A DNA stretch of 64,000 nucleotides from a virus: the IMG/VR virus record IMGVR_UViG_3300030329_006606, positions 24,817-88,816 of that record, one strand, 5' to 3'. This document shows positions 1-64,000 of the stretch, piece by piece. A model generated the notes under the pieces. The model had not been told where the DNA came from. It saw only the letters and a list, made by a program, of their open reading frames with translations, and ran no database searches. Within the stretch, counting starts at the first letter, position 1. The number at the start of each line of letters is the position of its first letter. The position numbers and the translations under genes are program-made.

Positions 1-1230
1 AACGGTACTCCAGCGTTAGACTCAAGGATAATTAATATCCGAGATATAAACTCTAAAGAAGAATACGACAAATTCATGATGGAGGAGATTAATGAATACG
101 TCACTACAGAATACGCGTTAGTATTCCAATCAGACGGCTTCATACTTAACCCAAACGCGTGGGACGAAGAATACCTAAAGTACGATTATATAGGAGCACC
201 GTGGGGCTACCCGGGGAACAAAGGAGTCGGTAACGGGGGCTTCAGTTTAAGGAGTAAAAAATTACTAGAAGAATGCGCAAACGCCACATTCGAAAGAGAG
301 TATGGCGGCTTAGAAAATCAAGAGGACATGCAAATCTGTGTTAAGCACAGAAAATATTTTGAATCGAAAGGTATAAAGTACGCCCCCAAAGAACTTGCAG
401 CCAAATTTAGCATAGAAGGAAACCCAGAAAACGACAGAATATGGACTCATCAATTTGGCTTTCATGACCTAGAGCAAACAGATACTAGTAATTTCATTAT
501 CCCAAACAAAGAAGTAAAGTTCAACGTATTCTACAAGTACAGCGATAAGGGTAAAAGCTCTCAAGTAGACAAGAAAACTATCTTTAAGAACTTTATAAGA
601 CTATTCGGATCACAAAACTTACGAGTGCTGCTCGACAACTCCACAAAAGAATCCCTCGAATTTTTTAAAGGGTATTGCCCCGAAAAAATAATTGAAACTA
701 AACTAGGTAACTCTGCGGCATGCATCCACATATTCGACCAGATAAAAAATCTTGAAGACCACGAAATAGTTTACATATGTGAGGATGACTACCTTCACGC
801 AAGCCAACATTGTAAGGCTCTAATCATAGAAGGCTTACATATTTCTGATTACGTAACTCTCTACGATCACGGAGATAAATACAATCCACCCCATAACCAG
901 AAAGACCCGACTATCAACCCTCAAGTTTCAGAGGGTGGCGAAATGTCTAGAGTATTACTTACTGGAAACTCCCACTGGAAAACCACCAATTCCACCACCA
1001 TGACTTTCGCCGCAAAAGTAAAAACAATAAAAGAAGACTACAAAATCCTTCGGAAATACTGCGAAGAAAATAAATTACCAAACGATATCCCAAATGATTA
1101 TGAGATGTGGCAAGAACTCATCAAGTCTGGGAGAAAACTTGTAAGCTCCCTACCGGGGAGATCAACCCACCTTTGCCCTAATCAAAATTATTCACCATTA
1201 ATCCGTTGGGACATGGTAGCGGAAGCATGA
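1..1230 (+). CDS. DUF5672-like domain fused to a GT-A-like glycosyltransferase domain (5' truncated by window)
   Basis: Frame is open from base 1. FQSDGF...YDYIGAPW...VGNGGFSLRS...EDMQIC...FGFH resembles DUF5672. The second half has a YICEDDYLH acidic motif and YVTLYDH, as in phage GT-A-like proteins. Confidence 0.7.
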   Translation, partial: NGTPALDSRIINIRDINSKEEYDKFMMEEINEYVTTEYALVFQSDGFILNPNAWDEEYLKYDYIGAPWGYPGNKGVGNGGFSLRSKKLLEECANATFEREYGGLENQEDMQICVKHRKYFESKGIKYAPKELAAKFSIEGNPENDRIWTHQFGFHDLEQTDTSNFIIPNKEVKFNVFYKYSDKGKSSQVDKKTIFKNFIRLFGSQNLRVLLDNSTKESLEFFKGYCPEKIIETKLGNSAACIHIFDQIKNLEDHEIVYICEDDYLHASQHCKALIIEGLHISDYVTLYDHGDKYNPPHNQKDPTINPQVSEGGEMSRVLLTGNSHWKTTNSTTMTFAAKVKTIKEDYKILRKYCEENKLPNDIPNDYEMWQELIKSGRKLVSSLPGRSTHLCPNQNYSPLIRWDMVAEA

Positions 1231-2387
1231 AAAAAGTAATTATAACAGGTGTCACAGGTCAAGACGGAAGCCTGATGGCTGATTACTTACTAGGCAACTT
1301 TAAAGATGTTCATGTATATGGCGCCGTAAGAAGGCTGAGCGTAAGCAATCACGAAAACATAAAACATTTAAAAGATGAAGAAAGATTTGAGACTTTTGAT
1401 TTCGACTTATCAGACCCTCACTCAATAAGGAATTGCATACAAGAAATTAAGCCAGATTATTTTGTAAATTTCGCAGCACAATCATTCGTTGGCGTAAGCT
1501 GGGAAATCCCCAGACAAACATTCACAGTTGACGCAGTTGCTGTATTAGACATCCTTGAAGCAATTAGAAAATTCGCACCCGAATGCAGGTTTTACAACGC
1601 GGGCAGCAGTGAAGAGTTTGGAGACGTTCAATACTCTCCTCAAGATGAAGAGCACCCACTTAGACCAAGGAGCCCCTATGGGGCCGCAAAAGCTGCAGCC
1701 CGACACATAGTAAAGGTATATAGGGAATCATACAACCTATTCGCAATACAAGGCTGGCTATTTAACCACGAAGGTGTTCGCAGGGGTGAAGAGTTTGTTA
1801 CGAGAAAAATAACAAAAGGTGTCGCTAGGATTTACAAAGAAGTACACAACCTAGAAAGATGGAAATACCACAACGATGAACCCTTAAATATAGAACCGAT
1901 AGTCCTCGGCAACCTAGATACATACAGAGACTGGAGTGACGCCGAAGATTTCGTGCACGGAGTATGGCTCATGCTAAACGCCTCAGAACCTAAAGAATAT
2001 GTACTAGCAAGCGGCGAAACTCACTCAATAAGAGAATTCGTAGAAAAAGCGTTTAAACAAGTTCATTTAGCATGCGCTTGGGACAACCCAACAGGAGAAC
2101 CTGACGACGAGGGGTACGACCCCATGGAAGAGAAGTATATATACCTACGGCAGAATCGCAACGAAACAGAATACATTCCGCTAGTCACGGTTAGCCCACT
2201 ATTTTACAGGCCCAACGAAGTCAACCTACTACAAGGAGATCCCTCTAAAATAATAAAAGAACTGGAGTACAACAGAAAACCGTCACTAGACATGCTTGTT
2301 TACTCAATGCTCCACGCAGACCTTAAAGATTACTTCCCCCATGGTATACCAGCATTCAAGCCCGAATTCTACGATGACGGAATATAA
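1227..2387 (+). CDS. gmd: GDP-mannose 4,6-dehydratase
   Basis: ITGVTGQDGS Rossmann motif, AAQSFV, SSEEFG, PRSPYGAAK (YxxxK), LFNHE, FVTRKIT, LGNLD..RDW, YRPNEV. ATG 1227 overlaps the upstream stop (ATGA). Confidence 0.95.
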   Translation: MKKVIITGVTGQDGSLMADYLLGNFKDVHVYGAVRRLSVSNHENIKHLKDEERFETFDFDLSDPHSIRNCIQEIKPDYFVNFAAQSFVGVSWEIPRQTFTVDAVAVLDILEAIRKFAPECRFYNAGSSEEFGDVQYSPQDEEHPLRPRSPYGAAKAAARHIVKVYRESYNLFAIQGWLFNHEGVRRGEEFVTRKITKGVARIYKEVHNLERWKYHNDEPLNIEPIVLGNLDTYRDWSDAEDFVHGVWLMLNASEPKEYVLASGETHSIREFVEKAFKQVHLACAWDNPTGEPDDEGYDPMEEKYIYLRQNRNETEYIPLVTVSPLFYRPNEVNLLQGDPSKIIKELEYNRKPSLDMLVYSMLHADLKDYFPHGIPAFKPEFYDDGI

Positions 2388-2389
2388 GG

Positions 2390-2417
2390 TTGACTCACTA
2401 AAAAACCCTGATACACT
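2390..2417 (+). promoter_or_regulatory. sigma70-like promoter TTGACT-N16-TACACT, 6 nt before GTG 2424
   Basis: Intergenic; same architecture as five other promoters in this arm. Confidence 0.6.
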
Positions 2418-2423
2418 ATAATA

Positions 2424-2816
2424 GTGGCTTACTCTAACAAGAAAGTAAAAAACAAATTTCAATTTCTTGTATGGAGGTTTCTAGTGGAACCAGAAAAATG
2501 CAGTTGGCCCAAAGAAATTAAGATAGCTAAAACATTATTTTCAAAATACCCAAACTTTATGTTTTGGAAATGGTTAGAGCTAATCAATAAACATGGGTAT
2601 AAATATAAGGTTAATTCCTTAGCGTATTTTTTAACAGAAAAAGGTAAAGTACTAGTGCATAATAAGTATGTGTTTTACAGAAACTTTAAAAATACAGGGA
2701 TATATAATCCCAAAAAAATAAATCTAGAAGACAAGAAGATAGGTAAAGATAAGAAGGTAAATAAAAAATTTAAATTATTTGATTTTATTCGTTATGGCAA
2801 GAAAGAAAAAAACTGA
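2424..2816 (+). CDS. hypothetical basic protein
   Basis: 130-aa Lys-rich ORF directly after a promoter and overlapping the recA start; no recognised motif. Confidence 0.6.
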   Translation: MAYSNKKVKNKFQFLVWRFLVEPEKCSWPKEIKIAKTLFSKYPNFMFWKWLELINKHGYKYKVNSLAYFLTEKGKVLVHNKYVFYRNFKNTGIYNPKKINLEDKKIGKDKKVNKKFKLFDFIRYGKKEKN

Positions 2817-3894
2817 TACAGAAGAAGGTAAATCCCCCTTAGGTCAGATACAGACCTACCTAGAGCAAAACAAGGCGGATCATTATAACTTTGAAGAAGA
2901 AAGAAGTTATGTAGTTTCGAGCGGAAGCTTACTCTTGGATATAGAAATGGGTGGTGGTATTGGCCCCGGGATCATCCGAGCCTCAGGAATAACAGAGGGA
3001 GGTAAAACATCCTGCGCCCTTTCCTTTGCTAAAAATTTCCAGAAGATGGATAATGCTATGGTAGTCTACATTAAATCAGAAGGCAGACTCTCTCAAGAGA
3101 TGCTTGAAAGATCTGGTGTAGATACAAACGAAGACAAATGGTTCGTTTATAAAAGTAACGTTTATGAATCGGTTATTAACCTAATGAGGGAGTTAGTAAA
3201 GAATAATCCTGAGAACTATAAGTATATGTTTATTATAGATTCAATGGATTCCTTGGTTCCAAAAAATGACCTAGAGAAACCACCCGAAGAAGCAAACAAG
3301 GTGGCTGGCGGAGCATTACTTAGCGCAGACTTTCTCCGCAAAATGGCCCTAGGACTAACAACCCGCGGCCACATATGTTATATGGTGTCACAAGTAAGAA
3401 GCAAAGTTTCCATAAACCCTTACGAGAAAGTAGATGCTCGCGTAACAAATGCCTCAGGAGGCAACGCATTACTACACTACAGTGACTGGATTATTGAATT
3501 TCAAGAAAGACACCTGAAAGATATTATAAGCACCCAACCTCAAGGCAAAGGCGATCTCTTAGGCCACTGGTGTAAGGTTGTATTTAAAAAGAGCCCGAAC
3601 GAAAAAACGGGCACCATGGTCAGATACCCTATTAGATATGGCCGAACAGATGGAAAGAGTATATGGGTCGAGTATGAAGTAGTAGACATGATGTTGCAGT
3701 GGGACATGGCCTCAGCCAGAGGAGCGTGGGTTACGATCTCTGACGAAGTGGTAGAAGAAGTGCAAGAAAAAACAGGTCAAGAATTTAAAAAACAACACCA
3801 AGGTATGGACAACTTCAGGAAATACCTTGAAGAGAACAAGGAGATAGGTAAACATCTTTTTTATAAATTTAGAGATGTTTTGAAAAAGTCTTAA
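2794..3894 (+). CDS. recA: RecA/UvsX-like recombinase
   Basis: SSGSLLLDIEMGGG, Walker A GITEGGKTS, Walker B IIDSMD, SQVR, SGGNALLHYS. Divergent phage-type sequence; ATG 2794 preferred over TTG 2779. Confidence 0.85.
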   Translation: MARKKKTDTEEGKSPLGQIQTYLEQNKADHYNFEEERSYVVSSGSLLLDIEMGGGIGPGIIRASGITEGGKTSCALSFAKNFQKMDNAMVVYIKSEGRLSQEMLERSGVDTNEDKWFVYKSNVYESVINLMRELVKNNPENYKYMFIIDSMDSLVPKNDLEKPPEEANKVAGGALLSADFLRKMALGLTTRGHICYMVSQVRSKVSINPYEKVDARVTNASGGNALLHYSDWIIEFQERHLKDIISTQPQGKGDLLGHWCKVVFKKSPNEKTGTMVRYPIRYGRTDGKSIWVEYEVVDMMLQWDMASARGAWVTISDEVVEEVQEKTGQEFKKQHQGMDNFRKYLEENKEIGKHLFYKFRDVLKKS

Positions 3895-3908
3895 TCTATG
3901 TGTATAAT
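3880..3908 (+). promoter_or_regulatory. probable tmRNA promoter TTGAAA-N17-TATAAT
   Basis: Perfect TATAAT at 3903-3908, 7 nt before the tmRNA 5' G at 3916. Confidence 0.6.
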
Positions 3909-3915
3909 ATTTTAT

Positions 3916-4342
3916 GGGAGCGTACTGGATTCGATTTAGAACCTTACGCCAGATTGCAAGCAGAGGATAATGGTTGGCCTCTTAAAACATCCATTAAAAA
4001 ATCCAAATGCCAATGATACCATTGACATGGAGATGGCCCCTTCGCTAGCCGAAGCTGACGCGATCCTCGCTAAGTTCGGTTATGTTGAAGAGGAAACTCT
4101 CCAACTAGCAGCTTAAGTTCTGCTACGTCCTACTCTGGATGCTCGTTAAAGAGATAGGGCGACGACAGCGAGCAAAACACTGGTTGAGTCTGGTTGAGTC
4201 TCCAGTAGTTTAAAAAAAGATAGACCAAACCTTACGTGAAGTCGTCGGCCACGGACACGTATTGAATTAGGCCGACTAAGCTTGTAGTACATTTGAGCCG
4301 ATGGCTTTAAAGACGCGGGTTCGACTCCCGCCGCTTCCACCA
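3916..4342 (+). ncRNA. ssrA: tmRNA; tag ORF 4009-4116 encodes (A)ANDTIDMEMAPSLAEADAILAKFGYVEEETLQLAA*
   Basis: 5' GGGAGCG pairs with 3' CGCTTCC-ACCA including the G3.U alanine identity pair. GGATTCGA D-loop analogue, GCGGGTTCGACTCCCGC T-arm, pk1-like GAGG..ATGG TTGG CCTC..CCAT, and a tag ending in LAA-stop. Confidence 0.95.
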
Positions 4343-4351
4343 ATTTAAATT

Positions 4352-4873
4352 ATGGCTCATCCACAACAGGCAGAATTCTGCAATAAGGTTAAGGCGCTTT
4401 TCCCAAACCACTTTACTGGTGTCAACGTCTTAGATTGCGGCTCCCAAGATATTAACGGCAACAACAGATATTTATTTGAAAATTCTCAATACCTCGGGAT
4501 AGACTTAGGCGAAGGACGAAACGTAGACGTAGTTTGCCCTATGTCTAAGTTTAAATCTGATTCTGGATATCAGACGATTATTTCCACAGAAGCTTTTGAA
4601 CACGACAAAGACTTCGACGCCAGTTTAAAAAATATTTTAAACCTCCTACTTCCCGGGGGCCTATTCCTAATGACTTGCGCTGGCCACGGTAGACAAGAAC
4701 ATGGCACTCATAGAACCACTGGGTCTGACTCACCATACACCTTAGATTTCTATCAAAACAGATACCCCGAAGACTTCAGTAAAGCTATTGACCTATACAA
4801 AGAATTTAAAAAATTCTCCTTTGAATACAACAGCGAAACCCGAGATTTATATTTTTGGGGATTAAAATACTAG
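4352..4873 (+). CDS. class I SAM-dependent methyltransferase
   Basis: VLDCGSQDING, GIDLGEGRNVDVV, ISTEAFEH, LLPGG motifs. Confidence 0.8.
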   Translation: MAHPQQAEFCNKVKALFPNHFTGVNVLDCGSQDINGNNRYLFENSQYLGIDLGEGRNVDVVCPMSKFKSDSGYQTIISTEAFEHDKDFDASLKNILNLLLPGGLFLMTCAGHGRQEHGTHRTTGSDSPYTLDFYQNRYPEDFSKAIDLYKEFKKFSFEYNSETRDLYFWGLKY

Positions 4874-4879
4874 ATTTGC

Positions 4880-5296
4880 ATGAGACTATTCAATATACAC
4901 GGTCGCGCACAAAACAAGAATGTCGCAAAATACGCAATAGATTGGGATAAAAAATCTAAATCAAAATTGCAGAAAAGCGTTAAAGACTTCCTGAGACCCT
5001 ACTGGAAAGCCCACGTGGTATTCGAGGAGTTCCCAGTGTATGGAACTAGATTGAGGGTAGATTTTTTAAATGCAACAAACAAGATAGCCATAGAAGTTAA
5101 CGGCCCACAACACAATGCTTTTCATAAGTTTTTCCACGGTAACTCTAGAGCCAAATACCTTGAATCAATCAAGAGAGATATGCAAAAAGCTCAATGGTTA
5201 ACAGATAATAAATTCCACTTAGTGGAGTTAGAGGAAGAAGATATCTTAAATATGTCAAAGAAAACTTTTGAAGAGAAATTTAAGATTTCCCTTTAA
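4880..5296 (+). CDS. Vsr/DUF559-like endonuclease
   Basis: EEFPV..RVDF....IAIEVNGPQH...RD..K pattern. Confidence 0.7.
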   Translation: MRLFNIHGRAQNKNVAKYAIDWDKKSKSKLQKSVKDFLRPYWKAHVVFEEFPVYGTRLRVDFLNATNKIAIEVNGPQHNAFHKFFHGNSRAKYLESIKRDMQKAQWLTDNKFHLVELEEEDILNMSKKTFEEKFKISL

Positions 5297-5300
5297 AGTC

Positions 5301-5328
5301 TTGACTGAGATAAAAATTCAGCTATACT
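5301..5328 (+). promoter_or_regulatory. sigma70-like promoter TTGACT-N16-TATACT upstream of dnaB
   Basis: Intergenic; 10 nt before ATG 5339. Confidence 0.7.
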
Positions 5329-5338
5329 TTAAAGTAAG

Positions 5339-6823
5339 ATGGACTCAATTTATTCTATACAAGTAGAGAAGCATGTCTTAGGAGGGCTAATTAAAATTCC
5401 AAAATCCTTCGCGGACGTGGAGAAATACATCACGGAAAAAGACTTTGTCAATGAAGTTCATCAAACCGTTTTTCGTGTTCTCCGAGAAGTTATTTTAGAG
5501 AGAGGAACAGTAGACACGGTTATTCTTGCTGAGAAAATAAAAAATATAGGAATATCATTCAAGGATGACATTAATATTTACGACTACCTTGAGGCTATTT
5601 CTTTCAGCCAGATAACCTACAAAGCAATTATAGAAGCATCTCAAGAATTAAAGAAACTTACTGTACGTAGAGAGCTTTACCATAAGTGCGACGAAATTAA
5701 AAAATTTATCAAAGAGAACGGTGAAGAACAAATTGATGCAATCGTGAGCGAGGTGGACTCCCTGTATGGAGAACAACTCAGAACCTATGAGATAGAAGAT
5801 GAGCCAATCAATATATTCGAAACTATGAGAGACAATGTAGAAGAAAGAGGAAACAACCCACAAGACGACATGGGGATTCAAACCCCATACCCAGAATTTA
5901 ACAGATTATATGGTGGCCTTCGCCCCGGCAACCTCTACGCTATAGTAGCTAGACCGGGGCAAGGCAAAACAACTTGGTTAAATGACATCTGCTTTAAGAC
6001 AGCAAAGATGAATAAAATACCCGTTCTCATCTTGGATACAGAGATGAGTTCAATGGATATTCAATCCAGAATAGCCTCGGCACTCACAGGGGTTCCGCCT
6101 TGGTACATAGAAACAGGAAACTGGCGCAAAAATCCAGAGCTTATAGATAAAGTGAGAGAAGGACTGAAAAGCGTTCGCAATGAGAACCTCCATCACTTTT
6201 TCGTTGGTAATAAAAATATAGATCAAATTTGTTCTCTGGTAAGGCGCTGGCACTTGACTCACGTGGGCCGCGGAAACCCATTCGTGCTTGGTTATGACTA
6301 TGTTAAGCTTACCGGAGAGAAAGTTGGCAACAACTGGGGAGAACACCAAGCTATCGGTGACAAAATTGACAAGCTCAAGAAACTGTCAGAAGAGTTACAA
6401 TGCCCCCTAATCACAGCAATGCAACTAAATAGGTCCGGCGAAAACTTTAACCGCCGCGCGCAAGGTGTGGTGGATGATAGCTCTGCCATATCTTTGTCAG
6501 ATAGACTTCAGTGGTTTGCATCATTTGTTGCAATTTTTCGCCGAAAAGTTGTGGAAGAAATCGCTGAGGATGGAGAGCAATTCGGAACCCATAAGCTCAT
6601 ACCGCTTAAGACTAGGTTCCAAGGTAAAGACGCGGCCGGTCATCATGATATTGTCAGAAGGTTAGGTCAAGACGGAGAAGAACGTTGGGTGAATAATTAT
6701 TTAAATTTTAATTGTGAAAACTTTAATGTTCGAGAAATGGGCTCCCTAAGGGATGTAGACGCTAGAGCAAGAGAGCAATATCTAGTAGAAGGAGAAAATC
6801 CACATGACGGAGACGTAATATAA
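5339..6823 (+). CDS. dnaB: replicative DNA helicase, DnaB family
   Basis: N-terminal E..VLGGL..DF...HQ.VF, Walker A ARPGQGKT, DTEMS, YDYVKL, AMQLNR, K.R arginine finger. Confidence 0.9.
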   Translation: MDSIYSIQVEKHVLGGLIKIPKSFADVEKYITEKDFVNEVHQTVFRVLREVILERGTVDTVILAEKIKNIGISFKDDINIYDYLEAISFSQITYKAIIEASQELKKLTVRRELYHKCDEIKKFIKENGEEQIDAIVSEVDSLYGEQLRTYEIEDEPINIFETMRDNVEERGNNPQDDMGIQTPYPEFNRLYGGLRPGNLYAIVARPGQGKTTWLNDICFKTAKMNKIPVLILDTEMSSMDIQSRIASALTGVPPWYIETGNWRKNPELIDKVREGLKSVRNENLHHFFVGNKNIDQICSLVRRWHLTHVGRGNPFVLGYDYVKLTGEKVGNNWGEHQAIGDKIDKLKKLSEELQCPLITAMQLNRSGENFNRRAQGVVDDSSAISLSDRLQWFASFVAIFRRKVVEEIAEDGEQFGTHKLIPLKTRFQGKDAAGHHDIVRRLGQDGEERWVNNYLNFNCENFNVREMGSLRDVDARAREQYLVEGENPHDGDVI

Positions 6824-6824
6824 A

Positions 6825-7736
6825 ATGGACTACAAAGAAATATTATTAGACATGGGGTATTCGAACATAATCGATAACGGTAGAGAGTTAAGAACTAAGC
6901 CGATCTACCGCGACTCAAGCAGCAATACGGTTCTAAGCATCAGGAAAGACACCGGCCACTTCATTGATTTCAGCAAGCAAATCAGTGGATCATTCTTAGA
7001 ACTGGTTAAGATTTCCCAAGGGTTTAAGGATTACAAAGAAGCTCAAAACTATTTAGAAGATAAAGGCAGCGTCACAAGAAAAGTTATCCGTAAGCCTGAG
7101 GTGAAATCCCCAAAAGTTTTTCCCTCGGAATACTTATCAAAACTCCTACCAGATCATAGCTACTGGATTGACAGGGGTATAGAAAAATCAGTGTTAGAGG
7201 AATTCGGCGGCGGCCTTTGTAAGACGGGGAGTATGGAGGGCCGCTACGTATTCCCTATTTTAACCTCCAAGAATGAATTGATAGGAGTCTCCGGAAGAGA
7301 CGTGGAAAACAGGGAATCTAAACCAAAGTGGAAACATAAAGGTACTAAAGCTTTCTGGAAATACCCATTACAAATTAATTATAAGATTCTTAAAGAAAAG
7401 AAAGAAATCATACTTATCGAGAGTATCGGTGACGGTCTATCCCTCTGGCAAGCTGGCGTTAAGAATTTTATAGTCACATTCGGTTTAGATTTAAATACTA
7501 ATTTAGTTAATTTATTTTTAAAATTAGACCCCAAGAAAATATATATCTCATTCAATAATGATTCAAATAATAATAATGCAGGTAATTTAGCAGCAGAAAA
7601 AGCAAAGAAAAAATTATGTAAATATTTTGATCATAATCAAATCTCTATTAAATTACCTACAAAGAAAGATTTTGGAGAAATGAGTATGAAGGAGATAAAA
7701 GAATGGCAAATTAATACTTGCCAATCTGTAAAATAA
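6825..7736 (+). CDS. DNA primase (Toprim) with a Cys-less N-terminal domain
   Basis: YW..RGI, RYVFPI...G..GR, PKWK, ILIESIGD, ISFNND...AG..AA, KDFGE; directly follows dnaB. Confidence 0.8.
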   Translation: MDYKEILLDMGYSNIIDNGRELRTKPIYRDSSSNTVLSIRKDTGHFIDFSKQISGSFLELVKISQGFKDYKEAQNYLEDKGSVTRKVIRKPEVKSPKVFPSEYLSKLLPDHSYWIDRGIEKSVLEEFGGGLCKTGSMEGRYVFPILTSKNELIGVSGRDVENRESKPKWKHKGTKAFWKYPLQINYKILKEKKEIILIESIGDGLSLWQAGVKNFIVTFGLDLNTNLVNLFLKLDPKKIYISFNNDSNNNNAGNLAAEKAKKKLCKYFDHNQISIKLPTKKDFGEMSMKEIKEWQINTCQSVK

Positions 7737-7745
7737 TAATATAAT
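7718..7745 (+). promoter_or_regulatory. sigma70-like promoter TTGCCA-N16-TATAAT
   Basis: Overlaps the primase 3' end; 9 nt before ATG 7755. Confidence 0.6.
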
Positions 7746-7754
7746 ATTACTAAC

Positions 7755-7919
7755 ATGGCACTCAAAATACAAAAACAAGAACGTAAAACTGTAGATAAAA
7801 AAACTAGACAGGGCTGTAGCAACAACAGCAAAGGTATGAAGAAGTACAGAGGGCAAGGCGGACCAAGAAAAAGATGCCGCCAGTCTTGTAAGCCCGGAAG
7901 ACGGGGGGCTAAAAAATGA
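7755..7919 (+). CDS. small basic protein (54 aa) with KKTRQG...KKYRGQG motif; not in the ORF track
   Basis: Translated by hand: MALKIQKQERKTVDKKTRQGCSNNSKGMKKYRGQGGPRKRCRQSCKPGRRGAKK. It has its own promoter and an ATGA overlap with the next gene. Confidence 0.7.
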   Translation: MALKIQKQERKTVDKKTRQGCSNNSKGMKKYRGQGGPRKRCRQSCKPGRRGAKK

Positions 7920-8470
7920 GGCTAGATCATGTAGCTTACAGAGTTGAGAATAGGTATAGATCCGCTGGATTTTTTACCGAAGCTTTTGGTTATAAGCTTG
8001 GCACAGAATTTCAAATCGAATTTGATGATGGGTCCAAGGCGGACTGTCTAGCTCTTACGCCACCTGAAATAAGGCACCCAGACACAATGCTCTGGACTCA
8101 TCACGCTTTACACCCCGCACCCTACGAGACGATCAACGCAGAATACCATGCCCCACCCGAGATTTTCGTTAGTGATGGCAGCAAGGGGTCCATCGTGGGC
8201 GACTGGGTGGCAGAAAGAGGCGGAGTAGGGGGTATCCATCACATGGCATACCAAGTTGAGGACGTAGCGGCAATCATGAAAGAATGGAAAGAAAAAGGGT
8301 ACGCGGAGTTCTACTCTGAAGAACCTATAACCTGCAAAGATCCGGACTTAACACAGGTCTTCACCAAACCATCAGAACTTACAGGAGTAATATATGAATT
8401 CATTAACAGAGAAGGCGCTGGATTTTGCAAAGACAGCGTTAAGGAACTTATGCAAAGCACTAAGGAATAA
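7916..8470 (+). CDS. VOC-fold metalloenzyme resembling the C-terminal catalytic domain of HPPD
   Basis: LDHVAY, GGIHHMAYQV and YEFINREGAGF give a His/His/Glu triad; the tail mirrors HPPD FFEIIQR..GFG. Confidence 0.7.
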   Translation: MRLDHVAYRVENRYRSAGFFTEAFGYKLGTEFQIEFDDGSKADCLALTPPEIRHPDTMLWTHHALHPAPYETINAEYHAPPEIFVSDGSKGSIVGDWVAERGGVGGIHHMAYQVEDVAAIMKEWKEKGYAEFYSEEPITCKDPDLTQVFTKPSELTGVIYEFINREGAGFCKDSVKELMQSTKE

Positions 8471-8471
8471 T

Positions 8472-10007
8472 ATGAGAGACTTTGAAGGCAGAAACTACAT
8501 TAATGGCAAGTGGCAAGCTACTGATGAGATGTATACTAAAATCAACCCTGCCACTGGCAAAGCGCAAGGCGCTTTCCCCTTGAGTGGACCGATAGAAGTA
8601 GAGACAGCTATTGAATCCGCTCGCTCAACTTTTAAAAAATGGAGAAAAGTTAGTAGGTTTGTACGCTCAGACTACATGAACAAAGTTGCTCAGTTAATTG
8701 AGGAAAGGAAAGATTTACTAGCTACAGCGATATCCCTAGAAACAGGTAAAAACTACAACGAAAGCGTGGCTGAAGTCAACGAAGCACTACACATGGCCCA
8801 ATTTGCTTTTGGATCAGGAAGATACCCCCACGGCGAAGCGGTATCATCAGAAATACAAGACAAAGATTCTTACATGCTAAGAAAACCTAAAGGGGTGATA
8901 GCTATCATAACTCCGTTTAATTTTCCCCTCGCAATAGGTATGTTTTGGAATGCTGCTCCAGCGTTAGTAGAAGGAAACACTATAGTAATCAAACCAAGCG
9001 AGGATGCGCCAATGTCAACTCAACTAGCTGTTCAAATCTATGAGGACGCAGGTATCCCAGCCGGTGTTATTAATTTGGTTCACGGAAAAGGTCACACTGG
9101 TGATCTTTTAGCTCGTGGCGAAGTGGATCACATTTGTTTCACTGGTTCCGCTGACGTTGGTCAACACATTCGTAAAGTCGCAGCCGAGTCTTGGCATAAA
9201 ACAACCTCTTGTGAACTGGGGAGCAAATCAGCCTGTATTGTCTTTGATGACGTAGAAATTCCTTTAGCTCTAGAAGCCTCAATCGCTAGTGCGTTTAAAT
9301 TATCAGGACAAAGATGTGTTTCTTCTGGACGAATCCTAGTACAAAGAACTATCTGCGATGATTTTGCTCGGAGGTTCGCCGATAAAGCTAGCAAATTAAA
9401 GACAGGTAACCCTTTTAAAAAGATCGTAAAGTCAACAGGTATGCCAGAAGCTGTTGCGTGGGATGAACTAGTCCCCGACGAAGAGATTTATTACGGACCA
9501 ATCATAAACGAGCAAGGCTACGCAAAAATAAGAGCTTACAATAAAATGGTCAATGATGATAGTCAAGCCGAAGTATTACTTTCCCCCACTTATACCGGAG
9601 AACACGGGGCCTATTACTCAACTCCTATGGTTTATAAAACGGAGTGGCGCGGCCACGATGCACAATACCTACGAAACGAAGTATTTGGCCCTCACGTAGC
9701 CATAATCCCATTTGATACAATGGAAGACGCGATTCGCATTTATAACGATACCGAATATGGTCTCGCAGTCGGAATCCTAACTAATGATTTCAGAAAAGCG
9801 CGCGTTATGAGGGACGAGTGTGAGGCTGGTATGATTTACTGGAACGGTGGATCTATAGCAGCCGAGTCACATCTTGCATTTGGTGGAGTTAAGAAATCAG
9901 GAAACGGATTCCCAAGCGCAGCCAGAACTTTTAGAGCCGTAACTCATGAAATTAGCTGGACAGTTAACCACGCAAATGAGCTAACGTTTCCTCAAGGAAT
10001 GAAATGA
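8472..10007 (+). CDS. NAD(P)-dependent aldehyde dehydrogenase (possibly aminoadipate-semialdehyde dehydrogenase)
   Basis: ITPFNFP, KPSE, FTGS, ELGSK (catalytic Glu), GQRC (catalytic Cys), EVFGP, FGGVKKSG. AAGGA RBS-like site before ATG 8472. Confidence 0.92.
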   Translation: MRDFEGRNYINGKWQATDEMYTKINPATGKAQGAFPLSGPIEVETAIESARSTFKKWRKVSRFVRSDYMNKVAQLIEERKDLLATAISLETGKNYNESVAEVNEALHMAQFAFGSGRYPHGEAVSSEIQDKDSYMLRKPKGVIAIITPFNFPLAIGMFWNAAPALVEGNTIVIKPSEDAPMSTQLAVQIYEDAGIPAGVINLVHGKGHTGDLLARGEVDHICFTGSADVGQHIRKVAAESWHKTTSCELGSKSACIVFDDVEIPLALEASIASAFKLSGQRCVSSGRILVQRTICDDFARRFADKASKLKTGNPFKKIVKSTGMPEAVAWDELVPDEEIYYGPIINEQGYAKIRAYNKMVNDDSQAEVLLSPTYTGEHGAYYSTPMVYKTEWRGHDAQYLRNEVFGPHVAIIPFDTMEDAIRIYNDTEYGLAVGILTNDFRKARVMRDECEAGMIYWNGGSIAAESHLAFGGVKKSGNGFPSAARTFRAVTHEISWTVNHANELTFPQGMK

Positions 10008-11203
10008 TGACAGAGCATATACAACCAGACGAAAGAAAGACTGCTGCTGTTCTTGGAGTAGGCAGAATGGGAACAGTAATTTCATACGCGATGAAAGAGC
10101 TTGGTTTTTTTGTTGTCGGCGTAGACAACAACGAATCTGCTGCCGTAAACTTTCGAAAACGAATGTCAGCAAACGATGGCACATTCTACAGAGTAACTGA
10201 ATCTGGAACCCTAGATGAAAATGCCATTGCAGCAGGAGTACCCCCAAAAGATTTCAGATATGTTCTCTCTCACGAGAAGCCAGATATTGTAATAAGCAGT
10301 TTACCCTACCACCAAACCGAAGAAGTCGCTGCGTGGTGTATAGAAAACTCTTTAAGATATTGCGATCTAGGAGGAAGAGTGGATGTATCAGAAAGAATCA
10401 ATAAACTTGCCAATGAAAAAGCTAAGGCTCCCGTAATGACAGATTTAGGGCTTGCCCCGGGTTGGGTCAATATCTTAGCAGAACATGCTTGTAAGGAGAT
10501 TCACGGCACCCCTGATGAAGTCTTAATGATGGTCGGAGGAATCCCGGGGACACCGAACAATCCCCCGCTTAATTATGCGTGTACTTGGTCAACAGACGGG
10601 CTGCTTAACGAATACGCAGATGACTGTGAAATACTCTCTGATGGAGAAATAAAAAAAGTAAAAGGCATGGACGGCTTAATTGACGTAGAATTCAATAAAC
10701 TAAAGTTTACAAACTCCTCCCGAAAAATAGAAGCATTCTATACGAGCGGCGGTGCGTCACACACCATTAAAGATATGAAAGAAAGGGGTGTAAAAAATTG
10801 CGCTTATAGAACCATGCGTTGGAAAGGTCATGGAGATATTATAAAACTTTTAATTAGACAATGTGATTTGAGCAGAAAATGCTTAGAAAAAATATTTGAA
10901 AAAGGTTGCCCACACACAGAGGGTGACCCAGACCTAGTCCTCATTAAAGTAAAAGTTACATGCGGTAAACTAGTATGGTCTGATGAAATAATTATAGGAT
11001 ATGATTCAGAATTTTCAGCTATGCAAAAGTCCACAGCCTTCTCTATCTCTGCTGTAGCATCTCAAATGGCTGAAGGGATGTATGATGGTAAGCTAGATCA
11101 ACATAGAGATTATTGGACAGAATACCCAAAAGCGTTATCATATAAACATATAAATTACAAAGACTTCAGCGATAGATTAAACAAGCTAGGAATTCAATTA
11201 TAA
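10004..11203 (+). CDS. saccharopine dehydrogenase family, lysine 6-dehydrogenase-like
   Basis: GVGRMG, SSLPY, YCDLGG, GLAPG, VGGIP..P.PPLNY..TWS.DGLLNEY, EAFYTSGG, Y.TMRW.GH, SAMQKST. Confidence 0.85.
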   Translation: MMTEHIQPDERKTAAVLGVGRMGTVISYAMKELGFFVVGVDNNESAAVNFRKRMSANDGTFYRVTESGTLDENAIAAGVPPKDFRYVLSHEKPDIVISSLPYHQTEEVAAWCIENSLRYCDLGGRVDVSERINKLANEKAKAPVMTDLGLAPGWVNILAEHACKEIHGTPDEVLMMVGGIPGTPNNPPLNYACTWSTDGLLNEYADDCEILSDGEIKKVKGMDGLIDVEFNKLKFTNSSRKIEAFYTSGGASHTIKDMKERGVKNCAYRTMRWKGHGDIIKLLIRQCDLSRKCLEKIFEKGCPHTEGDPDLVLIKVKVTCGKLVWSDEIIIGYDSEFSAMQKSTAFSISAVASQMAEGMYDGKLDQHRDYWTEYPKALSYKHINYKDFSDRLNKLGIQL

Positions 11204-11472
11204 TGAACGACATCAAGTTAAACGCCGATATGATTAACTGGTTAGATAAAAATAAATCTGACTATCAAAACATTGCTATCGATAACCAAACCTTCCCCTC
11301 TGATGCGGTCACAAGGATGAACCAAATAAGCAAATCCCCACACTCAATGGCCGAGCGGCGCCTCTTACTTAAGGCGTTCTGCGAACAATTTAATATGCTC
11401 CCTTACAGCGAGGGAGTACCAGTAGCAATCAAGATGATTGACCAGTGGCAACATATTAAAAAATATAAATAA
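11203..11472 (+). CDS. hypothetical protein
   Basis: 89-aa ORF abutting both neighbours. Confidence 0.55.
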   Translation: MNDIKLNADMINWLDKNKSDYQNIAIDNQTFPSDAVTRMNQISKSPHSMAERRLLLKAFCEQFNMLPYSEGVPVAIKMIDQWQHIKKYK

Positions 11473-11473
11473 T

Positions 11474-12427
11474 ATGCCTGAAAATAAAGTACTATCCGCT
11501 TCAAGGATTAAAACCTTAGAAGACTGCGCGTGGAAATACTGGTGCAATTACCACCTAAAAGTCCCACAGAAAGGTAATGACGGCGCAAGCAGAGGAACAG
11601 TTTGCCACAGAATCTTTGAGCTTCTGTTGCTTAAAAAAAATAAAAAATATTTCGACGTAATCATAGACCAAAAATCCACAACCGCAAGTCCGGCTGTGTG
11701 CAGGTTAACAAGAATGCTCCTAAAACAAGAAGGTCAAGACGCAGAGTTTTACAACGAAGAAAACTACCAATTATGTCTAGACATGATATATGTCGGGCTT
11801 AATTTTGATTTCTTCGGAAAAGGCGGAGAACCAGATAAACCGGAAATAAAATTTGTTATAGAAAAAGAAAACCCAGAATACAAGGTAATGGGCTTCATGG
11901 ATAAAGTTCTAAAGTTTGATGATAAAATAAAAATAGTAGACTATAAATCAAGCAAGCGCAAATTCTCCAAAGAAGATTTAAAAGCAAACATGCAAGCCAT
12001 GGTTTATACTTTAGCAAGCAAAGAGCTATGGCCCAAGAACCTCACGACCCTAGTTGAGTTCGTATTTCTAAAGTTCCCAAAGCAACCACTCCAACAGGTG
12101 GAAGTGTCAGACGACCAACTCAAAGGATTTGAGCATTACCTAGCCCATATGTACAAAGTTATCAACAACTTTACCGAGGAAATGGCGAAACAAAACTACG
12201 CAAAAGATAAGTACGCAACCAAGTTCTTTTGTCGGTCAGACAAATCGGGGTGGAAATGCCCCTACCTAGAGAAGTTTGATTATTATATTCTTCTTAGTGA
12301 AGAAGGTAAAATTCTTAAGTCTGCCTTTAAAAAGAAAGACTTGACAGCCTCGGATGGTCAAAAAATAGAGAAAAAAACATACGAAGGATGCCCCGCTCAC
12401 ACCGCTGACGACCCTTTCGACATTTAG
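11474..12427 (+). CDS. PD-(D/E)xK exonuclease, Cas4/RecB-like
   Basis: LSASRI...C.WKY, RGT.CH, GFMD, IVDYKSS, Q..VY, plus C-terminal Cys residues (possible Fe-S staple). Confidence 0.8.
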   Translation: MPENKVLSASRIKTLEDCAWKYWCNYHLKVPQKGNDGASRGTVCHRIFELLLLKKNKKYFDVIIDQKSTTASPAVCRLTRMLLKQEGQDAEFYNEENYQLCLDMIYVGLNFDFFGKGGEPDKPEIKFVIEKENPEYKVMGFMDKVLKFDDKIKIVDYKSSKRKFSKEDLKANMQAMVYTLASKELWPKNLTTLVEFVFLKFPKQPLQQVEVSDDQLKGFEHYLAHMYKVINNFTEEMAKQNYAKDKYATKFFCRSDKSGWKCPYLEKFDYYILLSEEGKILKSAFKKKDLTASDGQKIEKKTYEGCPAHTADDPFDI

Positions 12428-12430
12428 CTC

Positions 12431-12458
12431 TTGACATTTTTGAAAAATGTCGTACCAT
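12431..12458 (+). promoter_or_regulatory. sigma70-like promoter TTGACA-N16-TACCAT, 6 nt before ATG 12465
   Basis: Perfect -35 in an intergenic gap. Confidence 0.7.
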
Positions 12459-12464
12459 TATAGT

Positions 12465-13232
12465 ATGGATAAAGATAATGTGATTCCAATCTTTAAATCT
12501 CACTACAGCCTAGGTAAATCCATCCTCACGCTAGAGCCTCCGACAGAAGATAAAACGTACCCTAGGTCTTGTTTGTCCATATGTAAAGACTACGGGATTT
12601 CCAAATTTATACTGGTAGATGATAACATGAGCGGGTTCCTTCAAGCTTATGAATCCTCAAAAGAACTAGGGGTTCAATTGATTTTTGGTGTGAGAATAAC
12701 TGTATGCGCAGACATGGAAGAGAAGAATCAGGAGTCGTTAAAGACAAACAATAAAGTAGTAATCTTCGCAAAAAACTCAGAAGGATACAAGAAATTAATT
12801 AAAATTTACACTCTTGCCGCAAGAAAGGGATTCTACTATGAACCGAGAATAGACAGTGCTAATCTAAAGAAACTATGGGATAATAATTTAAAATTATGTA
12901 TTCCCTTTTATGATTCTTTTATACATGCTAATTTAATCAAAAACAGTCTTTGTGTACCGGAATTTGATTTTACTGAATTAACTTTCTTTTCAGAAGAAAA
13001 TGAACTACCTTTTAACTCAATAATCCAAAGTGGCATTGAGAAGTTCGTTGGGGCAAAAAAAGATATAATTAAAGTTAAAAGTATATACTACGAAAAGAAG
13101 GAGGACTTTAAAGCCTACCTTACATTTAAATGTATCAACAACAGAACCACACTTGACAAACCAAACTTAGACCACATGACCAGTAACGAGTTCTGTATTG
13201 AAAGCTGGAAGGAAGAAAATGGTACCGTTTAG
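12465..13232 (+). CDS. stand-alone PHP domain of DNA polymerase III alpha (split DnaE N-terminus)
   Basis: KSHYSLGKSI, LVDDNMSG, IFGVRI, FAKNSEGYKKLIKI, GFYYEPRID match the DnaE PHP domain; metal-binding His residues are partly lost. Confidence 0.8.
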   Translation: MDKDNVIPIFKSHYSLGKSILTLEPPTEDKTYPRSCLSICKDYGISKFILVDDNMSGFLQAYESSKELGVQLIFGVRITVCADMEEKNQESLKTNNKVVIFAKNSEGYKKLIKIYTLAARKGFYYEPRIDSANLKKLWDNNLKLCIPFYDSFIHANLIKNSLCVPEFDFTELTFFSEENELPFNSIIQSGIEKFVGAKKDIIKVKSIYYEKKEDFKAYLTFKCINNRTTLDKPNLDHMTSNEFCIESWKEENGTV

Positions 13233-13581
13233 AGTTAAAAAGGTAGAGAAAACTTGGGGCCACGAACTGTGGCTTGCCAATAACGAAACAGAAAATTACT
13301 GCGCCAAAATCCTCTTCATCAAAAAGAATAAGAGCACATCAATGCATTACCACGTCAAAAAGCATGAAACAATGCACGTCTTAAAAGGAACCTTAATGGT
13401 AGAAGGACTAGGAGACAGGCATAACTTCGGGCATAAATTTGCAATGATGGCTAAAGAAGGTGAATCTCTAGAAATAGAAAGGGGCCGAGCCCATAAACTG
13501 GTAGCCCACCACGAAGATTTAACTATCATAGAAGCGAGCACATTCCACAGAGATAAAGACAGCTATAGACTACATAAATAA
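13219..13581 (+). CDS. cupin protein (mannose-6-phosphate isomerase-like)
   Basis: VEKTWGHE, SMHYH.KKHET..VL.G, H.L.A, IEAST.H...DSYR. Confidence 0.75.
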   Translation: MVPFRVKKVEKTWGHELWLANNETENYCAKILFIKKNKSTSMHYHVKKHETMHVLKGTLMVEGLGDRHNFGHKFAMMAKEGESLEIERGRAHKLVAHHEDLTIIEASTFHRDKDSYRLHK

Positions 13582-13582
13582 C

Positions 13583-14221
13583 ATGGACGACCATTTACTT
13601 AGATTCGACAAAGAAAAAGTTTACTGTTTCATAGATTTTGAAACGGAAAACCTGTGCCTTAATAATTCCCACAATCTACCTTGGCAAGTAGCAATGATAA
13701 AAGCGGTTGACGGTAAAAAGATAGACGAAAAAAATTTTTACGTCAAATGGCCCCGACAAGTTAATGTAAGTAAGGAAGCCGCTAGAATAACTAGATTCAA
13801 CTTAAAGAAATACGAAGAAATCGCCGTACCACACGATCAGATTTTCCCCACCGTTGAAGACTGGTTGGACAATTCTGATTATGTTTTAGGGCATAATATT
13901 TTAGGGTTTGATTTATATCTTATAAAAGATTTCTATAAGGAAATGGGTAAGGATTACAAACATTTGGTCGAAAAAATGATTGATACTATGTGTGTAGCTC
14001 GTGGTATAAAATACGACGAACGAATCAAAGACGATGAAAATTTCTTAGCATGGCAATACAAAATGTTACACACCCACAGAAAGGGTGTAAAAACCAACCT
14101 AACAGCCCTAGGTAAAGAATTTGACATACAACACAATTACGAAAAGCTTCACAATGCTATTGTAGATTTAGAATTAAACCTTAAAGTTTGGAATAAATTA
14201 AAATGGATGATTGATGTATAG
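13583..14221 (+). CDS. DEDDh 3'-5' exonuclease (DnaQ/epsilon-like)
   Basis: IDFETE, GHNILGFD, IDT, LHNAIVD. Confidence 0.85.
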   Translation: MDDHLLRFDKEKVYCFIDFETENLCLNNSHNLPWQVAMIKAVDGKKIDEKNFYVKWPRQVNVSKEAARITRFNLKKYEEIAVPHDQIFPTVEDWLDNSDYVLGHNILGFDLYLIKDFYKEMGKDYKHLVEKMIDTMCVARGIKYDERIKDDENFLAWQYKMLHTHRKGVKTNLTALGKEFDIQHNYEKLHNAIVDLELNLKVWNKLKWMIDV

Positions 14222-14229
14222 TGTTAGGT

Positions 14230-15849
14230 ATGAATATTCTTGGTATAACCCACCCCATAAGCTTTAATAGTAGTGCTTGCATAATCAGAAGCGACGAACT
14301 TATTGCTATAGGAGAAGAGGAAAGGTTTAACAGAGTTAAACACGCCCCTAGAATTTTCCCAGAACAATCTGTAAAATTCTGCCTGAAAAAAGCGAATTTA
14401 TCACCCGAAGATATTCATATTGTTGCCGTAGGGTTTGGGGATAAAAATTTCTGCGGAGGACCCGGCAGCAAAGAAATGATCAAGAGAAACTGGGATAAAT
14501 GTTTGTTTGGTTTGGCTAAGTTAGGGATAGACTCTTGTAAAACTCGTTTTTTCTCCCACCACTTATGTCATATGATGTCTACCTTTGCTGCGGGAGGACA
14601 TAAAAACTGGTCAAATATAATGTCTATCGATGGAGCGGGAGATGATTGCTCTGGGTTCATGGCTAATTCCGAGGGGCTTTTTCGTGACCTAAAAAGTTCT
14701 GTTAACTGCTCTGCTAACACCAGATTTCCTAGCTATATAATCCCTTGTGGAGCCTCTTGGGGGCTGCTATGGGAGGATGTCACCGAGCTTCTTGGTTTTA
14801 AAAGACACTCAGGCGAAGGAAAGACAATGGGGCTCGCCTCTTACGGCCAAGAAGATATGAGGTTATTACCACCTCTATTCTCAGAGAACTACCCAAACAC
14901 AGAAAGCTTTAGAAATTTTTTCAAAAGCAATGGGTGGATAAATACCCGCGTAGACCCTTTGTCTGATACAGGCAAAAACCTAGCGCACACCCTGCAACAA
15001 TATTATAATGAAAAACTAATTTATTATGCCAGAAGGCTGTACGAGAACACGAACTGCAAAAAGTTTTCCCTAGCAGGAGGGTGTGCGTTAAATTGTACAG
15101 CTAATGGAGAACTAGCCAAGCAAGATTTTGTTAAAGAATTATATATCCAACCCTTAAGTCACGACGCTGGAACTTCCGTTGGCGCAGCGATCATAGCATA
15201 CTGGGCCGAAAACAACAAGCTTCCTAAGGCAAGAATGCCTCACGCCTACTGGGGCGCAGAATACTCCCACGAAGAAATACTTAGCGAATTAAATAAACAA
15301 AATATTCCCTTTAAAGAACAAGACCCAGCCAAAGCTGCCGCGGAATTGCTCGCGGATAATAAAGTTGTATGCTTTTTTCAAGGTCGAGCCGAAGTCGGAC
15401 CGAGAGCTTTAGGAAACAGGAGTATCCTAGCAAACCCAATCTTTAAAGATAACCTAGATAAAGTTAACAAGATCAAAGGAAGAGAAAGCTGGAGACCTCT
15501 TGCGCCCAGCATTTTAGAAGAAAGTTATTTTGACGTAGTTGATGCAAAATTTTTATCCCCTTTTATGCTTATGGCTGCGCCTGTAAAAGAATATTATATA
15601 GAAAAAATTCCAGCAGTAGTTCATGTAGACAACTCGTGCAGACCCCAATCTGTAAACAAAAACACAAATAAAATTTTTCACAAAACAATTCTTGAATTTA
15701 AAAAAAGAACTGGTATACCTGTAGTATTGAATACAAGTTATAATTTAAGCCACGAACCCATAGTTAATTCACCAAGGGATGCCATCAAGACCTTCTTAAG
15801 TTCTGATGCAGACGCCTTAGTTATTGGTGATTTTGTTGTAGAAAAATGA
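14230..15849 (+). CDS. carbamoyltransferase, NodU/CmcH/TobZ family
   Basis: EEERFNRVKH, HHLCH, DGAGD, EGKTMGLASYG, LAGGCALN, DAGTSVG, E.GPRALGNRSILA, KGRE.WRPLAP, HVDNSCRPQ, LNTS.N. Confidence 0.92.
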   Translation: MNILGITHPISFNSSACIIRSDELIAIGEEERFNRVKHAPRIFPEQSVKFCLKKANLSPEDIHIVAVGFGDKNFCGGPGSKEMIKRNWDKCLFGLAKLGIDSCKTRFFSHHLCHMMSTFAAGGHKNWSNIMSIDGAGDDCSGFMANSEGLFRDLKSSVNCSANTRFPSYIIPCGASWGLLWEDVTELLGFKRHSGEGKTMGLASYGQEDMRLLPPLFSENYPNTESFRNFFKSNGWINTRVDPLSDTGKNLAHTLQQYYNEKLIYYARRLYENTNCKKFSLAGGCALNCTANGELAKQDFVKELYIQPLSHDAGTSVGAAIIAYWAENNKLPKARMPHAYWGAEYSHEEILSELNKQNIPFKEQDPAKAAAELLADNKVVCFFQGRAEVGPRALGNRSILANPIFKDNLDKVNKIKGRESWRPLAPSILEESYFDVVDAKFLSPFMLMAAPVKEYYIEKIPAVVHVDNSCRPQSVNKNTNKIFHKTILEFKKRTGIPVVLNTSYNLSHEPIVNSPRDAIKTFLSSDADALVIGDFVVEK

Positions 15850-18392
15850 ATTTTATGAGCACATTTGAAAAGCTAGAACTCGATCTTCATGGAGTAAGAT
15901 TGCCGTCTTTCTCTATTGAAAATAAATACAAACGCAACCTCAAAGTTAGCGAAGACATCTCCAACGAAGAATTTTTAGACGCGCTTTGCCAAGCGGGACT
16001 TGATAAAGTAACAGCCAACTTAAACGCAAAGAACGCCAAAGCCTACGAAGCTAGACTTAAAAGAGAGCTCGACACCGTAAAGGAACTAGGATTCGTCGAT
16101 TATTTATTGCTAGTTTGGGACGTGATCAACTTTTGCAACGAAAGTAAAATTCCTACCGGCGTTGGTCGCGGAAGCGCCGCTGGCAGTTTGATTTTGTTTT
16201 TGATTGGGGTAACAAAAGTCGACCCTCTTAAATATAATTTATTCTTCGAAAGATTTATCTCTAAGATTAGAGCTAAGAAAAAAGTAGTAGATGATATAAC
16301 TTATCTTGACGGATCATTAATGATGGATGTAGATTTAGACATATGCTACTACAACCGCCAAAAAGTTTTAGAATATTTAGAGAATAAATTCGAAGGAAAG
16401 ACTTCTAAAATCCTTACTCTTAACACTCTAAGCACTAAACTGCTCATAAAAGAATGTGGAAAAGTAATTTCTAATAAAAGCGAACAAGAAATGAACAAAG
16501 TTTCTGCGCTGATACCCAAGGTCTTTGGGCAAATCAAAAGCCTAGAAGAAGCTTACGCAGAGAAAGAAGAGTTTAAAGGGTGGTGCGACCAGAACAAAGA
16601 AATATATGATATAGCCCTAAAACTCAGGGGCTTAAACAAGAATAAAGGAGTTCATCCGTCAGCGGTTTCACTATCCTTCGATAAAATGGAGGACTCCTGC
16701 CCCACAGAATTAACCTCCGATAAGAAGGGGTTCGTTTCCTCTTATGACATGAATTGGGTTTCTATTTTTAATGTTAAATTAGATATTCTTGGGCTTAGAG
16801 CCGTGTCGGTTGTCGATGATGTATGTAAAAACGTTGGCATAGAACTTTCTGATATTGACCTTACGGACCCAGCCATATATCAAAACTTACAAGACTTACG
16901 TACGCCTCATGGCCTGTTCCAAATCGAAGCGGAAACCAATTATAGAGTCTGCCAAAAAGTTAAACCCAAAAACCTAGAAGAACTTTCCGCCGTTCTCGCG
17001 CTTGCTAGACCGGGAGCCTTGCAGTTTGTAGATCAGTACGCCGCTTACGTAAATGAAGATGAGTACGAACCGATCCACCCTTTCTTCGATGATATATTAT
17101 CCTCTACGGGGGGCGTTGCTCTTTACCAAGAGCAGTTAATGCAAATGGCGAATAAGGTTGGGTTCACACTCGACGAAGCCGAAATTCTCCGCAGAATCGT
17201 AGGTAAGAAAAAGATTTCCGAGGTTAAAAAATGGAAAGCTAAAATTAAAAATAAAATTAAAGAGAAAAAACTAGACCCTAATATAGCGGATATTCTTTGG
17301 AGCATTTTAGAGGACTCTGCTAATTATTCTTTTAATAAATCTCACTCCATATCCTATGGCGCACTGTGTGCAATCACCACTCACTTAAAATTTAAGTATC
17401 CCCAACAATTTTTCTTAAGCTTACTTCGAATGACTCGCCACGAGCCAGATCCAATTAGTGAGATATCCAAAATTCAAAAAGAAATGGATTACTTCGGCAC
17501 GAAATTGTTACCGCCACATATTGTGAAATCCAAAATGGACTTCGAGATTGAAGGCGAAGATATAAGATTTGGTTTGCTTTCTATTAAAGGCATTAGCGAT
17601 AAAAGTATAGAAAAACTTAGCGATTTCCGCAGCGAATACTCCAACAAATTCGAAGTATTCGAAGGAGCAAAAGAATGCGGACTAACCATAGGAGCACTCT
17701 CAGCATTAATCCAAGCCGGTACCTTCCAAGGCTTCAAACAATCTCGCAGTAAGATTGTTTATGAAGCTCAACTTTGGAACGTGCTAACACAGAAGGAGAA
17801 AAAAATCGCCATGGAAGTGGCCTCAAAACATGAGTTTGATTTGGTTGAAGTAATTAAAGACTTAGCTTCAAAAAAGGACGAAAAAGGTAAACCGTTTATT
17901 AAAGAGTCGAGAATGCAAACGATCAAAAGAAAATCAGAACCTTATAAGAAAATATATTTTAAGAATAAAGTCTCTGAATCTTTTGCCAACTGGTATTATG
18001 AAAAGAACTTGCTTGGCTACACATACAACAAGGACTTGCGCGACATATTCTCAGACAAAAGAGAAGACTTAATGAGCCTCAGAGATATTGAAGGACTACC
18101 CACGGACTCAAGGGTTGTTTTTATTGGTACGGTTAGCGAAAAGCCATTTTTTGGTTCATCAAAGAACGGGAATAATTATATGAAATTATTCGTCGAGGAC
18201 GAGACCGCAGCCCTGAAGACCATGATATTCAACAAGAAGCTAGAAACATGCAAAAGCATGAACGACGGTTTCCCAAAAGAAAAAAGCATCGTCATCGTCA
18301 AGGGTACAACCAAAGACGAAGTGCTGTTCGCAGACAGCATCTCCGTACAAAGCAATAAAATTTACACCAAGCTATCAGAACTAAAAGAGTAA
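15846..18392 (+). CDS. dnaE: DNA polymerase III alpha subunit core (lacks PHP domain)
   Basis: GF.DY.L.V.D, GVGRGSAAGSL, L.FERF, DVDLD, GVHPSA, KLDILGL, LFQIE, LARPG, YQEQ.M, YSFNKSH, IRFGL.SIKG and a C-terminal OB fold. Confidence 0.93.
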   Translation: MNFMSTFEKLELDLHGVRLPSFSIENKYKRNLKVSEDISNEEFLDALCQAGLDKVTANLNAKNAKAYEARLKRELDTVKELGFVDYLLLVWDVINFCNESKIPTGVGRGSAAGSLILFLIGVTKVDPLKYNLFFERFISKIRAKKKVVDDITYLDGSLMMDVDLDICYYNRQKVLEYLENKFEGKTSKILTLNTLSTKLLIKECGKVISNKSEQEMNKVSALIPKVFGQIKSLEEAYAEKEEFKGWCDQNKEIYDIALKLRGLNKNKGVHPSAVSLSFDKMEDSCPTELTSDKKGFVSSYDMNWVSIFNVKLDILGLRAVSVVDDVCKNVGIELSDIDLTDPAIYQNLQDLRTPHGLFQIEAETNYRVCQKVKPKNLEELSAVLALARPGALQFVDQYAAYVNEDEYEPIHPFFDDILSSTGGVALYQEQLMQMANKVGFTLDEAEILRRIVGKKKISEVKKWKAKIKNKIKEKKLDPNIADILWSILEDSANYSFNKSHSISYGALCAITTHLKFKYPQQFFLSLLRMTRHEPDPISEISKIQKEMDYFGTKLLPPHIVKSKMDFEIEGEDIRFGLLSIKGISDKSIEKLSDFRSEYSNKFEVFEGAKECGLTIGALSALIQAGTFQGFKQSRSKIVYEAQLWNVLTQKEKKIAMEVASKHEFDLVEVIKDLASKKDEKGKPFIKESRMQTIKRKSEPYKKIYFKNKVSESFANWYYEKNLLGYTYNKDLRDIFSDKREDLMSLRDIEGLPTDSRVVFIGTVSEKPFFGSSKNGNNYMKLFVEDETAALKTMIFNKKLETCKSMNDGFPKEKSIVIVKGTTKDEVLFADSISVQSNKIYTKLSELKE

Positions 18393-18394
18393 AA

Positions 18395-19177
18395 ATGGAA
18401 ACAAAAAATATACAAATATCGCCCGACGATTTCAAAGGTAAAAGCCTATACGTTGGAACTCCCTGCTTTGGAGGGAACGCTCGTGTAGAATTCGTTAAGT
18501 CCTTATTTGACCTAACACACCTTTGTGCTCAACTCGGTATACCATTCACAATGAATCTACCAAAAGACGAAAGTCTAATTACTAGAGCTAGAAACAAAAT
18601 TGTTTCCCAGTATATGTCCACGGAAAAGACGCATTTAATTTTTATTGACGCAGACATTGAATTTAACGCGTTGGATGTCATAAAACTACTATATCACGAC
18701 AAAGATGTTGTTTGTGGAGCATACCCTTTTAAAAATCTTCCGCCAAGTTATGTAGTAAAACCTAAAAAATCCTCAAACGAGGAGGTGCTTGTCGAGGTTG
18801 AATGGACAGGGACAGGATTTATGATGATAAATCGCAATACGTTTTTAAAGCTTTTTGAAAAAAATGAAGATTTAAAGTGTGACCTAACAAAAGCCCATGC
18901 CACTGGCCAAATACAGTACCACCCTAAGCTGGCCGCAGAAAGCGTGGAGATTGAAAAAATTAAAAATAAATATTATTATGATTTATTCGGTGTTATGATC
19001 GAAGAAAAGGATGGCTGGAGGAACTACCTCTCAGAAGACTATACGTTTTGCAGAAGATGGCAAAAAATTGGTGGTAAAATATATGTTGACCCTAGCATTA
19101 AGTTAAATCACATAGGCACACACACATACGAAGGCTCCGTTGAAGAATTAAACAAAGTAATAGAACAAAACTCTTGA
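18395..19177 (+). CDS. GT-A fold glycosyltransferase-like protein
   Basis: GTPCFGG, ESLITRARN, FIDADI (DxD), GTGFMMI.R, LSEDY.FC..W...GG, L.H.G. Confidence 0.75.
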   Translation: METKNIQISPDDFKGKSLYVGTPCFGGNARVEFVKSLFDLTHLCAQLGIPFTMNLPKDESLITRARNKIVSQYMSTEKTHLIFIDADIEFNALDVIKLLYHDKDVVCGAYPFKNLPPSYVVKPKKSSNEEVLVEVEWTGTGFMMINRNTFLKLFEKNEDLKCDLTKAHATGQIQYHPKLAAESVEIEKIKNKYYYDLFGVMIEEKDGWRNYLSEDYTFCRRWQKIGGKIYVDPSIKLNHIGTHTYEGSVEELNKVIEQNS

Positions 19178-19201
19178 CAATACTAAAAAACCCCCTATAA
19201 T
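19174..19201 (+). promoter_or_regulatory. consensus sigma70 promoter TTGACA-N16-TATAAT
   Basis: Both hexamers are perfect; 9 nt before ATG 19211. Confidence 0.8.
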
Positions 19202-19210
19202 AATAACAGT

Positions 19211-19759
19211 ATGATACACTTCTACAAACCAAACGCCAAAGTAACTGGAACCGCTTGTTCTTTTTACTTAAATTACAGAGATAACTCCTTTTTCTCTACC
19301 TTAATGAAGCAAGCTTCTTGGGATAGCTCTAAGAAGATAGGGAGATTCCATAAGGATAAGCCAGAATTCAAGGTTAATGTGAAATACAGCCCCAAAGAAA
19401 TAGCTGGGTTCATTAACTCAATCGAAAAAAACGAAGAATGCAACGGTTACCACGGCAGCAATCAGATTGTAAAATATAAGTTTGCTCCCTATTTGAGAGA
19501 CAACAAACAAATTGGTTTCTCCTACCTAGTAACCAAAGAATCCAAGGAAGATTCCACCAACAAGGTTAGTTTCATTATTGGATTTGACTACGCTGAGACT
19601 CTGCAACTCAGAGAGCATTTGAAATTTTTACTACACGAAAGCTTCAAAATTACCGACGCTAGCCATCAAGCCTCGGTCACAAAGAAGTCGTTTGTAAACG
19701 AAGAGCCTCCGCCTCCCTCGGTTTCGGAAGATCAAGTTGAAGATGACGACCTCTGGTAA
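19211..19759 (+). CDS. putative single-stranded DNA-binding protein
   Basis: Aromatic/basic beta-rich core, Pro-rich linker and acidic-aromatic tail EDQVEDDDLW; located in the replication arm under a strong promoter. Confidence 0.45.
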   Translation: MIHFYKPNAKVTGTACSFYLNYRDNSFFSTLMKQASWDSSKKIGRFHKDKPEFKVNVKYSPKEIAGFINSIEKNEECNGYHGSNQIVKYKFAPYLRDNKQIGFSYLVTKESKEDSTNKVSFIIGFDYAETLQLREHLKFLLHESFKITDASHQASVTKKSFVNEEPPPPSVSEDQVEDDDLW

Positions 19760-21464
19760 AAAAAAGAAGGTTTTATTCCAAACGGACTTTAGCCTTGCAA
19801 AGACTGGCTTTGGCAGAAACGCCAAAGCCGTTCTCAGTTATTTATACAAAACAAATAAATACGATATAGTACATTACTGTGCTGGGATGAGAGAGAATAA
19901 CCCAAGCCTTTCTCGTACACCTTGGAAATCTATAGGAGCAATACCTACCGACCCATTTGTGGTAGAAAAAATAGAGCAAGACGAAGAGGCGATGAAGCTC
20001 GCTGTTTACGGAAACTACCGCCTTGACGAAGTAATAAATTCAGAAAAACCAGATATTTATATTGCAGCGCAAGATATTTGGGGTATAGATTTTGCCGTAA
20101 AGAAGCCTTGGTTTAATAAAATCTCCTCAGTATTTTGGACAACACTAGACTCACTGCCCATATTACCAAGCGCAGTTCAACTTGGAGATCAAGTCGAAAA
20201 TTACTGGGTTTGGTCAAGCTTTGCAACTAACGCACTTCATGAGCACGGACATAACCATGTTAAAACGGTTCACGGACCGATAGAGAGCCAATACTTTTAC
20301 AGATTCTCAGACGAAAAAAGAGAGTTACGCCGGAAAAGTTTAAACATTCCCCAAGATTCATTTATAATTGGCTTTGTTTTTAGAAACCAACTTAGAAAAT
20401 CCGTTCCCAATCTTCTTCAAGGGTATAAGCTGTGGAAAGAAAAGCAAAAACCCGTCAGACCTACGTTCCTATATCTTCACACAGACTTTGGCGAGGGCTG
20501 GAACATCTTAGAAAGGGCTGATGAATTTGGAGTTTCACACAAAGAAATAATTTGCACTTATGTATGTGACTCCTGTAAAAATTACGACGTTGGACAATTC
20601 CGTGGATTAGGTGTGGAGTGCCCCTTCTGTGGAGAAAAAAAATCCATGAGCACAATATCTCCACAAAACGCCGTAACAGAAAAAGAACTGAATGAGATAT
20701 ACAATATAATGGATGTCTACGTACACCCATTTACATCAGGAGGCCAAGAGATCCCCATACAAGAAGCTAAGCTTACAGAGCTTGTAACATTGGTTACCAA
20801 TTATAGTTGTGGAGAAGAAATGTGCCAAAAGGATGCGTACTCCATACCGCTAGAGTGGTTTGAATACCGTGAACCCGGAACAGAGTTCATAAAGGCATCA
20901 ACTGATCCAGAATCTATAGCTGAAGGATTATTTCTAGCATACTCCATGTCCAAAGACAAAATTAGAGACATGGGAAAAAAAGCTAGGGATTGGACGTTAG
21001 AAAATTATTCTATAGACTCAATAGGGCCAAAGCTCGAAGAGTTTCTAGACGATTGCCCATTCACGAATTATGATTTCCCAGAAAACGAAGAGGAAGAAGA
21101 AAAGATTAGCATAGAAGATATGCTGTCAGATGATGATAAAGGACGCAGAATCCTTTACGTTATACCAAGAACAGAAAGAGATGTTTTCCTTTCTACGAGT
21201 TTATTCAAATCTATTAAAGAGCAGTACCCAGACCACAATCTTTACGTTGCTACAGAAAAAGCGTTCTTCCCTGTCCTAGACGGGAACCCCCATGTTCATA
21301 GGGTCTTAGAATACTCTCCCCAAATGGACAACCTTTTCTGGTTAGAGGGAAGGGGAGATCACGACGGCTATTTTGAAATAGCCTTCTTGCCTCATGTTAA
21401 TACCCAGAGAATGATAACTTTCCCACATAACGGAAAAGATAAGATAGCTTTTAACTTAACATAA
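19737..21464 (+). CDS. GT-B (GT4-like) glycosyltransferase with CxxC..CxxC insert and a C-terminal GT9-like segment
   Basis: TGFGRN, RNQLRK, LYLHT, LNEIYN.MDV.VHPFTSGGQEIPIQEA, CDSC/CPFC; C-terminal RDVFLST.L..SIKEQYP...V...L.GNPHV. Start codon uncertain. Confidence 0.8.
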   Translation: MKMTTSGKKKKVLFQTDFSLAKTGFGRNAKAVLSYLYKTNKYDIVHYCAGMRENNPSLSRTPWKSIGAIPTDPFVVEKIEQDEEAMKLAVYGNYRLDEVINSEKPDIYIAAQDIWGIDFAVKKPWFNKISSVFWTTLDSLPILPSAVQLGDQVENYWVWSSFATNALHEHGHNHVKTVHGPIESQYFYRFSDEKRELRRKSLNIPQDSFIIGFVFRNQLRKSVPNLLQGYKLWKEKQKPVRPTFLYLHTDFGEGWNILERADEFGVSHKEIICTYVCDSCKNYDVGQFRGLGVECPFCGEKKSMSTISPQNAVTEKELNEIYNIMDVYVHPFTSGGQEIPIQEAKLTELVTLVTNYSCGEEMCQKDAYSIPLEWFEYREPGTEFIKASTDPESIAEGLFLAYSMSKDKIRDMGKKARDWTLENYSIDSIGPKLEEFLDDCPFTNYDFPENEEEEEKISIEDMLSDDDKGRRILYVIPRTERDVFLSTSLFKSIKEQYPDHNLYVATEKAFFPVLDGNPHVHRVLEYSPQMDNLFWLEGRGDHDGYFEIAFLPHVNTQRMITFPHNGKDKIAFNLT

Positions 21465-21465
21465 C

Positions 21466-22620
21466 ATGCACATACTAGAGTCATATGCGCTAAGTAGCGG
21501 AGCAAAAATTGATAAACCATACATATATGGTAAATTTTATCCATTACCTTTTGACAAGTACATAGTCCTTGCAAATTTTAGATATAAATATTTTCAGGAA
21601 GTTATAGATATAATCCACCCGAAGCTCTCTGAAAAAGGTATCCATATTGTACATCTGTCTAACGCTTCTCATAGTTTTAAAAACGTGTACAAAGTTTCTG
21701 AGTTCGACCCTAATCAGTCAGCTTATATAATTAACAGGAGCTTGGGGTGCGTTGGTGAAAGTAGCTTCTTTACGGATTTGTCATCTTTTTATAACAAGAA
21801 AACGGTTTGCTTGTACTCAAACACATACATACAAAACGTAAAACCTTACTGGGCGAAAGAGGATGAATTATCAAATATAGAATCTTACAAAGACGGAAAA
21901 AAACCCTCATTCAATACGCAGGAGGACGCAAGCTTAATAAACTCCATTAAACCAGAGCAGATTGCAAAAGAGATACTAGAAAAGTTTAACCTAACATTTG
22001 ACTTTCAGTACGAGACGCTATACTTCGGCGAAGGCTACGACCAAAATACCCCTGTTTTTGATGTCATACCTGACGATTATCCGCCCTTCATTCTAGAGAC
22101 AAACGAAGCGTCGATAAGGATGGATTTAAATCATGATGAAGACTTCATGCTGAGACAGTGCCAACACATGACCTACGATATTTACGCGGACAAGCCCATC
22201 TCTAGAGAAGTTTTACTGGCAACCAAACACAACATCCGCGAGTTCTATTATGTGATAAAGTCGGAAGATTACCCAGACTTCGTTTCTCTCTTAACCAAGC
22301 TGGCTATAAATGTAACGCTTATATCATTCCTTAAAGAAGAGGACTTGACCAGTAAAAAGATAAATTATATGGATTACGACCCCATTCTCAATTACCAAGT
22401 AAAAGAAATGGCGGAGATAGATCAATTAAAAGGAGAAGATTGTGAAAATTTATTTTATATTTCAAATAAAATTATCATAGACAAAGGAATGCTCTTCCCC
22501 AGCGAACACGCTTGGAAAAATAAGATCGCCATCAATTCTTCGCAAGAGATTGTTAGTTTCAAAAATGATCCAGATTTGCTGATAGATTTACCGTTTCTAA
22601 GGGTCTTAAAGAGAACTTAA
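21466..22620 (+). CDS. GT9-like glycosyltransferase fragment / hypothetical protein
   Basis: Y..FQEVI..I, Q.AYII..S...VG.SSF..DL......TV.LYS resemble the C-terminal half of GT9-type enzymes. Confidence 0.45.
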   Translation: MHILESYALSSGAKIDKPYIYGKFYPLPFDKYIVLANFRYKYFQEVIDIIHPKLSEKGIHIVHLSNASHSFKNVYKVSEFDPNQSAYIINRSLGCVGESSFFTDLSSFYNKKTVCLYSNTYIQNVKPYWAKEDELSNIESYKDGKKPSFNTQEDASLINSIKPEQIAKEILEKFNLTFDFQYETLYFGEGYDQNTPVFDVIPDDYPPFILETNEASIRMDLNHDEDFMLRQCQHMTYDIYADKPISREVLLATKHNIREFYYVIKSEDYPDFVSLLTKLAINVTLISFLKEEDLTSKKINYMDYDPILNYQVKEMAEIDQLKGEDCENLFYISNKIIIDKGMLFPSEHAWKNKIAINSSQEIVSFKNDPDLLIDLPFLRVLKRT

Positions 22621-22624
22621 TGTC

Positions 22625-22652
22625 TTGACAATATATAAATATGTCGTATCAT
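22625..22652 (+). promoter_or_regulatory. sigma70-like promoter TTGACA-N16-TATCAT, 6 nt before ATG 22659
   Basis: Shares ATGTCGTAYCATT..AGTATG with the promoter at 12431. Confidence 0.7.
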
Positions 22653-22658
22653 TTAAGT

Positions 22659-23369
22659 ATGAGCAAGCTAAAAAAAATCAAAAGAAACGCTGAAGGTCTC
22701 CTGACTGATGTAGATTACAAATTCTCAGAAGAAGGCCTAATTGATTGGCGAAAAATGATAGATAACAAGTGGCTTGTTCCAAACAGGCAGCGCACAGAAG
22801 AAACGGACGTATCAAAACTAAATGACTATGAACTTATCATTCTCCTAGGAGGCATCAAAGAACTTGCCCAAATCCGCGGCTTTACTGACGTAAAATATTC
22901 CGTGGTTTCGCCTAGTGCGGATTATGTGGTTGCCACATGCACAATCAGTTGGATTCCTAATTACGAAACCGAAGGAAAAGAAGTTTCATTTTCTGCAATA
23001 GGTGACGCATCCCCACAAAATACCAGTGGCTTTGGCCAAATGTTTTTGGCTGCATGCGCAGAAAATAGATCATTCGTACGTTGTGTCCGCAATTTTCTAA
23101 GAATTAATATCGTAGCTCAAGAAGAATTGGCCAAGATGGTCGCTGGAAAATCTTCCTACACCCCTCCTACTCCAGCGGTTGAAGAAAACCAGACTTCCCC
23201 CAGCTACCTCTTAAAGAAGGTTATGAAGGAAAAGTCGATTACATTTGAATCAGTTAAAAAGAAGCTCGTCAAAGAAAAATTTGAGGGGCTGGAGAAGATT
23301 AAAGGAGTAGACGACATTCCGAAGTTTAAAATGTTTGAACTAATAGAGAGAATTAAGACGATTAAATAG
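22659..23369 (+). CDS. putative Rad52/Erf-like single-strand annealing protein
   Basis: GIKELA..RG, VATCTI, FSAIGDA...N, AENRSFVRCVR.FL.I pattern and a helical C-terminal tail. Confidence 0.45.
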   Translation: MSKLKKIKRNAEGLLTDVDYKFSEEGLIDWRKMIDNKWLVPNRQRTEETDVSKLNDYELIILLGGIKELAQIRGFTDVKYSVVSPSADYVVATCTISWIPNYETEGKEVSFSAIGDASPQNTSGFGQMFLAACAENRSFVRCVRNFLRINIVAQEELAKMVAGKSSYTPPTPAVEENQTSPSYLLKKVMKEKSITFESVKKKLVKEKFEGLEKIKGVDDIPKFKMFELIERIKTIK

Positions 23370-23401
23370 GTTTATACCGCAAGATGAATAAATATTAATA
23401 A

Positions 23402-23575
23402 TTATTTATCAGTAAATTTTTTTTCGAACTCTCTTTTTATGCTGCCTATTACGAAGTGAGCCTTTGTGGCGAATTTCTTTTCTGATACGCTCGTACTATT
23501 TTTTGCCTGAATAACATATTCCCTGTCTAGGGCTTCTAGGACTTTCATAATTTCATATTCAGACATATACTTCAT
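23402..23575 (-). CDS. hypothetical 57-aa protein; not in the ORF track
   Basis: Translated by hand: MKYMSEYEIMKVLEALDREYVIQAKNSTSVSEKKFATKAHFVIGSIKREFEKKFTDK. GTGTAAT motif 10 nt upstream. Confidence 0.5.
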   Translation of the reverse strand: MKYMSEYEIMKVLEALDREYVIQAKNSTSVSEKKFATKAHFVIGSIKREFEKKFTDK

Positions 23576-23585
23576 CCTAAAAATT

Positions 23586-23600
23586 ATTACACATTTTTTT
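23586..23600 (-). promoter_or_regulatory. putative late-promoter motif A-tract-GTGTAAT
   Basis: AAAAAAATGTGTAAT on the minus strand; the motif recurs at three other gene starts. Confidence 0.5.
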
Positions 23601-23631
23601 AATTTTTACTAAACACTATTGTTAAAAAAAG

Positions 23632-23844
23632 TTAAGCTTCTGTAATAACTTCGTACTCTGTTCTTCTGTCTTCTAAAAATCCTTCGTCATACATATATTG
23701 TATTATGTTTGATATATCGTCACGCTCGACTCTTTGTTCTGGATCGTATATGTATATTCTTTTATTTTTCCAACAGCCATTGGGGTAATGAATGTTGGGT
23801 TCTTCCTTGATTTCTACATCCCAATTATATACTTTAAGTTTCAT
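23632..23844 (-). CDS. hypothetical protein (70 aa)
   Basis: MKLKVYNW start overlaps the stop of the 1442-aa gene (TAATG). Confidence 0.6.
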   Translation of the reverse strand: MKLKVYNWDVEIKEEPNIHYPNGCWKNKRIYIYDPEQRVERDDISNIIQYMYDEGFLEDRRTEYEVITEA

Positions 23845-26800
23845 TATTGTGGGCAATCTTCAGCTTCAGCATGTCTCCAATTTGTGTCGTCCAATCGGTC
23901 ATTTGTGTCTATGGGGGGATTATTTAAATTGTTGTTAGTTAGAGATACAAAACTCGTCCCTTGGTAACATACGACAGCGCCGACACTGTAACTAGTTACA
24001 GAATCCCAAGCATTAACCCCTTCCTCTCCACAGCAAGAATCGTCCGCATCATTTTGGCATGCTCCCGCTGTTTGTCCGGGCATACACGTAACTGAAGTAT
24101 AATCACAACAATCACTTATATTCCATCCGCTCCATAGACAATTATAGAATGTCCAATCACCAGTAGTATCCACCCAAGTTGACCCCGAAGCATTATATGT
24201 AGCCTCTGATATGGGGTAGGCACTAGCACAAACCGTATCTCCACCCGGGATTGTGACCAATCCATGGTTACAAGCTTGATTATTTAGGCAGCCTACGCTA
24301 TGATTATCCTTACACTCCTTAGTATAGTAGGTGCAGCCCTCCTCAGGCCAACAAGTTTCCAACCTAAAGTAATCATATCCACTCGGACAGGATGGATCAG
24401 GATCACCGGTACTGTTTGTACAATTAGCGTTCGCTGTAACAGATATCGGACCGTTGTTCGGACAATTGGCCGCAGCGCCAAAATTTGCTCCAAGACACAT
24501 ATTTAATCCCACGGGAAACGGGAAGATGGGCGACGTGACGGGGAAAAAAGGCATGTAATCAATGGAGGCCGCCACGTAATTTCCGTTTGTTATGGCCCAA
24601 TACTTTTTGACACCAATATCAAGTGACTCAAGCTTAATAGCGCCATTAACCGTACCGTCATGATTCATAAGGTTGAACACCGCTGGATAAGGCCAGGGGT
24701 TTGTGGCGTGGTAACATGGCAAAACCTCGTTTATATAAGTTCCATTATACTGTGAATCTGACCCTGTGAAACCAGAGACATCGACACAACACCTATTTGT
24801 AGGTTCACCGCTACAATTTGATTGCGAAACTAATGCCGCGTCAAATGCAGCGTCTGCAGGGTTTGGGTTATTTTGCTGACAAAGATCTATATAAGTTTCA
24901 ATCGGCACGCTCCAATTAAATGTACACGGATCACCCGCTTCTATACCTTGGTCCGAAGAATTTGCGCTTATATAGTAACTTCCTGCGTCCGTGTCACACC
25001 TCAGACAACAATCCCCCGGCGGAGCAGTTGTGGTTGTTGAGGTTGTCGTCACCACGACCGGCGGATCACAACACAACACAATAAATTCGTTACCACCAGC
25101 ATAATCATCTTGCTCCGCTGTATTGAAACCAGCGAACGCATTCCAATTAAAAGTTATTACCCCACCCGGGGGCACCTCTTGCCCGTTAACGGTTATACAC
25201 CCCGTTTGTCCAGTGTTTGTAAATTTAGCAGTTTTAGTCAGATCTGCGGGGTTAACCTGAGGAGCACAATCAGAGTACTGATTATACCAAACTTTGAAAG
25301 TTTTATCCTCCGTATAACTACCCGTAGCAATCTCAGGGCTTGGAGGCGCCGCTTCACAATCAGGATGAGCATCTACATTAAGAGACATAGCGCCTTCGTT
25401 CATGTTGTCCCACCATACTGTAGGATCATTACCCACCTTAACGTATAAATCTAAATCAGGACACCCATTCTGCACCAAAGGGGTCGGCGTTGTTCCTGTC
25501 GTCGTCGTTGTCGGTGCAACAGTCGTAGTAGTTGTTGTCGCTGTTCGATAGCATGGATCACACGGAAAAACAGGGGACACCAAACACAAACAGGGGTAGA
25601 AACTTGCGTACTCTGGAGCAGTATCCGTGGAGATCCAAACATAATCACCATACGCCGAATCCGTACCCTTGTGTGACGTAATGGGCGGCGACTGGATCGG
25701 ATGATTCCAGAACGGATCATTACTGTCTATAACTTTATACGTGGTCACCGATTGTTGCGCCTCCTCCAATGCACAACCCGGAACTGAACCAGCGCCGTGT
25801 GCATAAAGAATATCACCAGCATTAATACCTTCATTACTATTAAGCCATTTTTTAACGGGTTGGGCCTGCGGCGGACACTGACCGGGTGGGTAACAGGCAC
25901 TATTCCCCCATCCCCCTAGCCCCGGAGTCCATGTTTGACTATAACAGTTATTTGCCCCACAACATTCACATGGACAAGGATCTGGAGTTGTTGTCGTTCC
26001 CGCCGCGGTTGTTGTTGTCGTTCCCGCCGCGGTTGTTGTCGTTCCCGCCGCGGTTGTTGTTGTCGGCGCTGCGGTTGTTGTTGTCGTGGCCCCACCACAC
26101 TCACAATCATCACCCGCGCCAGTCATATCATTACAACTATTACCCATCCAGTGGTCTTGTATTACATCCGCATTATCACAATCAAGATTCGTAACGCTTA
26201 TATTACCAATGCATTGGCCCCCGATCTTTACGCACTCAAAGCAGTCATCGCCGTTGCCGGTATCTTCACACGCACCATGACAGTCCTCTCCTGTGGTTCC
26301 ATAATTGTCACAAAAAGTTACTTGCTGTCCATCGCAAACCCTAGTGCCAGAGTATACTCTTTTATGACAACCCTGACGCAGTGCCGGTGAGCACACTTGA
26401 GGACATGAGCCGGTACATAGCGGACACATATATACTTCATGATGGATAAGCCAAGACTGCCCCGTTACTCTTTTGTACCCCCACTGCCAACAACATGGGT
26501 CGTTTGAAATTGAATTATTTGCAATCCAAGTATCCACCATTCCCTGAATATGATTGACAATCATAGTTTGAGTAGGAAAATTGGTTATCCCTGCATTATA
26601 AAAATGTTGAAGCGTAATAGTTTGGTTATGCCCACAACCGGACCCAGTACTTGAGCCATTCCACCCAGAAGGACAAGACGTCGTAGTGGTCCCAGAAGCC
26701 GTCGTAGTGGTCCCAGAAGCCGTCGTAGTGGTCCCAGAGGAGCAAGCATTACAGTTTGAGTCTACGTCCCAATAACCACCTTGACCAGTAAAAGCTATTT

Positions 26801-28172
26801 CTTGGGTTACTTCGTAACAACATTGGTGAGCGACCCCAGCAATTTTAATAACGTCACCTATATTTAAATCTATAACCCCAATAAGGGTGCTGGCGTCTTG
26901 TGATAGTTTTCTGTTTGATACTTCCCCGGTCGGGGCGACTCCACTACACGAGAAGCCTTGGTTCGCGCACAACTGTAGACTATATCCTTTATAGTTTGGC
27001 GCGACCGTTGTCGTCGTTGTTGATGTCGTCGTCGTTGTCGGTGCAACAGTCGTAGTAGTTGTTGCATTGCAGTATGAAATCATTGGAGCTCTATAATTCT
27101 CCAAGCAATCTCTCATTCGGTCCGCTTGACCTTGAGTGAATAACCCCATACAATGATCGGCTGAGTAATCCATGTAGTTCTCCCACATGTCATATTCATC
27201 TGGATTTTCATGCATGCAACTGTTTGAATTAACCCCCGTATCCGGATCTGCTCCCGGACAATAGAGAGTCCCTAGGGCGGGGTCACGCCACGCACCGCAG
27301 CCGTCTGTTCCCGCTGTACTAGAACCACACCAAGTATGATCGTAGCCCTGACGAGGTGTGTCCGTAACATAATCATCTTGCTGGCAATCGCCATCACCCC
27401 ATATATGTCGTAAATTAAAAAAATGTCCAAGTTCGTGAGTAAGGGTTCTCCCCTCGTCGTAGCCATTTATGCCACCCGCAACAGTGCCCTTTTTCCAACT
27501 TTGAAGATTTATGACCACGCCTTGGATTGGGGCACCCATAGTCGAGTTCTGAGGGTGCCATGATGGAAATGATGCATAACCAAAAAGAATTGAATTTGGG
27601 TTGGCTGGATTATATATTTGCCCAATCCATATATTTAAAACTGTTGTGTTTGATTCGTTAGTGCTTGCTCCACCCACGGGGTCACTCCCACCTTGCGAGC
27701 TCATTTTAATCTCATCACCTATAGGGTAGCCGGTGATAGGCGCAGAAACATCTGTTCTACCTGTGGACGGATCCCATTCAAGCTCTATACCTACATCTGC
27801 AGCCCTACTAGCCCACCTTGCCGGAATGTCTGCGTTCGTTTTTCTGAAATCTTCATTTACTTTATCTATGCCAGCTTGGATTTCCGCATCACTCAAGATT
27901 CCCGGATTTAAAAGACAAACATGTACATGACAACACACCTTATAAACCGTTTGCTGAGATGAAAATAAACCAAAAATGTCACTTTCTCTTGCTTCTCTTA
28001 CTTTTTTAAGTCTTTCTAAGGATTCTAGCTCTTTTTGTATATATAATTGTTTTGATTCTTCTGGGTAGTTTTCGTATATTTTTTTAATATAAGAAGAGGT
28101 CGAGCAACGCCGACCAGTATCGTCTACTGGGTCGTTCCATGGCAAGATTATTTTTGGCTCTTTTTTACTCAT
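23844..28172 (-). CDS. 1442-aa modular protein: N-terminal pro-M43 (pappalysin-type) zinc metalloprotease, Cys-rich modules, Thr linkers, YfaP-like domain, C-terminal CBM5/12-like domain
   Basis: RRC cysteine-switch-like motif, LNIW..., GYASFP, HELGHFFNLRHIWGD (27405-27437), DTP, NYMDYS Met-turn, FT.GQ..RM; DLDLYV domain; W...Y.VG.VV.YQG tail. Confidence 0.85.
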   Translation of the reverse strand: MSKKEPKIILPWNDPVDDTGRRCSTSSYIKKIYENYPEESKQLYIQKELESLERLKKVREARESDIFGLFSSQQTVYKVCCHVHVCLLNPGILSDAEIQAGIDKVNEDFRKTNADIPARWASRAADVGIELEWDPSTGRTDVSAPITGYPIGDEIKMSSQGGSDPVGGASTNESNTTVLNIWIGQIYNPANPNSILFGYASFPSWHPQNSTMGAPIQGVVINLQSWKKGTVAGGINGYDEGRTLTHELGHFFNLRHIWGDGDCQQDDYVTDTPRQGYDHTWCGSSTAGTDGCGAWRDPALGTLYCPGADPDTGVNSNSCMHENPDEYDMWENYMDYSADHCMGLFTQGQADRMRDCLENYRAPMISYCNATTTTTVAPTTTTTSTTTTTVAPNYKGYSLQLCANQGFSCSGVAPTGEVSNRKLSQDASTLIGVIDLNIGDVIKIAGVAHQCCYEVTQEIAFTGQGGYWDVDSNCNACSSGTTTTASGTTTTASGTTTTSCPSGWNGSSTGSGCGHNQTITLQHFYNAGITNFPTQTMIVNHIQGMVDTWIANNSISNDPCCWQWGYKRVTGQSWLIHHEVYMCPLCTGSCPQVCSPALRQGCHKRVYSGTRVCDGQQVTFCDNYGTTGEDCHGACEDTGNGDDCFECVKIGGQCIGNISVTNLDCDNADVIQDHWMGNSCNDMTGAGDDCECGGATTTTTAAPTTTTAAGTTTTAAGTTTTTAAGTTTTPDPCPCECCGANNCYSQTWTPGLGGWGNSACYPPGQCPPQAQPVKKWLNSNEGINAGDILYAHGAGSVPGCALEEAQQSVTTYKVIDSNDPFWNHPIQSPPITSHKGTDSAYGDYVWISTDTAPEYASFYPCLCLVSPVFPCDPCYRTATTTTTTVAPTTTTTGTTPTPLVQNGCPDLDLYVKVGNDPTVWWDNMNEGAMSLNVDAHPDCEAAPPSPEIATGSYTEDKTFKVWYNQYSDCAPQVNPADLTKTAKFTNTGQTGCITVNGQEVPPGGVITFNWNAFAGFNTAEQDDYAGGNEFIVLCCDPPVVVTTTSTTTTAPPGDCCLRCDTDAGSYYISANSSDQGIEAGDPCTFNWSVPIETYIDLCQQNNPNPADAAFDAALVSQSNCSGEPTNRCCVDVSGFTGSDSQYNGTYINEVLPCYHATNPWPYPAVFNLMNHDGTVNGAIKLESLDIGVKKYWAITNGNYVAASIDYMPFFPVTSPIFPFPVGLNMCLGANFGAAANCPNNGPISVTANANCTNSTGDPDPSCPSGYDYFRLETCWPEEGCTYYTKECKDNHSVGCLNNQACNHGLVTIPGGDTVCASAYPISEATYNASGSTWVDTTGDWTFYNCLWSGWNISDCCDYTSVTCMPGQTAGACQNDADDSCCGEEGVNAWDSVTSYSVGAVVCYQGTSFVSLTNNNLNNPPIDTNDRLDDTNWRHAEAEDCPQ
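25986..26090. repeat. coding tandem repeat encoding TTT(T)AAG linker
   Basis: GTTGTTGTCGTTCCCGCCGCG-type 21/24-nt unit about 3 times. Confidence 0.8.
26680..26738. repeat. coding tandem repeat (GTCGTAGTGGTCCCAGAAGCC)x2.8
   Basis: Unit identical to the array at 29709-29771 in the 3001-aa gene. Confidence 0.85.
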
Positions 28173-28194
28173 TTCTTATATATATTCTTCAATA

Positions 28195-28206
28195 ATTACA
28201 CTTTTT
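28195..28206 (-). promoter_or_regulatory. putative late-promoter motif AAAAAGTGTAAT
   Basis: 22 nt upstream of ATG 28172. Confidence 0.55.
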
Positions 28207-28231
28207 GAATAAATTAAATTACGATGACTCA

Positions 28232-28999
28232 TTATGTAGGCGGCGGAGCAACCGTTGTCGTACAAGGATTACACTCCGGACACTCTTCATTAGGGTCTAC
28301 AGGCTCCCTTACATCCTCACAATTACAATCTTCACCATCATCACCACAAGGAGGAATAACTGGTTTAGGGAATGTTGGCGGACACGGGGTAGTAGTCGTA
28401 GTAGCAGAACATGGCCATTCTAATAAAAATTCAACCGTATAACTACAATCTGGCGGCAACGTAGTCGTAGTTGATGTTGTTCCACACGGCCACCCCAAAG
28501 AAAACTCAACTGTATAACTACAATCCCCCGGAGGAGTAGTTGTGGTTGTTGAGGTTGTCGTAGTTGGCGGCACGGTGGTAGTGCTTATTCCACCACAATC
28601 ACAATTAATGTTGGTTCCACCTAAGGTTACCCATTCGTCATTGAGTCCATCTTCACAATCACCAAATCCTTGCCCATAGTAAGCCAGACCATAACTGTCT
28701 GGGCCCATTAAGTAGTCTAAGCCTTCGCTAATTATTTTAGCACAACAATCAATACCACCACAATACTGACCCCCGGCTGGATCGTTACCGGAATATGTTA
28801 TGTACGCATAGGCAGGGTCTTGTGTCCAATTCCCCATCGGGTTGTCGTGACACATCGCACAATAAGCATCGTAAATTTTAACTTGCGCACCATCGCAACA
28901 CCTTATGGCGTCGTAATAATGCCAAGGTCCAGAAGGATTATATATATAATGAAGATTTTCTCTTTCTTCACGCTGATTTATGGGCTTTTTTGGCGGCAT
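28232..28999 (-). CDS. Cys/Thr-rich protein with duplicated DCSYTVEF.L.WPC module
   Basis: 255-aa ORF using the same module and linker types as the flanking giant genes. Confidence 0.7.
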   Translation of the reverse strand: MPPKKPINQREERENLHYIYNPSGPWHYYDAIRCCDGAQVKIYDAYCAMCHDNPMGNWTQDPAYAYITYSGNDPAGGQYCGGIDCCAKIISEGLDYLMGPDSYGLAYYGQGFGDCEDGLNDEWVTLGGTNINCDCGGISTTTVPPTTTTSTTTTTPPGDCSYTVEFSLGWPCGTTSTTTTLPPDCSYTVEFLLEWPCSATTTTTPCPPTFPKPVIPPCGDDGEDCNCEDVREPVDPNEECPECNPCTTTVAPPPT

Positions 29000-29023
29000 T
29001 TTTTATTTTCCATTTTATCTTCA

Positions 29024-32000
29024 TTAAAAGCCCTCGTCGTAAGCTCGGCAATCAGCGCAATCACTAAAGCCACCCATGGTTATGGTACTTGTACCACTCA
29101 AGGAAGATGTGCTCAGAATTTCTGCACATACCCAATACCCAGAGCTCGTAGATGACACAAAATCTCCAACGCTGTGGGGGCCGATAGCGTTTGCATCGTC
29201 CCATATTTCAATGGAGCCCGCCACGCACGAACCATCGTAGACTCGAACTTGATAATTAGGATCGCCTCCGCCCCCGGGGTCTTCAGTGGTCGTTGTAGAA
29301 GGAGGAGCAGACGTAGTCGTTGTTGGCTGCGTGCAGCTTGCGTCATAAGACAAGTTGTTTTGACCTCCCATATACCCATGATTCCAGCATTCATAACTTA
29401 CAGTTCCATAGTTTGAACTAACAGTTATTGTTATATCACCATAGAAATATTGATATGAGTTTCCATCAAGGGCGGTTTTTGTCCCCTGACTAGTTGTACC
29501 AGTATAAGATATTTGAGATGTTTTTCCATTGTTCAATATTGCTATCGGATGAGCCGAAGGGACACCTGTCAATACATATGTGCCAGTAGTCGTTTTATAA
29601 CTACCATAAGATCCTCCAAAAATATAACTATTAACACCATTAACCGTAGAGAAAGTTACAGCATTAGAAGCAGTTAAACATATATTGTTTGGTGCTGCTG
29701 TAGTAGTCGTCGTAGTGGTCCCAGAAGCCGTCGTAGTGGTCCCAGAAGCCGTCGTAGTGGTCCCAGAAGCCGTCGTTGTAGTGGTCCCTGCGGCTGTAGT
29801 CGTAGTCGCAGCATTACATTTATCTACAAACCCGACACAGTTATTCTCTCCAGCAATCCAACTTAATACAGTAGTATCATTGTGGGAATTCATATCGTTA
29901 CATTGCGCCTCAGTCATCATACCACACCCCAGCGTTTGCGAAGAACCAGCAAGGAAACAACACATACCAACCGGCGCCGTCGTAGTTGTTCCCGGTGCTG
30001 GGGTAGTGCTTGTAGTCGTACCGCCAGCGCAACAGCTTGTTTCCTGAAGGCTTGCTGGCAGGTTGTTTGATACAGGGTCGCAATAATCATCCTTACATTC
30101 CTGAAGCGTGCTGTAACCAGCTACCTGCCAATTAGGAAGCGTGGACATACCAACTTCAGTGCAAACCTGACACGGTTCAGAAGATGCAATTTGCTGTACG
30201 GCCACCTCCATCTCAACAAGAGGTTCGCATGATGGGCACCACTCAACCACAATTGGACTACCATCTTCATTAACAAAATTGACCCCAACCGGCTCAGGCA
30301 TAAGCCCGCTGTCATAATCTCTTGCCCATACATAAAGGTTGGAATTATCTGCCCCCATCCAGCCAAAAACAGTGTGTTCAACAACCCACATACATTCAGT
30401 GGTGTTGTTTTGGCCTAACGATGCTTCGGGGCAATTATCTAAATGATAATAAATTGAATGGGTGCCATTTACATCGTTAGAATAATAAACCCCATTATAT
30501 TTGCTCGCGTCAGGTCTAGCGTTACTATCTTTAACGCCAATCACTTGAATACATTTTTTTGGTCTTGGCGCCGGAGTGGTTGCCACCGGTAAAGGTAGTG
30601 CGATAATATCACAACGCCAGTCTGGAACAAATCCAAATCCAGTCGAGGCCTGAGCCCCACCTACATTTCCCTGCCAAGGCACATTTGGGAACGTCAAGGG
30701 TCCGCCGACCACGCCTCCGCCCCAAGGATATTTACTGCTCGGTGGACTTGGCCAAGCCGCCGCGCAAGCCTCCTTGATGAGATCTATATTTCCCACTGTG
30801 CAATTTGGTGGTGTAGCTGAATCCATAACTACTCCGCCCGCCGGAACGATCTTACTGCTAATATGCCACACCTTATATTCATGCTTGATTCCGGCATTGT
30901 CCCACCAATCTTCTTTCTTCGCGCATTGAATACAGCACTCTGCATCACCACCGGCAGGAGGATCGCCACAGTCTTTAACGCTGACCGCTCCTCCCGTCAC
31001 CGTTACGTTAGCTGGGGTGGCTTTATTACATTCTTGAATAGCCAAGTTCCAATTTGGATCGCTATTATTCCAATTTTGAAGAGTAAATTTGGTTGTTATT
31101 TTCCATGAAACCATATTTGTTGTTGGGCTTGCGGCGAAACATTCTATACAATGCTCAGGTACGTTGTCACCGCATAACGTTTCACAAGCCGCTTTGTTTA
31201 CATTAGTTATGCCCGCGATCCACTTATTACCCACACCATACCTCTCTTCACATTCCTGCTTGGTTAAAACGACACAATCGCTCAACCCGTCCCCTTGTAC
31301 ACCCACTGGCGGTGCGGCGGTAGTAACAGGTTCACAACAAGGAAGCGCCAAGCCGCTAATACAAACAGACGCTTTACATTCTTCTTTGTTTAGAAAGAGG
31401 TCGTTTGGATATTCTTGATCGCATAATTCACACGAAGGCCACCGTTCGGTCCTTAGATTCTCCCCACCGAAACCATTTATTAAATGAACCCTAAAAGGAT
31501 TTTCGCTTTCGTTTTCGTTTTCGTTCGTTCCTCCCCCACAACAACCATTGACCCCGTCACCACAATAAAATTCTTTACATTTTTCTTCCGATTCCCATCC
31601 ATTCTGTTGCGCGTTGTCACAGCTAGGACACCTGTTACACGGATTCGCGCTACATACAGCCCCCTGAGTCCATTGAACACCCGCCTTATCATCTAGACAT
31701 TCTTTTTGTGTGAGATTATCGTGGCATTCCGCATTTCCATCAACGTCTTCCACGCAGCAAGCACCTCGACCGTTCGTGGTTGGAGGTAACACCGGCTTAC
31801 AACACAAGCCCTTTTCAGTTGGCCTCCCTCTATTCGTACAATCTACGTGTTCGCATTTTTTGCCCGCACCTTTCCAATCTACGACAAGAATGCCCGGGCT
31901 GGCGCCCCAACTCAGACATTGCGCCTGAGTCATTAATCTACAGTCCGGACCAAAGCGCCCAACGGCATGAAAACAGCACGGCCCTATTGGTGGCGGCGTT

Positions 32001-35000
32001 GTCCCCGGAGTGCAAGCGCAATTGGCGGGTTCGACAATTAGAGTATGTACGAGATTTGGATTATTTGAATCAGGAAACCACGCGCTGCTGGCAGGCTCAT
32101 TACCATATGCCTGACCCATTACCCAATCGCTTCCAATGGCACACGTGCACCCGCCAACAGAGACGACCTGAGACCGTGATGAAATCTCGTTTTCATCTTC
32201 AATAGCTCGCATCCCCCACGCCGGATTAGCCGCTGAACCGTCACACATACAAGCGTCGTGCTGTTGTTGCCGTGAATGCCTCTTCCAAGCTTCACGACAC
32301 GCTATAATAGCTTGTCTTGGTTTATCCAAAGGATTATAAGTCAATTTAATATACCAACCTTCCTGACAGCTATTTGTGCATTGCACGCAGTAATCCTGCG
32401 GCGGTGGCGTTGTCGCCTGATTTAAACAAAGCGAAGCGTCACGAGGTTGAAATGCAATTGTGTTATTACCACAAGTGTAAGGCAACACCCAAGGTTTACC
32501 AGTATTCTGAAGATAAAGGTTCTTACACTCGTCACACCCTTGGGGGTCGCTGGTTTGCAGGTTGGCAGGTCCCCAGAAATACCAGCCCGACCATCCACCG
32601 CTGTTAGGATCACCCGGGGTGTCATCTAGGAAACATTCATAACAGTGCTGCCCCTGAGGGGTTGTGGATGTTGTGGGTGGAGCAGTTGTTGGAGCAACTG
32701 TTGTTGTAGGACATGTCCAAGTATCGTTTGCTTCTGGTCCACAATTTTCACCGATACCCTTTATGTATGGCAGATCGTCCATATTGATACGAGTGTCCCA
32801 CGAATTATAGTCACCGATCATACGTGAAGTATCAAGGCACAACCCGTTAGATGTATATATAGTACCATGACAATCTACTGTATCTACTCCATCAAAACTA
32901 CACGGCTCAAAGTTTAAAGTCCCGCTTCCGTCATTAGGAGTAGGATTAAAGTGAGGCTTAGGTGTATTACCAAAATTCGAAAGAGAGTGATTACGATTCC
33001 AACCGTCACTATCATCATGACAAATTTGACCCTCTTTCCAATCCCCTTGAGTCCTAAAGTGCATTCCTCTTATATTCAAACACTCGCCAATTTCGTGATC
33101 AAAAATAGTACTTATTACCTTTATATGATCTAACTGAACATCTATAACAGTCACAGATTCTTCATTATTTTTACCCTCGTTTACAGTTAATACCATCCCA
33201 TGGTCAATGTCATTCATTACATTTCCACCAGATATCCACAGAATCGCATTCATCCCCGCTTTAGATATTTGACTTAAACACCCTACACCCTTTTTACTGT
33301 TGTCACAAACATGCGCACAATTTACCCAGCTACAACATTCGAGACTCGGATTACAGGGGGTAGGAGGCACCGTAGTTTGTGTCGTAGTTGTAACCGGAGG
33401 TGCAACCGTAGTTACGGTAGGACAAGGACCAGCAAGAGTTCCATTATACTTGGGGTCTTGATTTATTTTATGAACAGAGCAGGCTTGGGTGCCGTAGATT
33501 GCTGCGGGTAAACCATCCGTTATCAATTGTGTCGCGCACGCAGCTAACGCCGTTTGCATGTTTGCTATACTTGCCCACGGATCAATAGTTAAAGAGGTAT
33601 ACCATTTTTTATTAGAGTATGGTGCGCAACCACGACACTCATAACAAAGAGTTGTAGGGGGTGTGGTGGGGGGCGTGGTCGTGCCCGTAGTTGTTGTTGT
33701 GGTTGAAGTCGTTGTAGCACAACATTCCCAAATTTCTGTCTTCTCACATTCACTATTGTATTGAGTCATATATTGACCAATATAAAATATCCCACTCATA
33801 GCCTGACCACGAGGGTGCCAACGGACAGTTGAATTGGGTCCAAAAGTAAGCTCACACGACGATCCTGAGTTGCTGCACTCAGCATTTTTTATAGATTCCT
33901 CGTTATTTATAGTTTGAGTTACCCAGTTTCCGTTGTCCGGACAAGATCCCGGACCCCACCTATGCCCGAATTGCGGCGCACGTGCAGGCCATCCACCTGA
34001 TCCGCCTTGTTTATACGGGGCTACCACAGGTTTTCCATTCGGTGTATATTGTCCCGGTACATGTTTAGTTACAGTTGATTTATAAGTCCAAGCGTATTTG
34101 TTTCCTACAAATGGTTGTCCCACCATTAAGTTCGTTGATCTTGAATCGTGACCCGGTGGCTTCACCCCGCCCGCAGGGGGGCTTGCTTGAACCCACCCGC
34201 TATTGGTTGGCCAATAAGATATTTCTAAGTCAAAACCGTACCCATCATACGGTCCAACGATTGTAACCACATTACCCTTTACGGACGTGCATAATGGATA
34301 ATCATCAGGCGCGGCCTTCTCTATCAAATCCGCAAGATTACTGGCGGATTTATCATCATCACCCAAATATTCTGCTGTTACAATAAAATCTTGCCCAGTG
34401 CGATCAACGCACATTGGATCTAATTTTGGATCACAATTCATGCCAGCACACTCTTTTGGGGGGCATTGGGTGGTAGCAGTGCTTCCAGCGGGTGTCGTAG
34501 TCGTACCTCTTGAACCCCATGGAAAAAATTTCAACGAAAATTTATCACCATTTTGGGCAGGGCTACCGCTAGACATAAACCCATTAACTTCAACCTCATA
34601 AACTATCGGGCATCCACCACATGGACTAATTCCATTGTTTTTACCGGGATTGACCGGGTTGTAAAGGTTTTTAAATATGAAATTGTTCTCAAGCCAAGCG
34701 CCGCAGTCTTCGTTTTTACGCGCAGTGCTTTTGCCTATTAAGGTTGTGACTGACGTTGAAACACCCGTTTGTTGAGTGTTGACATTCCCTTGAGTTTTTT
34801 TAATCGGTCCGGCGACAGTCATGTTATTGCAGTCTTCCCGCCAATCTTTTGGCCAATCATCATCCGCCCAGATATCTACCTTTAATGATGTAACATAACA
34901 ATTTTCTTTTAATAATCCTGTTGTTGAATCTTTTTCATATAAATAAACCTCCATATACCGGAGAGCCCCATATTTGTTCGTTACGTTTTTCGCGGTTAAA

Positions 35001-38000
35001 AAGTTTTTCCCAGATTTTAAAATATCTGGATCAAAATAATATACAGTTTGATCAGCAAGCCTTCCGCTAAGATATATATATTCATAACGCTGACAGGGAG
35101 CATTGCTGCAAAATCCGCTTGGACCGTTTGCGGTAATTCCACCCTTAAGAGTTTGGTCAAATCCTAACGAAGTGTCCGTGCTACCTATGAATATTGCTCC
35201 ATTTTTACCTCGGTTAGCTTGATTTCTGTACACTCTAGGTTTTTTATTTGCCCAAGGAACTTTTCCAATTGGTGTGCCATTAAGATTAACCTGCAAATCA
35301 TCCGCCAAGCTTTCGCCCCACCAATCATGAGCAAATATCACGAGAATCATGTCTTTTTTGCCATCAGAACCCTCTGTATCCCCAACGCACGGCACCGGCG
35401 GCGGAGCAGTGCTTGTAGTTGTAGTGCAACAATCCACCTCTGTCCAGCCAATCCCAGCGGTATCTGGAGGTAGTTCTCTATTGCTGGATTGATTTAGTGT
35501 ACTTGCGTCAGATACATAATAACATTTATTTTGATACCACGTAGAATGCCCCGCGGTGCGGCCCTTTTGAGCTTTTGTACAATCATTACATTCACCCGTA
35601 ACAACTAAACTATGATCACACCATAGCTTAGAGACGTTAGCGCCCGCCCCCAATAAATGAGGAAATTGCCCATTATCAGACATGAATTGCCAAGTTCCAT
35701 CTGTTCCATTACCACTTTGAGTACCTCCGGGGGTAAACGGATCGTCAACACATTCTACAGGCTTGCATGTCGGTGTTGCTGTCGTTGTTGTTCCGCAATG
35801 CCCCACTTGAACTTGAAATTGATTACCTGCTCCATCTTCATATGTCCCGGTTGGATCATCCCCGTTACCTGATTTAGTATGATATCCAAATATTCCATTG
35901 TTGGTAAGTTTATAGTCGTGACTTAAGGCCCACTTACTTTGAACCTCATCAAAAAATATGTATGCATTTTCGTATATGCCCACACTACCACTACTCTTAT
36001 CGTCTTCGCATTCCTTGTAGTATCCTGATTTTGGATCCTTTTTAGGGTCCGTACCCCCTAATATTGTACCCGGTTTTTCTAGCCTATATACAACTTCTCC
36101 ATTTTCACACACGAAACAAGGACCAGAAGTTGTTGTTGCACCCGCGGAAGTTGTTGTTGTTCCTGCTTCGGCGCACAGCAATCCTTTTCTGTAAGTTAAA
36201 ATAACCGCGCGCATCCACCATTTTTGCCCCTTTGTAAACATCATTGCGCAAGAAGAATAATCCATGTAGTTTTCCCACATATCATTAAAGTCGTCTGGCG
36301 AACTCACACACGAATTCCTATTCCAATGAGAAACGGCTCTAGTGCAACAGTCAGTTGATTCCACTAGACGTTTTTTTGTGGTGCCGTACATCTCAAATTT
36401 CCATGATGTAACTTTGCAAGCGCAATTACCGTAATCAAAATAATTAGAAACCTCATAATGCGTCGTGGGGTTAAGACACATTCCGGAAGAGTCCGTCTCT
36501 GGTGTACATGATGCTGGCGGGGTAATCGCCCCCGGCCCAACGGAATCAACGTCAAACACTATGTCTGGTCCGCCGCCCACATCATTGCCTGCGATGGTTA
36601 AGGTATCTCCAACTGTATAATTCTTACCTCCACGCCAAGCCACCGTCGGAGAATTAGTTGTAATAGTTATCGCGTATGGAGGATTTGAGGTTGATACTGC
36701 TACATTAAATTTTACATCAGAACCGGAGCCCCCAGTAGCGGATACATTATTGTATGTTCCCACAACCCAGCCAGTGGCCGATTGAATATTATTGATAGTT
36801 TTTATTGCGCCCTGCTCTCTAGTAAGATTACAAGAAGAGAAATTCAACCCCCCCGATCCGTTGGATATAGTAGCATTTCTACTATTAAAACATAGCCCCG
36901 GCATATTACCATTCGCAAATTCTGTCCAAGACCAATTAGCTTGGCAAACTCCAGCCTCGTTTGGCCCATTTTGCGCTGGTGTATCTTTAATTCCCCAATC
37001 GTCTATACTTTCACATTGAGCATTATCATCACCCGCCTTTTCCTGCCCCCACGTATGAGCAAGACCTAAGTAATGTCCAGCTTCATGAACCAAGGTTATT
37101 TCGTTGGGCATCGTATGTTGTCCTGCCGCATTATACCTGTTAGGATTACTATACCACGCTGACCAATTTATTGTAATTCCATCCTTATTGTTACCTACTG
37201 ATGGGCCGCTAGCAAAACCGGCTGGGCCTCCACTTGAAGAATCTCCATCAACAATATAAATATTACAATATTTACTAACGTCTGCTGGAGTACTTCCTCC
37301 GTTTGCAGGGTCATTATAATTCTGAGTATTTAAAAAGCTTATAGCGGTTCCACTAGCATAGTTTTTATTGATGCGGGTATTCGGATCGCCGGGAACCCAG
37401 TAAAATTCTATTTTTGTGTCCCCTGCGTATCTATCAGCCCACCTTGCTCCGTCCGGAAACTTAGCTGGATCATAATCTGGGTGACCAGACTCTTTGTATC
37501 CTTTAAAATGAGCATTTAATTGCTCCATGCCTGACTGAAGCACGGAATCGGGAACTAGGTTTGGATTTGATTCAATACCGGGAACACAAACATGAATAAC
37601 ACAGCAAATTTTAAGAACATCATCATTTCCATGCGCCGGACTCCAAGGCGGCTCTGTATAACCCGGGACGTGAGGACCAGCTACGGTCCATAGATTTACC
37701 TTAGCCACCTCTCTTTCTACTTCTTCTTCTCTTATTTCAAAAAACTTTTTAGTAATTACAGCCTTTTGTTGTAATAAAATATTTTCCATTTCTGGATTAT
37801 CTTGAATAAGCTGTTCCATTACAACGGAAGAACCGCAGCCCATACCCATCGAAGGATGAATATCATCATTCCAAATATTATTTAATTTTAAATTTTTAAG
37901 TACTTCACCCGAAGATTGACCAGTTCTAGAGGATAATTCAGAAAAAGAATTATTTAAAATATTTTTTTCCTTCTCAGCGTCATTTGATCCGGTAGATCTC

Positions 38001-38029
38001 GCAAGACTATCATAAAATTCATTATCCAT
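29024..38029 (-). CDS. 3001-aa modular protein: pro-M43 metalloprotease with an internal insertion, followed by arrays of Cys-rich modules and Thr linkers
   Basis: MGCG cysteine-switch-like motif, CNIYIV, HEAGHYLGLAHTWG (37055-37087), DTP, NYMDYS (about 36254-36271), FTKGQ; GxCC modules. Confidence 0.85.
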   Translation of the reverse strand: MDNEFYDSLARSTGSNDAEKEKNILNNSFSELSSRTGQSSGEVLKNLKLNNIWNDDIHPSMGMGCGSSVVMEQLIQDNPEMENILLQQKAVITKKFFEIREEEVEREVAKVNLWTVAGPHVPGYTEPPWSPAHGNDDVLKICCVIHVCVPGIESNPNLVPDSVLQSGMEQLNAHFKGYKESGHPDYDPAKFPDGARWADRYAGDTKIEFYWVPGDPNTRINKNYASGTAISFLNTQNYNDPANGGSTPADVSKYCNIYIVDGDSSSGGPAGFASGPSVGNNKDGITINWSAWYSNPNRYNAAGQHTMPNEITLVHEAGHYLGLAHTWGQEKAGDDNAQCESIDDWGIKDTPAQNGPNEAGVCQANWSWTEFANGNMPGLCFNSRNATISNGSGGLNFSSCNLTREQGAIKTINNIQSATGWVVGTYNNVSATGGSGSDVKFNVAVSTSNPPYAITITTNSPTVAWRGGKNYTVGDTLTIAGNDVGGGPDIVFDVDSVGPGAITPPASCTPETDSSGMCLNPTTHYEVSNYFDYGNCACKVTSWKFEMYGTTKKRLVESTDCCTRAVSHWNRNSCVSSPDDFNDMWENYMDYSSCAMMFTKGQKWWMRAVILTYRKGLLCAEAGTTTTSAGATTTSGPCFVCENGEVVYRLEKPGTILGGTDPKKDPKSGYYKECEDDKSSGSVGIYENAYIFFDEVQSKWALSHDYKLTNNGIFGYHTKSGNGDDPTGTYEDGAGNQFQVQVGHCGTTTTATPTCKPVECVDDPFTPGGTQSGNGTDGTWQFMSDNGQFPHLLGAGANVSKLWCDHSLVVTGECNDCTKAQKGRTAGHSTWYQNKCYYVSDASTLNQSSNRELPPDTAGIGWTEVDCCTTTTSTAPPPVPCVGDTEGSDGKKDMILVIFAHDWWGESLADDLQVNLNGTPIGKVPWANKKPRVYRNQANRGKNGAIFIGSTDTSLGFDQTLKGGITANGPSGFCSNAPCQRYEYIYLSGRLADQTVYYFDPDILKSGKNFLTAKNVTNKYGALRYMEVYLYEKDSTTGLLKENCYVTSLKVDIWADDDWPKDWREDCNNMTVAGPIKKTQGNVNTQQTGVSTSVTTLIGKSTARKNEDCGAWLENNFIFKNLYNPVNPGKNNGISPCGGCPIVYEVEVNGFMSSGSPAQNGDKFSLKFFPWGSRGTTTTPAGSTATTQCPPKECAGMNCDPKLDPMCVDRTGQDFIVTAEYLGDDDKSASNLADLIEKAAPDDYPLCTSVKGNVVTIVGPYDGYGFDLEISYWPTNSGWVQASPPAGGVKPPGHDSRSTNLMVGQPFVGNKYAWTYKSTVTKHVPGQYTPNGKPVVAPYKQGGSGGWPARAPQFGHRWGPGSCPDNGNWVTQTINNEESIKNAECSNSGSSCELTFGPNSTVRWHPRGQAMSGIFYIGQYMTQYNSECEKTEIWECCATTTSTTTTTTGTTTPPTTPPTTLCYECRGCAPYSNKKWYTSLTIDPWASIANMQTALAACATQLITDGLPAAIYGTQACSVHKINQDPKYNGTLAGPCPTVTTVAPPVTTTTQTTVPPTPCNPSLECCSWVNCAHVCDNSKKGVGCLSQISKAGMNAILWISGGNVMNDIDHGMVLTVNEGKNNEESVTVIDVQLDHIKVISTIFDHEIGECLNIRGMHFRTQGDWKEGQICHDDSDGWNRNHSLSNFGNTPKPHFNPTPNDGSGTLNFEPCSFDGVDTVDCHGTIYTSNGLCLDTSRMIGDYNSWDTRINMDDLPYIKGIGENCGPEANDTWTCPTTTVAPTTAPPTTSTTPQGQHCYECFLDDTPGDPNSGGWSGWYFWGPANLQTSDPQGCDECKNLYLQNTGKPWVLPYTCGNNTIAFQPRDASLCLNQATTPPPQDYCVQCTNSCQEGWYIKLTYNPLDKPRQAIIACREAWKRHSRQQQHDACMCDGSAANPAWGMRAIEDENEISSRSQVVSVGGCTCAIGSDWVMGQAYGNEPASSAWFPDSNNPNLVHTLIVEPANCACTPGTTPPPIGPCCFHAVGRFGPDCRLMTQAQCLSWGASPGILVVDWKGAGKKCEHVDCTNRGRPTEKGLCCKPVLPPTTNGRGACCVEDVDGNAECHDNLTQKECLDDKAGVQWTQGAVCSANPCNRCPSCDNAQQNGWESEEKCKEFYCGDGVNGCCGGGTNENENESENPFRVHLINGFGGENLRTERWPSCELCDQEYPNDLFLNKEECKASVCISGLALPCCEPVTTAAPPVGVQGDGLSDCVVLTKQECEERYGVGNKWIAGITNVNKAACETLCGDNVPEHCIECFAASPTTNMVSWKITTKFTLQNWNNSDPNWNLAIQECNKATPANVTVTGGAVSVKDCGDPPAGGDAECCIQCAKKEDWWDNAGIKHEYKVWHISSKIVPAGGVVMDSATPPNCTVGNIDLIKEACAAAWPSPPSSKYPWGGGVVGGPLTFPNVPWQGNVGGAQASTGFGFVPDWRCDIIALPLPVATTPAPRPKKCIQVIGVKDSNARPDASKYNGVYYSNDVNGTHSIYYHLDNCPEASLGQNNTTECMWVVEHTVFGWMGADNSNLYVWARDYDSGLMPEPVGVNFVNEDGSPIVVEWCPSCEPLVEMEVAVQQIASSEPCQVCTEVGMSTLPNWQVAGYSTLQECKDDYCDPVSNNLPASLQETSCCAGGTTTSTTPAPGTTTTAPVGMCCFLAGSSQTLGCGMMTEAQCNDMNSHNDTTVLSWIAGENNCVGFVDKCNAATTTTAAGTTTTTASGTTTTASGTTTTASGTTTTTTTAAPNNICLTASNAVTFSTVNGVNSYIFGGSYGSYKTTTGTYVLTGVPSAHPIAILNNGKTSQISYTGTTSQGTKTALDGNSYQYFYGDITITVSSNYGTVSYECWNHGYMGGQNNLSYDASCTQPTTTTSAPPSTTTTEDPGGGGDPNYQVRVYDGSCVAGSIEIWDDANAIGPHSVGDFVSSTSSGYWVCAEILSTSSLSGTSTITMGGFSDCADCRAYDEGF
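29709..29771. repeat. coding tandem repeat (GTCGTAGTGGTCCCAGAAGCC)x3 encoding ASGTTTT
   Basis: Three perfect 21-nt units. Confidence 0.85.
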
Positions 38030-38058
38030 AATATTTTTATTATCTATTATTATTAATC

Positions 38059-38072
38059 ATTACAGTATTTTC
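38059..38072 (-). promoter_or_regulatory. variant late-promoter motif AAAATACTGTAAT
   Basis: One mismatch to GTGTAAT, in the gap upstream of ATG 38029. Confidence 0.35.
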
Positions 38073-38082
38073 AAAAAATACG

Positions 38083-41000
38083 TCACGGCATAATATTCCC
38101 CGAGTTATATGTTCCACCATTCCATGGGGCCATACAGCTATGTGGAATATTATTACCTAAATCTCCATCATTATGCAGTACATCACAAGTTTTGCCCATC
38201 CACTTATTTAGGACTGTTAATGTCGCAGTCCCCGTCCACGCTGTCTTAGTCCAACTATTAACACATATACTCGCGCTCGAAGAGACAAGGACTGGTTGTC
38301 CGTTTATCATTCTTGTTACCGTTATAGCTCTTTCAAGTAACAGTGTTTCATATGCCATTGTTTCAACTCCACCAATTTCATGAGAAACGGCATTTGGATA
38401 TGCGGCTGCAGTTCCGTATTCGTCTATAAACCTAACTTGTTGATTTGTTCTGCAATCTATACCAATATACTCCTGAACGCCCGGCGCTGGGGTTGTTGTC
38501 GTGGTTGTCGGACCCGCGGTTGTGGGGTTTGGTACGGGTGGTGGCTGAGTTGGTCCCACGGTTGGTGACGCTGTACCAGCAGGGTTAGGTGTTGCGCCAG
38601 TGACGCCGCCCGGAACAAATACCGGAGCAACCGTTGTTGTGTAGCATTTATTGTTATATGTTAATGCCAGATAACAACCATTTAAACATCCTCCTGCTGG
38701 GAATTCTCCACTATGTCCACTTACAATTAATCCTAATTTTTCAGGGGTATCGCAAGGCTCAGGGGTGGTTGTCGCTGGGCAGCCGTTCTTACTCGGGCAT
38801 CCGCACTCTTCCCAGTTTGAGCTTATGTCTGGGCTTTCGCTCCATTTTGTGGTGGCGTCGACCGCGTGGGCATCTTTCACCCTATAGCACGTTTTAATAA
38901 ATTCTCCCGGATTATTTGGATCTTCCTTTTTCAAGTATACCTGAGAATTAGATCTAAACCCATTATGAGCACTCGTCTGAACAACCCCCTGACAAGATCC
39001 TAAAATACATCCACCATCCCAATGACAACAACTCTTATTATCACAGAAGCCTCCGGACCAAGAATGAAACTCTTCAACGACCATATCAGTCCATTCGTGC
39101 TTTGGAGTACAACATCCACCCGGCAACGTTGGGCCTTGGGTAGTAGTAGTCGTCGCTGATTGCAATGGCGCGGCCGCGGTCGTAGGCGTAGCTGTTGTTG
39201 TGGTGGCAATCGCCACTACTTGTGCCGCGGTTCTACTCACAATACAAGCAGATCTTCCTGCGCCTCCGCGCCCCACTTTCGCTCCGTATTGCCAAGTTAC
39301 AGTTGAATCCCAAGGATTAGAAGCGCTTGACCTATTTTCGTCCGCAGTCCACGTCCACGGACAACGATGAGTAGAGTATGAGATGACCCCCTTAGGAGGA
39401 ATAGCCGGACTCATTTCCCATCTTCCCAATTCATTTCCGGTAACGCCCTTAAATACATTCCAATATATATAAACTGATTTAAACGGCTGACCTGTGGCGC
39501 AATCTCCATACTCTTCAGATTCCTTTGAATACCGCCAAGAACATTTACCATTAACACAACCATTTGGAATCCAACAACCATCATTCAAACAAGAAACATC
39601 AGCGTGCGTGGCGCAACTCGCCTTAGTTAAACCGCTTACATTTAACACGGTGTCGGAACCATTATCACAACATTTTGTAATTTTATATTTGTTTTGTAGT
39701 GCATTTTTCTCGGCAAGCCCTATGACTGCGGCATTTGCCGAATGTGATTTAGCAAAAGAAGAGGTCGCTGTCGCAAGCATACCAACCCTTTTTGTCCGTT
39801 GCGCCGTCATGAGACCACTCAATGTACTAATAGAAAACGTTTCCTCGTTGGACGTCCAAGGATCTATAACCAAAGAGTCCCCCACAGATAAACCACTATG
39901 ATGCCTAAGATATACTGATGTAGACCCAATCGAAATAGGTTGAACCAAATTATTTGTATCACAAACGCTTAAGCTACACGGAGAACAGTCCTCACCATTA
40001 GGTTGGTTGACTTGAGAATCAACCATATCAACACAAGCAGAACAAGAGCTTCGGGCTGATGCACTATTTCCATACTGCGAGCTTTTGAACACGCCAGTAT
40101 TTGTAGAGAAACTCCAGTGAGCAAAGCAGTTATAGCTCGCAACCAAAGTCCAAGGATTAATTTTTCCAATAGAGTTTAAGCTATCCCAAAGATCTTTATA
40201 GGTTGTTGCCGCCGTAGACCCATCTGAAGTTGACCATTCCGTAGGTAAAGCCGTATTATTTCCGCCGACACCCGTTATTGTCCAACAAGTTTTTACATCA
40301 GACCCATCTGCTGTAGCCCATACCACATCTCCTAATTTTAGATCATCAAAATCCAAGCCCGAATTAGCCATGTCTATATCAGAGAAAATCGTTACAAACA
40401 CGCCGGGGTTCCATTTGCTTTCCCAGCAAGAGGCATCGGTTGGGTTACCCCACGCATCCACATCACTACAATTAGATCCCGCCGCAGGAGCCTGAGACCA
40501 AGAATTCACCCAGCTTCCAACATCCCAAGAAGGTCTTTGTTTCGTCCAGAATCCACCGCATTTGTTTATATTTTGCCCCAGATCGCTAGAAGAAAAAGTG
40601 GTGTTTGCATAACAACTTATATTGTTTGAAACACCCCAGAATTGATTATAGAAATAATCTTCTGAAGGTTTATAAACTAATGAACTTGTAAACTGAGCAG
40701 GCACAAGCGCGCCAGACGACCACCCAGAGGATTCTGTTATGTCAAAAACGGGCACCGATGCCATATGATGCTCTACTATATAGTATCTAGCTGGTGCCAC
40801 AGTTGTGGTTGTCGGACCTGCTGTTGTGGTAGTTGTCGGCCCCGAAGTAGTCGTCGGCCCCGAAGTAGTTGTTGTGGTGGTTGAAGTCGTTGTTGTTGGG
40901 TTAGAAACTAATTGAACCACGGCGCCTTTCGAGTGAGCTTTGGTTAATGCCGTAACCAAAACAGAACCCAAGCCAGTAACGGTTACAGTTTCAGCGTTAT

Positions 41001-44000
41001 GCTGGTTGGCATCTATCGAAAGGGTTGCCCCGACCTGAACCCAAGCTTGATCCGTTAGATTAATGGTAGTATCTCCGATATTCGCCGCTTGATCCAGTAA
41101 CGCTCTATTTGCTTCCTCTCCTTCACACCCACTTGTTAATATGCATACTTCTTGATTTACTCCATCCACACAAATAGTTATAGTTCTAGTAACTACAGGC
41201 TCCCAATGTAACCCTCCCCCATTATTCCATAATATAGAGGGTGCGTTTTCGGGGCAAGGTAAAAGTGTTCCATCTCCACCAGTGCAGTCTCCTCCTCCAC
41301 AGAAGTGTAATTCAGAAACAGAAAGCTTATCAGACTTAAATCCTTTTTCAAACGTTACGCATTCTTTAAATGTGGTTTCACAATAGAAGGTTGATTCGTT
41401 CCAGACTAAAAGATTGTTGTCGCATAGCTCGCCGGGTTCACCGATCATAACCAACTCCTGTAAATGTGTATCACCTTCGATAGTTAAATTTTGCTTGCCG
41501 GTTATATTACATTGGAATGTCATAGCTGTCCACCAATTGGTGTTACAACACTCATTTCCAGCGTTACCTATGTCTCCGCAAGGATCATCACCAAAACCCG
41601 GTTTACCTTGGTAGCCTTGATAACCAGAGCCTTCTCCACCTTGGAAACCTTGATAACCTTGACCGCCAAGGCCTTGATAACCCTGATAACCTTGGTACGT
41701 AGCGTAACCACTTTGTCCTTGATAACCTTGGAAACCTTGATACCCCATATTAGTGCAACTTCCGTGACAAATAGTAACTGATAGTTGACCATTAAACGAG
41801 CTTTCTAAGCCGGTTATCTCCATGTAAGCTTGTGTTGGTTGGGGTGCGCCAGCAGGTTTCGTAGACGGGACAAAAGTTGATATCGTCGATCCTTCAAATT
41901 TTTCTTCACCAGCTTCGTTTTGATTTACGCAAATGGGCTCGCCTTCGGTCCAGCAATTTTCTGCATTATTCAAGTATGCTTTAATTTTTCCTCCAGCTAA
42001 AGCTTCCCAACCTCCAGCAGTAGGAACAGCGTTACCGTTTGGATCACCAATGAAAGTTTCGCAAGCTGGACAACCTTCACCTTTGGCACCTTGATAACCT
42101 TGAAAACCTTGTGCTCCTCGATAACGAGCGTAACCATCTAAGCCCTGATAGCCTTGATAACCCTTATAGGTTGCGCTGCCATCTTTCCCCTGATAACCTT
42201 GGGCTCCTTGGTAACGAGCATAACCATCCAGTCCTTGGTAACCTTGAGCTCCTTGGTAACGAGCATAACCGTCTAAACCTTGATACCCCTGATATCCTTG
42301 GTACCCTTGATATCCTTGGTACCCTTTATCTCCTTGATACCCTTTATATCTCGCATAACCATCATACCCTTGATACCCCTGATATCCTTGGTACCCTTGA
42401 TAGCCATTCTTGGGGCACGGACCAAGACATATTATTAGCGTGTCACCCTTTTTTGCTCCCTTGCCTTCGTCGACCCCAGCTACATCAAATTTTACTTCAG
42501 ATCCCTCGCCAACATCAGCGCTAGCTATGGTTAATGTATCATTTAATTTATAACCTGAACCGCCGCTAACTACTGTCACTGTTGTGCCCGAACCATCTAT
42601 AACTACTTTAAATTTTGCCCCAGACCCCGCTCCTCCACTAGCTGAAACCTCAGTGTATTCTCCTGAAGCGTCGCCTCCGGAAATATTATCTACACTCTGT
42701 ATAGCGCCTTCATTCTCGCCCGCCTCAAAAGGGTTATTGCTTGCAATAGCCATATCGCCACCGCCGGGCTCAATAGTGAATGTTCCTTGTTGTCCCGTGG
42801 CGGGATTATAAACGCAATAAGTTTCACCGGGACACAAACAATCTTCCACCTCTGATTTATCACAACGCTTTGGTTCCTCCCCGCCAGCGCAACAATTTGG
42901 GTGATCTTCTTCTGCACCTGAAGATATGCATTTTGCACCCTCTTGCCCTTCGTCAGAACCCTTCTGAACTTTTGAGCATGCGTCCGGACAACAGTCTTGA
43001 AAAAAGCAGCAAGCATCATCACAGCAACAATCCGGAACACATGCCTGAGTAGAATCAGAATTACACATTTCGCATTCTGAACCGAAATCTCCACCATCAT
43101 TTGGGTTTTTATAACAACAGTTCCAATCTGGAGACCCCGGTGCCCCAGCGTTAGGTTTATCTGTATCACAAGGTATACATCCAGCTTTTCTGCAACACTT
43201 CCACCCTCCAGCCTCATTACATTCTCCGCAAGCGCCACCCGGCAATGTCGGGTCTTGGGTAGTAGTCGTTGTACCCGGTCCACCCGTTGTTGTCGTGGTT
43301 GTTCCCGGCGGCGCGGTCGTATTAGATATTTGACCACATTGAGCAAACGAATCTCCCGGACACGGGATACCGGAGAATAGTCCACCCTGCGAATTTGTTG
43401 TACCATTAAGTAAATTAGTTCTATTCGGTGAAATCTCTAAATTGGCATGCATTACATTCATCTGCCCGCAAGTAAATATGCTTTGACAAGTTTCCCCGCT
43501 ATAATCCATGAAATTTTCGTACATATCAAGCGAACCGCACGTTTCCTTGCTTGGCCCGGGACAATCTTGCCCAGACGACTGGTCCTGAAGAGGGGTGTCG
43601 GCTACACCATCATCTCTACTACAATCGCCATCACCCCAAATATGTCTCAAACCAAAAAAGTGCCCAGCTTCATGAACCATAATTATACCGCTATCTTTTG
43701 CGTCAGATCCCCACGACCCATCATAAGCTCCATCACAACCATCGCCCTCTCGCCCTTCGGATGTAGCGCCGACAGTTCCTGTATGATCACCGAAAGCTCT
43801 GTGGTCCATAACTACGCCATCCTCATTACCCGTCGGGTGCAAATCTGCCCTAAAATTCGGGAATGTACCATAACCATACAAACAGAACCCGGCTGGCATT
43901 AATAAATGACATACCCATATATTAAAATGACCATCTACTGCGTCGGACCCGCCTGTTGAGTCATGCTTAACTGGGTCCGGTTTTGAATCCCTAGAGGCAT

Positions 44001-47000
44001 TATTTTCTGGCCAGAAAGAAGTTGAATCAGTATATTTTCTGGTAACCCCAGCTAGCTCAAATTGTATACAGGCGTTAGCTGTTTCGTTCTGCCACCTACT
44101 AGGTTTATATCCGTATCTTCCTCCGCCTCCACCAAACCCTCTATTTAGAGCTTTGATTTGTGATTCAATTTGTGCGTCAGATATATTTTGATAATCTTCA
44201 TGCCACACGACATGAACCCATACCTTAACTAATTTTGATTGCCCAGCAATAACACTGAGGGTTTGTGCTTTGTTTAAAACTTCTTCTTCTTGTAGTTGTG
44301 CTAAATTTTTCGCAAATGGATTATTATCCATATGAGATTTTATAAGATCATGAGCAATACACCCTCCGCTCTTCAATACGCACCCTGTGTCAAGACTTAT
44401 GTCTTTGGTGATGTATTTATCATCCCAAGGCATCGAAAAGCCAGAACTATTACTTTTAACAATCTTCGCTTCAGAATAGGGTTGTTTCGCTACGTTTTCG
44501 GGGCATGTCGTACACGTGGTCGTAGCCCCATCACCACCATCGCCGCCGTCCTCACAACATGGATCGCTGAACACTGAGCAATCCGGATCCAAGGCTGGAG
44601 AACTATAACCTACCGCTTGACAATCTCCAACTTTAACATAAAGATCTAAATCTGGCTGAAGGAGCGCCCCCTCCCCCTTGTTCCAACCCAAACTCGCATC
44701 TATGGAGTAGTCCATCGGGTCCGTACAAGGCGCGGCCGTAGTTCCTCCCGGGGGGGCTGTTGTCCCGCCGCCGTTTTGTGCGCAAGTGCATGGCGCCCAC
44801 ACACCGGTTGCAGCCTCTGGGGGTGTGTTGATATGAGTAGTATTCGCAGCATCACCATCAAGACATTCCCAACAGGTATCATCACAGGAAGAGCAACCAC
44901 ACCCCACGTTACATGATGCCACATCACCCGTAGTCCATCCGCCAGAAATAGTCCAAGTATATGTCGGCGTACAAGTACCAGATTGAGTAGTAGTAGTCGT
45001 AGTGGGTGAATTAAAAACATTTGATTCCTCCGGTGCACCTGCATCGGTAACCGTGTATGTTTTGCCATTAGCAAAATCATTTTGTGCTCCAGTATTATAA
45101 CCGGCGTAAGCTATAGCATCATTCTCAGCAAATGTATGAGATTCTCCCGCGGCAATAGTTTCCCCATTAACCTCTATGCTGTTGGTGCTATGATTATTTG
45201 TGAATTTAACAGATTTAACTGGTGCAGTTTCACCAGCACCGTCACTACTGTATTCAAGAGCACATTGACTATGTTGGTTATAATAAACGCTAAATGTTTC
45301 TGGTTTGGAAAATTTCCCACTTATTTTTTCTGGCGGAAAGCCTACGTTATTACACCCCGGAAAAACGTCCTTCTCTAAATTTAGAGAACACTTAGCAGAG
45401 GGTGTTGTACAGGTTGAATCCCCCACTTCATTGCACCACGTTACCTCAAAACAAGACGGACAACCGGATGGACCCGCCTTACCTTGTGCTCCCTTAGGGC
45501 CATCTTTACCTTCTTTACCTTGATAACCTTGGTAACCTTGATAGCCTTGATACCCCTGACAAGGTACGGCATAATCATAAACCAATGTTCCGTTTTTAGC
45601 TTCACAATTAGTCGTTGCTTCTTCGAGGGTAATTCCTCGAACTAAGAACGTTTTCGGGTTCGGCCATTGAGGCTCTGGATAAAAAGGAGAGGAGTCTTGA
45701 GATTCTTCATTTATTTCTGCATCAATGTCAATTACTTTTGATAAATCAAATGGATTCCCCGGAATTGGAATCTCATTATTCCAACAATAATTACAAGGCT
45801 CAGTCTTCATGACTCCTTGATCAACCCATTCGTATTCTGGGCATCTATCATTCACTCCCGGTCCACAATGGAAAGAAAAATTACAACCATTATTACAAAC
45901 GTTCGGTAAATTATTCCCTGTCCATCCTTGGCAATCCCCGTACCTTTGCTCCATGCAAACGGTTTCTCCTCCTCCGTCAGCGCCATGGAAAGTTCTATGA
46001 CATGCATCAGCATCACCACCACCCCAAACAGAACAAGTGTCCCCTCCGGGACCATCAGGACAACACATGCCAGAGGTCGGCGGCGTCGAACTCCCGGGTG
46101 CGTCAACCACACCACAATCTTGCCTCGGAATGACCAGTCGTCCAGAATTGGTAAAATAAACGCCATCGGCATGGGTTGCCCAATCCCAACAATCACCGAC
46201 AAACCTGATCATTGTCAAAGGCGCACATCCACCTTGACACCCGCAACAATCATCACAAACATTACATAAGAACCATTGGACTTTTCCTTGACATATTGGC
46301 CCACCCGTTGTTGTCGTGCCGGGCGTTGGCGTAGTCGTAGGTCCAGCCGTGGTGGGTGGAGATGTTACTCCGTCACCACGAGCGCAAAGCCAGCACTTAT
46401 CAACACCTTGATAACCTTGAGATCCAGTTGAAGGCGTAAAGTCGATAGCAGGCTTACATTTTTTTGTATTTCTTACCCTGCTCTTAATATTAACATCTCT
46501 ATATGTTATAGCCGCATATGGTATATCCTCGTACGTGGGCTTAGAACAGTTACTTTTAATAGCGTCTATACTCACATCACCACCGCCGTCAACAAATCCA
46601 GCGTCTCTTAAGTTGTCTGGATTCATTGCTAAATTAGCGTTGTTTATACCCGCCCACTTCGGGTCGTTTGGATGAACACAACCCAACATTTCAGACAGAT
46701 AGACTTCATTAGAAATGCCCTTATCACCCATCTGCAACAAAGGCCACCATGAAAATTGCTGTCCTGCGTTTTGAAGATTAGTATTAAAAGTGTTAACCCT
46801 ATGTATATCTAAGGTTAATAATCTATTAGAATACCCTTTGCCCAGAGGAACATTCCTGTCGATTGCAGTATCCCCAAAAGCGCTCCCCCCACGATTCAGT
46901 GAGCCCCACGACACGGCTCCGCCCTCAAATAAGGAGTTATGCGATCTACCTCGGTATTTATGTTGGGAGCCATCGTCACCTGACCACATAATAAAATCTT

Positions 47001-49203
47001 GATGTTTTACTATAGAATGGTTCGTTGTTTCATAATTGATCGGATCAAAACCAGCACCAAACCCAGCGAAATTAATGCCATTACCCTTCCTTAATACGTC
47101 TGGGTCTCTAATATAGATAGGCTCAGCTAACTCCACCGCCTCAATAATGTCTCCCACCTTATAGGCTGGAGTAATTGGACCCAAACAACCTTCCCACGAC
47201 ATTGGATCAACAAGATATTCCTTGGGGCAATAAGGTCTAAATCGATCTTGATTACTATAGTCAGGAGATTTCCTTGCGTCAGTATTAATAATCTTTCTCC
47301 AGTTACCCTCAAAGTCCTCTCTATAAGCACTGTACACTGAAGAAGAATTACCCTGATTCCTAACAACTTCAACAGGCGGGTGATTATTTTTCGGCCCCAT
47401 GCCCATAAGAGGACAATCTCTAGCTTCATCAAAATTAGCCGGGTTACAAGTGGGGTCTATTTTTTCTGAACCAATATTCATGAAGAAACCCCACTCCATT
47501 TGAGTTACCATCGCATTTCCAATAGGAGCATTAGCAACTTCTAATGGGTCGCCACCCTGATTAAGAACCCACTGTTTAAACCCTTCTCCGGCGCTGGTTG
47601 GTATATAAATTTGTCTCGTGCCATCAATAGCGTCTTGAACTGTGGGGTGAAGGGTAAAACAATGACACGAACTTTCGTCAACTCCATCAGCATTTCCCCT
47701 AGCGGGCCTAGCGTAAGCTCTTCCGTAAGGATATAATTCATATAATTCTATTGGATAACACTCAGTTGTTATCGTTGGCCAGTGAAATGGGTTCATTTCG
47801 TTATCAACACCATTTGGCTTCTGAATAAGAGAGCCTCCCCCAGTCGTTGTCGTAGTTCCCGAAGCAGTCGTTGTCGTAGTTCCCGAAGCAGTCGTTGTCG
47901 TAGTTCCCGAAGCAGTCGTTGTCGTAGGCGCGCCCGTTGTAGTGGTGGTTGTTCCACATGTTGCTTCACCCAAAAAAGCAAACGCAGTCACGGCATGAGC
48001 ATTAGTGTTACCATCTCTAAAAGTGAGAGATATTTCATCCCCTGTAGATATACAATGATTTAATGATGGCAAACAAAATGTTGTCCAAGCAAATATGGTT
48101 GGATCCTGTGGCGGCGCCGTTGTTCCCGTACACACACAATCCCCCGTCGGACACCCTCCCACGACCTTAACCTGCGATGAGGTTTCCTTTTGGCCAATTG
48201 TAGTTGGGAACAGAATAGTTCCATCGCTTAACTTCATCGGTTGACTTGAATCAAGCGTCTGAAGTATATTATCAGGATCAATAAACTCAACCCTTTCGGG
48301 TAGTGGGTTTAGTCTTGGAGTACAATCTGGATTAACCGGCGTCCCATAAAAACCAGACGTTACCCCTTGTCCTGAGTCGAAAGAAATATCCAACTCCCAA
48401 GCCGTAGCCGCTGCGGCTGATGCCTGCCCGCCTTGGTTAATTACAACCTTGATGTAATCTCTTGAGCCGTTTAGGTTAACTTCAATCCTATTCGTGCCCA
48501 TGTTGGCGCCTTCACCCATTGGGCAAGTAAAGCCGTCCTTAAATAATTGAAGCTCCACCGGGTCCATCTCCGGATCACCATACCAAAAAGGACCAAAAGC
48601 GTTAGAGTCCCCCGAATAGCTTTCGTCACCGTTATCTGAGTAAAATACAGTAACCCAATCAGGTACTGCGGCTACATCTAAATCTAAAATTAGTTTACCG
48701 TTCTTACAGTTTTGGCCCCAAGAACTAGTATCTATAACTATTATTTTTTCGTTTCTGTATTGATCAACATATTGTAGAGAAAGAGAACTGCACCCACCCT
48801 CTCCTGTGGCTGTGTTCGGGTCTCCGGGTGCCGCCGTCACAGGGACCGCATCCCCTCCGTCTCCTCTAGGAGGATTAATAATTTCCGTAAATGGATCCTC
48901 ATCTTCTCCTGCGGATTTTTTTGCGCCGCCTAATTTTATAGTTCCTTGATTGTAGGAAATTGTATCTCCGTCAGAATTTAACCCGCCATGAACCCACAAA
49001 GCCCTTGGTCTCTCAACAAGAACTTTTTTACCACGGTTCGTGCCTTCAAGGTATTCACAAAGCAACAACCTACTATATAATGTAAAATCTTTACACCAAG
49101 CACCACTATAACCAACGTCTTCAGCCAAACCAACGATACGCATCTTAACTAGTTTTTCACCGTTAAGATTTTCAACGTCCCATACTGATTGGTTAAAAGC
49201 CAT
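38083..49203 (-). CDS. 3706-aa modular fibre-like protein with an internal pro-M43 metalloprotease, GYQ collagen-like repeats, Cys-rich modules and Thr linkers
   Basis: HEAGHFFGLRHIWGD (43642-43674), DTP, NFMDYS, FT.GQ; (GYQ)n blocks at about 45470-45560, 42080-42405 and 41595-41745. Confidence 0.85.
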   Translation of the reverse strand: MAFNQSVWDVENLNGEKLVKMRIVGLAEDVGYSGAWCKDFTLYSRLLLCEYLEGTNRGKKVLVERPRALWVHGGLNSDGDTISYNQGTIKLGGAKKSAGEDEDPFTEIINPPRGDGGDAVPVTAAPGDPNTATGEGGCSSLSLQYVDQYRNEKIIVIDTSSWGQNCKNGKLILDLDVAAVPDWVTVFYSDNGDESYSGDSNAFGPFWYGDPEMDPVELQLFKDGFTCPMGEGANMGTNRIEVNLNGSRDYIKVVINQGGQASAAAATAWELDISFDSGQGVTSGFYGTPVNPDCTPRLNPLPERVEFIDPDNILQTLDSSQPMKLSDGTILFPTTIGQKETSSQVKVVGGCPTGDCVCTGTTAPPQDPTIFAWTTFCLPSLNHCISTGDEISLTFRDGNTNAHAVTAFAFLGEATCGTTTTTTGAPTTTTASGTTTTTASGTTTTTASGTTTTTGGGSLIQKPNGVDNEMNPFHWPTITTECYPIELYELYPYGRAYARPARGNADGVDESSCHCFTLHPTVQDAIDGTRQIYIPTSAGEGFKQWVLNQGGDPLEVANAPIGNAMVTQMEWGFFMNIGSEKIDPTCNPANFDEARDCPLMGMGPKNNHPPVEVVRNQGNSSSVYSAYREDFEGNWRKIINTDARKSPDYSNQDRFRPYCPKEYLVDPMSWEGCLGPITPAYKVGDIIEAVELAEPIYIRDPDVLRKGNGINFAGFGAGFDPINYETTNHSIVKHQDFIMWSGDDGSQHKYRGRSHNSLFEGGAVSWGSLNRGGSAFGDTAIDRNVPLGKGYSNRLLTLDIHRVNTFNTNLQNAGQQFSWWPLLQMGDKGISNEVYLSEMLGCVHPNDPKWAGINNANLAMNPDNLRDAGFVDGGGDVSIDAIKSNCSKPTYEDIPYAAITYRDVNIKSRVRNTKKCKPAIDFTPSTGSQGYQGVDKCWLCARGDGVTSPPTTAGPTTTPTPGTTTTGGPICQGKVQWFLCNVCDDCCGCQGGCAPLTMIRFVGDCWDWATHADGVYFTNSGRLVIPRQDCGVVDAPGSSTPPTSGMCCPDGPGGDTCSVWGGGDADACHRTFHGADGGGETVCMEQRYGDCQGWTGNNLPNVCNNGCNFSFHCGPGVNDRCPEYEWVDQGVMKTEPCNYCWNNEIPIPGNPFDLSKVIDIDAEINEESQDSSPFYPEPQWPNPKTFLVRGITLEEATTNCEAKNGTLVYDYAVPCQGYQGYQGYQGYQGKEGKDGPKGAQGKAGPSGCPSCFEVTWCNEVGDSTCTTPSAKCSLNLEKDVFPGCNNVGFPPEKISGKFSKPETFSVYYNQHSQCALEYSSDGAGETAPVKSVKFTNNHSTNSIEVNGETIAAGESHTFAENDAIAYAGYNTGAQNDFANGKTYTVTDAGAPEESNVFNSPTTTTTTQSGTCTPTYTWTISGGWTTGDVASCNVGCGCSSCDDTCWECLDGDAANTTHINTPPEAATGVWAPCTCAQNGGGTTAPPGGTTAAPCTDPMDYSIDASLGWNKGEGALLQPDLDLYVKVGDCQAVGYSSPALDPDCSVFSDPCCEDGGDGGDGATTTCTTCPENVAKQPYSEAKIVKSNSSGFSMPWDDKYITKDISLDTGCVLKSGGCIAHDLIKSHMDNNPFAKNLAQLQEEEVLNKAQTLSVIAGQSKLVKVWVHVVWHEDYQNISDAQIESQIKALNRGFGGGGGRYGYKPSRWQNETANACIQFELAGVTRKYTDSTSFWPENNASRDSKPDPVKHDSTGGSDAVDGHFNIWVCHLLMPAGFCLYGYGTFPNFRADLHPTGNEDGVVMDHRAFGDHTGTVGATSEGREGDGCDGAYDGSWGSDAKDSGIIMVHEAGHFFGLRHIWGDGDCSRDDGVADTPLQDQSSGQDCPGPSKETCGSLDMYENFMDYSGETCQSIFTCGQMNVMHANLEISPNRTNLLNGTTNSQGGLFSGIPCPGDSFAQCGQISNTTAPPGTTTTTTGGPGTTTTTQDPTLPGGACGECNEAGGWKCCRKAGCIPCDTDKPNAGAPGSPDWNCCYKNPNDGGDFGSECEMCNSDSTQACVPDCCCDDACCFFQDCCPDACSKVQKGSDEGQEGAKCISSGAEEDHPNCCAGGEEPKRCDKSEVEDCLCPGETYCVYNPATGQQGTFTIEPGGGDMAIASNNPFEAGENEGAIQSVDNISGGDASGEYTEVSASGGAGSGAKFKVVIDGSGTTVTVVSGGSGYKLNDTLTIASADVGEGSEVKFDVAGVDEGKGAKKGDTLIICLGPCPKNGYQGYQGYQGYQGYDGYARYKGYQGDKGYQGYQGYQGYQGYQGLDGYARYQGAQGYQGLDGYARYQGAQGYQGKDGSATYKGYQGYQGLDGYARYRGAQGFQGYQGAKGEGCPACETFIGDPNGNAVPTAGGWEALAGGKIKAYLNNAENCWTEGEPICVNQNEAGEEKFEGSTISTFVPSTKPAGAPQPTQAYMEITGLESSFNGQLSVTICHGSCTNMGYQGFQGYQGQSGYATYQGYQGYQGLGGQGYQGFQGGEGSGYQGYQGKPGFGDDPCGDIGNAGNECCNTNWWTAMTFQCNITGKQNLTIEGDTHLQELVMIGEPGELCDNNLLVWNESTFYCETTFKECVTFEKGFKSDKLSVSELHFCGGGDCTGGDGTLLPCPENAPSILWNNGGGLHWEPVVTRTITICVDGVNQEVCILTSGCEGEEANRALLDQAANIGDTTINLTDQAWVQVGATLSIDANQHNAETVTVTGLGSVLVTALTKAHSKGAVVQLVSNPTTTTSTTTTTTSGPTTTSGPTTTTTAGPTTTTVAPARYYIVEHHMASVPVFDITESSGWSSGALVPAQFTSSLVYKPSEDYFYNQFWGVSNNISCYANTTFSSSDLGQNINKCGGFWTKQRPSWDVGSWVNSWSQAPAAGSNCSDVDAWGNPTDASCWESKWNPGVFVTIFSDIDMANSGLDFDDLKLGDVVWATADGSDVKTCWTITGVGGNNTALPTEWSTSDGSTAATTYKDLWDSLNSIGKINPWTLVASYNCFAHWSFSTNTGVFKSSQYGNSASARSSCSACVDMVDSQVNQPNGEDCSPCSLSVCDTNNLVQPISIGSTSVYLRHHSGLSVGDSLVIDPWTSNEETFSISTLSGLMTAQRTKRVGMLATATSSFAKSHSANAAVIGLAEKNALQNKYKITKCCDNGSDTVLNVSGLTKASCATHADVSCLNDGCWIPNGCVNGKCSWRYSKESEEYGDCATGQPFKSVYIYWNVFKGVTGNELGRWEMSPAIPPKGVISYSTHRCPWTWTADENRSSASNPWDSTVTWQYGAKVGRGGAGRSACIVSRTAAQVVAIATTTTATPTTAAAPLQSATTTTTQGPTLPGGCCTPKHEWTDMVVEEFHSWSGGFCDNKSCCHWDGGCILGSCQGVVQTSAHNGFRSNSQVYLKKEDPNNPGEFIKTCYRVKDAHAVDATTKWSESPDISSNWEECGCPSKNGCPATTTPEPCDTPEKLGLIVSGHSGEFPAGGCLNGCYLALTYNNKCYTTTVAPVFVPGGVTGATPNPAGTASPTVGPTQPPPVPNPTTAGPTTTTTTPAPGVQEYIGIDCRTNQQVRFIDEYGTAAAYPNAVSHEIGGVETMAYETLLLERAITVTRMINGQPVLVSSSASICVNSWTKTAWTGTATLTVLNKWMGKTCDVLHNDGDLGNNIPHSCMAPWNGGTYNSGNIMP
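41595..42405. repeat. collagen-like G-X-Y (GYQ/GAQ/GFQ) coding repeats in two blocks
   Basis: 9-nt periodic CCTTGATAC-like units; interrupted by DGYARY. Confidence 0.85.
47841..47927. repeat. coding tandem repeat (CAGTCGTTGTCGTAGTTCCCGAAG)x3.6
   Basis: Perfect 24-nt units encoding ASGTTTTT. Confidence 0.85.
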
Positions 49204-50636
49204 TAGTCAATACCTCCTGTTATTATAACTTCATCAATAAAAAAATCACTCACGCTAGGATGTCCGCCGCTTACAGTTAGCTTGGCTAACATGTAGTCTT
49301 TATCCCTCGTTTTGTTATTTATTATTTTTATATCTAATTCTTCCTTGATTGGCGCATGCACTGTTCCTGTGTTTACATATTTTGCCGCTCCCAGATTAGC
49401 CGGATAAAATACCCCTGCTTGTGCTCCGGTTAAATTGTTTGTCCTATAATCGTGTAAACTTGACAATGTTCCTGTTTTAAAATCCCACACTCCAGTAAAT
49501 GTTTTTTCATAAGCGTCAACTAGAGCTACCCCCGTACCAGAATAAGCGTTTGTTCCGGTTACTGGCGCAACAATTTCGACGGTCGGCACAGATTCAAAAT
49601 AAATCCCGGGTTCAAGCATTTCCATCCTGCTTTCCTTAACATGGCCGCTTACAATCTGCATATAGCCCGTGGCTCGAACATCTGTACCAAGTCCTTCAGA
49701 AAATTTTAACCATGCCCATCCACCGTTATAGTTGTTATTGTACCCATTCCCACTGCTAGATAGACTTACACCTGTTACCCGATTATATGTTCCAACTTTG
49801 CCGCTGTAATACTCTAGACTCACAGAGGTCCTGCCTGATATATTTTCATCACCACTAACTACATCCAAAAGATAAGTATAATTACCTGTTGCTGTGTCGT
49901 TCATTGTCCCAGATATAAGTGCGCCTTGGTTTTCTCCTTGCGGCGATAAGAAAGAAGAAATTTCATAATTAACAGGTTGCTGGGCGGTTAAGTTTTCGTT
50001 ATGGTATATATTTCCAGCATTAGTTTTTATATTAAGTTGTAAAGGCAATACCCCCTCTTTGCCCCCTATATTCTTAACTACAATATTTGCTGCGCCAGAT
50101 CTATTAACAGAGGTTGGGCTCGATGTAATTTCGTATTGCCCCGTGCTTGCTCCGGTTACTGCGGTGCTACTTATAGTTATGTCTGCATTGGTAGATAGGT
50201 TTTGGAATTTTCCGGTTAACGTATCCCCTAAAGTAAATTTATCTTGAAAATCAATACTCAAACTAATGGGATCAGAATAAACGGTGGTGTCTACATTTAA
50301 TTTACAATTTTCTGCTTTTGCGTAAAAATGACCTATGGAGAAATTGTTTTTCTGCCCCACATTACAAATAGATTTATTATTAATATTATAATTATACTTT
50401 GTAGTATTAAATGCTCCTGATATAGACATTCTTTCATTCTTCTTATATGAGTTTACATATCTACCTTCAAAGTCATAAATCTTACCACTAATAAATTTAA
50501 ATAAAATAGATTGATTTTGACCGCTAAAGCCTACGTGAGCGACACCAGTAAGATTGTCAAGACGTAGGTCTTTTAAATAAAAAGTCATACTATCTTGATT
50601 CGTCAATTCTAATGTTTTTTCTCCAGTTATTAGCAT
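49203..50636 (-). CDS. putative virion structural protein (beta-rich, G/S/T-rich)
   Basis: V.GV.L.S.G.GY and G..A.G...I..G.V......PG.Y...P.V repeats of a type seen in phage tail/baseplate proteins. Confidence 0.5.
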   Translation of the reverse strand: MLITGEKTLELTNQDSMTFYLKDLRLDNLTGVAHVGFSGQNQSILFKFISGKIYDFEGRYVNSYKKNERMSISGAFNTTKYNYNINNKSICNVGQKNNFSIGHFYAKAENCKLNVDTTVYSDPISLSIDFQDKFTLGDTLTGKFQNLSTNADITISSTAVTGASTGQYEITSSPTSVNRSGAANIVVKNIGGKEGVLPLQLNIKTNAGNIYHNENLTAQQPVNYEISSFLSPQGENQGALISGTMNDTATGNYTYLLDVVSGDENISGRTSVSLEYYSGKVGTYNRVTGVSLSSSGNGYNNNYNGGWAWLKFSEGLGTDVRATGYMQIVSGHVKESRMEMLEPGIYFESVPTVEIVAPVTGTNAYSGTGVALVDAYEKTFTGVWDFKTGTLSSLHDYRTNNLTGAQAGVFYPANLGAAKYVNTGTVHAPIKEELDIKIINNKTRDKDYMLAKLTVSGGHPSVSDFFIDEVIITGGID

Positions 50637-50639
50637 ATT

Positions 50640-53600
50640 TTAATGATTGTGTCTCGCTCCTCCTGCGATGTTCATTTGGTTTGGTTTTGATATTTTTCCA
50701 TCCATTAATCTTGGTCCAAGTTTCTGCAATAAAACGTCTCGCTTTGGAAGCTTGGGCGGTCTATCAGCAAAAGTTAAATCTGTGCTTACTCCCTCGCCAT
50801 CCAAGCTTATTGAAAAGGAGCTTAATCCATGAGCCGCGTCCATTATGTCTGAAAGACCAGCGAAATGTGTCCCATCAAGTCTTACGGATACAGTTTCGGT
50901 TGCCTCGCTTATATCCTGACTCATACCTTTCAGATACGAATAGTAGCTTGGCAAATCGTATATTTTCATATCTCCTTGTGGGGTTTTAGCAACTATCTTA
51001 GAATGGAAAACGTTGGAATCCTCCTCAATTGCATTAATGTCAGATGTCGCGTCAATTTCAGTTATTCTAGTTCCCATAACATTTCCCGGGTTAGAATCTG
51101 GGCTGCCCACAACCTGTTGTTGTTTAGCGATAGTTCCACGCATTGTAGACTTAGCACTAAAGTATCCGCTATAAGTCGATTCTACTGGGTAAATAATTTT
51201 TACATACCTACCCAGATGCTTTAAATTCATAACGTAAGATTTGTAAGATAAGAATCCGTGGTTCGGTTCTTCATAAGGTTTGCACTCACAAACATCTTCC
51301 ACCACATTCTCTTCACAATATAATGTACAATCCTGCTTGGGCTGAGAATCCTCGAACCATTTTCTAGCTCTCCGTTCCGCATTTCTAAATACTTTCGGAT
51401 TTGTTTGAACATCTGCAATTTTTAAACCGCCTATCGGATTATCATAACCAGCAGGAGCTTTCAAAGATGAAGCGCCACCCCACGGGTCAGGTGGCCCCAA
51501 AGGTCCCCAAGAAACTTGGTCTCCTGTTATTGGGTGAACTCCGACGGGTTCTTGCTCAAAAACTTTAATATAATCTATAGATCCGTCGGGAGCCTCTACA
51601 GCGCTTGGGCTTGGATTTCTCCAATGGCCGTCAGGCCAGTATATAGTTATTCCCTGTTGGAAAAAATTATGACATTCACTAACCGTACATTTGCCATTAC
51701 ACCCAACCACTTGGGGGAATTCAGAACAGAAAATAAAGGCGTCATCCCCTCCGGGTAAATGTCGCTTTGCTGGATTATTGATATTTCCTTGTGCTAAATC
51801 TGTCGCCCAATCATACCAATGCATTTCCCCGTTACCCCATTGAACTTCTAATATCTTTTTGCCGTTAAATCCTGTAGCAATAGGTTTACCCCTAAAATTT
51901 GGGTCTTTATGAGTGCTCGGATGTGTGCCGTCAAGTTTAGGAATAATAGCAATCCCTCCTCGGTATCCACTATATTCACCCTGCCCTTGCGCATTTACAT
52001 AATGTTCGTAATTATTAAACAAACCAGCTAGCTCCGTATTTAAACCTCTGCGTCCATCAAAATAAGAATAAATTGGAACAAAGTTATGTAAATCAGACAT
52101 CATTATCTGCCTTTGCAAATCATTACCAAATGTTTGCTCTATATGTCCAACGTTATAAGGATTTTCGAGAGCCCAATCAACATTAGCCTGAGCAGTTCCC
52201 CAAGCATTATCTTCTATATCAAATACGCTTTTATTTTTATGTTTACCTAGGGTTGTATGACCTCGCTCCCAAGGTCTGCCGCCAGCCAGCGGCGCCGCAG
52301 AATAATCCGAAGGAGGAGGAACTGAGTCTGGATTAAATTGGCCGTCATTTACTTTTAATATTTTTTTGAAAGGATAACTATGCCCGGAATATATTTCGCT
52401 TTCGGGAATTGTTGCGGTCTCCAAAGAAATTTGATGGAATCTATGAACTGGTGGCACCACCGGCTCTTCGGTCGAGTCAAGAACTCCCTGAGACATTACA
52501 TCATACTCTGGGCAATAATTATAGCTTTTAGATAATTGTTCGTAAAACATTCCATATTTCCCGACGAAATCTTCAGCCAACTCCGCATCGAATTGAGCGA
52601 CTGCATCCTGATATTGTTCGTTATAAATTCCAATCCAAACCTCGTAAGAGTCTGGATTCTGCCAGATGGGATGAACTAAATTATTTCCTTCTCCGCCCTT
52701 TTGTCTTGCGAATTTTTGTAATAGACTTGATTTCTTTGCGTAAGCCTGTAGGTTTTGAGTTAAGGGGAATGTTACCGGCATATTTTTCGGCCAAACGTCT
52801 CCGCCTCCTGCACCCGGAATTATTTGCCCCGGGCAACGATTCATAGCTCCTTTACACCAATAAGTCCATTGAGCGTGAGTTTTGTCTTCTGGCAAAAACT
52901 TAAACATGCCCGTGCAAGGCTCTCCCTCTTTTAAGCCCGCGGGCTTTTGTAATGCTGGGTCGTTTGGCGTGGGGAATACCAAGCCGGGCGGAGCTTCATT
53001 ACAATTTGGGCCAACAGGCACGGTCGATACAACCCCTATATATTGATCAGCCCTAAGCGCGGGAATGCCCTCGTTATTACTTCTAAGATTATCGGTCAAA
53101 GTTGTTAGCGGGAAAAACCCCAAAGATACAAAAGCTCCAGATTTTATAGAAGAACCAATGGTTCCATCTCCCGGCCAATTAGGAACAGAAGCGCTTTCAG
53201 CATGCAACGTGGAATTGTTTAAAGTTTCACCACGCCACCTCCTTTTGAAACCTGTGATATTGTTTGCGTTATCCTTCAACGGTTGTTTTTTATCTTCCCA
53301 AACTCCTATCGGTCCACCCGGCGAAACTCCATATTTTTGACGTTTTATAGTTCTCATCGGGTAAGCCCTAGGAACTTTTGTCCCTAGGGGAAGAGTATTT
53401 CCTACTGTGCCGCATGGTATTGTATCTGCATGACAATTTTCCGTATCTGGATCACAATTACAGGGTGTAGGCCATTCATACTGAGCGCTTGCGTTCCATT
53501 GTCCATTAGAATCATATCCACCAACTGATTCATCTCCGTCTGTTGTGAACCAAGCTTGGGTTTCCCGCTTGTTAGAAGCCTGATCACTTAACCACATAAG

Positions 53601-55148
53601 TCTTGCTTCTGGACTATATTTTGCTAACCCTATAGACATGTAAAGATCACTATACGTTCTACCGAGATTTGCTACATTTCCTATTGCATCAGAAACTGTT
53701 ATTGTTTTTGCTTCTTTATATTCATCGTGTTGATGCTCTCTCTGTATGGTTCTTGGCGGCTTTATATATTTTACCAAGGGTTCCGCTTTATAGGTGTTTT
53801 CTTTCGTTACATTGGTTGAATAATTCTTTATCATTCCGCCTTGGCTTCCGTCAAACGAAGTTTCAATAGCGGTTCTTACTTCATCTAGATCTGCTCCCGA
53901 AACCAAATCTACAGCGGTTAATTTCGGCTTTTCTCCCGTGGAATCAATTGTCCAATCAAAAGCTAGATCCGCGCCCCAAGCAGTGAGAACTTCCCTTAAA
54001 GTTCCGGTGTAATTTGCTGCGTAACAGGTGCCTTGCATGCTTTCAGAGCAAGCGCGTCTCTTAAATTTAAGATCATTAAGGTTATGGTCTATGTTCATTT
54101 CGTCTATCACGTTAACTAAATCTTGAAAATAATATTCCACCTTCCCTATTTCACAATTCGTTTCCTGAAAAGCTTCTCTTCCTATGGTTACATAACCCCC
54201 ATTAACCGCGGTCTTCCAGTTGCCCGTTCTTAAATTCGACGAAACCCAATATCCATTAGCGTTCGCTCCAGCAACCTGAACAAATCTGGAAACTCTTGCT
54301 GTGTCTGTCTGTCTAGCCCAATCCGCCGCTGTTGAGTCCCATTTGTCCCAACCATCCACCCCAGTTCTATTTTTAACTCCAATGGTGTGGTTCGTGGGAG
54401 TTAACTGCGGATTATTCCATGGCCAACGCGCGGCTGGATCTCCGGGCTGCATATCAACTAAAGTACCGATTGCTACGGCATTTCCATCGGGACCCACGCA
54501 AGGAACAGTCCCCACGCCACATGGATTTTGCACGGTACCGACGCAATCACACGGAGTCTTTTTTCCGGGCCACAGGAGTCTTCTTGGGCTAAGACTATTA
54601 CATTCTAAACACACAACCTGAAAACCTACATTTTCCATTAAATGGTAAAAATGGTTTCCTCCATTATCGCTATTATCCAACCACCAATTATCTCCACGGT
54701 CTGGATTAATTTGTTTTTTATAAACTAAAGAATCCGCCCGTTGCGTATCATGTCTTCCAACTAGACCAACATGAATTTTATCAAATGCCTGAGAAAAATC
54801 AACATAACTTAATGTAGCGGTTTTAGCGCCAGCGGTTACGTTATAAGCGTAACTATACAAATACATATTAGAAAAAGTAACATTTCCGAACTTAATCGTG
54901 TGACCATTAATTGCCTGCCCTTCTACTTCATGCCCTAATGGCCCGACCCCGTCTTCATTGGTTTCTAATAAGGTTTTATTAACGTGAGTATTTAATGTTT
55001 GTAGATCTTTAGCTATTACATTTAATGTAATTTTTGTGGGCGCACCAGAGTAGCCGACATTACAACTAGCGTTATATATGCCGCATTCACCGAAAATTCT
55101 TCCGGGTTCGCCGCCATCTACTACTATTCCCTCAATTACCTTAAACAT
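50640..55148 (-). CDS. 1502-aa putative baseplate-hub/tail protein
   Basis: N-terminal G.IFG..IY......G....P..ITL.V, central Y.GTLREVL..WG.D....W, C-terminal S.SISL...GV.T...F; structural context. Function inferred only. Confidence 0.4.
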   Translation of the reverse strand: MFKVIEGIVVDGGEPGRIFGECGIYNASCNVGYSGAPTKITLNVIAKDLQTLNTHVNKTLLETNEDGVGPLGHEVEGQAINGHTIKFGNVTFSNMYLYSYAYNVTAGAKTATLSYVDFSQAFDKIHVGLVGRHDTQRADSLVYKKQINPDRGDNWWLDNSDNGGNHFYHLMENVGFQVVCLECNSLSPRRLLWPGKKTPCDCVGTVQNPCGVGTVPCVGPDGNAVAIGTLVDMQPGDPAARWPWNNPQLTPTNHTIGVKNRTGVDGWDKWDSTAADWARQTDTARVSRFVQVAGANANGYWVSSNLRTGNWKTAVNGGYVTIGREAFQETNCEIGKVEYYFQDLVNVIDEMNIDHNLNDLKFKRRACSESMQGTCYAANYTGTLREVLTAWGADLAFDWTIDSTGEKPKLTAVDLVSGADLDEVRTAIETSFDGSQGGMIKNYSTNVTKENTYKAEPLVKYIKPPRTIQREHQHDEYKEAKTITVSDAIGNVANLGRTYSDLYMSIGLAKYSPEARLMWLSDQASNKRETQAWFTTDGDESVGGYDSNGQWNASAQYEWPTPCNCDPDTENCHADTIPCGTVGNTLPLGTKVPRAYPMRTIKRQKYGVSPGGPIGVWEDKKQPLKDNANNITGFKRRWRGETLNNSTLHAESASVPNWPGDGTIGSSIKSGAFVSLGFFPLTTLTDNLRSNNEGIPALRADQYIGVVSTVPVGPNCNEAPPGLVFPTPNDPALQKPAGLKEGEPCTGMFKFLPEDKTHAQWTYWCKGAMNRCPGQIIPGAGGGDVWPKNMPVTFPLTQNLQAYAKKSSLLQKFARQKGGEGNNLVHPIWQNPDSYEVWIGIYNEQYQDAVAQFDAELAEDFVGKYGMFYEQLSKSYNYCPEYDVMSQGVLDSTEEPVVPPVHRFHQISLETATIPESEIYSGHSYPFKKILKVNDGQFNPDSVPPPSDYSAAPLAGGRPWERGHTTLGKHKNKSVFDIEDNAWGTAQANVDWALENPYNVGHIEQTFGNDLQRQIMMSDLHNFVPIYSYFDGRRGLNTELAGLFNNYEHYVNAQGQGEYSGYRGGIAIIPKLDGTHPSTHKDPNFRGKPIATGFNGKKILEVQWGNGEMHWYDWATDLAQGNINNPAKRHLPGGDDAFIFCSEFPQVVGCNGKCTVSECHNFFQQGITIYWPDGHWRNPSPSAVEAPDGSIDYIKVFEQEPVGVHPITGDQVSWGPLGPPDPWGGASSLKAPAGYDNPIGGLKIADVQTNPKVFRNAERRARKWFEDSQPKQDCTLYCEENVVEDVCECKPYEEPNHGFLSYKSYVMNLKHLGRYVKIIYPVESTYSGYFSAKSTMRGTIAKQQQVVGSPDSNPGNVMGTRITEIDATSDINAIEEDSNVFHSKIVAKTPQGDMKIYDLPSYYSYLKGMSQDISEATETVSVRLDGTHFAGLSDIMDAAHGLSSFSISLDGEGVSTDLTFADRPPKLPKRDVLLQKLGPRLMDGKISKPNQMNIAGGARHNH

Positions 55149-55165
55149 ACCTTTTTCCTTTATAA

Positions 55166-55178
55166 ATTACACTTTTTT
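55166..55178 (-). promoter_or_regulatory. putative late-promoter motif AAAAAAGTGTAAT
   Basis: 17 nt upstream of ATG 55148, followed by AAGGAAAAAGG. Confidence 0.55.
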
Positions 55179-55191
55179 AGTTTTTTCATAT

Positions 55192-57942
55192 TTATCCTCC
55201 ACAGGCAGGACAGCCTGTAATTGTAACGGTTGTACCACCGGTATAACCTGATTGATCTCCATTTGCGTAACCAGCATATTCTAAAGAACCCCCTACGCTG
55301 GCATCATCGCTATTTACTAAATAATGTACTGCTCCAGCAGCAACAGATGTACCATTTACTTGTATTGGGTTATCTCCAGTATTAGAGATGCTAAGCCTCA
55401 TTACTGGGCTATTTTTCTGCGGTTCACAGCTACTGTGCTGATTCCACCAAACTTTAAATTGTCTATTATCTGTAAAAACTCCCATAATTGACTCAGGGGC
55501 CACTGGAGTTTCTGCGCAAATTGGGTGAGCGTCTTGGTTGAGCATCATATAGTTCTCAGAATCAACGACATAAACCGTATTTCCCCAGTAAACTACAGGA
55601 GATTGACTATCGCACCCATTATAAGATTTTACATAAATATCTAAGTCTTCGTTTCCTGTCCAGTACAAATAAGCTGAAATTTGATATTTGCATGTTGCCC
55701 CGGGTGCAGCAGTCGTTGTCGTGGTTGGAGAAGCTGTCGTTGTCGTAGTTGGCACTTGCCCCAAACAAGATATACATGCCGTATTCTCATCGGGAAGAAC
55801 CTCAAGATCTTCATTATTAAAAGTATCTCCATTTGTCTCAGGCAAACCAGAGGTAGATATTTCTGCGGTTTCTTGAACTATATTACTAACACAAGTTCCA
55901 TCATTCAATTTTACTACTTCCGGCCAATCGCCAGTACCACTAAGCACATTTGCAGTATCCAAGAAAACGACTATGCTTGGCGTTGAATTGTCTAAAGTGG
56001 AACAGTCCCAGCCATAGTAATAAGTATAACTAACCGGAGCGGATGTTGTCGTTGTGGTTGGAGCCACAGTGGTGGTGGTTGTAACTGTGGGCGGGATCAC
56101 CGGCGGCACTGTGGTAACCGTGCGAGATTGATGGGTTCCTGTAATTATTATATTATCATTTATCCCGAAAACTTTATTGATTTTTGCAGGTACAAAGCTT
56201 GCAGAAACTCCCGCTGGATCAGGATCATCACAAGATATGTCGCATTTTGTTTTTTTGTTATAATCAATTTTTTCAGAACTCCTTAAGCCACCCACCCAAA
56301 CTTGCTCGCTAATTATTTTATCTGCAAAACAATTACCGTGGTTTGTTAAGGTGCCGTTATAATTTCCAACCGTTCCCGAATGTCTAGGGATTAAAGCCAT
56401 CCTACCAGTAGCAAAATTTGTTGCAAAAATTTCTAAATTACTACCATTTAATTGATAATCTACACCAGATATTAATTTTAATTTATTTAAATAAACATCT
56501 TTATTTTCTGATGCACCGTATGTTAAGGTTCCAGCCCATCCTGTAAAATCAAACCAATTTTGATCTTCATCAATTATATCATAAACCACGTAATCGTCTT
56601 CTAAATACTCTCTAGCAACTCCTGACAGTTCTGAGTTTGCAGTTATTTGATAGTCAACTCCAGATTCTTGTATTTTTCCATTTACATATACATTTATTTT
56701 GTCGCCCAAATTATATACGCCAGTATTAAGGGGAAATAGGTCTCTATTTTTTCTTGAAGATCTTAAATTTATTTTATTTGAATGTACGTCACACCTGTAC
56801 ACTTCGTATTTATCTGTATTACTAAAGCTAGAATCCCACAATATACAAGGATTTGCATAGTTTTTGATATAAGCATTATCAAAAGTTTTTGACTCCGCCT
56901 GAAAAGCTGTAGAATCTGACGAGGCTGTGTCTGGCCCAGTAAGATATGTTATTTTATTTTCATATATATTTCCGTACATGGGCGTCTCTTCAAGAACCTG
57001 AGTAATATTTCCTTGGTTATCTTCCACGTTTACAGTTAACATTTGGTATCCAGTTATACCTTGTCCAGCTACAACTTGCGTTTCGGAAAATCCAGTTACC
57101 GTATTATAAGAAATTTGAGAGGTTGTATTCGTACCCCTAGTATAAGCGGTCAAAAAGAATACATCAGAAATTTTGTTCAAATAACTTTCATCATGATACC
57201 CGCTCAAAAGTAGAAAATTTTCTACATATCCCTTAAATCCTCTATAGTTATCATTTTCATATGTGGGTGTGCCTCCGTGGTGAATACCCGACAAAGTTCC
57301 TCCAACATAAAGTTTATCTGAACCATTTCTAGAATTTATTCCGAAAGAAGAATACACTCCGACGCCTTTTACTGGATCATACACACCCATCGTGACCAAA
57401 TTAGAAGTTTTAGAATTTGAAATTGATATTAAATTTCTATCCCCAATTACATGGTTTAAAACTTCAACTTCTCTTACCCCATCCGAGTTAACATATTCAT
57501 AGAATAATTTATTAGAACCATTTACTCCAACCATAAAACCAGATAAAGAAGCGGGGTCATTCATCGAAGTTAACAACACTCTCGACCGAACTTTGTCTGT
57601 TTGATTTCCGCATAAACTTTCGTTAATATTTAAAAAAGCTGTCCAATTATCGTACTCTACTTTACTTCCAACGCTCAACACGTCGTTAAATTCAAATTCA
57701 CCCCCATTTGTTGAATTACTATGAGAAGTATCAACTGGGTGATTTGTAGAGCCTACGCTAAGCCCCGGTTTGACAGACGCATTAATGACGCTATTAATTA
57801 CGTGGTCAGCCGAAGCAGCTAGATTATTTTCAACGTAAGAATTATGAGTAATGGCATCCCAACTATAAGAAACCTTGGCACTTCCAGAAGAAATACCTTC
57901 ATTTTCAAGCCTATCAAATAGTATTTGTTTGTTGATTACCAT
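55192..57942 (-). CDS. 916-aa putative virion protein: LamG-like N-terminus, VY.NG..Q..G.DY repeats, Thr linkers, C-terminal YfaP-like domain
   Basis: WT.F..I, LYVGG...F.G.V..F; VYVNGKIQESGVDY and VYLNKLKLISGVDY; DLDIYV..LNQDAHP.C domain. Confidence 0.6.
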   Translation of the reverse strand: MVINKQILFDRLENEGISSGSAKVSYSWDAITHNSYVENNLAASADHVINSVINASVKPGLSVGSTNHPVDTSHSNSTNGGEFEFNDVLSVGSKVEYDNWTAFLNINESLCGNQTDKVRSRVLLTSMNDPASLSGFMVGVNGSNKLFYEYVNSDGVREVEVLNHVIGDRNLISISNSKTSNLVTMGVYDPVKGVGVYSSFGINSRNGSDKLYVGGTLSGIHHGGTPTYENDNYRGFKGYVENFLLLSGYHDESYLNKISDVFFLTAYTRGTNTTSQISYNTVTGFSETQVVAGQGITGYQMLTVNVEDNQGNITQVLEETPMYGNIYENKITYLTGPDTASSDSTAFQAESKTFDNAYIKNYANPCILWDSSFSNTDKYEVYRCDVHSNKINLRSSRKNRDLFPLNTGVYNLGDKINVYVNGKIQESGVDYQITANSELSGVAREYLEDDYVVYDIIDEDQNWFDFTGWAGTLTYGASENKDVYLNKLKLISGVDYQLNGSNLEIFATNFATGRMALIPRHSGTVGNYNGTLTNHGNCFADKIISEQVWVGGLRSSEKIDYNKKTKCDISCDDPDPAGVSASFVPAKINKVFGINDNIIITGTHQSRTVTTVPPVIPPTVTTTTTVAPTTTTTSAPVSYTYYYGWDCSTLDNSTPSIVVFLDTANVLSGTGDWPEVVKLNDGTCVSNIVQETAEISTSGLPETNGDTFNNEDLEVLPDENTACISCLGQVPTTTTTASPTTTTTAAPGATCKYQISAYLYWTGNEDLDIYVKSYNGCDSQSPVVYWGNTVYVVDSENYMMLNQDAHPICAETPVAPESIMGVFTDNRQFKVWWNQHSSCEPQKNSPVMRLSISNTGDNPIQVNGTSVAAGAVHYLVNSDDASVGGSLEYAGYANGDQSGYTGGTTVTITGCPACGG

Positions 57943-60335
57943 ACTGATCCTATTCCGTCTCCGACAGAGACTGCTGCTTCTCCAGTTGAATGCGTTAATG
58001 TCGCCGCAGAGACCTTAACATCATTCGTTCCCGGCCCAAAACCAGTTATATTTAAAGTTTCTTCGTTTGCTAGCCCCGGACTAAGTATTATTTTAGTTGC
58101 CGCAGGGCGCCCAGAAGTACCATTTAAACAATTTACCTCATCTAAAACTATAAGCGCGTCCGCTACACCTACATTTGAAGATAACTTTGTTACGCAATTA
58201 TTTAAATCTGGATCTGGAGACATACTTATTAAAGGTGCGTTAGAATTATAACTAGTTACCTTGGATTTGCTTATGGTATCGTTACCAGCGTAATCCGGCG
58301 TGTTGGCGTTCGTAAGATCCCTCTTTGTCCCAGTTTCGTTGTCGCTAACCACATAAGTCTCGTGATCACTAGGCAAAGCCACAGGTCTTCCCCCTAGAAA
58401 CAAATTATCAAGATCCGACACAAGCTGGCGAGCTCTATTTTTTATCATCTTCCGGAAATCGACCGCCGGGGTACCCTTGTTCTGGGAATGAACTAAGTTA
58501 ACTCTTATCGTATGTTTCTGTCTGGTATACATTGGGTCAATTGTTCCTTTAAAATTTGTTTTACCTCCAAAACTAGTCAAAGAATAATGGCCATCAATAT
58601 TTGCTGATGGATTCGATTTTCTATAAACTATTGGTTTTTGTACTGATATATTATAAGATGCACTTTCATAATTTTCGATCCAATCTGCATCAGAGTAGGC
58701 TATAGAAAAACTCGCAGTATTTCTTTCCATTTGTTGAGAAATTTCTATATTTTTAGGATTGTTTATATTTAAAGTAATTGGATTAATAGTTCTGTGGCCT
58801 ATGTAGCTTATTGATTTAGGCATATTCATCATGTAACAATATTGATTGTAATAACCCAGCGCCCATGTCCCAGTGAAATTGAGTAAAGAACCAAATTGCT
58901 CGATAATCTGATCGGATGAATGCGGATTTTCGCCCATAAGCATCGGCCACAGACCATAGTCCGAAGAACAGTTTTGGCCAGAAAATAACAAGCTGGCTCC
59001 AAGGTCCAGCGAGCCAACATCGTGCATATCAGCACCGGCGCGCGGGACCACGGTATCTGCTGAGGCTCCACCCGGGGCGGATTGATTTTCAACCATTACA
59101 GATGTTTTTAAGAAATCCTGTATTGCAAGTTTCTGCTTGGCTTGAGGACCAATAGAACCTATGTTGCCAGATATACTAACCGTTGTAATAGACGTTATTT
59201 CGTCCGTGTCTATGGAAACGTCATGATCTACCCAAACGGGATACCCTAATCCCCCCGTCGTTACCCATCGAGGATCATTTGTGTATGTAGCTGTTTTTGT
59301 AAAAGTTTTTGAAGCTAAATCTTCTTCTATATTTATGTCAATAGCTTCATGCATATAACTTGTAAAGTCATGACAAGGATGGATATTTAACCCGTGATTT
59401 ATTGCTTTGGTATACATCGTGTTTCCAACGCCGCTATGAGTTACTAATTTAGCTGCGCTTCTCATTTCTGCGGCGGTAGTATTTTTACCGCCCATGAGCT
59501 TATAAGTAACTCTTGCTTCTGTAAAATCAGAATCAAAGGTAGATTTACTAATATCAACAGAACATCTGGCATGCACTTTTCCGGCTGTAGCCGTATCATT
59601 TATATCGTAAGGGTCAGCGCGCCAAGTTTCTATAATTTCATATGTTCCTTCTAATCTGTTTATATTTTCAGATTCATCAATTAGCATCGGGCCACCCGTT
59701 GAGTTGATCGCATTTACTCCAATAAAAGTACTCCCTATATTTCCCAATCCTCTTCTAGATTCTACGAAGGTTCTAGCGTGATCAAAACCACCTTTACATA
59801 CGCCGAGATCTGTTGTATTTACTCCTTTAGCATATATTCTATGCGTGATAGTTATAATGTCTGATGCGTCTTTATCCATGGAAAAAGAGTCGACCTTTTC
59901 AATAACCCCCATGTTATCAAAATGACTTTCTTCGTAACACTTTAAAGTTGCAGACCAATCAAGTACGCCCCCGGAAAGATATTTTTGCTCGGGGAAATCG
60001 ACGCTTTCAACAATTATATTTTCACATTTATAAATATCCGTCTCAGCCTCCGCCTGCCCTGCAGCAAGAACCAAATCACTGACTTGAGCATCGTCATACA
60101 CATGTAGCTCCTTAAAACTATCGCTAAAGGTATTTATGATTGCGTCTCTGACCGCTCCTAAATTTGCGTAGCCGTTGGCTATAGCGTGGGCCTCGACAAT
60201 TTGCCCTTGTAGAGTTATACTCGTAACTTCACCTATTTTTCCAGATTGCATAATGGCCTCTTTATTCATGCTAAAATAGGGAACGTTTTGAGTTCCCCAA
60301 GGTGATAAAGAATTATATGTTATCCTTAAGGCCAT
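57936..60335 (-). CDS. 799-aa putative structural protein
   Basis: Long ORF overlapping both neighbours; beta-rich repeats similar to the 674-aa neighbour; C-terminal domain shared with the giant proteins. Confidence 0.55.
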   Translation of the reverse strand: MALRITYNSLSPWGTQNVPYFSMNKEAIMQSGKIGEVTSITLQGQIVEAHAIANGYANLGAVRDAIINTFSDSFKELHVYDDAQVSDLVLAAGQAEAETDIYKCENIIVESVDFPEQKYLSGGVLDWSATLKCYEESHFDNMGVIEKVDSFSMDKDASDIITITHRIYAKGVNTTDLGVCKGGFDHARTFVESRRGLGNIGSTFIGVNAINSTGGPMLIDESENINRLEGTYEIIETWRADPYDINDTATAGKVHARCSVDISKSTFDSDFTEARVTYKLMGGKNTTAAEMRSAAKLVTHSGVGNTMYTKAINHGLNIHPCHDFTSYMHEAIDINIEEDLASKTFTKTATYTNDPRWVTTGGLGYPVWVDHDVSIDTDEITSITTVSISGNIGSIGPQAKQKLAIQDFLKTSVMVENQSAPGGASADTVVPRAGADMHDVGSLDLGASLLFSGQNCSSDYGLWPMLMGENPHSSDQIIEQFGSLLNFTGTWALGYYNQYCYMMNMPKSISYIGHRTINPITLNINNPKNIEISQQMERNTASFSIAYSDADWIENYESASYNISVQKPIVYRKSNPSANIDGHYSLTSFGGKTNFKGTIDPMYTRQKHTIRVNLVHSQNKGTPAVDFRKMIKNRARQLVSDLDNLFLGGRPVALPSDHETYVVSDNETGTKRDLTNANTPDYAGNDTISKSKVTSYNSNAPLISMSPDPDLNNCVTKLSSNVGVADALIVLDEVNCLNGTSGRPAATKIILSPGLANEETLNITGFGPGTNDVKVSAATLTHSTGEAAVSVGDGIGSVW

Positions 60336-62350
60336 ACGTTCGACCTCCCTCCTGTCGCTTTACCATCTGCATCTCTCGTCAACCCATTATTGCTTTGAAC
60401 GTATTTTATTGTTCCTGTAACGCTGGCTGTTCCACTAGAATCAAAATCATAAGAAACATTTTCTAAATATTGTAAAGGCTGATTGGTTAGCGGGCACATT
60501 AAAATAGGTAACCCTAGATCATTCGCCCAATTTTGTAATTCATTTTTTACCATCTTCGCGCCGTAAGCTATTTCGCTGATCGGAATCGTATCTCTAAATT
60601 CAACATTATTGTAAGCTCCCCCAGCTACGTCAGGAATTGGCACAAATCTGTTATAGTTTGGTCTTGCACAAGTCATTCTTGCCGTTACGGTTCTTGACCC
60701 TAACGCGGTTTGGTTAGAGTTGTGAACTAAAAATTTCCACCCCGGTATAGCATATTCTGAATTCATAGCTTGTGGAACTTCATCTTGCACTTCCATCGAA
60801 ATTCTTCTTACACCAGCGTCATGCGCTGGAAATCCCGGCGCAGTTAATTCCGGATCAGAAGTATATTCTGCCACGTAAGAAAGATTTTTACCCAAAGCTG
60901 CAAATTCTAATGTCGTTTTTACTCGTTTAAAACTATAGCCCCCCAGCCCCATTTTATCTGCACCCAGTCCAGAGTTTGAAGCTTGCGCCGCAGGATCGAC
61001 CCCACTTCTATATTTTATATCTTCATAGAATGAATGCACTCTGCTAGAAGAGTTCGCGAAATCTGTTAAAAATAAATTTCTTCCCACTGTTCCGGATAGC
61101 GTAACGCTAGGGTCTGCACCCAAAAAACCTACAGAGTTTAATGGTCCATTAGAAGTTAAATCGGGAAATCCTTTTTGTTCTTTGGTTTTTATATTTACGC
61201 TTTCCCTCATAACCACATTTCCTACCGAATCCAAGGAGGCGGTAATAGTTGATTCTCTCCTGTATTCGCCGGCGGTACTTGATATGTAAGCGCTATCATT
61301 AGAATAAGAAACCGTATAAGAATGTTCTTGCGAAATGTTGTCTATATTTTTTTCTTCTACCAAGGTGATGTTGTTTAGGTTAGCCGCCGCGCCCGCTTCT
61401 AAATATTCTAAATAAATAGTGTTGCACCTAGAGTATGCTCCTGTTAACAACGTATTAACTCCCGCTTCAGCGCTAGCACTTTTAGTGCCGGTACGGCCTT
61501 TGACTTTTCCTTTCTCGGTTATCGTCATAATACCAGCAGAATCCCTTTTGACAGAATGAGTTAAATTATATGTGTAAGTTGATTCCTCGCCCGCGACATC
61601 TTCATATAGGTTGAAGCTTTTACTTAAAGTGTATTGTCCATTTTCCAGATCAAAACTTTCAGAATAGTAGGGTGTTATTGTAGTCGACGAAGTGTTATAT
61701 TTTGCAGCATTGAACGCAAACCCAAAGTTCGGCGCATTGGCATTAAGTATATTTTGACATACATTTCTTGCCCCAGACAAATTGCTGGACAGAGTTTCTT
61801 GTAAATTCACGGTTACTGAATGCTCGTAGCTCCATTGCCCTGCCACCTCGCTTTTAAAAGAAAAATTCTCCGCAATATCCTGTAAATATTCTGCGACAGC
61901 GCTTATTTGAGTTTCGATACCTGCATATGTATCACCAACGTTTTGGTTTGCGGTATCATCAGCCCTACAATAAGAGTTTCCATTTACCTTTTCTTCTATT
62001 GTTAAATATATTTTACCACGGTCTATCGCGTTTTCCCACACCTCAGGACTTGTGGGTATATCAACGCTTGAAATTCTACAGTTAGTATAGGTTAAAGTAT
62101 AAGGACCGCCTCCGGATATAGTAATACTAGCTTGCCATTCTCCTATATTTTGTGAGTTATTATTGATCTTTGTTAGCCAAGTTTGAACCTGCTCTGTTGG
62201 TTGACCTTCACTAGCATGCCCCGCGGGATATACCGTGGGATCAACAAAAGAAATCTCTAGTTTAGTAGTTAAAATATCTTGATGATTAATTATTTCACCA
62301 AGATAATATTTTTTTAAACTTGCTCCTAATGCTGTTACGCAATCTATCAT
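60326..62350 (-). CDS. 674-aa putative structural protein, probable paralog of 57936-60335
   Basis: Repeats of F......G..T..H.V.. followed by E..D...G.Y.....; AAGGA upstream of the ATG. Confidence 0.55.
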   Translation of the reverse strand: MIDCVTALGASLKKYYLGEIINHQDILTTKLEISFVDPTVYPAGHASEGQPTEQVQTWLTKINNNSQNIGEWQASITISGGGPYTLTYTNCRISSVDIPTSPEVWENAIDRGKIYLTIEEKVNGNSYCRADDTANQNVGDTYAGIETQISAVAEYLQDIAENFSFKSEVAGQWSYEHSVTVNLQETLSSNLSGARNVCQNILNANAPNFGFAFNAAKYNTSSTTITPYYSESFDLENGQYTLSKSFNLYEDVAGEESTYTYNLTHSVKRDSAGIMTITEKGKVKGRTGTKSASAEAGVNTLLTGAYSRCNTIYLEYLEAGAAANLNNITLVEEKNIDNISQEHSYTVSYSNDSAYISSTAGEYRRESTITASLDSVGNVVMRESVNIKTKEQKGFPDLTSNGPLNSVGFLGADPSVTLSGTVGRNLFLTDFANSSSRVHSFYEDIKYRSGVDPAAQASNSGLGADKMGLGGYSFKRVKTTLEFAALGKNLSYVAEYTSDPELTAPGFPAHDAGVRRISMEVQDEVPQAMNSEYAIPGWKFLVHNSNQTALGSRTVTARMTCARPNYNRFVPIPDVAGGAYNNVEFRDTIPISEIAYGAKMVKNELQNWANDLGLPILMCPLTNQPLQYLENVSYDFDSSGTASVTGTIKYVQSNNGLTRDADGKATGGRSNVWP

Positions 62351-62365
62351 AATATATATTATTCC

Positions 62366-64000
62366 TTATTTGTTTGTTTCATCGTTGCTTATTGGGTCTG
62401 TTTGTGCGTCAATTCCACTTGTATCAATTATACCTTGGAATGCGGCTTTTATCTTATTCATTATTTGTTTTTGAATATCTGGTATTAGTTTCTTCATAGC
62501 CTCTTGTAATCCCGGGAATTCAATTTGACCACTAAGCACGTGATTGTGTTGATGGGAATTCTGGGTTCCACCAGAGATTGTAACTTCTTCTGTTTCTGGG
62601 GTTCCAGCCTCGGCTCCTTCTCCGGCTTCTTGCGCATTACTTATGCTTTGCGCGATTGCTCTAGCTAGTTGCTCTATGCTATTTTGATCTAATGATAATT
62701 TATTATTGTTTTCACCAGCGGCTTCTGCAGCCTCCATTTCTACAAGGGTTTGTAAACGGTCAGTAACATTCTCTAACAGTGAGGCCATAGTTTTTAACTC
62801 GGTTAAGCCGCAACATTCTCCGCTTATGCCTGCGCCCATTTCTTCATCAAGTCTCATTCCTGCAGTAAACCCTTTGTGGTCTGCCGGCGTGTCTACCTTA
62901 ACGTAACCCGTGTCATCTCCGGGTCTTACGGTGTCATCACCCGTATCTGGCTGTAAAGCGTCTGGGTAATTGTTATTGTTTGCGCCACCCATACCGGGGA
63001 ACTCTGGCCCTATTGGTCTGCCGGGCAAAAATGGAATGGGCGGAAGATTTGGATCAGGCACACCCTCAGGTAATGGCCCAATAAATCCGGGTTCTCCAGC
63101 TACAGGTAATTCTGGACCAAAGACAGGAGCCTCAGGCATTACTTCAAAAGGCGATATTCCCGGGTTTGGCTTAGTGTTCGGATGCGGAATTGCTGGCCCA
63201 AATCCGGGTAGACCATTCACAAGAGGTAACCCTGTCTCCGGATCATACTCCTCTGCAGGAGGCATCATTCCATGGCCAAGGACTGGGTCATTAGGACGCA
63301 TCATTCCATTACCAAGGACCGGGTCATTAATGTTAATTAATTCATCGTGAGGTATGTCCATGGGCGGGCGACTAGCTTGTATATCTTTTTGCCATGTGAC
63401 ATCCAAAGGAGCAGTCGCTTTGTTGTCAGAGAAATTGTTAGGTGCCTGTGGTTTAAATGGTACATTTGCCGCCTTGGTCATGCCCTCGTCCAGTATCGCA
63501 TCCAAATCCTTGAGTGGTCTTGGCTCTTGGAAATCCCAGCCAGCAGTCCCCGGTTCTGAAGGAATTGAAGTAGGCATTCCATATGGGTGAGGTTGCATAG
63601 TATAACCGCCTTCGGGTTCTGATGGGAGCCCTAATATCTCTGCAGCCTGTGATGGACCCTCCTCAGGAACAAACTCAGGAACTCCGGGCTCGGGCATGGG
63701 TAATGGCTGCGCGCCGGGGATTTCTGGTGCTGCCGGCACTCCTTCTTGTTCTCCGGGTAGAGGATCTGGGAGAGGAGTGGCGTCTTCCGGCGACATAGGT
63801 ACACCTCCATCTGGAATGGGCGGTGGCGCTGGCTCTTCTGGCCATATATCCGGCGGCACGATAGGTTGTTGCGTGACTGGATCGTGCGGTTCTTCTTCAG
63901 GTTTATTTTCTACAACCGAAGGTAGTGTAACTGCGTTGCTAGCGATTCTACAAACGCAGTCTCTAATTTGTTCAAGCAAAGATATCTGTTTCTTTATTGC
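62366..64000 (-). CDS. C-terminal part of a large Pro-rich protein (start lies outside the window)
   Basis: Frame stays open to base 64000; long Pro/Gly/Glu-rich disordered stretch and helical end. Could be the end of a tape-measure-like gene (not demonstrable). Confidence 0.55.
   Translation of the reverse strand, partial: AIKKQISLLEQIRDCVCRIASNAVTLPSVVENKPEEEPHDPVTQQPIVPPDIWPEEPAPPPIPDGGVPMSPEDATPLPDPLPGEQEGVPAAPEIPGAQPLPMPEPGVPEFVPEEGPSQAAEILGLPSEPEGGYTMQPHPYGMPTSIPSEPGTAGWDFQEPRPLKDLDAILDEGMTKAANVPFKPQAPNNFSDNKATAPLDVTWQKDIQASRPPMDIPHDELININDPVLGNGMMRPNDPVLGHGMMPPAEEYDPETGLPLVNGLPGFGPAIPHPNTKPNPGISPFEVMPEAPVFGPELPVAGEPGFIGPLPEGVPDPNLPPIPFLPGRPIGPEFPGMGGANNNNYPDALQPDTGDDTVRPGDDTGYVKVDTPADHKGFTAGMRLDEEMGAGISGECCGLTELKTMASLLENVTDRLQTLVEMEAAEAAGENNNKLSLDQNSIEQLARAIAQSISNAQEAGEGAEAGTPETEEVTISGGTQNSHQHNHVLSGQIEFPGLQEAMKKLIPDIQKQIMNKIKAAFQGIIDTSGIDAQTDPISNDETNK

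Follow-up and report, generated by a model that had tools for sequence, protein, structure and literature searches.

An uncultured marine phage that carries, amid its replication genes, three metabolic genes reminiscent of lysine catabolism raises the question of what these genes do during infection. The locus lies in a window (the whole stretch analysed) of 64,000 nucleotides, corresponding to positions 24,817 to 88,816 of IMG/VR record IMGVR_UViG_3300030329_006606. The three genes follow one another end to end on the + strand and encode a VOC protein, an aldehyde dehydrogenase (ALDH) and a protein of the saccharopine dehydrogenase (SDH) family; no paper describing such a cassette was found in the literature. 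With evenly balanced confidence, they are read here as a phage auxiliary module for oxidative lysine breakdown in the infected cell.

Cassette layout and recurrence in viral loci

Genes for DnaB (5339-6823) and a Toprim primase (6825-7736) are located upstream of the cassette, and a PD-(D/E)XK nuclease gene (11438-12427) and a PHP gene (12447-13232) downstream. The VOC metalloenzyme (7916-8470, +) is a single-domain protein of 184 aa of the HPPD/HMS/HglS/MMCE type. Its stop codon (8468-8470) is followed at 8472 by the ATG of the ALDH gene (8472-10007, +; 511 aa, predicted NAD(P)-dependent), which displays AAGGAA upstream. The longest ALDH frame begins within the VOC gene, at 8394 (537 aa); 8472 is the likelier start, being the one at which a consensus built from 29 phage ALDHs opens. 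The ALDH stop is overlapped, as ATGA, by the ATG at 10004 of the third gene (10004-11203, +), whose 399-aa product is closest to L-lysine 6-dehydrogenase (LysDH).

Both ends of the cassette are coupled to small ORFs. A very basic one of 54 aa (7755-7919, +) overlaps the VOC start as ATGA, and the ATG of another of 89 aa (11203-11472, +) overlaps the dehydrogenase stop at 11203. Neither displayed a Pfam or PHROG family, and homologues of either (by BLASTP for the 54-aa ORF) were encountered in none of 80 SDH-anchored loci; on sequence comparison, neither is a conserved member of the cassette.

A sigma-70-type promoter-like site (TTGCCA-16-TATAAT, 7718-7745, +) overlaps the 3' end of the primase gene. 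Of the 18 sites present in 7500-11700 it is the best, agreeing with the consensus at 11 of 12 positions; shuffled sequence averages 9.9 sites, so it is to be read as a consensus match only. An earlier sequence-only reading had described three tightly coupled genes between primase and nuclease, downstream of a promoter at 7718. ORFs, tight coupling and flanks were as it claimed, and its promoter is retained in the restricted sense just given. The cassette stretch is also present in an RNA library: a 3035-nt metatranscriptome contig matches 7330-10364 at 100% identity, with a word depth of ~50, whereas DNA sequencing of that sample gave 3-5. RNA-run depth varied from 0.18 to 60 over the stretch, and contigs of an RNA library are no proof of transcription; as the contig runs across the promoter-like site, this site is not shown to be a transcript start.

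The neighbourhood analysis of homologues suggested by the sequence-only reading revealed a recurrent linkage. The dehydrogenase was found on 109 viral contigs, the best 80 of which displayed an ALDH gene in 66 cases and a VOC gene in 46, upstream, in the same orientation and with varied flanks. Starting from the ALDH, a dehydrogenase was located at most 9 kb away in 61 of 80 loci. Among the other 19, 13 have less than 3.5 kb of downstream DNA, so that 67 loci were informative: the 61 just mentioned, one with its dehydrogenase 8.9 kb off on the same contig and five with an L-lysine 6-transaminase (LAT)-like gene instead. These five records displayed VOC, ALDH, ArgZ-like and LAT-like genes and lacked a dehydrogenase throughout. 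The order VOC-ALDH-...-dehydrogenase is repeated on numerous viral contigs whose flanks differ, and the arrangement is more than chance.

A LAT-family gene was encountered within the cassette in 25 of the viral loci compared; the window contains none. On the L-lysine 6-transaminase model the inserted aminotransferase reached 484 bits, versus 228 for the next family, and no 2-aminoadipate aminotransferase was present in the cassette at any locus examined. The LAT-family genes, including those of the five records without dehydrogenase, are reminiscent of the actinomycete lat-pcd route. According to bioRxiv 10.1101/450254, this route combines L-lysine 6-transaminase with P6C dehydrogenase, and in Rhodococcus and M. 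tuberculosis its genes have DUF1338 genes as neighbours.

The VOC protein

The sequence-only reading suggested that the HPPD-C-like VOC protein may be a distinct minimal 2-oxoadipate dioxygenase. Its single catalytic domain, candidate His/His/Glu ligands and Arg at His+4 are consistent with this; the lack of a match to the HglS sequence models and the occurrence of the gene alone in jumbo phages speak against it. Pfam models Glyoxalase_4 (28.5 bits) and Glyoxalase (27.4 bits) matched above their cut-offs. Three closer assignments found no support from sequence models. A two-domain HPPD or HMS (about 350-400 aa) does not agree with a one-domain protein of 184 aa that matches only positions 304-342 of the 353 of the 4HPPD model (TIGR01263; 23.4 bits, cut-off 277). 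For the methylmalonyl-CoA epimerase (MMCE) family there was a sub-threshold NCBIfam match to TIGR03081, restricted to residues 91-163 (39.7 bits, cut-off 114.95). As to HglS, Pfam HGLS (PF07063) matched none of 30 VOC family members at E <= 1, model NF049974 was absent from the NCBIfam matches, and profile comparison with hhalign gave probabilities of 1.4% for YdcJ and 0.7% for Agrobacterium HglS.

By VIA-align, the predicted structure was closest to the C-terminal domain of hydroxymandelate synthase (HMS; Z 17.1, rmsd 2.6, 154 residues aligned). Rice HglS (6w1k) ranked fourth (Z 12.3, rmsd 3.5, 160 residues aligned, 24% identity), its alignment starting at chain residue 56, and the other HglS-type structures were 3lho (10.8), 3iuz (10.0) and 2rjb (7.5). 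HglS structures are thus found below HMS and beside MMCE-type chains (13.2-13.4). The stretches near the second His and near the Glu, as well as the C-terminal helix, align with HPPD chains and the 4HPPD model; in contrast to HMS and HPPD, the phage protein lacks the whole N-terminal domain and displays an Arg at His+4.

As metal ligands, H5, H109 (or H108) and E161 are the candidates; they align with ligand positions of MMCE and HPPD chains, and R9 occupies His+4. Residues H5, R9, E82, H108, H109, Q147, E161 and R165 were invariant in 80 out of 80 homologues. The same spacing is seen in YdcJ and Agrobacterium HglS (H68-x3-R72, compared with H5-x3-R9). According to PMC7286885, HglS binds its metal through His70, His226 and Glu294, and the distal carboxylate of its substrate 2-oxoadipate is bound by Arg74, equivalent to Arg64 of rice FLO7. 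The structural equivalence of R9 with this Arg is deduced from alignment ranges only. Sequence and predicted fold together support a one-domain HPPD/HMS-type protein with a His/His/Glu triad and an HglS-like Arg at His+4.

With HglS/DUF1338 proteins (P. putida PP_5260, E. coli YdcJ, rice FLO7; bioRxiv 10.1101/450254, PMC7286885) the phage protein would have in common the VOC fold, the triad and the Arg. The genomic setting is also alike, as bacterial HglS genes adjoin an ALDH or lysine aminotransferase gene. It differs by being less than half the size, by lacking a PF07063 match and by additional invariant Glu, His and Cys residues: the HglS scheme assigns no function to the invariant E82, H78 and H108 or to three invariant cysteines. 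An oxygenase acting on 2-oxoadipate, or on a close 2-oxo-dicarboxylate, is proposed only tentatively.

Somewhat less probably, the protein would be no oxygenase but, in the manner of methylmalonyl-CoA epimerase, a metal-dependent enzyme of epimerase, isomerase or glyoxalase type with a host-derived substrate of its own, merely travelling with the ALDH-dehydrogenase pair. Methylmalonyl-CoA epimerases are the best matches both in sequence (6.7e-12) and by Foldseek (2e-9), but the clear first rank of the HMS catalytic domain by VIA-align and the distance from the epimerase cut-off argue against such an assignment. E82 lies on a strand with conserved alternate residues (E82, F84, S86, G88) and adjoins the position aligned with the Gln metal ligand of methylmalonyl-CoA epimerase; E82 could thus be a fourth metal ligand. 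Conversely, the additional C-terminal helix, which aligns with the C-terminus of the HPPD model, is missing from the epimerases, and the Arg at His+4, common with HglS, is replaced by Ala in both aligned epimerases. Also in favour of such an enzyme, 22 of 80 VOC-anchored loci displayed the gene on its own, every key residue being retained, and ALDH-dehydrogenase pairs without it were found in 17 of 80 ALDH-anchored loci. Among five jumbo-phage records with the VOC gene, none displayed the dehydrogenase, and two (98% and 100% complete) lacked the ALDH as well.

The dehydrogenase and the ALDH

The dehydrogenase (10004-11203) displayed Pfam domain Sacchrp_dh_C (PF16653, E 3.5e-21), and Sacchrp_dh_NADP (PF03435) fell slightly below its cut-off (24.6 versus 25.1 bits). 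The Rossmann GxGxxG glycines G18, G20 and G23 were invariant in 25 sequences. A profile of 25 homologues matched L-lysine 6-dehydrogenase PH1688 of Pyrococcus horikoshii (3abi, EC 1.4.1.18), a protein of similar size, over its full length with E 7.8e-29. The next best match was at 2.8e-16, with saccharopine reductases at 1e-12 to 1e-16. The predicted structure (pLDDT 87.9) also had 3abi as best Foldseek match (E 5e-24, target-normalised TM 0.81-0.84), compared with 3e-19, 4e-16 and 1e-9 for the group of saccharopine reductase, carboxyspermidine dehydrogenase and homospermidine synthase. Profile and predicted fold thus support a LysDH-like enzyme rather than a carboxyspermidine dehydrogenase or saccharopine reductase, and the lysine 6-dehydrogenase-like gene of the sequence-only reading is upheld at that level. 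Identity to 3abi is only 21%, and NCBIfam has no model for the one or the other; judged from sequence, the substrate may be ornithine or another omega-amine instead of lysine.

The ALDH displayed a full-length Aldedh domain (PF00171, E 1.7e-121, frame 8394/8472-10007). N150, E248 and C282 (511-aa numbering), by ALDH motifs presumably the oxyanion Asn, general-base Glu and catalytic Cys, were invariant across 29 sequences. The ALDH of the sequence-only reading is upheld at the level of the superfamily; an orthologue of P6C dehydrogenase was rejected, as model NF050084 scored 253.2 bits (curated cut-off 730) and identity to a rhizobial P6C dehydrogenase was 27%. Several other NCBIfam ALDH models scored higher, up to 308 bits. 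For the pair of dehydrogenase and ALDH, conversion of lysine to 2-aminoadipate is slightly favoured.

An unlikely alternative is a pathway one carbon shorter, channelling arginine, ornithine or proline nitrogen to glutamate. The dehydrogenase, or a LAT-like enzyme, would convert the delta-amine of ornithine to glutamate semialdehyde/P5C and the ALDH would yield glutamate, the VOC enzyme having no part. On models of glutamate-semialdehyde dehydrogenase the ALDH indeed scores (276 and 255 bits) no worse than on the P6C model, but lysine enzymes are what the dehydrogenase most resembles among solved proteins and among genes with an annotated operon. In related loci the inserted aminotransferase has as neighbour a gene resembling arginine dihydrolase (254 bits versus a cut-off of 450); the aminotransferase is nevertheless far nearer to lysine 6-transaminase than to ornithine/acetylornithine models (168-217 bits). 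Outside the window, the genome has genes for a proline dehydrogenase and an OCD-family protein, and OCD-family genes were found ~8 kb or less from the cassette in 18 loci. A proline dehydrogenase, however, was near the cassette in only three of the viral loci compared, and the tightly coupled VOC gene is left unexplained.

A role in polyamine metabolism, with a carboxy(nor)spermidine dehydrogenase or homospermidine-synthase-like enzyme and an ALDH acting on an aminoaldehyde such as 4-aminobutanal, would agree with the superfamily of the dehydrogenase, the aminobutyraldehyde dehydrogenase model being second-best for the ALDH (300 bits) and the polyamine enzymes that phages are known to encode (PMC9992855), but it is very improbable: at E <= 0.01 the profile search retrieved neither such a dehydrogenase nor such a synthase, both rank under LysDH and saccharopine enzymes by fold (carboxyspermidine dehydrogenase 12th and lower by Foldseek, TM 0.67-0.72), no carboxyspermidine decarboxylase was seen among the cassette genes scanned, and the 138-aa gene often preceding the dehydrogenase proved in searches to be HAD-like and not an AdoMet decarboxylase.

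A possible lysine route and its rhizobial counterpart

For oxidative lysine breakdown, the preferred reading, genes, folds, conserved residues, linkage and RNA-library presence are observed, and we infer every substrate and product. The LysDH-like enzyme would oxidise the epsilon-amine of L-lysine with NAD(P)+ to 2-aminoadipate semialdehyde/P6C and ammonium, which the ALDH would convert to 2-aminoadipate. Conversion of the latter to 2-oxoadipate would involve a host aminotransferase or a phage enzyme of the AlaDH/OCD family. The half-size VOC enzyme would bind the 2-oxo acid on Fe(II) held by His/His/Glu, with the distal carboxylate on Arg9, and would decarboxylate and hydroxylate 2-oxoadipate to 2-hydroxyglutarate, as does HglS. 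A D-2-hydroxyacid dehydrogenase could then generate 2-oxoglutarate. An AlaDH/OCD-family enzyme and a D-2-hydroxyacid dehydrogenase are, like the proline dehydrogenase, encoded in the same genome outside the window, so that the host aminotransferase of the sequence-only reading may not be needed. The overall route that it proposed gains from the dehydrogenase, the linkage and the VOC motif and is weakened by the missing HglS model match, the lack of a P6C-dehydrogenase orthologue and the stand-alone VOC gene of jumbo phages.

If the route operates, the phage would obtain nitrogen, as ammonium or glutamate, together with reducing power and 2-oxoglutarate while it replicates. A self-contained five-enzyme phage route from lysine to 2-oxoglutarate, built largely of non-orthologous parts, is rather doubtful. 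Its parts may include the LysDH-like dehydrogenase, the divergent ALDH, the AlaDH/OCD enzyme as 2-aminoadipate dehydrogenase and a CtBP-like D-2-hydroxyacid dehydrogenase, and it would release both lysine nitrogens as ammonium for nucleotide synthesis. As jumbo phages carry the VOC gene alone, 2-hydroxyglutarate production could itself be the phage goal.

A bacterial counterpart was encountered in rhizobia. By tblastn, genes ~30% identical to the dehydrogenase were found on 81 plasmid or chromid records. In two out of five inspected loci, on Agrobacterium fabrum pRiA4b (NZ_CP128217.1) and an R. leguminosarum plasmid (NZ_CP016288.1), the homologue adjoined VOC, ALDH, aminotransferase and FAD/Fe-S genes. 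The pRiA4b cluster, the sole one scanned, scored above cut-off for HglS (750.8 versus 550), P6C dehydrogenase (810.6 versus 730) and D-2-hydroxyglutarate dehydrogenase YdiJ (1465 versus 1350). It would represent a lysine-to-2-oxoglutarate cluster of HglS, P6C dehydrogenase, aminotransferase and YdiJ with an Lrp-regulated LysDH-type gene. The phage cassette lacks the aminotransferase and YdiJ, its ALDH belongs to another lineage, and its VOC protein displays no detectable sequence similarity to rhizobial HglS (463 aa). The order is nevertheless the same, with VOC, ALDH, then other genes and an SDH-family dehydrogenase, the latter 32% identical between phage and pRiA4b (E 2e-41). The subfamily of the phage dehydrogenase is nearly restricted to viruses, a pattern scan of 185,579 species genomes having retrieved seven loci.

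Layout of the cassette and cover by sequencing runs

The window comprised the final 64 kb of an 88.8-kb IMG/VR virus record. Its first 23,400 bases consisted of plus-strand genes with a G+C content of ~39 %. In this region, a DnaB helicase (5339-6823, +) and a Toprim primase (6825-7736, +) preceded a cassette composed of a 184-aa VOC protein (7916-8470, +; slightly over the cut-offs of Glyoxalase_4 and Glyoxalase), an ALDH (8472-10007, +; Aldedh, E 1.7e-121) and a saccharopine-dehydrogenase-family (SDH-family) protein (10004-11203, +; Sacchrp_dh_C, E 3.5e-21). A PD-(D/E)XK nuclease (11438-12427, +) and a PHP protein (12447-13232, +) followed, and a DnaE-like polymerase (15846-18392, +) was located further downstream. 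These Pfam matches confirmed the three families named by the sequence-only reading. Its claim of tight coupling also held, the junctions being ATGA or 1-nt spacers, and AAGGAA preceded both the ALDH and the dehydrogenase starts. The longest ALDH frame opened within the VOC gene, at 8394. A consensus built from 29 phage ALDHs began at the 8472 start. The promoter proposed at 7718 (7718-7745) matched 11 of 12 positions and ranked first among such sites in the region, but is promoter-like by consensus only. ORFs of 54 and 89 aa at the cassette ends belonged to no family and had no homologue in 80 related loci.

The replicative polymerase was DnaE-type in appearance, with its PHP domain encoded by the separate gene 2.6 kb upstream, and displayed less than 30 % identity with the nearest deposited phages. 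Sugar-modifying genes were interleaved with the replication genes (76-2387, 13198-15849 and 18395-21464, all +) and encoded a DUF5672 protein, a GDP-mannose 4,6-dehydratase, a cupin sugar-isomerase-like protein, a NodU/Nol-type carbamoyltransferase and two glycosyltransferase-like proteins. A full-length tmRNA gene (3916-4342, +) was found between a UvsX-like recombinase and a methyltransferase in the replication region; ARAGORN recognized its tag peptide, its score with Rfam RF00023 was 130.7 bits (gathering score 47), and its 3' end (4312-4342) displayed high depth in several runs. Minus-strand genes at 23844-57942 included very large ORFs (1442, 3001, 3706, 1502 and 916 aa), with a G+C content of ~43-48 %.

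The stretch was partly or wholly present in 20 public runs, of which five might represent its source. One marine metatranscriptome contained 92 % of its words, with uneven contig cover at depths of 0.18 to 60, and included a 3035-nt contig spanning 7330-10364 without mismatch at a depth of ~50; for the same sample, the DNA run displayed a flat depth of ~3-6. The RNA-library cover fits transcription during infection, on the basis of assembled contigs, which carry no strand or 5'-end information and come from a library that may contain DNA. In RNA run X20, cover of the cassette and its flanks was limited to four short pieces, and portions that no run covered carry no evidential weight. Two 2025 runs, X8 and X9, carrying a single coded organism label rather than a metagenome label, contained 54-67 % of the words (listed for 7700-11300) with ~1-2 % differences, and might reflect a culture carrying a close relative of this phage.

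Dehydrogenase, ALDH and their rhizobial counterparts

As a single sequence, the dehydrogenase matched PH1688 (3abi), entitled L-lysine dehydrogenase of P. horikoshii, at 1e-14. Its profile aligned with 3abi over the full length (7.8e-29), saccharopine enzymes coming next, and no carboxyspermidine dehydrogenase was among the profile matches. The AlphaFold model (pLDDT 87.9) also had 3abi as its best fold match, followed by saccharopine reductases, carboxyspermidine dehydrogenases and homospermidine synthases. The phage dehydrogenase subfamily is close to virus-only. Close homologues originated from marine metagenomes. A pattern scan in which each species was represented by one genome uncovered seven loci, all on MAG contigs, of which the two closest also carried the ALDH and resembled phage DNA.

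A tblastn search of plasmids detected dehydrogenase genes with ~30 % identity in 81 records, from alphaproteobacteria and others. Three of the five inspected loci displayed an Lrp regulator alone beside the gene; in the other two (Agrobacterium pRiA4b and an R. leguminosarum plasmid) it adjoined a VOC-ALDH-aminotransferase-FAD/Fe-S protein operon. The pRiA4b cluster, the only one scanned, passed the curated models of HglS (2-oxoadipate oxygenase), L-piperidine-6-carboxylate (P6C) dehydrogenase and the D-2-hydroxyglutarate dehydrogenase YdiJ. Its VOC protein was 56 % identical to E. coli YdcJ, and its SDH-family gene product 32 % identical to the phage dehydrogenase. The rhizobial cluster corresponds to the P. 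putida/plant pathway (bioRxiv 10.1101/450254, PMC7286885) with a lysine dehydrogenase (LysDH)-type entry step.

The phage ALDH was intact and reached no curated subfamily, its best scores being 308 bits for 2-oxoglutarate semialdehyde, 300 for aminobutyraldehyde and 292 for succinate semialdehyde dehydrogenases. The P6C dehydrogenase model gave 253 bits against a cut-off of 730, and identity with the rhizobial P6C dehydrogenase was 27 %. The ALDH lies outside the P6C-dehydrogenase family, yet may act like a member of it. Both the phage SDH-family dehydrogenase and the ALDH were unnamed in the public sources checked.

The VOC protein as a candidate oxygenase

The VOC sequence profile was placed between methylmalonyl-CoA epimerase (MMCE, 6.7e-12) and HPPD, the latter matching at 2e-7 around the second His and at 1.5e-4 over the Glu and C-terminal helix. 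With the predicted model (pLDDT 86.4), Foldseek placed epimerases together with hydroxymandelate synthase (HMS) and HPPD. The exhaustive VIA-align search gave the HMS catalytic domain at Z 17.1, two epimerase-type chains at Z 13.4 and 13.2, rice HglS at Z 12.3 (160 aligned, 24 % identity) and DUF1338 structures at Z 10.8, 10.0 and 7.5.

Residues H5, R9, E82, H108, H109, Q147, E161 and R165 and three cysteines were invariant in 80 of 80 homologues, with or without cassette context. The cysteines were C44, C140 and C171; H78 was likewise invariant in all 80, an extra residue alongside H108 and E82. The HglS-type scheme assigns no role to E82, H78, H108 or the cysteines. According to PMC7286885, the metal ligands of HglS are His70, His226 and Glu294, its Arg74 holds the distal carboxylate of 2-oxoadipate (R74A being inactive), and Arg64 of rice FLO7 occupies nearly the same position. 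YdcJ and Agrobacterium HglS displayed H68-G-A-I-R72 where the phage family displayed H5-[VI]-A-Y-R9, in contrast to the two aligned epimerases, which had Ala in place of R9. In the VIA alignment to 6w1k, the first residue was 1 in the model and 56 in the chain, so that R9 would overlie Arg64 of 6w1k, a placement deduced from the alignment start and not from residue pairs.

None of 30 VOC members matched Pfam HGLS, and comparison of the VOC profile with two HglS sequences was null. One HGLS-domain giant-virus cluster emerged from a protein-atlas feature search (0.91, 167 shared features) and serves as a lead only. The candidate for a minimal 2-oxoadipate dioxygenase is a half-size protein and failed the sequence membership tests of HglS, HPPD and MMCE. 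If the proposal is true, the protein would represent a minimal 184-aa scaffold of the HPPD/HMS/HglS oxygenase type, useful for enzymology; the idea is directly testable, the gene being small and its product soluble-looking.

Linkage of the genes among viruses and the candidate route

A scan of viral contigs with the dehydrogenase as a single protein gave no match, whereas a scan with its alignment (A1) retrieved 109 contigs. Among the best 80 of these (BLASTP), 66 contained the ALDH and 46 the VOC gene, without exception in the orientation of the dehydrogenase; nearly all displayed the order VOC-ALDH-(0 to 5.7 kb of other genes)-dehydrogenase. Eight of the 14 ALDH-less loci had less than 2.7 kb upstream of the dehydrogenase. 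The ALDH alignment (A3) retrieved 130 contigs, and the best 80 comprised 44 with both partners, 17 with the dehydrogenase only, 16 with the VOC gene only and three with neither. Among the 19 loci lacking the dehydrogenase, 13 had less than 3.5 kb of downstream DNA, one had a dehydrogenase 8.9 kb downstream on the same contig, and five displayed a VOC-ALDH-ArgZ-like-LAT-like order (LAT, L-lysine 6-transaminase), the dehydrogenase being absent from the entire record (the largest 119 kb, 79 % complete). The three anchored scans (dehydrogenase, ALDH and VOC) overlap in contigs, so their counts are not independent.

The link of the VOC gene to the other two is looser than that between ALDH and dehydrogenase. 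Neither partner lay within 8 kb in 22 of 80 VOC-anchored loci, mostly contigs of 100-530 kb. Five lone-VOC records contained no dehydrogenase, an ALDH 40-120 kb away in three cases and a LAT-like gene in two; one of the five, 98 % complete, had the VOC gene only. Since the gene occurs without the other two, the candidate VOC enzyme could work without a phage-made precursor. Its lone neighbours in jumbo phages (ClpX-like ATPase, GT2, PRPP synthetase, FolD and sigma factor) offered no pathway clue. In a collection of cultured or deposited phages, near-identical DNA and protein searches gave no match to the cassette DNA or the dehydrogenase; the VOC protein matched two unannotated huge-phage records only, and the ALDH one of them, 124 kb from its VOC gene.

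A class-III aminotransferase was located between ALDH and dehydrogenase in 25 viral loci examined and scored 484 bits on the LAT model (cut-off 520.8), the next family reaching 228. LAT and LysDH form the same product from lysine. The placement of a LAT-like gene in this slot, where it stands in for the dehydrogenase in five records, provides the strongest comparative argument for aminoadipate semialdehyde/P6C as the ALDH substrate.

A rival reading is a C5 route of the ornithine/proline type. It is supported by an arginine-dihydrolase-like gene beside the aminotransferase, at 254 bits (below the cut-off of 450). The remainder of this phage record (L261, G000:C1) encoded, all on the minus strand, a proline dehydrogenase (432-1292), an OCD/mu-crystallin-family protein (2901-3842), a D-2-hydroxyacid dehydrogenase (3839-4843) overlapping the latter gene by 4 nt, and a 2OG-Fe dioxygenase (6437-7117). 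Together with the proline dehydrogenase, the OCD-family protein and the D-2-hydroxyacid dehydrogenase could equally serve ornithine/proline. The OCD-family protein was closest to the Archaeoglobus alanine dehydrogenase 1omo (1.7e-44), with OCD and lysine cyclodeaminase next (~1e-23 to 1e-24), and 18 viral loci had such genes no further than ~8 kb from the cassette. The D-2-hydroxyacid dehydrogenase was closest to CtBP and phosphoglycerate dehydrogenases; a 71 % identical copy was positioned between ALDH and dehydrogenase in a related phage (L017). For lysine breakdown, the two might supply steps absent from the cassette, converting 2-aminoadipate to 2-oxoadipate and, by the CtBP-like enzyme, 2-hydroxyglutarate to 2-oxoglutarate.

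The lysine-catabolism reading was borne out as an observation and only partly as an interpretation. By analogy, the module may work like the bacterial LysDH (or LAT)-P6C dehydrogenase-HglS route, with which it shares gene order; the phage dehydrogenase alone is an orthologue-grade relative, the phage ALDH being from another lineage. The accessible portions of the literature on lysine degradation, LysDH, aminoadipate or saccharopine AMGs, PH1688 and DUF1338 operons contained no description of a phage module, and in those of a viral polyamine enzyme survey LysDH was mentioned solely for its relationship to homospermidine synthase (PMC9992855). If the lysine reading is true, a common group of uncultured marine phages would redirect nitrogen-rich lysine during infection, relatives would likewise redirect arginine, and multi-step amino-acid catabolism would join nucleotide, photosynthesis, phosphate and polyamine genes as phage auxiliary metabolism.

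Flanks of the cassette varied between loci. Some, as in this genome, were DnaB-primase/nuclease, others the two RNR subunits, UvsX or polymerase genes, and others again sigma factor and nucleoside-transferase genes. This argues that cassette order is kept by something besides shared ancestry of the whole region. Frequent flanking genes (RNR subunits, PhoH, sigma factor, nucleoside deoxyribosyltransferase-like, IMPDH/GMP reductase and glycosyltransferases) were rejected as pathway steps, being general early-region genes. A role in DNA or sugar hypermodification, raised by the GDP-mannose dehydratase, carbamoyltransferase and glycosyltransferase neighbours, was dropped because the order remained constant across quite different flanks.

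Two further genes, both absent from this genome, recurred in relatives. In 37 of 80 dehydrogenase-anchored loci (e.g. L008:6612-7025), a ~138-aa HAD-like gene immediately preceded the dehydrogenase, with PHROG assignments of phosphoheptose isomerase or PNK-phosphatase type (HAD-type). It was rejected as an AdoMet decarboxylase, having no Pfam family, these HAD-type PHROG matches and one weak PDB match (capsule biosynthesis protein). The other (L071:6159-6998, L259:8013-8855, L260:8215-8967) encoded a ~280-aa UDP-glucose/GDP-mannose dehydrogenase-family protein in which the initial ~60 positions of the model for the NAD-binding domain are missing. It came after either the ALDH or the LAT-like gene in many relatives, two jumbo phages among them.

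What the first reader, a model, noticed from the sequence alone, without database searches (positions are those of the whole stretch)
23844..49203. Three giant phage proteins, each carrying a pappalysin-type (M43) zinc protease within Cys-rich and mucin-like modules
Seen: ORFs of 1442, 3001 and 3706 aa each have a complete metzincin signature (HExGHxxxLxH at 27405-27437, 37055-37087, 43642-43674; DTP; NY/FMDYS Met-turn; FTxGQ). Each protease sits among small Cys-rich modules joined by Thr-rich linkers. No signal peptide is evident, and the genes lie in a putative late structural arm. Known: this motif set defines M43B (pappalysin/ulilysin), normally secreted enzymes of cells; familiar phage virion enzymes mostly attack polysaccharide or peptidoglycan. 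Inference: these are protease-bearing virion fibres that cut a proteinaceous barrier (S-layer, glycoprotein coat, mucus or biofilm matrix), with three paralogs giving different specificities. About 25 kb is spent on this system.
Basis: partly seen in the sequence, partly recalled or inferred. Interest (0 to 1): 0.85.

Follow-up and report, generated by a model that had tools for sequence, protein, structure and literature searches.

The report
Giant phage proteins carrying latent pappalysin proteases
An uncultured marine phage encodes three enormous modular proteins that each contain a complete, probably latent, zinc protease of a type otherwise known only as a secreted enzyme of cells, most likely carried on the virus particle to cut proteins on or around its host.

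Summary
ORFs of 1442, 3001 and 3706 aa are intact, and each holds a Pfam Peptidase_M43 hit above cut-off. Each is clearly homologous to ulilysin and mirolysin (E 1e-26 to 1e-32).

The contig is a marine tailed-phage fragment with DnaE, DnaB, primase, UvsX, RNR and a tmRNA gene.

Virion association is not shown. Three lines support it:
- The phage-type M43 unit has no signal peptide and a PWxDP motif. In three metagenomic relatives it is fused to homologues of the window's 674-aa protein, which has weak Dit-like fold matches.
- In a second phage lineage it sits in proteins of 1612 to at least 10,929 aa, between terminase/portal genes and the tape-measure gene.
- The nearest cellular homologues are signal-peptide-bearing, T9SS-secreted Bacteroidota proteases.

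S1' pocket residues differ among the three paralogues, which suggests different specificities. Only 1 of 50,697 deposited phage records has any M43 match, and my paper searches found no report of a phage M43.

Verdict: real, and a new variant of virion-borne enzymes. Function and virion location are inferred.

The parts
23844..28172 (-). Giant gene 1 (1442 aa): N-terminal M43 zymogen, then 5 Thr-rich linkers separating Cys-rich modules
27069..28172 (-). Pro-segment (PWNDP...GRRC, Cys23 at 28104-28106) plus M43 catalytic domain of gene 1 (aa 1-368). Canonical Arg(-2)/Asp(Tyr+3) pair.
27405..27437 (-). Zinc motif HELGHFFNLRH of gene 1
25071..25466 (-). Shared module B ('DLDLYVK...FKVWYNQ', aa 903-1034). 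Also present in the 3706-aa and 916-aa proteins and in relative P0008.
   Evidence: BLASTP E 1.6e-16, 4.4e-14, 6.4e-32
23946..24011 (-). Weak CBM5/12-like stretch near the C-terminus of gene 1 (below Pfam cut-off)
   Evidence: E 0.0084, 16.6 bits vs 26.2
28232..28999 (-). 255-aa protein between the giants: 8.2% Cys, 2 Thr-rich linkers, same module style
29024..38029 (-). Giant gene 2 (3001 aa): M43 zymogen near the N-terminus, 9 Thr-rich linkers, 148 Cys
36170..37852 (-). Pro-segment (Cys65, CG motif) plus M43 catalytic domain of gene 2 (aa 60-620), split by an insertion. No acidic residue at the S1' position.
36299..36904 (-). ~200-aa insertion between the DTPxQ loop and the Met-turn (aa ~376-577). 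It contains module C, which recurs in the 3706-aa protein. Poorly modelled.
   Evidence: (E 3.2e-07)
37055..37087 (-). Zinc motif HEAGHYLGLAH of gene 2
38083..49203 (-). Giant gene 3 (3706 aa): M43 zymogen in mid-protein, collagen-like GYQ repeats, 8 Thr-rich linkers, 170 Cys
43399..44391 (-). Pro-segment (Cys1615) plus M43 catalytic domain of gene 3 (aa ~1605-1935). Glu at the S1' position.
43642..43674 (-). Zinc motif HEAGHFFGLRH of gene 3
42076..42420 (-). Main collagen-like Gly-X-Y run (aa 2262-2376). A shorter run lies at 45463-45558 (aa 1216-1247).
   Evidence: (PF01391, 56.4 bits)
49203..62350 (-). Upstream co-directional, tightly packed genes of 674, 799, 916, 1502 and 477 aa. No Pfam or PHROG family. 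The 916-aa protein (55192-57942) has Thr-rich linkers and module B.
60326..62350 (-). 674-aa protein whose homologues are fused behind a phage-type M43 unit in three relatives. N-terminal domain has weak tail-tube/Dit-like fold matches.
62366..64000 (-). First gene of the arm, cut by the contig end (more than 544 aa, Pro-rich, C-terminal helical part). Identity unknown.
18395..23369 (+). Convergent neighbours including glycosyltransferase-like genes (weak Anp1-like hit; GT1-like 575 aa). That they could glycosylate the Thr-rich linkers is inference only.

Best explanation
The three genes belong to an uncultured marine tailed phage and encode very long, modular virion-appendage proteins (fibre- or baseplate-attached). 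Each carries one pappalysin-type (M43B) zinc endoprotease in zymogen form.

Proposed mechanism:
1. The proteins are made in the host cytoplasm without a signal peptide.
2. The protease is kept latent there by a pro-segment cysteine bound to the catalytic zinc (cysteine switch), and probably also by low calcium.
3. The proteins assemble onto the particle through the tail-module proteins encoded upstream.
4. The protease becomes active only outside the cell, in oxidising, calcium-rich seawater, possibly with autolytic removal of the pro-segment.
5. It then cleaves proteins on or around the host surface so the phage can reach its receptor.

The host is probably a member of Bacteroidota, whose secreted M43 enzymes are the closest cellular relatives. 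The copy in the 1442-aa protein should cut before Lys/Arg like ulilysin and mirolysin. The other two copies have altered S1' determinants and probably differ in specificity.

Shown: gene integrity, family membership, zymogen architecture, phage origin, and recurrent fusion to phage structural-module proteins in relatives. Inferred: virion location, activation route and substrates.
For: M43B identity:
- Pfam PF05572 is above cut-off in 3 of 3 proteins.
- phmmer to ulilysin gives E 4.6e-32 and 1.3e-29, and to mirolysin 3.9e-26 and 4.8e-29.
- The AF2 model of the most divergent copy has a core at pLDDT ~85-95. Its best Foldseek matches are ulilysin (E 5.6e-12, TMt 0.63), mirolysin, pro-ulilysin and PAPP-A.

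Zymogen:
- A Cys upstream of the catalytic domain is invariant in the 3 copies and present in 55 of 60 aligned homologues.
- The profile aligns this column to QRRC-G of pro-ulilysin and QRTC-G of pro-mirolysin. That is the Arg21/Cys23 plug and zinc ligand described in PMC6949598 (abstract and passages read).

Specificity:
- Residue Tyr+3 after the Met-turn is D in 48 of 60, E in 9, and C only in the 3001-aa protein.
- All 35 sequences with R/K at Cys-2 have D at Tyr+3. The three window copies pair as R/D (1442 aa), M/C (3001 aa) and G/E (3706 aa).

Phage origin:
- PHROG hits to DnaB, primase, UvsX, DnaE-like polymerase and RNR.
- The source is an IMG/VR record.
- GC is uniform, ~0.37-0.41, outside the giant genes.

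Structural link:
- The 674-aa protein aligns over its full length to the C-terminal parts of P0006 (BLASTP E 5e-66), P0156 (1e-39) and P0009 (4e-13). Each of these has a phage-type M43 unit at its N-terminus.
- In relatives G001/L009 the order is TerL, portal..., a ~3750-aa collagen-like giant, a 2746-aa M43 giant, 8 small genes, then the tape-measure gene (phrog_4211, E 8.6e-47).
- In G002 the head genes are followed by one ORF of at least 10,929 aa with M43 at aa 2686-3018.
- The N-terminal domain of the 674-aa model matches phage, tailocin or T6SS tail-tube-fold proteins in 22 of the 24 rows that align there, and 5 'Dit-like' BFVD rows. All these matches are weak.

Contrast with cells:
- 43 of the 57 database homologues scanned carry the T9SS sorting domain.
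- 75 of 79 non-giant M43 ORFs on IMG/VR loci have a hydrophobic N-terminus.
- 76 of the best 80 genome loci are Bacteroidota by title.
- The window proteins have neither a signal peptide nor a sorting domain.

Occurrence:
- Near-identical DNA is in marine runs of several studies. Contigs of one metatranscriptome cover all 30 bins of a 20-kb stretch with 0-2 differences.
Against: - No capsid, portal, terminase, tube or tape-measure gene is recognised on the window's own 88.8-kb record. The record is only ~57% complete.
- The Dit-like signal is under the tools' noise bars (Z 4.4-5.6; Foldseek E 0.014-0.11) and comes from a poor model (pLDDT 55).
- The relatives with head and tape-measure context share only the M43 unit with the window.
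- PHROG 'tail fibre' hits to the 3706-aa protein all lie on collagen-like repeats, so they may be driven by composition.
- 402 cysteines in three proteins fit poorly with folding in a reducing cytoplasm.
- RNA-library contigs can derive from carried-over DNA.
- No activity, virion proteomics or host is available.
Confidence: 0.55

Rival explanations
1. The giants are not virion parts. They are non-structural late proteins released when the cell lyses. They would then bind particles or cell debris through their many modules and digest surrounding protein. Possible roles are receptor destruction to stop progeny adsorbing to dead cells, or breakdown of gel or particle matrix.
For: - There is no signal peptide, yet the enzyme type is extracellular, with a cysteine switch and Ca-dependent relatives.
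- A high Cys content suggests folding or oxidation outside the cell.
- A weak CBM5/12-like tail is present.
- No recognised virion-attachment domain was found.
Against: - M43 is fused to the 674-aa family, which follows the first gene of the arm and has weak Dit-like matches.
- In relatives the M43 giants lie between portal and tape-measure genes.
- Collagen-like stalks are typical of phage fibres.
Confidence: 0.2
2. The M43 units act in cis or in trans on the giants themselves. They would be maturation proteases that cut a polyprotein-like precursor into separate modules during or after assembly, rather than attacking host material.
For: - In the 3706-aa protein the zymogen lies mid-chain, so removing the pro-segment would split the protein.
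- One ORF of at least 10,929 aa in G002 corresponds in position to two or more separate genes in G001.
- Lower pappalysins auto-activate by cleavage (PMC6949598).
Against: - Each giant carries its own copy with a different S1' pocket, which is unnecessary for self-processing.
- In the 1442-aa protein and in five relatives (P0005-P0009) the unit is at the extreme N-terminus, where self-cleavage would remove only the pro-segment.
- Nothing was tested directly.
Confidence: 0.12
3. The region is cellular, or belongs to a virus of eukaryotes. On this view the giants are ordinary secreted adhesin-proteases whose start codons were miscalled.
For: - IMG/VR labels the record 'provirus'.
- The left end encodes metabolic enzymes: proline dehydrogenase, ornithine cyclodeaminase and others.
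- Mucin-like and collagen-like sequences are common in eukaryotes.
- A few small M43 genes occur on giant-virus MAG contigs.
Against: - The replication genes are bacterial-phage types (DnaE, DnaB, DnaG-like primase, UvsX).
- GC is uniform across the metabolic and replication genes.
- The ORFs open with the conserved PWxDP pro-segment a few residues after the first Met, leaving no upstream room for a signal peptide.
- Relatives carry TerL, portal and a tape-measure gene.
Confidence: 0.05

Closest known systems
Ulilysin (Methanosarcina acetivorans) and mirolysin (Tannerella forsythia): unicellular or 'lower' pappalysins, MEROPS M43B
   Same: - Catalytic-domain homology (E 1e-26 to 1e-32) and fold.
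- Zinc motif, Met-turn MDY with the Tyr switch, the Asp-rich WGDGDC..DD..DTP loop and two conserved Cys.
- A cysteine-switch pro-segment aligned to QRRC-G and QRTC-G.
- The Arg plug and Asp pocket pair in the 1442-aa copy (PMC6949598, abstract and passages).
   Different: - The known enzymes are ~260-360 aa and are secreted with a signal peptide.
- Here the unit is embedded in proteins of 1442-3706 aa without a signal peptide, in a phage.
- A PWxDP motif precedes the switch.
- One copy has a ~200-aa insertion in the catalytic domain and lacks the acidic S1' residue. Another has Glu there.
Cytophagalysin CPL1 and other T9SS-secreted multidomain M43 proteases of Bacteroidota
   Same: - A large multidomain pappalysin with a pro-segment, a catalytic domain and many C-terminal modules. 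It is gelatinolytic (PMC11674741, abstract read).
- The nearest cellular homologues of the window's units are of this kind: 43 of 57 carry Por_Secre_tail, and 76 of the best 80 loci are Bacteroidota by title.
   Different: - CPL1 has a signal peptide and eight Ig-like domains.
- The window proteins have no signal peptide, no T9SS sorting domain and no Pfam-recognisable accessory domain except collagen repeats.
- They are two to three times longer and are phage-encoded.
Virion-associated depolymerases and lysins on phage tail fibres, spikes or evolved Dit/Tal proteins
   Same: - An enzyme domain grafted onto modular phage appendage proteins.
- The same domain moves between different structural carriers: giants here, the 674-aa family in relatives.
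- Several paralogues sit in one phage.
   Different: - From my own knowledge, the known cargo enzymes act on polysaccharide, peptidoglycan or poly-gamma-glutamate.
- A metzincin endoprotease zymogen was not found in the literature searches.
- Only 1 of 50,697 deposited phage records has any M43 match.
- Virion location is not shown here.
Baculovirus enhancin (viral zinc metalloprotease that degrades insect intestinal mucin); recalled, not tested
   Same: A virus-carried zinc metalloprotease thought to clear a proteinaceous barrier before infection. This is a functional analogy only.
   Different: It belongs to a different protease family and a different virus and host. No sequence relation was seen: Pfam reports only M43 and weak reprolysin/M10 overlaps.

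Membership tests
Peptidase family M43B (unicellular/lower pappalysins) | Significant match to the family profile over the catalytic domain | tested here: met
   PF05572 scores 46.3, 47.6 and 45.9 bits against a cut-off of 23. PDB ulilysin and mirolysin give E 1e-26 to 1e-32. The profile of 60 homologues scores 434 bits against pro-ulilysin.
Peptidase family M43B (unicellular/lower pappalysins) | Extended zinc motif HExxHxxxxxH with catalytic Glu, and a Met-turn (MDY) with the Tyr switch | tested here: met
   H246, E247, H250, H256 and M334-D335-Y336 (numbering of the 1442-aa protein) are invariant in all 3 copies and in the 10-sequence phage-type alignment.
Peptidase family M43B (unicellular/lower pappalysins) | Metzincin/pappalysin fold | tested here: met
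   The model of the 3001-aa copy (pTM 0.69, core pLDDT ~85-95) matches ulilysin at Foldseek E 5.6e-12 and TMt 0.63, then mirolysin, then PAPP-A. The other two copies were not modelled and are inferred from sequence.
Peptidase family M43B (unicellular/lower pappalysins) | N-terminal pro-segment with a cysteine-switch Cys (Cys-Gly motif) and an Arg plug two residues before it | tested here: met
   The Cys is present in all 3 copies and in 55 of 60 homologues, and aligns to the Cys of pro-ulilysin and pro-mirolysin. Arg at -2 is present only in the 1442-aa copy. The CG pair is present only in the 3001-aa copy. Zinc ligation itself cannot be tested here.
Peptidase family M43B (unicellular/lower pappalysins) | Asp at the bottom of S1' giving Lys/Arg P1' specificity | tested here: inconclusive
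   Asp in the 1442-aa copy, Glu in the 3706-aa copy, and absent (Cys, with a 2-residue deletion) in the 3001-aa copy. The role of this residue is taken from PMC6949598.
Peptidase family M43B (unicellular/lower pappalysins) | Secretion through a signal peptide | tested here: not met
   The maximum 12-residue hydropathy in the first ~56 residues is -0.15, -0.18 and 0.78, and there is no TM-like segment (a crude measure). This is a feature of the known members' biology, not of the catalytic family.
Peptidase family M43B (unicellular/lower pappalysins) | Zinc- and calcium-dependent endoproteolytic activity | not testable with these tools
   Needs recombinant protein.
Phage tail fibre / virion-associated enzyme | Gene lies in the virion morphogenesis module | tested here: inconclusive
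   Own contig: a co-directional arm of orphan genes with none recognised. Relatives: M43 giants lie between TerL/portal and the tape-measure gene. Three relatives fuse M43 to the 674-aa family.
Phage tail fibre / virion-associated enzyme | Oligomerising stalk elements such as a collagen-like triple helix | tested here: met
   PF01391 scores 56.4 bits against 27.2 in the 3706-aa protein only. The same repeat style occurs in relatives P0014 and in the G002 and G001 giants. None was found in the other two window giants.
Phage tail fibre / virion-associated enzyme | Physical presence in particles | not testable with these tools
   No isolate or virion proteome is available.
Distal tail protein (Dit), for the 674-aa protein | N-terminal tail-tube-like Dit fold, with the gene just after the tape-measure gene | tested here: inconclusive
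   The model is poor (pLDDT 55, pTM 0.49). Its N-terminal domain matches phage baseplate, neck or tube proteins at Z 4.4-5.6, below the ~7-8 noise bar. There are 5 BFVD rows named Dit-like at E 0.014-0.11. The upstream gene is cut by the contig end and is not recognised as a tape-measure gene.

The most novel reading that the evidence does not exclude
A marine phage lineage, probably infecting Bacteroidota, has turned its host phylum's secreted pappalysins into virion weapons. The proteases would be mounted on giant, collagen-stalked, mucin-like fibres. The Thr-rich linkers may be O-glycosylated by the phage's own set of about six glycosyltransferase-like genes, and the Cys-rich modules may oxidise after lysis. 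The proteases would be assembled latent through the cysteine switch and fire only in calcium-rich seawater. The three paralogues would have diverged in P1' specificity so as to strip a proteinaceous host coat or marine gel matrix. This would be the first class of phage 'depolymerase' that is a true endoprotease. The same system would also account for genes of more than 30 kb (at least 10,929 codons) in relatives.
Probability: 0.25. Interest if true: 0.85.

Novelty: new variant of a known kind. Interest (0 to 1): 0.72.

Why it matters
To my knowledge, phage appendage enzymes attack sugars or cell wall. A latent metzincin endoprotease carried by phage structural-module proteins would add protein coats to the barriers phages are known to digest: S-layers, T9SS-anchored surface proteins, and proteinaceous marine gels.

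The finding also offers:
- a natural example of how a dangerous extracellular protease can be built inside a cytoplasm, kept latent by a cysteine switch and a calcium requirement;
- three natural S1' variants of LysargiNase-type enzymes that are of interest for proteomics;
- a family of extremely long phage genes, 25 kb here and more than 32 kb in a relative, made almost entirely of modules unknown to Pfam.

Tried and rejected
- **Single-protein scans of IMG/VR:** the M43 unit of the 1442-aa protein, the 799-aa protein and a 43-base stretch near the window's end found nothing. A 674-family alignment also found nothing there.
- **First metagenome scan:** the 537-aa ORF found nothing.
- **Metagenome loci as records:** L008-L014 are not held as records.
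- **Neighbour annotation:** PHROGs and Pfam on the six upstream genes and the 255-aa gene gave no family. PDB sequence searches with the 1502-aa and 916-aa proteins gave none at E up to 1.
- **ESM Atlas:** for the 799-aa and 674-aa proteins it gave only leads under 0.9 ('phage minor tail protein', viral hypothetical clusters).
- **Word-based searches:** the 674-aa protein found 3 proteins. The non-protease part of the 1442-aa protein found only itself, probably swamped by Thr-run words.
- **Shared N-terminal anchor:** I looked for one among the 477-, 1502- and 3706-aa proteins. No pair exceeded z 3.5 except the two pro-segments.
- **Relaxed Pfam scan (E up to 1):** it added no domain to the giants.
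- **Thr-linker-delimited modules:** all-against-all BLAST of 34 modules found only the M43 unit, modules B and C and collagen repeats shared.
- **Phylogeny:** the IQ-TREE run did not finish. In the FastTree tree the 13 phage-type units fall in an 18-row split with support of only 76. The three window copies do not group together and two have long branches. A single phage acquisition is therefore neither shown nor excluded.
- **PHROG 'tail fibre' hits on the 3706-aa protein:** I discounted these because they cover only collagen-like repeats.
- **Supplementary files of papers:** not consulted.
Full report
**1. The observation**

The window has three intact minus-strand ORFs at the stated places: 23844-28172 (1442 aa), 29024-38029 (3001 aa) and 38083-49203 (3706 aa).

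- A DNA pattern for HExxGH occurs four times against 0.17 expected, and none of 100 shuffles reaches four.
- Pfam's Peptidase_M43 model scores 46-48 bits against a cut-off of 23 in all three.
- phmmer against PDB sequences finds ulilysin and mirolysin at E 1e-26 to 1e-32, across the whole catalytic domain.
- The three copies are only 36-37% identical to each other. They share every hallmark: HExGHxxxLxHxWG, the Asp-rich loop ending in DTPxQ, DMxENxMDYS and FTxGQ.
- I modelled the most divergent copy, from the 3001-aa protein. Its core is confident (pLDDT about 85-95, pTM 0.69). The best structural matches are ulilysin (Foldseek E 5.6e-12, TMt 0.63), mirolysin, pro-ulilysin and then PAPP-A.

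The domains are therefore genuine M43B metzincins.

**2.

Each unit begins with a pro-segment that carries a conserved cysteine.

- In an alignment of the three copies with 57 database homologues, this Cys is present in 55 of 60 sequences.
- A profile of that alignment places the column on the Cys of QRRC-G in pro-ulilysin and QRTC-G in pro-mirolysin.
- The mirolysin structure paper (PMC6949598; abstract and passages read) shows that this Cys binds the catalytic zinc (cysteine switch). It also shows that the Arg two residues before it plugs the S1' pocket, and that an Asp at the pocket bottom gives Lys/Arg P1' specificity. A double calcium site acts as a calcium switch.

The three window copies differ at these positions.

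| Protein | Residue at Cys-2 | Residue at Tyr+3 after the Met-turn |
|---|---|---|
| 1442 aa | Arg (R21-R22-C23) | Asp (MDYSAD) |
| 3706 aa | Gly | Glu |
| 3001 aa | Met | Cys (2-residue deletion, no acidic residue) |

Across the 60 sequences, Tyr+3 is D in 48, E in 9 and C only in the 3001-aa copy. All 35 sequences with R/K at Cys-2 have D at Tyr+3.

The 3001-aa copy also carries an insertion of about 200 aa between the DTPxQ loop and the Met-turn. The insertion contains a module that recurs in the 3706-aa protein. It is poorly modelled.

**3. Architecture of the giants**

- None has a hydrophobic N-terminal stretch or a TM-like segment.
- They contain 5, 9 and 8 Thr-rich linkers and 84, 148 and 170 cysteines.
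- Apart from M43, Pfam recognises only collagen repeats in the 3706-aa protein (56.4 bits) and a sub-threshold CBM5/12-like stretch at the end of the 1442-aa protein. This holds even at E up to 1.
- Cutting the linker-bearing proteins at their linkers gives 34 modules of at least 30 aa. Only the M43 unit, two small modules (B and C) and the collagen runs are shared among them.
- Module B also occurs in the upstream 916-aa protein. The 255-aa gene between two giants has the same Cys- and Thr-rich style. The system is therefore wider than the three genes.

**4. What the contig is**

The window is the right-hand 64 kb of an 88.8-kb IMG/VR record, estimated at 57% complete.

- The plus-strand arm encodes RNR subunits, a UvsX-like recombinase, DnaB helicase, primase, a PHP protein and a DnaE-like polymerase. 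The polymerase is under 30% identical to any deposited phage.
- A full-length tmRNA gene is present.
- There are many sugar-related and amino-acid-catabolic genes.
- GC is uniform outside the giant genes.

This is a tailed phage of bacteria. However, no head or tail gene is recognised on this fragment. The six genes upstream of the giants (537+, 674, 799, 916, 1502 and 477 aa) have no Pfam or PHROG family.

**5. Evidence from relatives**

An exhaustive HMMER search with the M43 unit of the 1442-aa protein found 8172 proteins at E up to 1e-3. The closest seven (P0004-P0009 and P0014, 36-45% identity) share three features: no signal peptide, a PWxDP motif before the switch cysteine, and mostly Thr-linker or collagen architectures.

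Three clusters (P0006, P0156, P0009) are fusions of this unit to full-length homologues of the window's 674-aa protein, at BLASTP E 5e-66, 1e-39 and 4e-13.

The 674-aa protein is the first complete gene of the arm. Its model is poor (pLDDT 55).

- Of the 24 rows that align to its N-terminal ~200 residues, 22 are phage, tailocin or T6SS tail-tube-fold proteins from baseplates, necks and tail tips. Their Z values of 4.4-5.6 are below the tool's noise bar.
- Five BFVD rows are named Dit-like, at E 0.014-0.11.

I treat this as a lead, not a finding.

A second lineage gives clearer context.

- In G001/L009 the order is large terminase (phrog_2, E 5e-23), portal (E 1.4e-6), other genes, a collagen-like giant of about 3750 aa, the 2746-aa M43 giant, eight small genes, and a tape-measure protein (E 8.6e-47).
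- L010, L011 and L170 repeat this layout.
- In G002 the head genes are followed by a single ORF of at least 10,929 aa that runs off the contig, with M43 at aa 2686-3018.

These relatives share only the M43 unit with the window. They show that the phage-type unit is a recurrent cargo of structural-module giants. They do not show that the window's arm is a tail arm.

**6. Contrast with cellular and other viral M43 genes**

- Of the 57 database homologues scanned, 43 carry the T9SS sorting domain.
- Of the best 80 loci in species genomes, 76 are Bacteroidota by their titles. The top hit is itself a phage-like contig binned into a MAG.
- A survey of IMG/VR found 78 loci with 81 M43 ORFs. Only two, G001 and G002, are giants without a signal peptide. 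Of the other 79 ORFs (212-740 aa), 75 have a hydrophobic N-terminus.
- Among 50,697 deposited phage records, only one has any match, and it is an unannotated 7.6-kb fragment.
- Paper searches found nothing on a phage-encoded M43. The terms were M43/phage/pappalysin, metzincin/bacteriophage/tail fiber, virion-associated/protease/S-layer/phage/depolymerase, Peptidase_M43/phage and ulilysin/virus.

**7. Occurrence and expression**

- Clusters containing the exact 1442-aa and 3001-aa proteins are seen on 12 contigs, the longest 198,302 bp. Source names of relatives point to a mesopelagic 0.1-0.22 µm fraction.
- Near-identical DNA is in marine runs of several studies.
- Contigs of one metatranscriptome cover all 30 bins of a 20-kb stretch across the three genes with 0-2 differences. 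Carried-over DNA cannot be excluded.
- A run from another study holds a variant a few percent diverged, with few and mostly compensated indels. This fits maintained reading frames.

**8. Interpretation**

The best reading is that these are virion-appendage proteins carrying latent pappalysins (confidence about 0.55). The steps would be:

1. synthesis in the cytoplasm;
2. latency through the cysteine switch and low calcium;
3. mounting on the particle;
4. activation in seawater;
5. cleavage of proteins on or around a probably Bacteroidota host.

Rivals:

- lysis-released, non-virion enzymes (0.2);
- self-processing of polyprotein-like giants (0.12);
- a cellular or eukaryotic-virus origin (0.05).

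The high cysteine content is unexplained under cytoplasmic assembly. The cluster of glycosyltransferase-like genes next to the giants suggests, without evidence, that the Thr-rich linkers are glycosylated. Virion glycosylation in mycobacteriophages is known to me only from a reference list.

**9. Verdict**

Family assignment is secure, and the zymogen and specificity details are new. Virion location and substrate remain inferred.

It is a new variant of a known kind: enzyme-bearing phage appendages, here with an endoprotease zymogen as cargo.

Noticed in passing
window 3916-4342 (+): A full-length tmRNA gene (Rfam RF00023, 130.7 bits vs 47; ARAGORN tag peptide EADAILAKFGYVEEETLQLAA). It lies inside the phage replication module, between the UvsX-like recombinase and a methyltransferase/DnaB.
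   Followed up: partly
G000 1-12828 (-) (= L006) and window 7916-11203 (+): An unusual set of amino-acid catabolic genes on a phage record. It includes proline dehydrogenase, ornithine cyclodeaminase, a 2-hydroxyacid dehydrogenase, a 2OG-Fe dioxygenase, a glyoxalase-family protein, an aldehyde dehydrogenase (406 bits) and a saccharopine-dehydrogenase-like protein. GC matches the replication genes.
   Followed up: partly
window 76-2387, 14221-15849, 18395-21464; G000 9742-10476, 15798-18504: Many glycan-related genes. There are about six glycosyltransferase-like genes (DUF5672, GT1-like, GT2, Nucleotid_trans and a weak Anp1-like hit), a nucleotide-sugar epimerase and a carbamoyltransferase. Some lie right beside the giant genes.
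   Followed up: no
G002 (L090, L167-L169) 2-32788 (-): A single open reading frame of at least 10,929 codons that runs off the contig end, in a related IMG/VR phage record. It starts with collagen-like repeats and has M43 at aa 2686-3018, directly after the head genes.
   Followed up: partly
P0005, P0007, L170 (relatives): The M43 giants of the second lineage also carry repeats that look beta-propeller-like, a segment resembling a papain-like cysteine peptidase ('GHAVLI(I/V)GY...W(I/L)I(V/L)RDN') and Calx-beta-like repeats. These were judged by eye only.
   Followed up: no
window 41600-42420 and 45463-45560: Contigs from other runs show many skipping or back-stepping joints exactly at the two collagen-like GYQ repeat runs. 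This probably reflects assembly ambiguity or length variation of the repeats.
   Followed up: no
window 24001-50000: The giant genes have higher GC (0.43-0.48) than the rest of the record (0.37-0.41), and a strongly negative GC skew on the plus strand. This could be compositional (Thr, Gly, Cys, Pro codons) or a sign of foreign origin.
   Followed up: no
L092, L093, L091, L109 (IMG/VR): Small (362-377 aa) M43 genes with signal peptides. At least two of them are on contigs labelled as giant-virus MAGs, which is a separate viral occurrence of the family.
   Followed up: no
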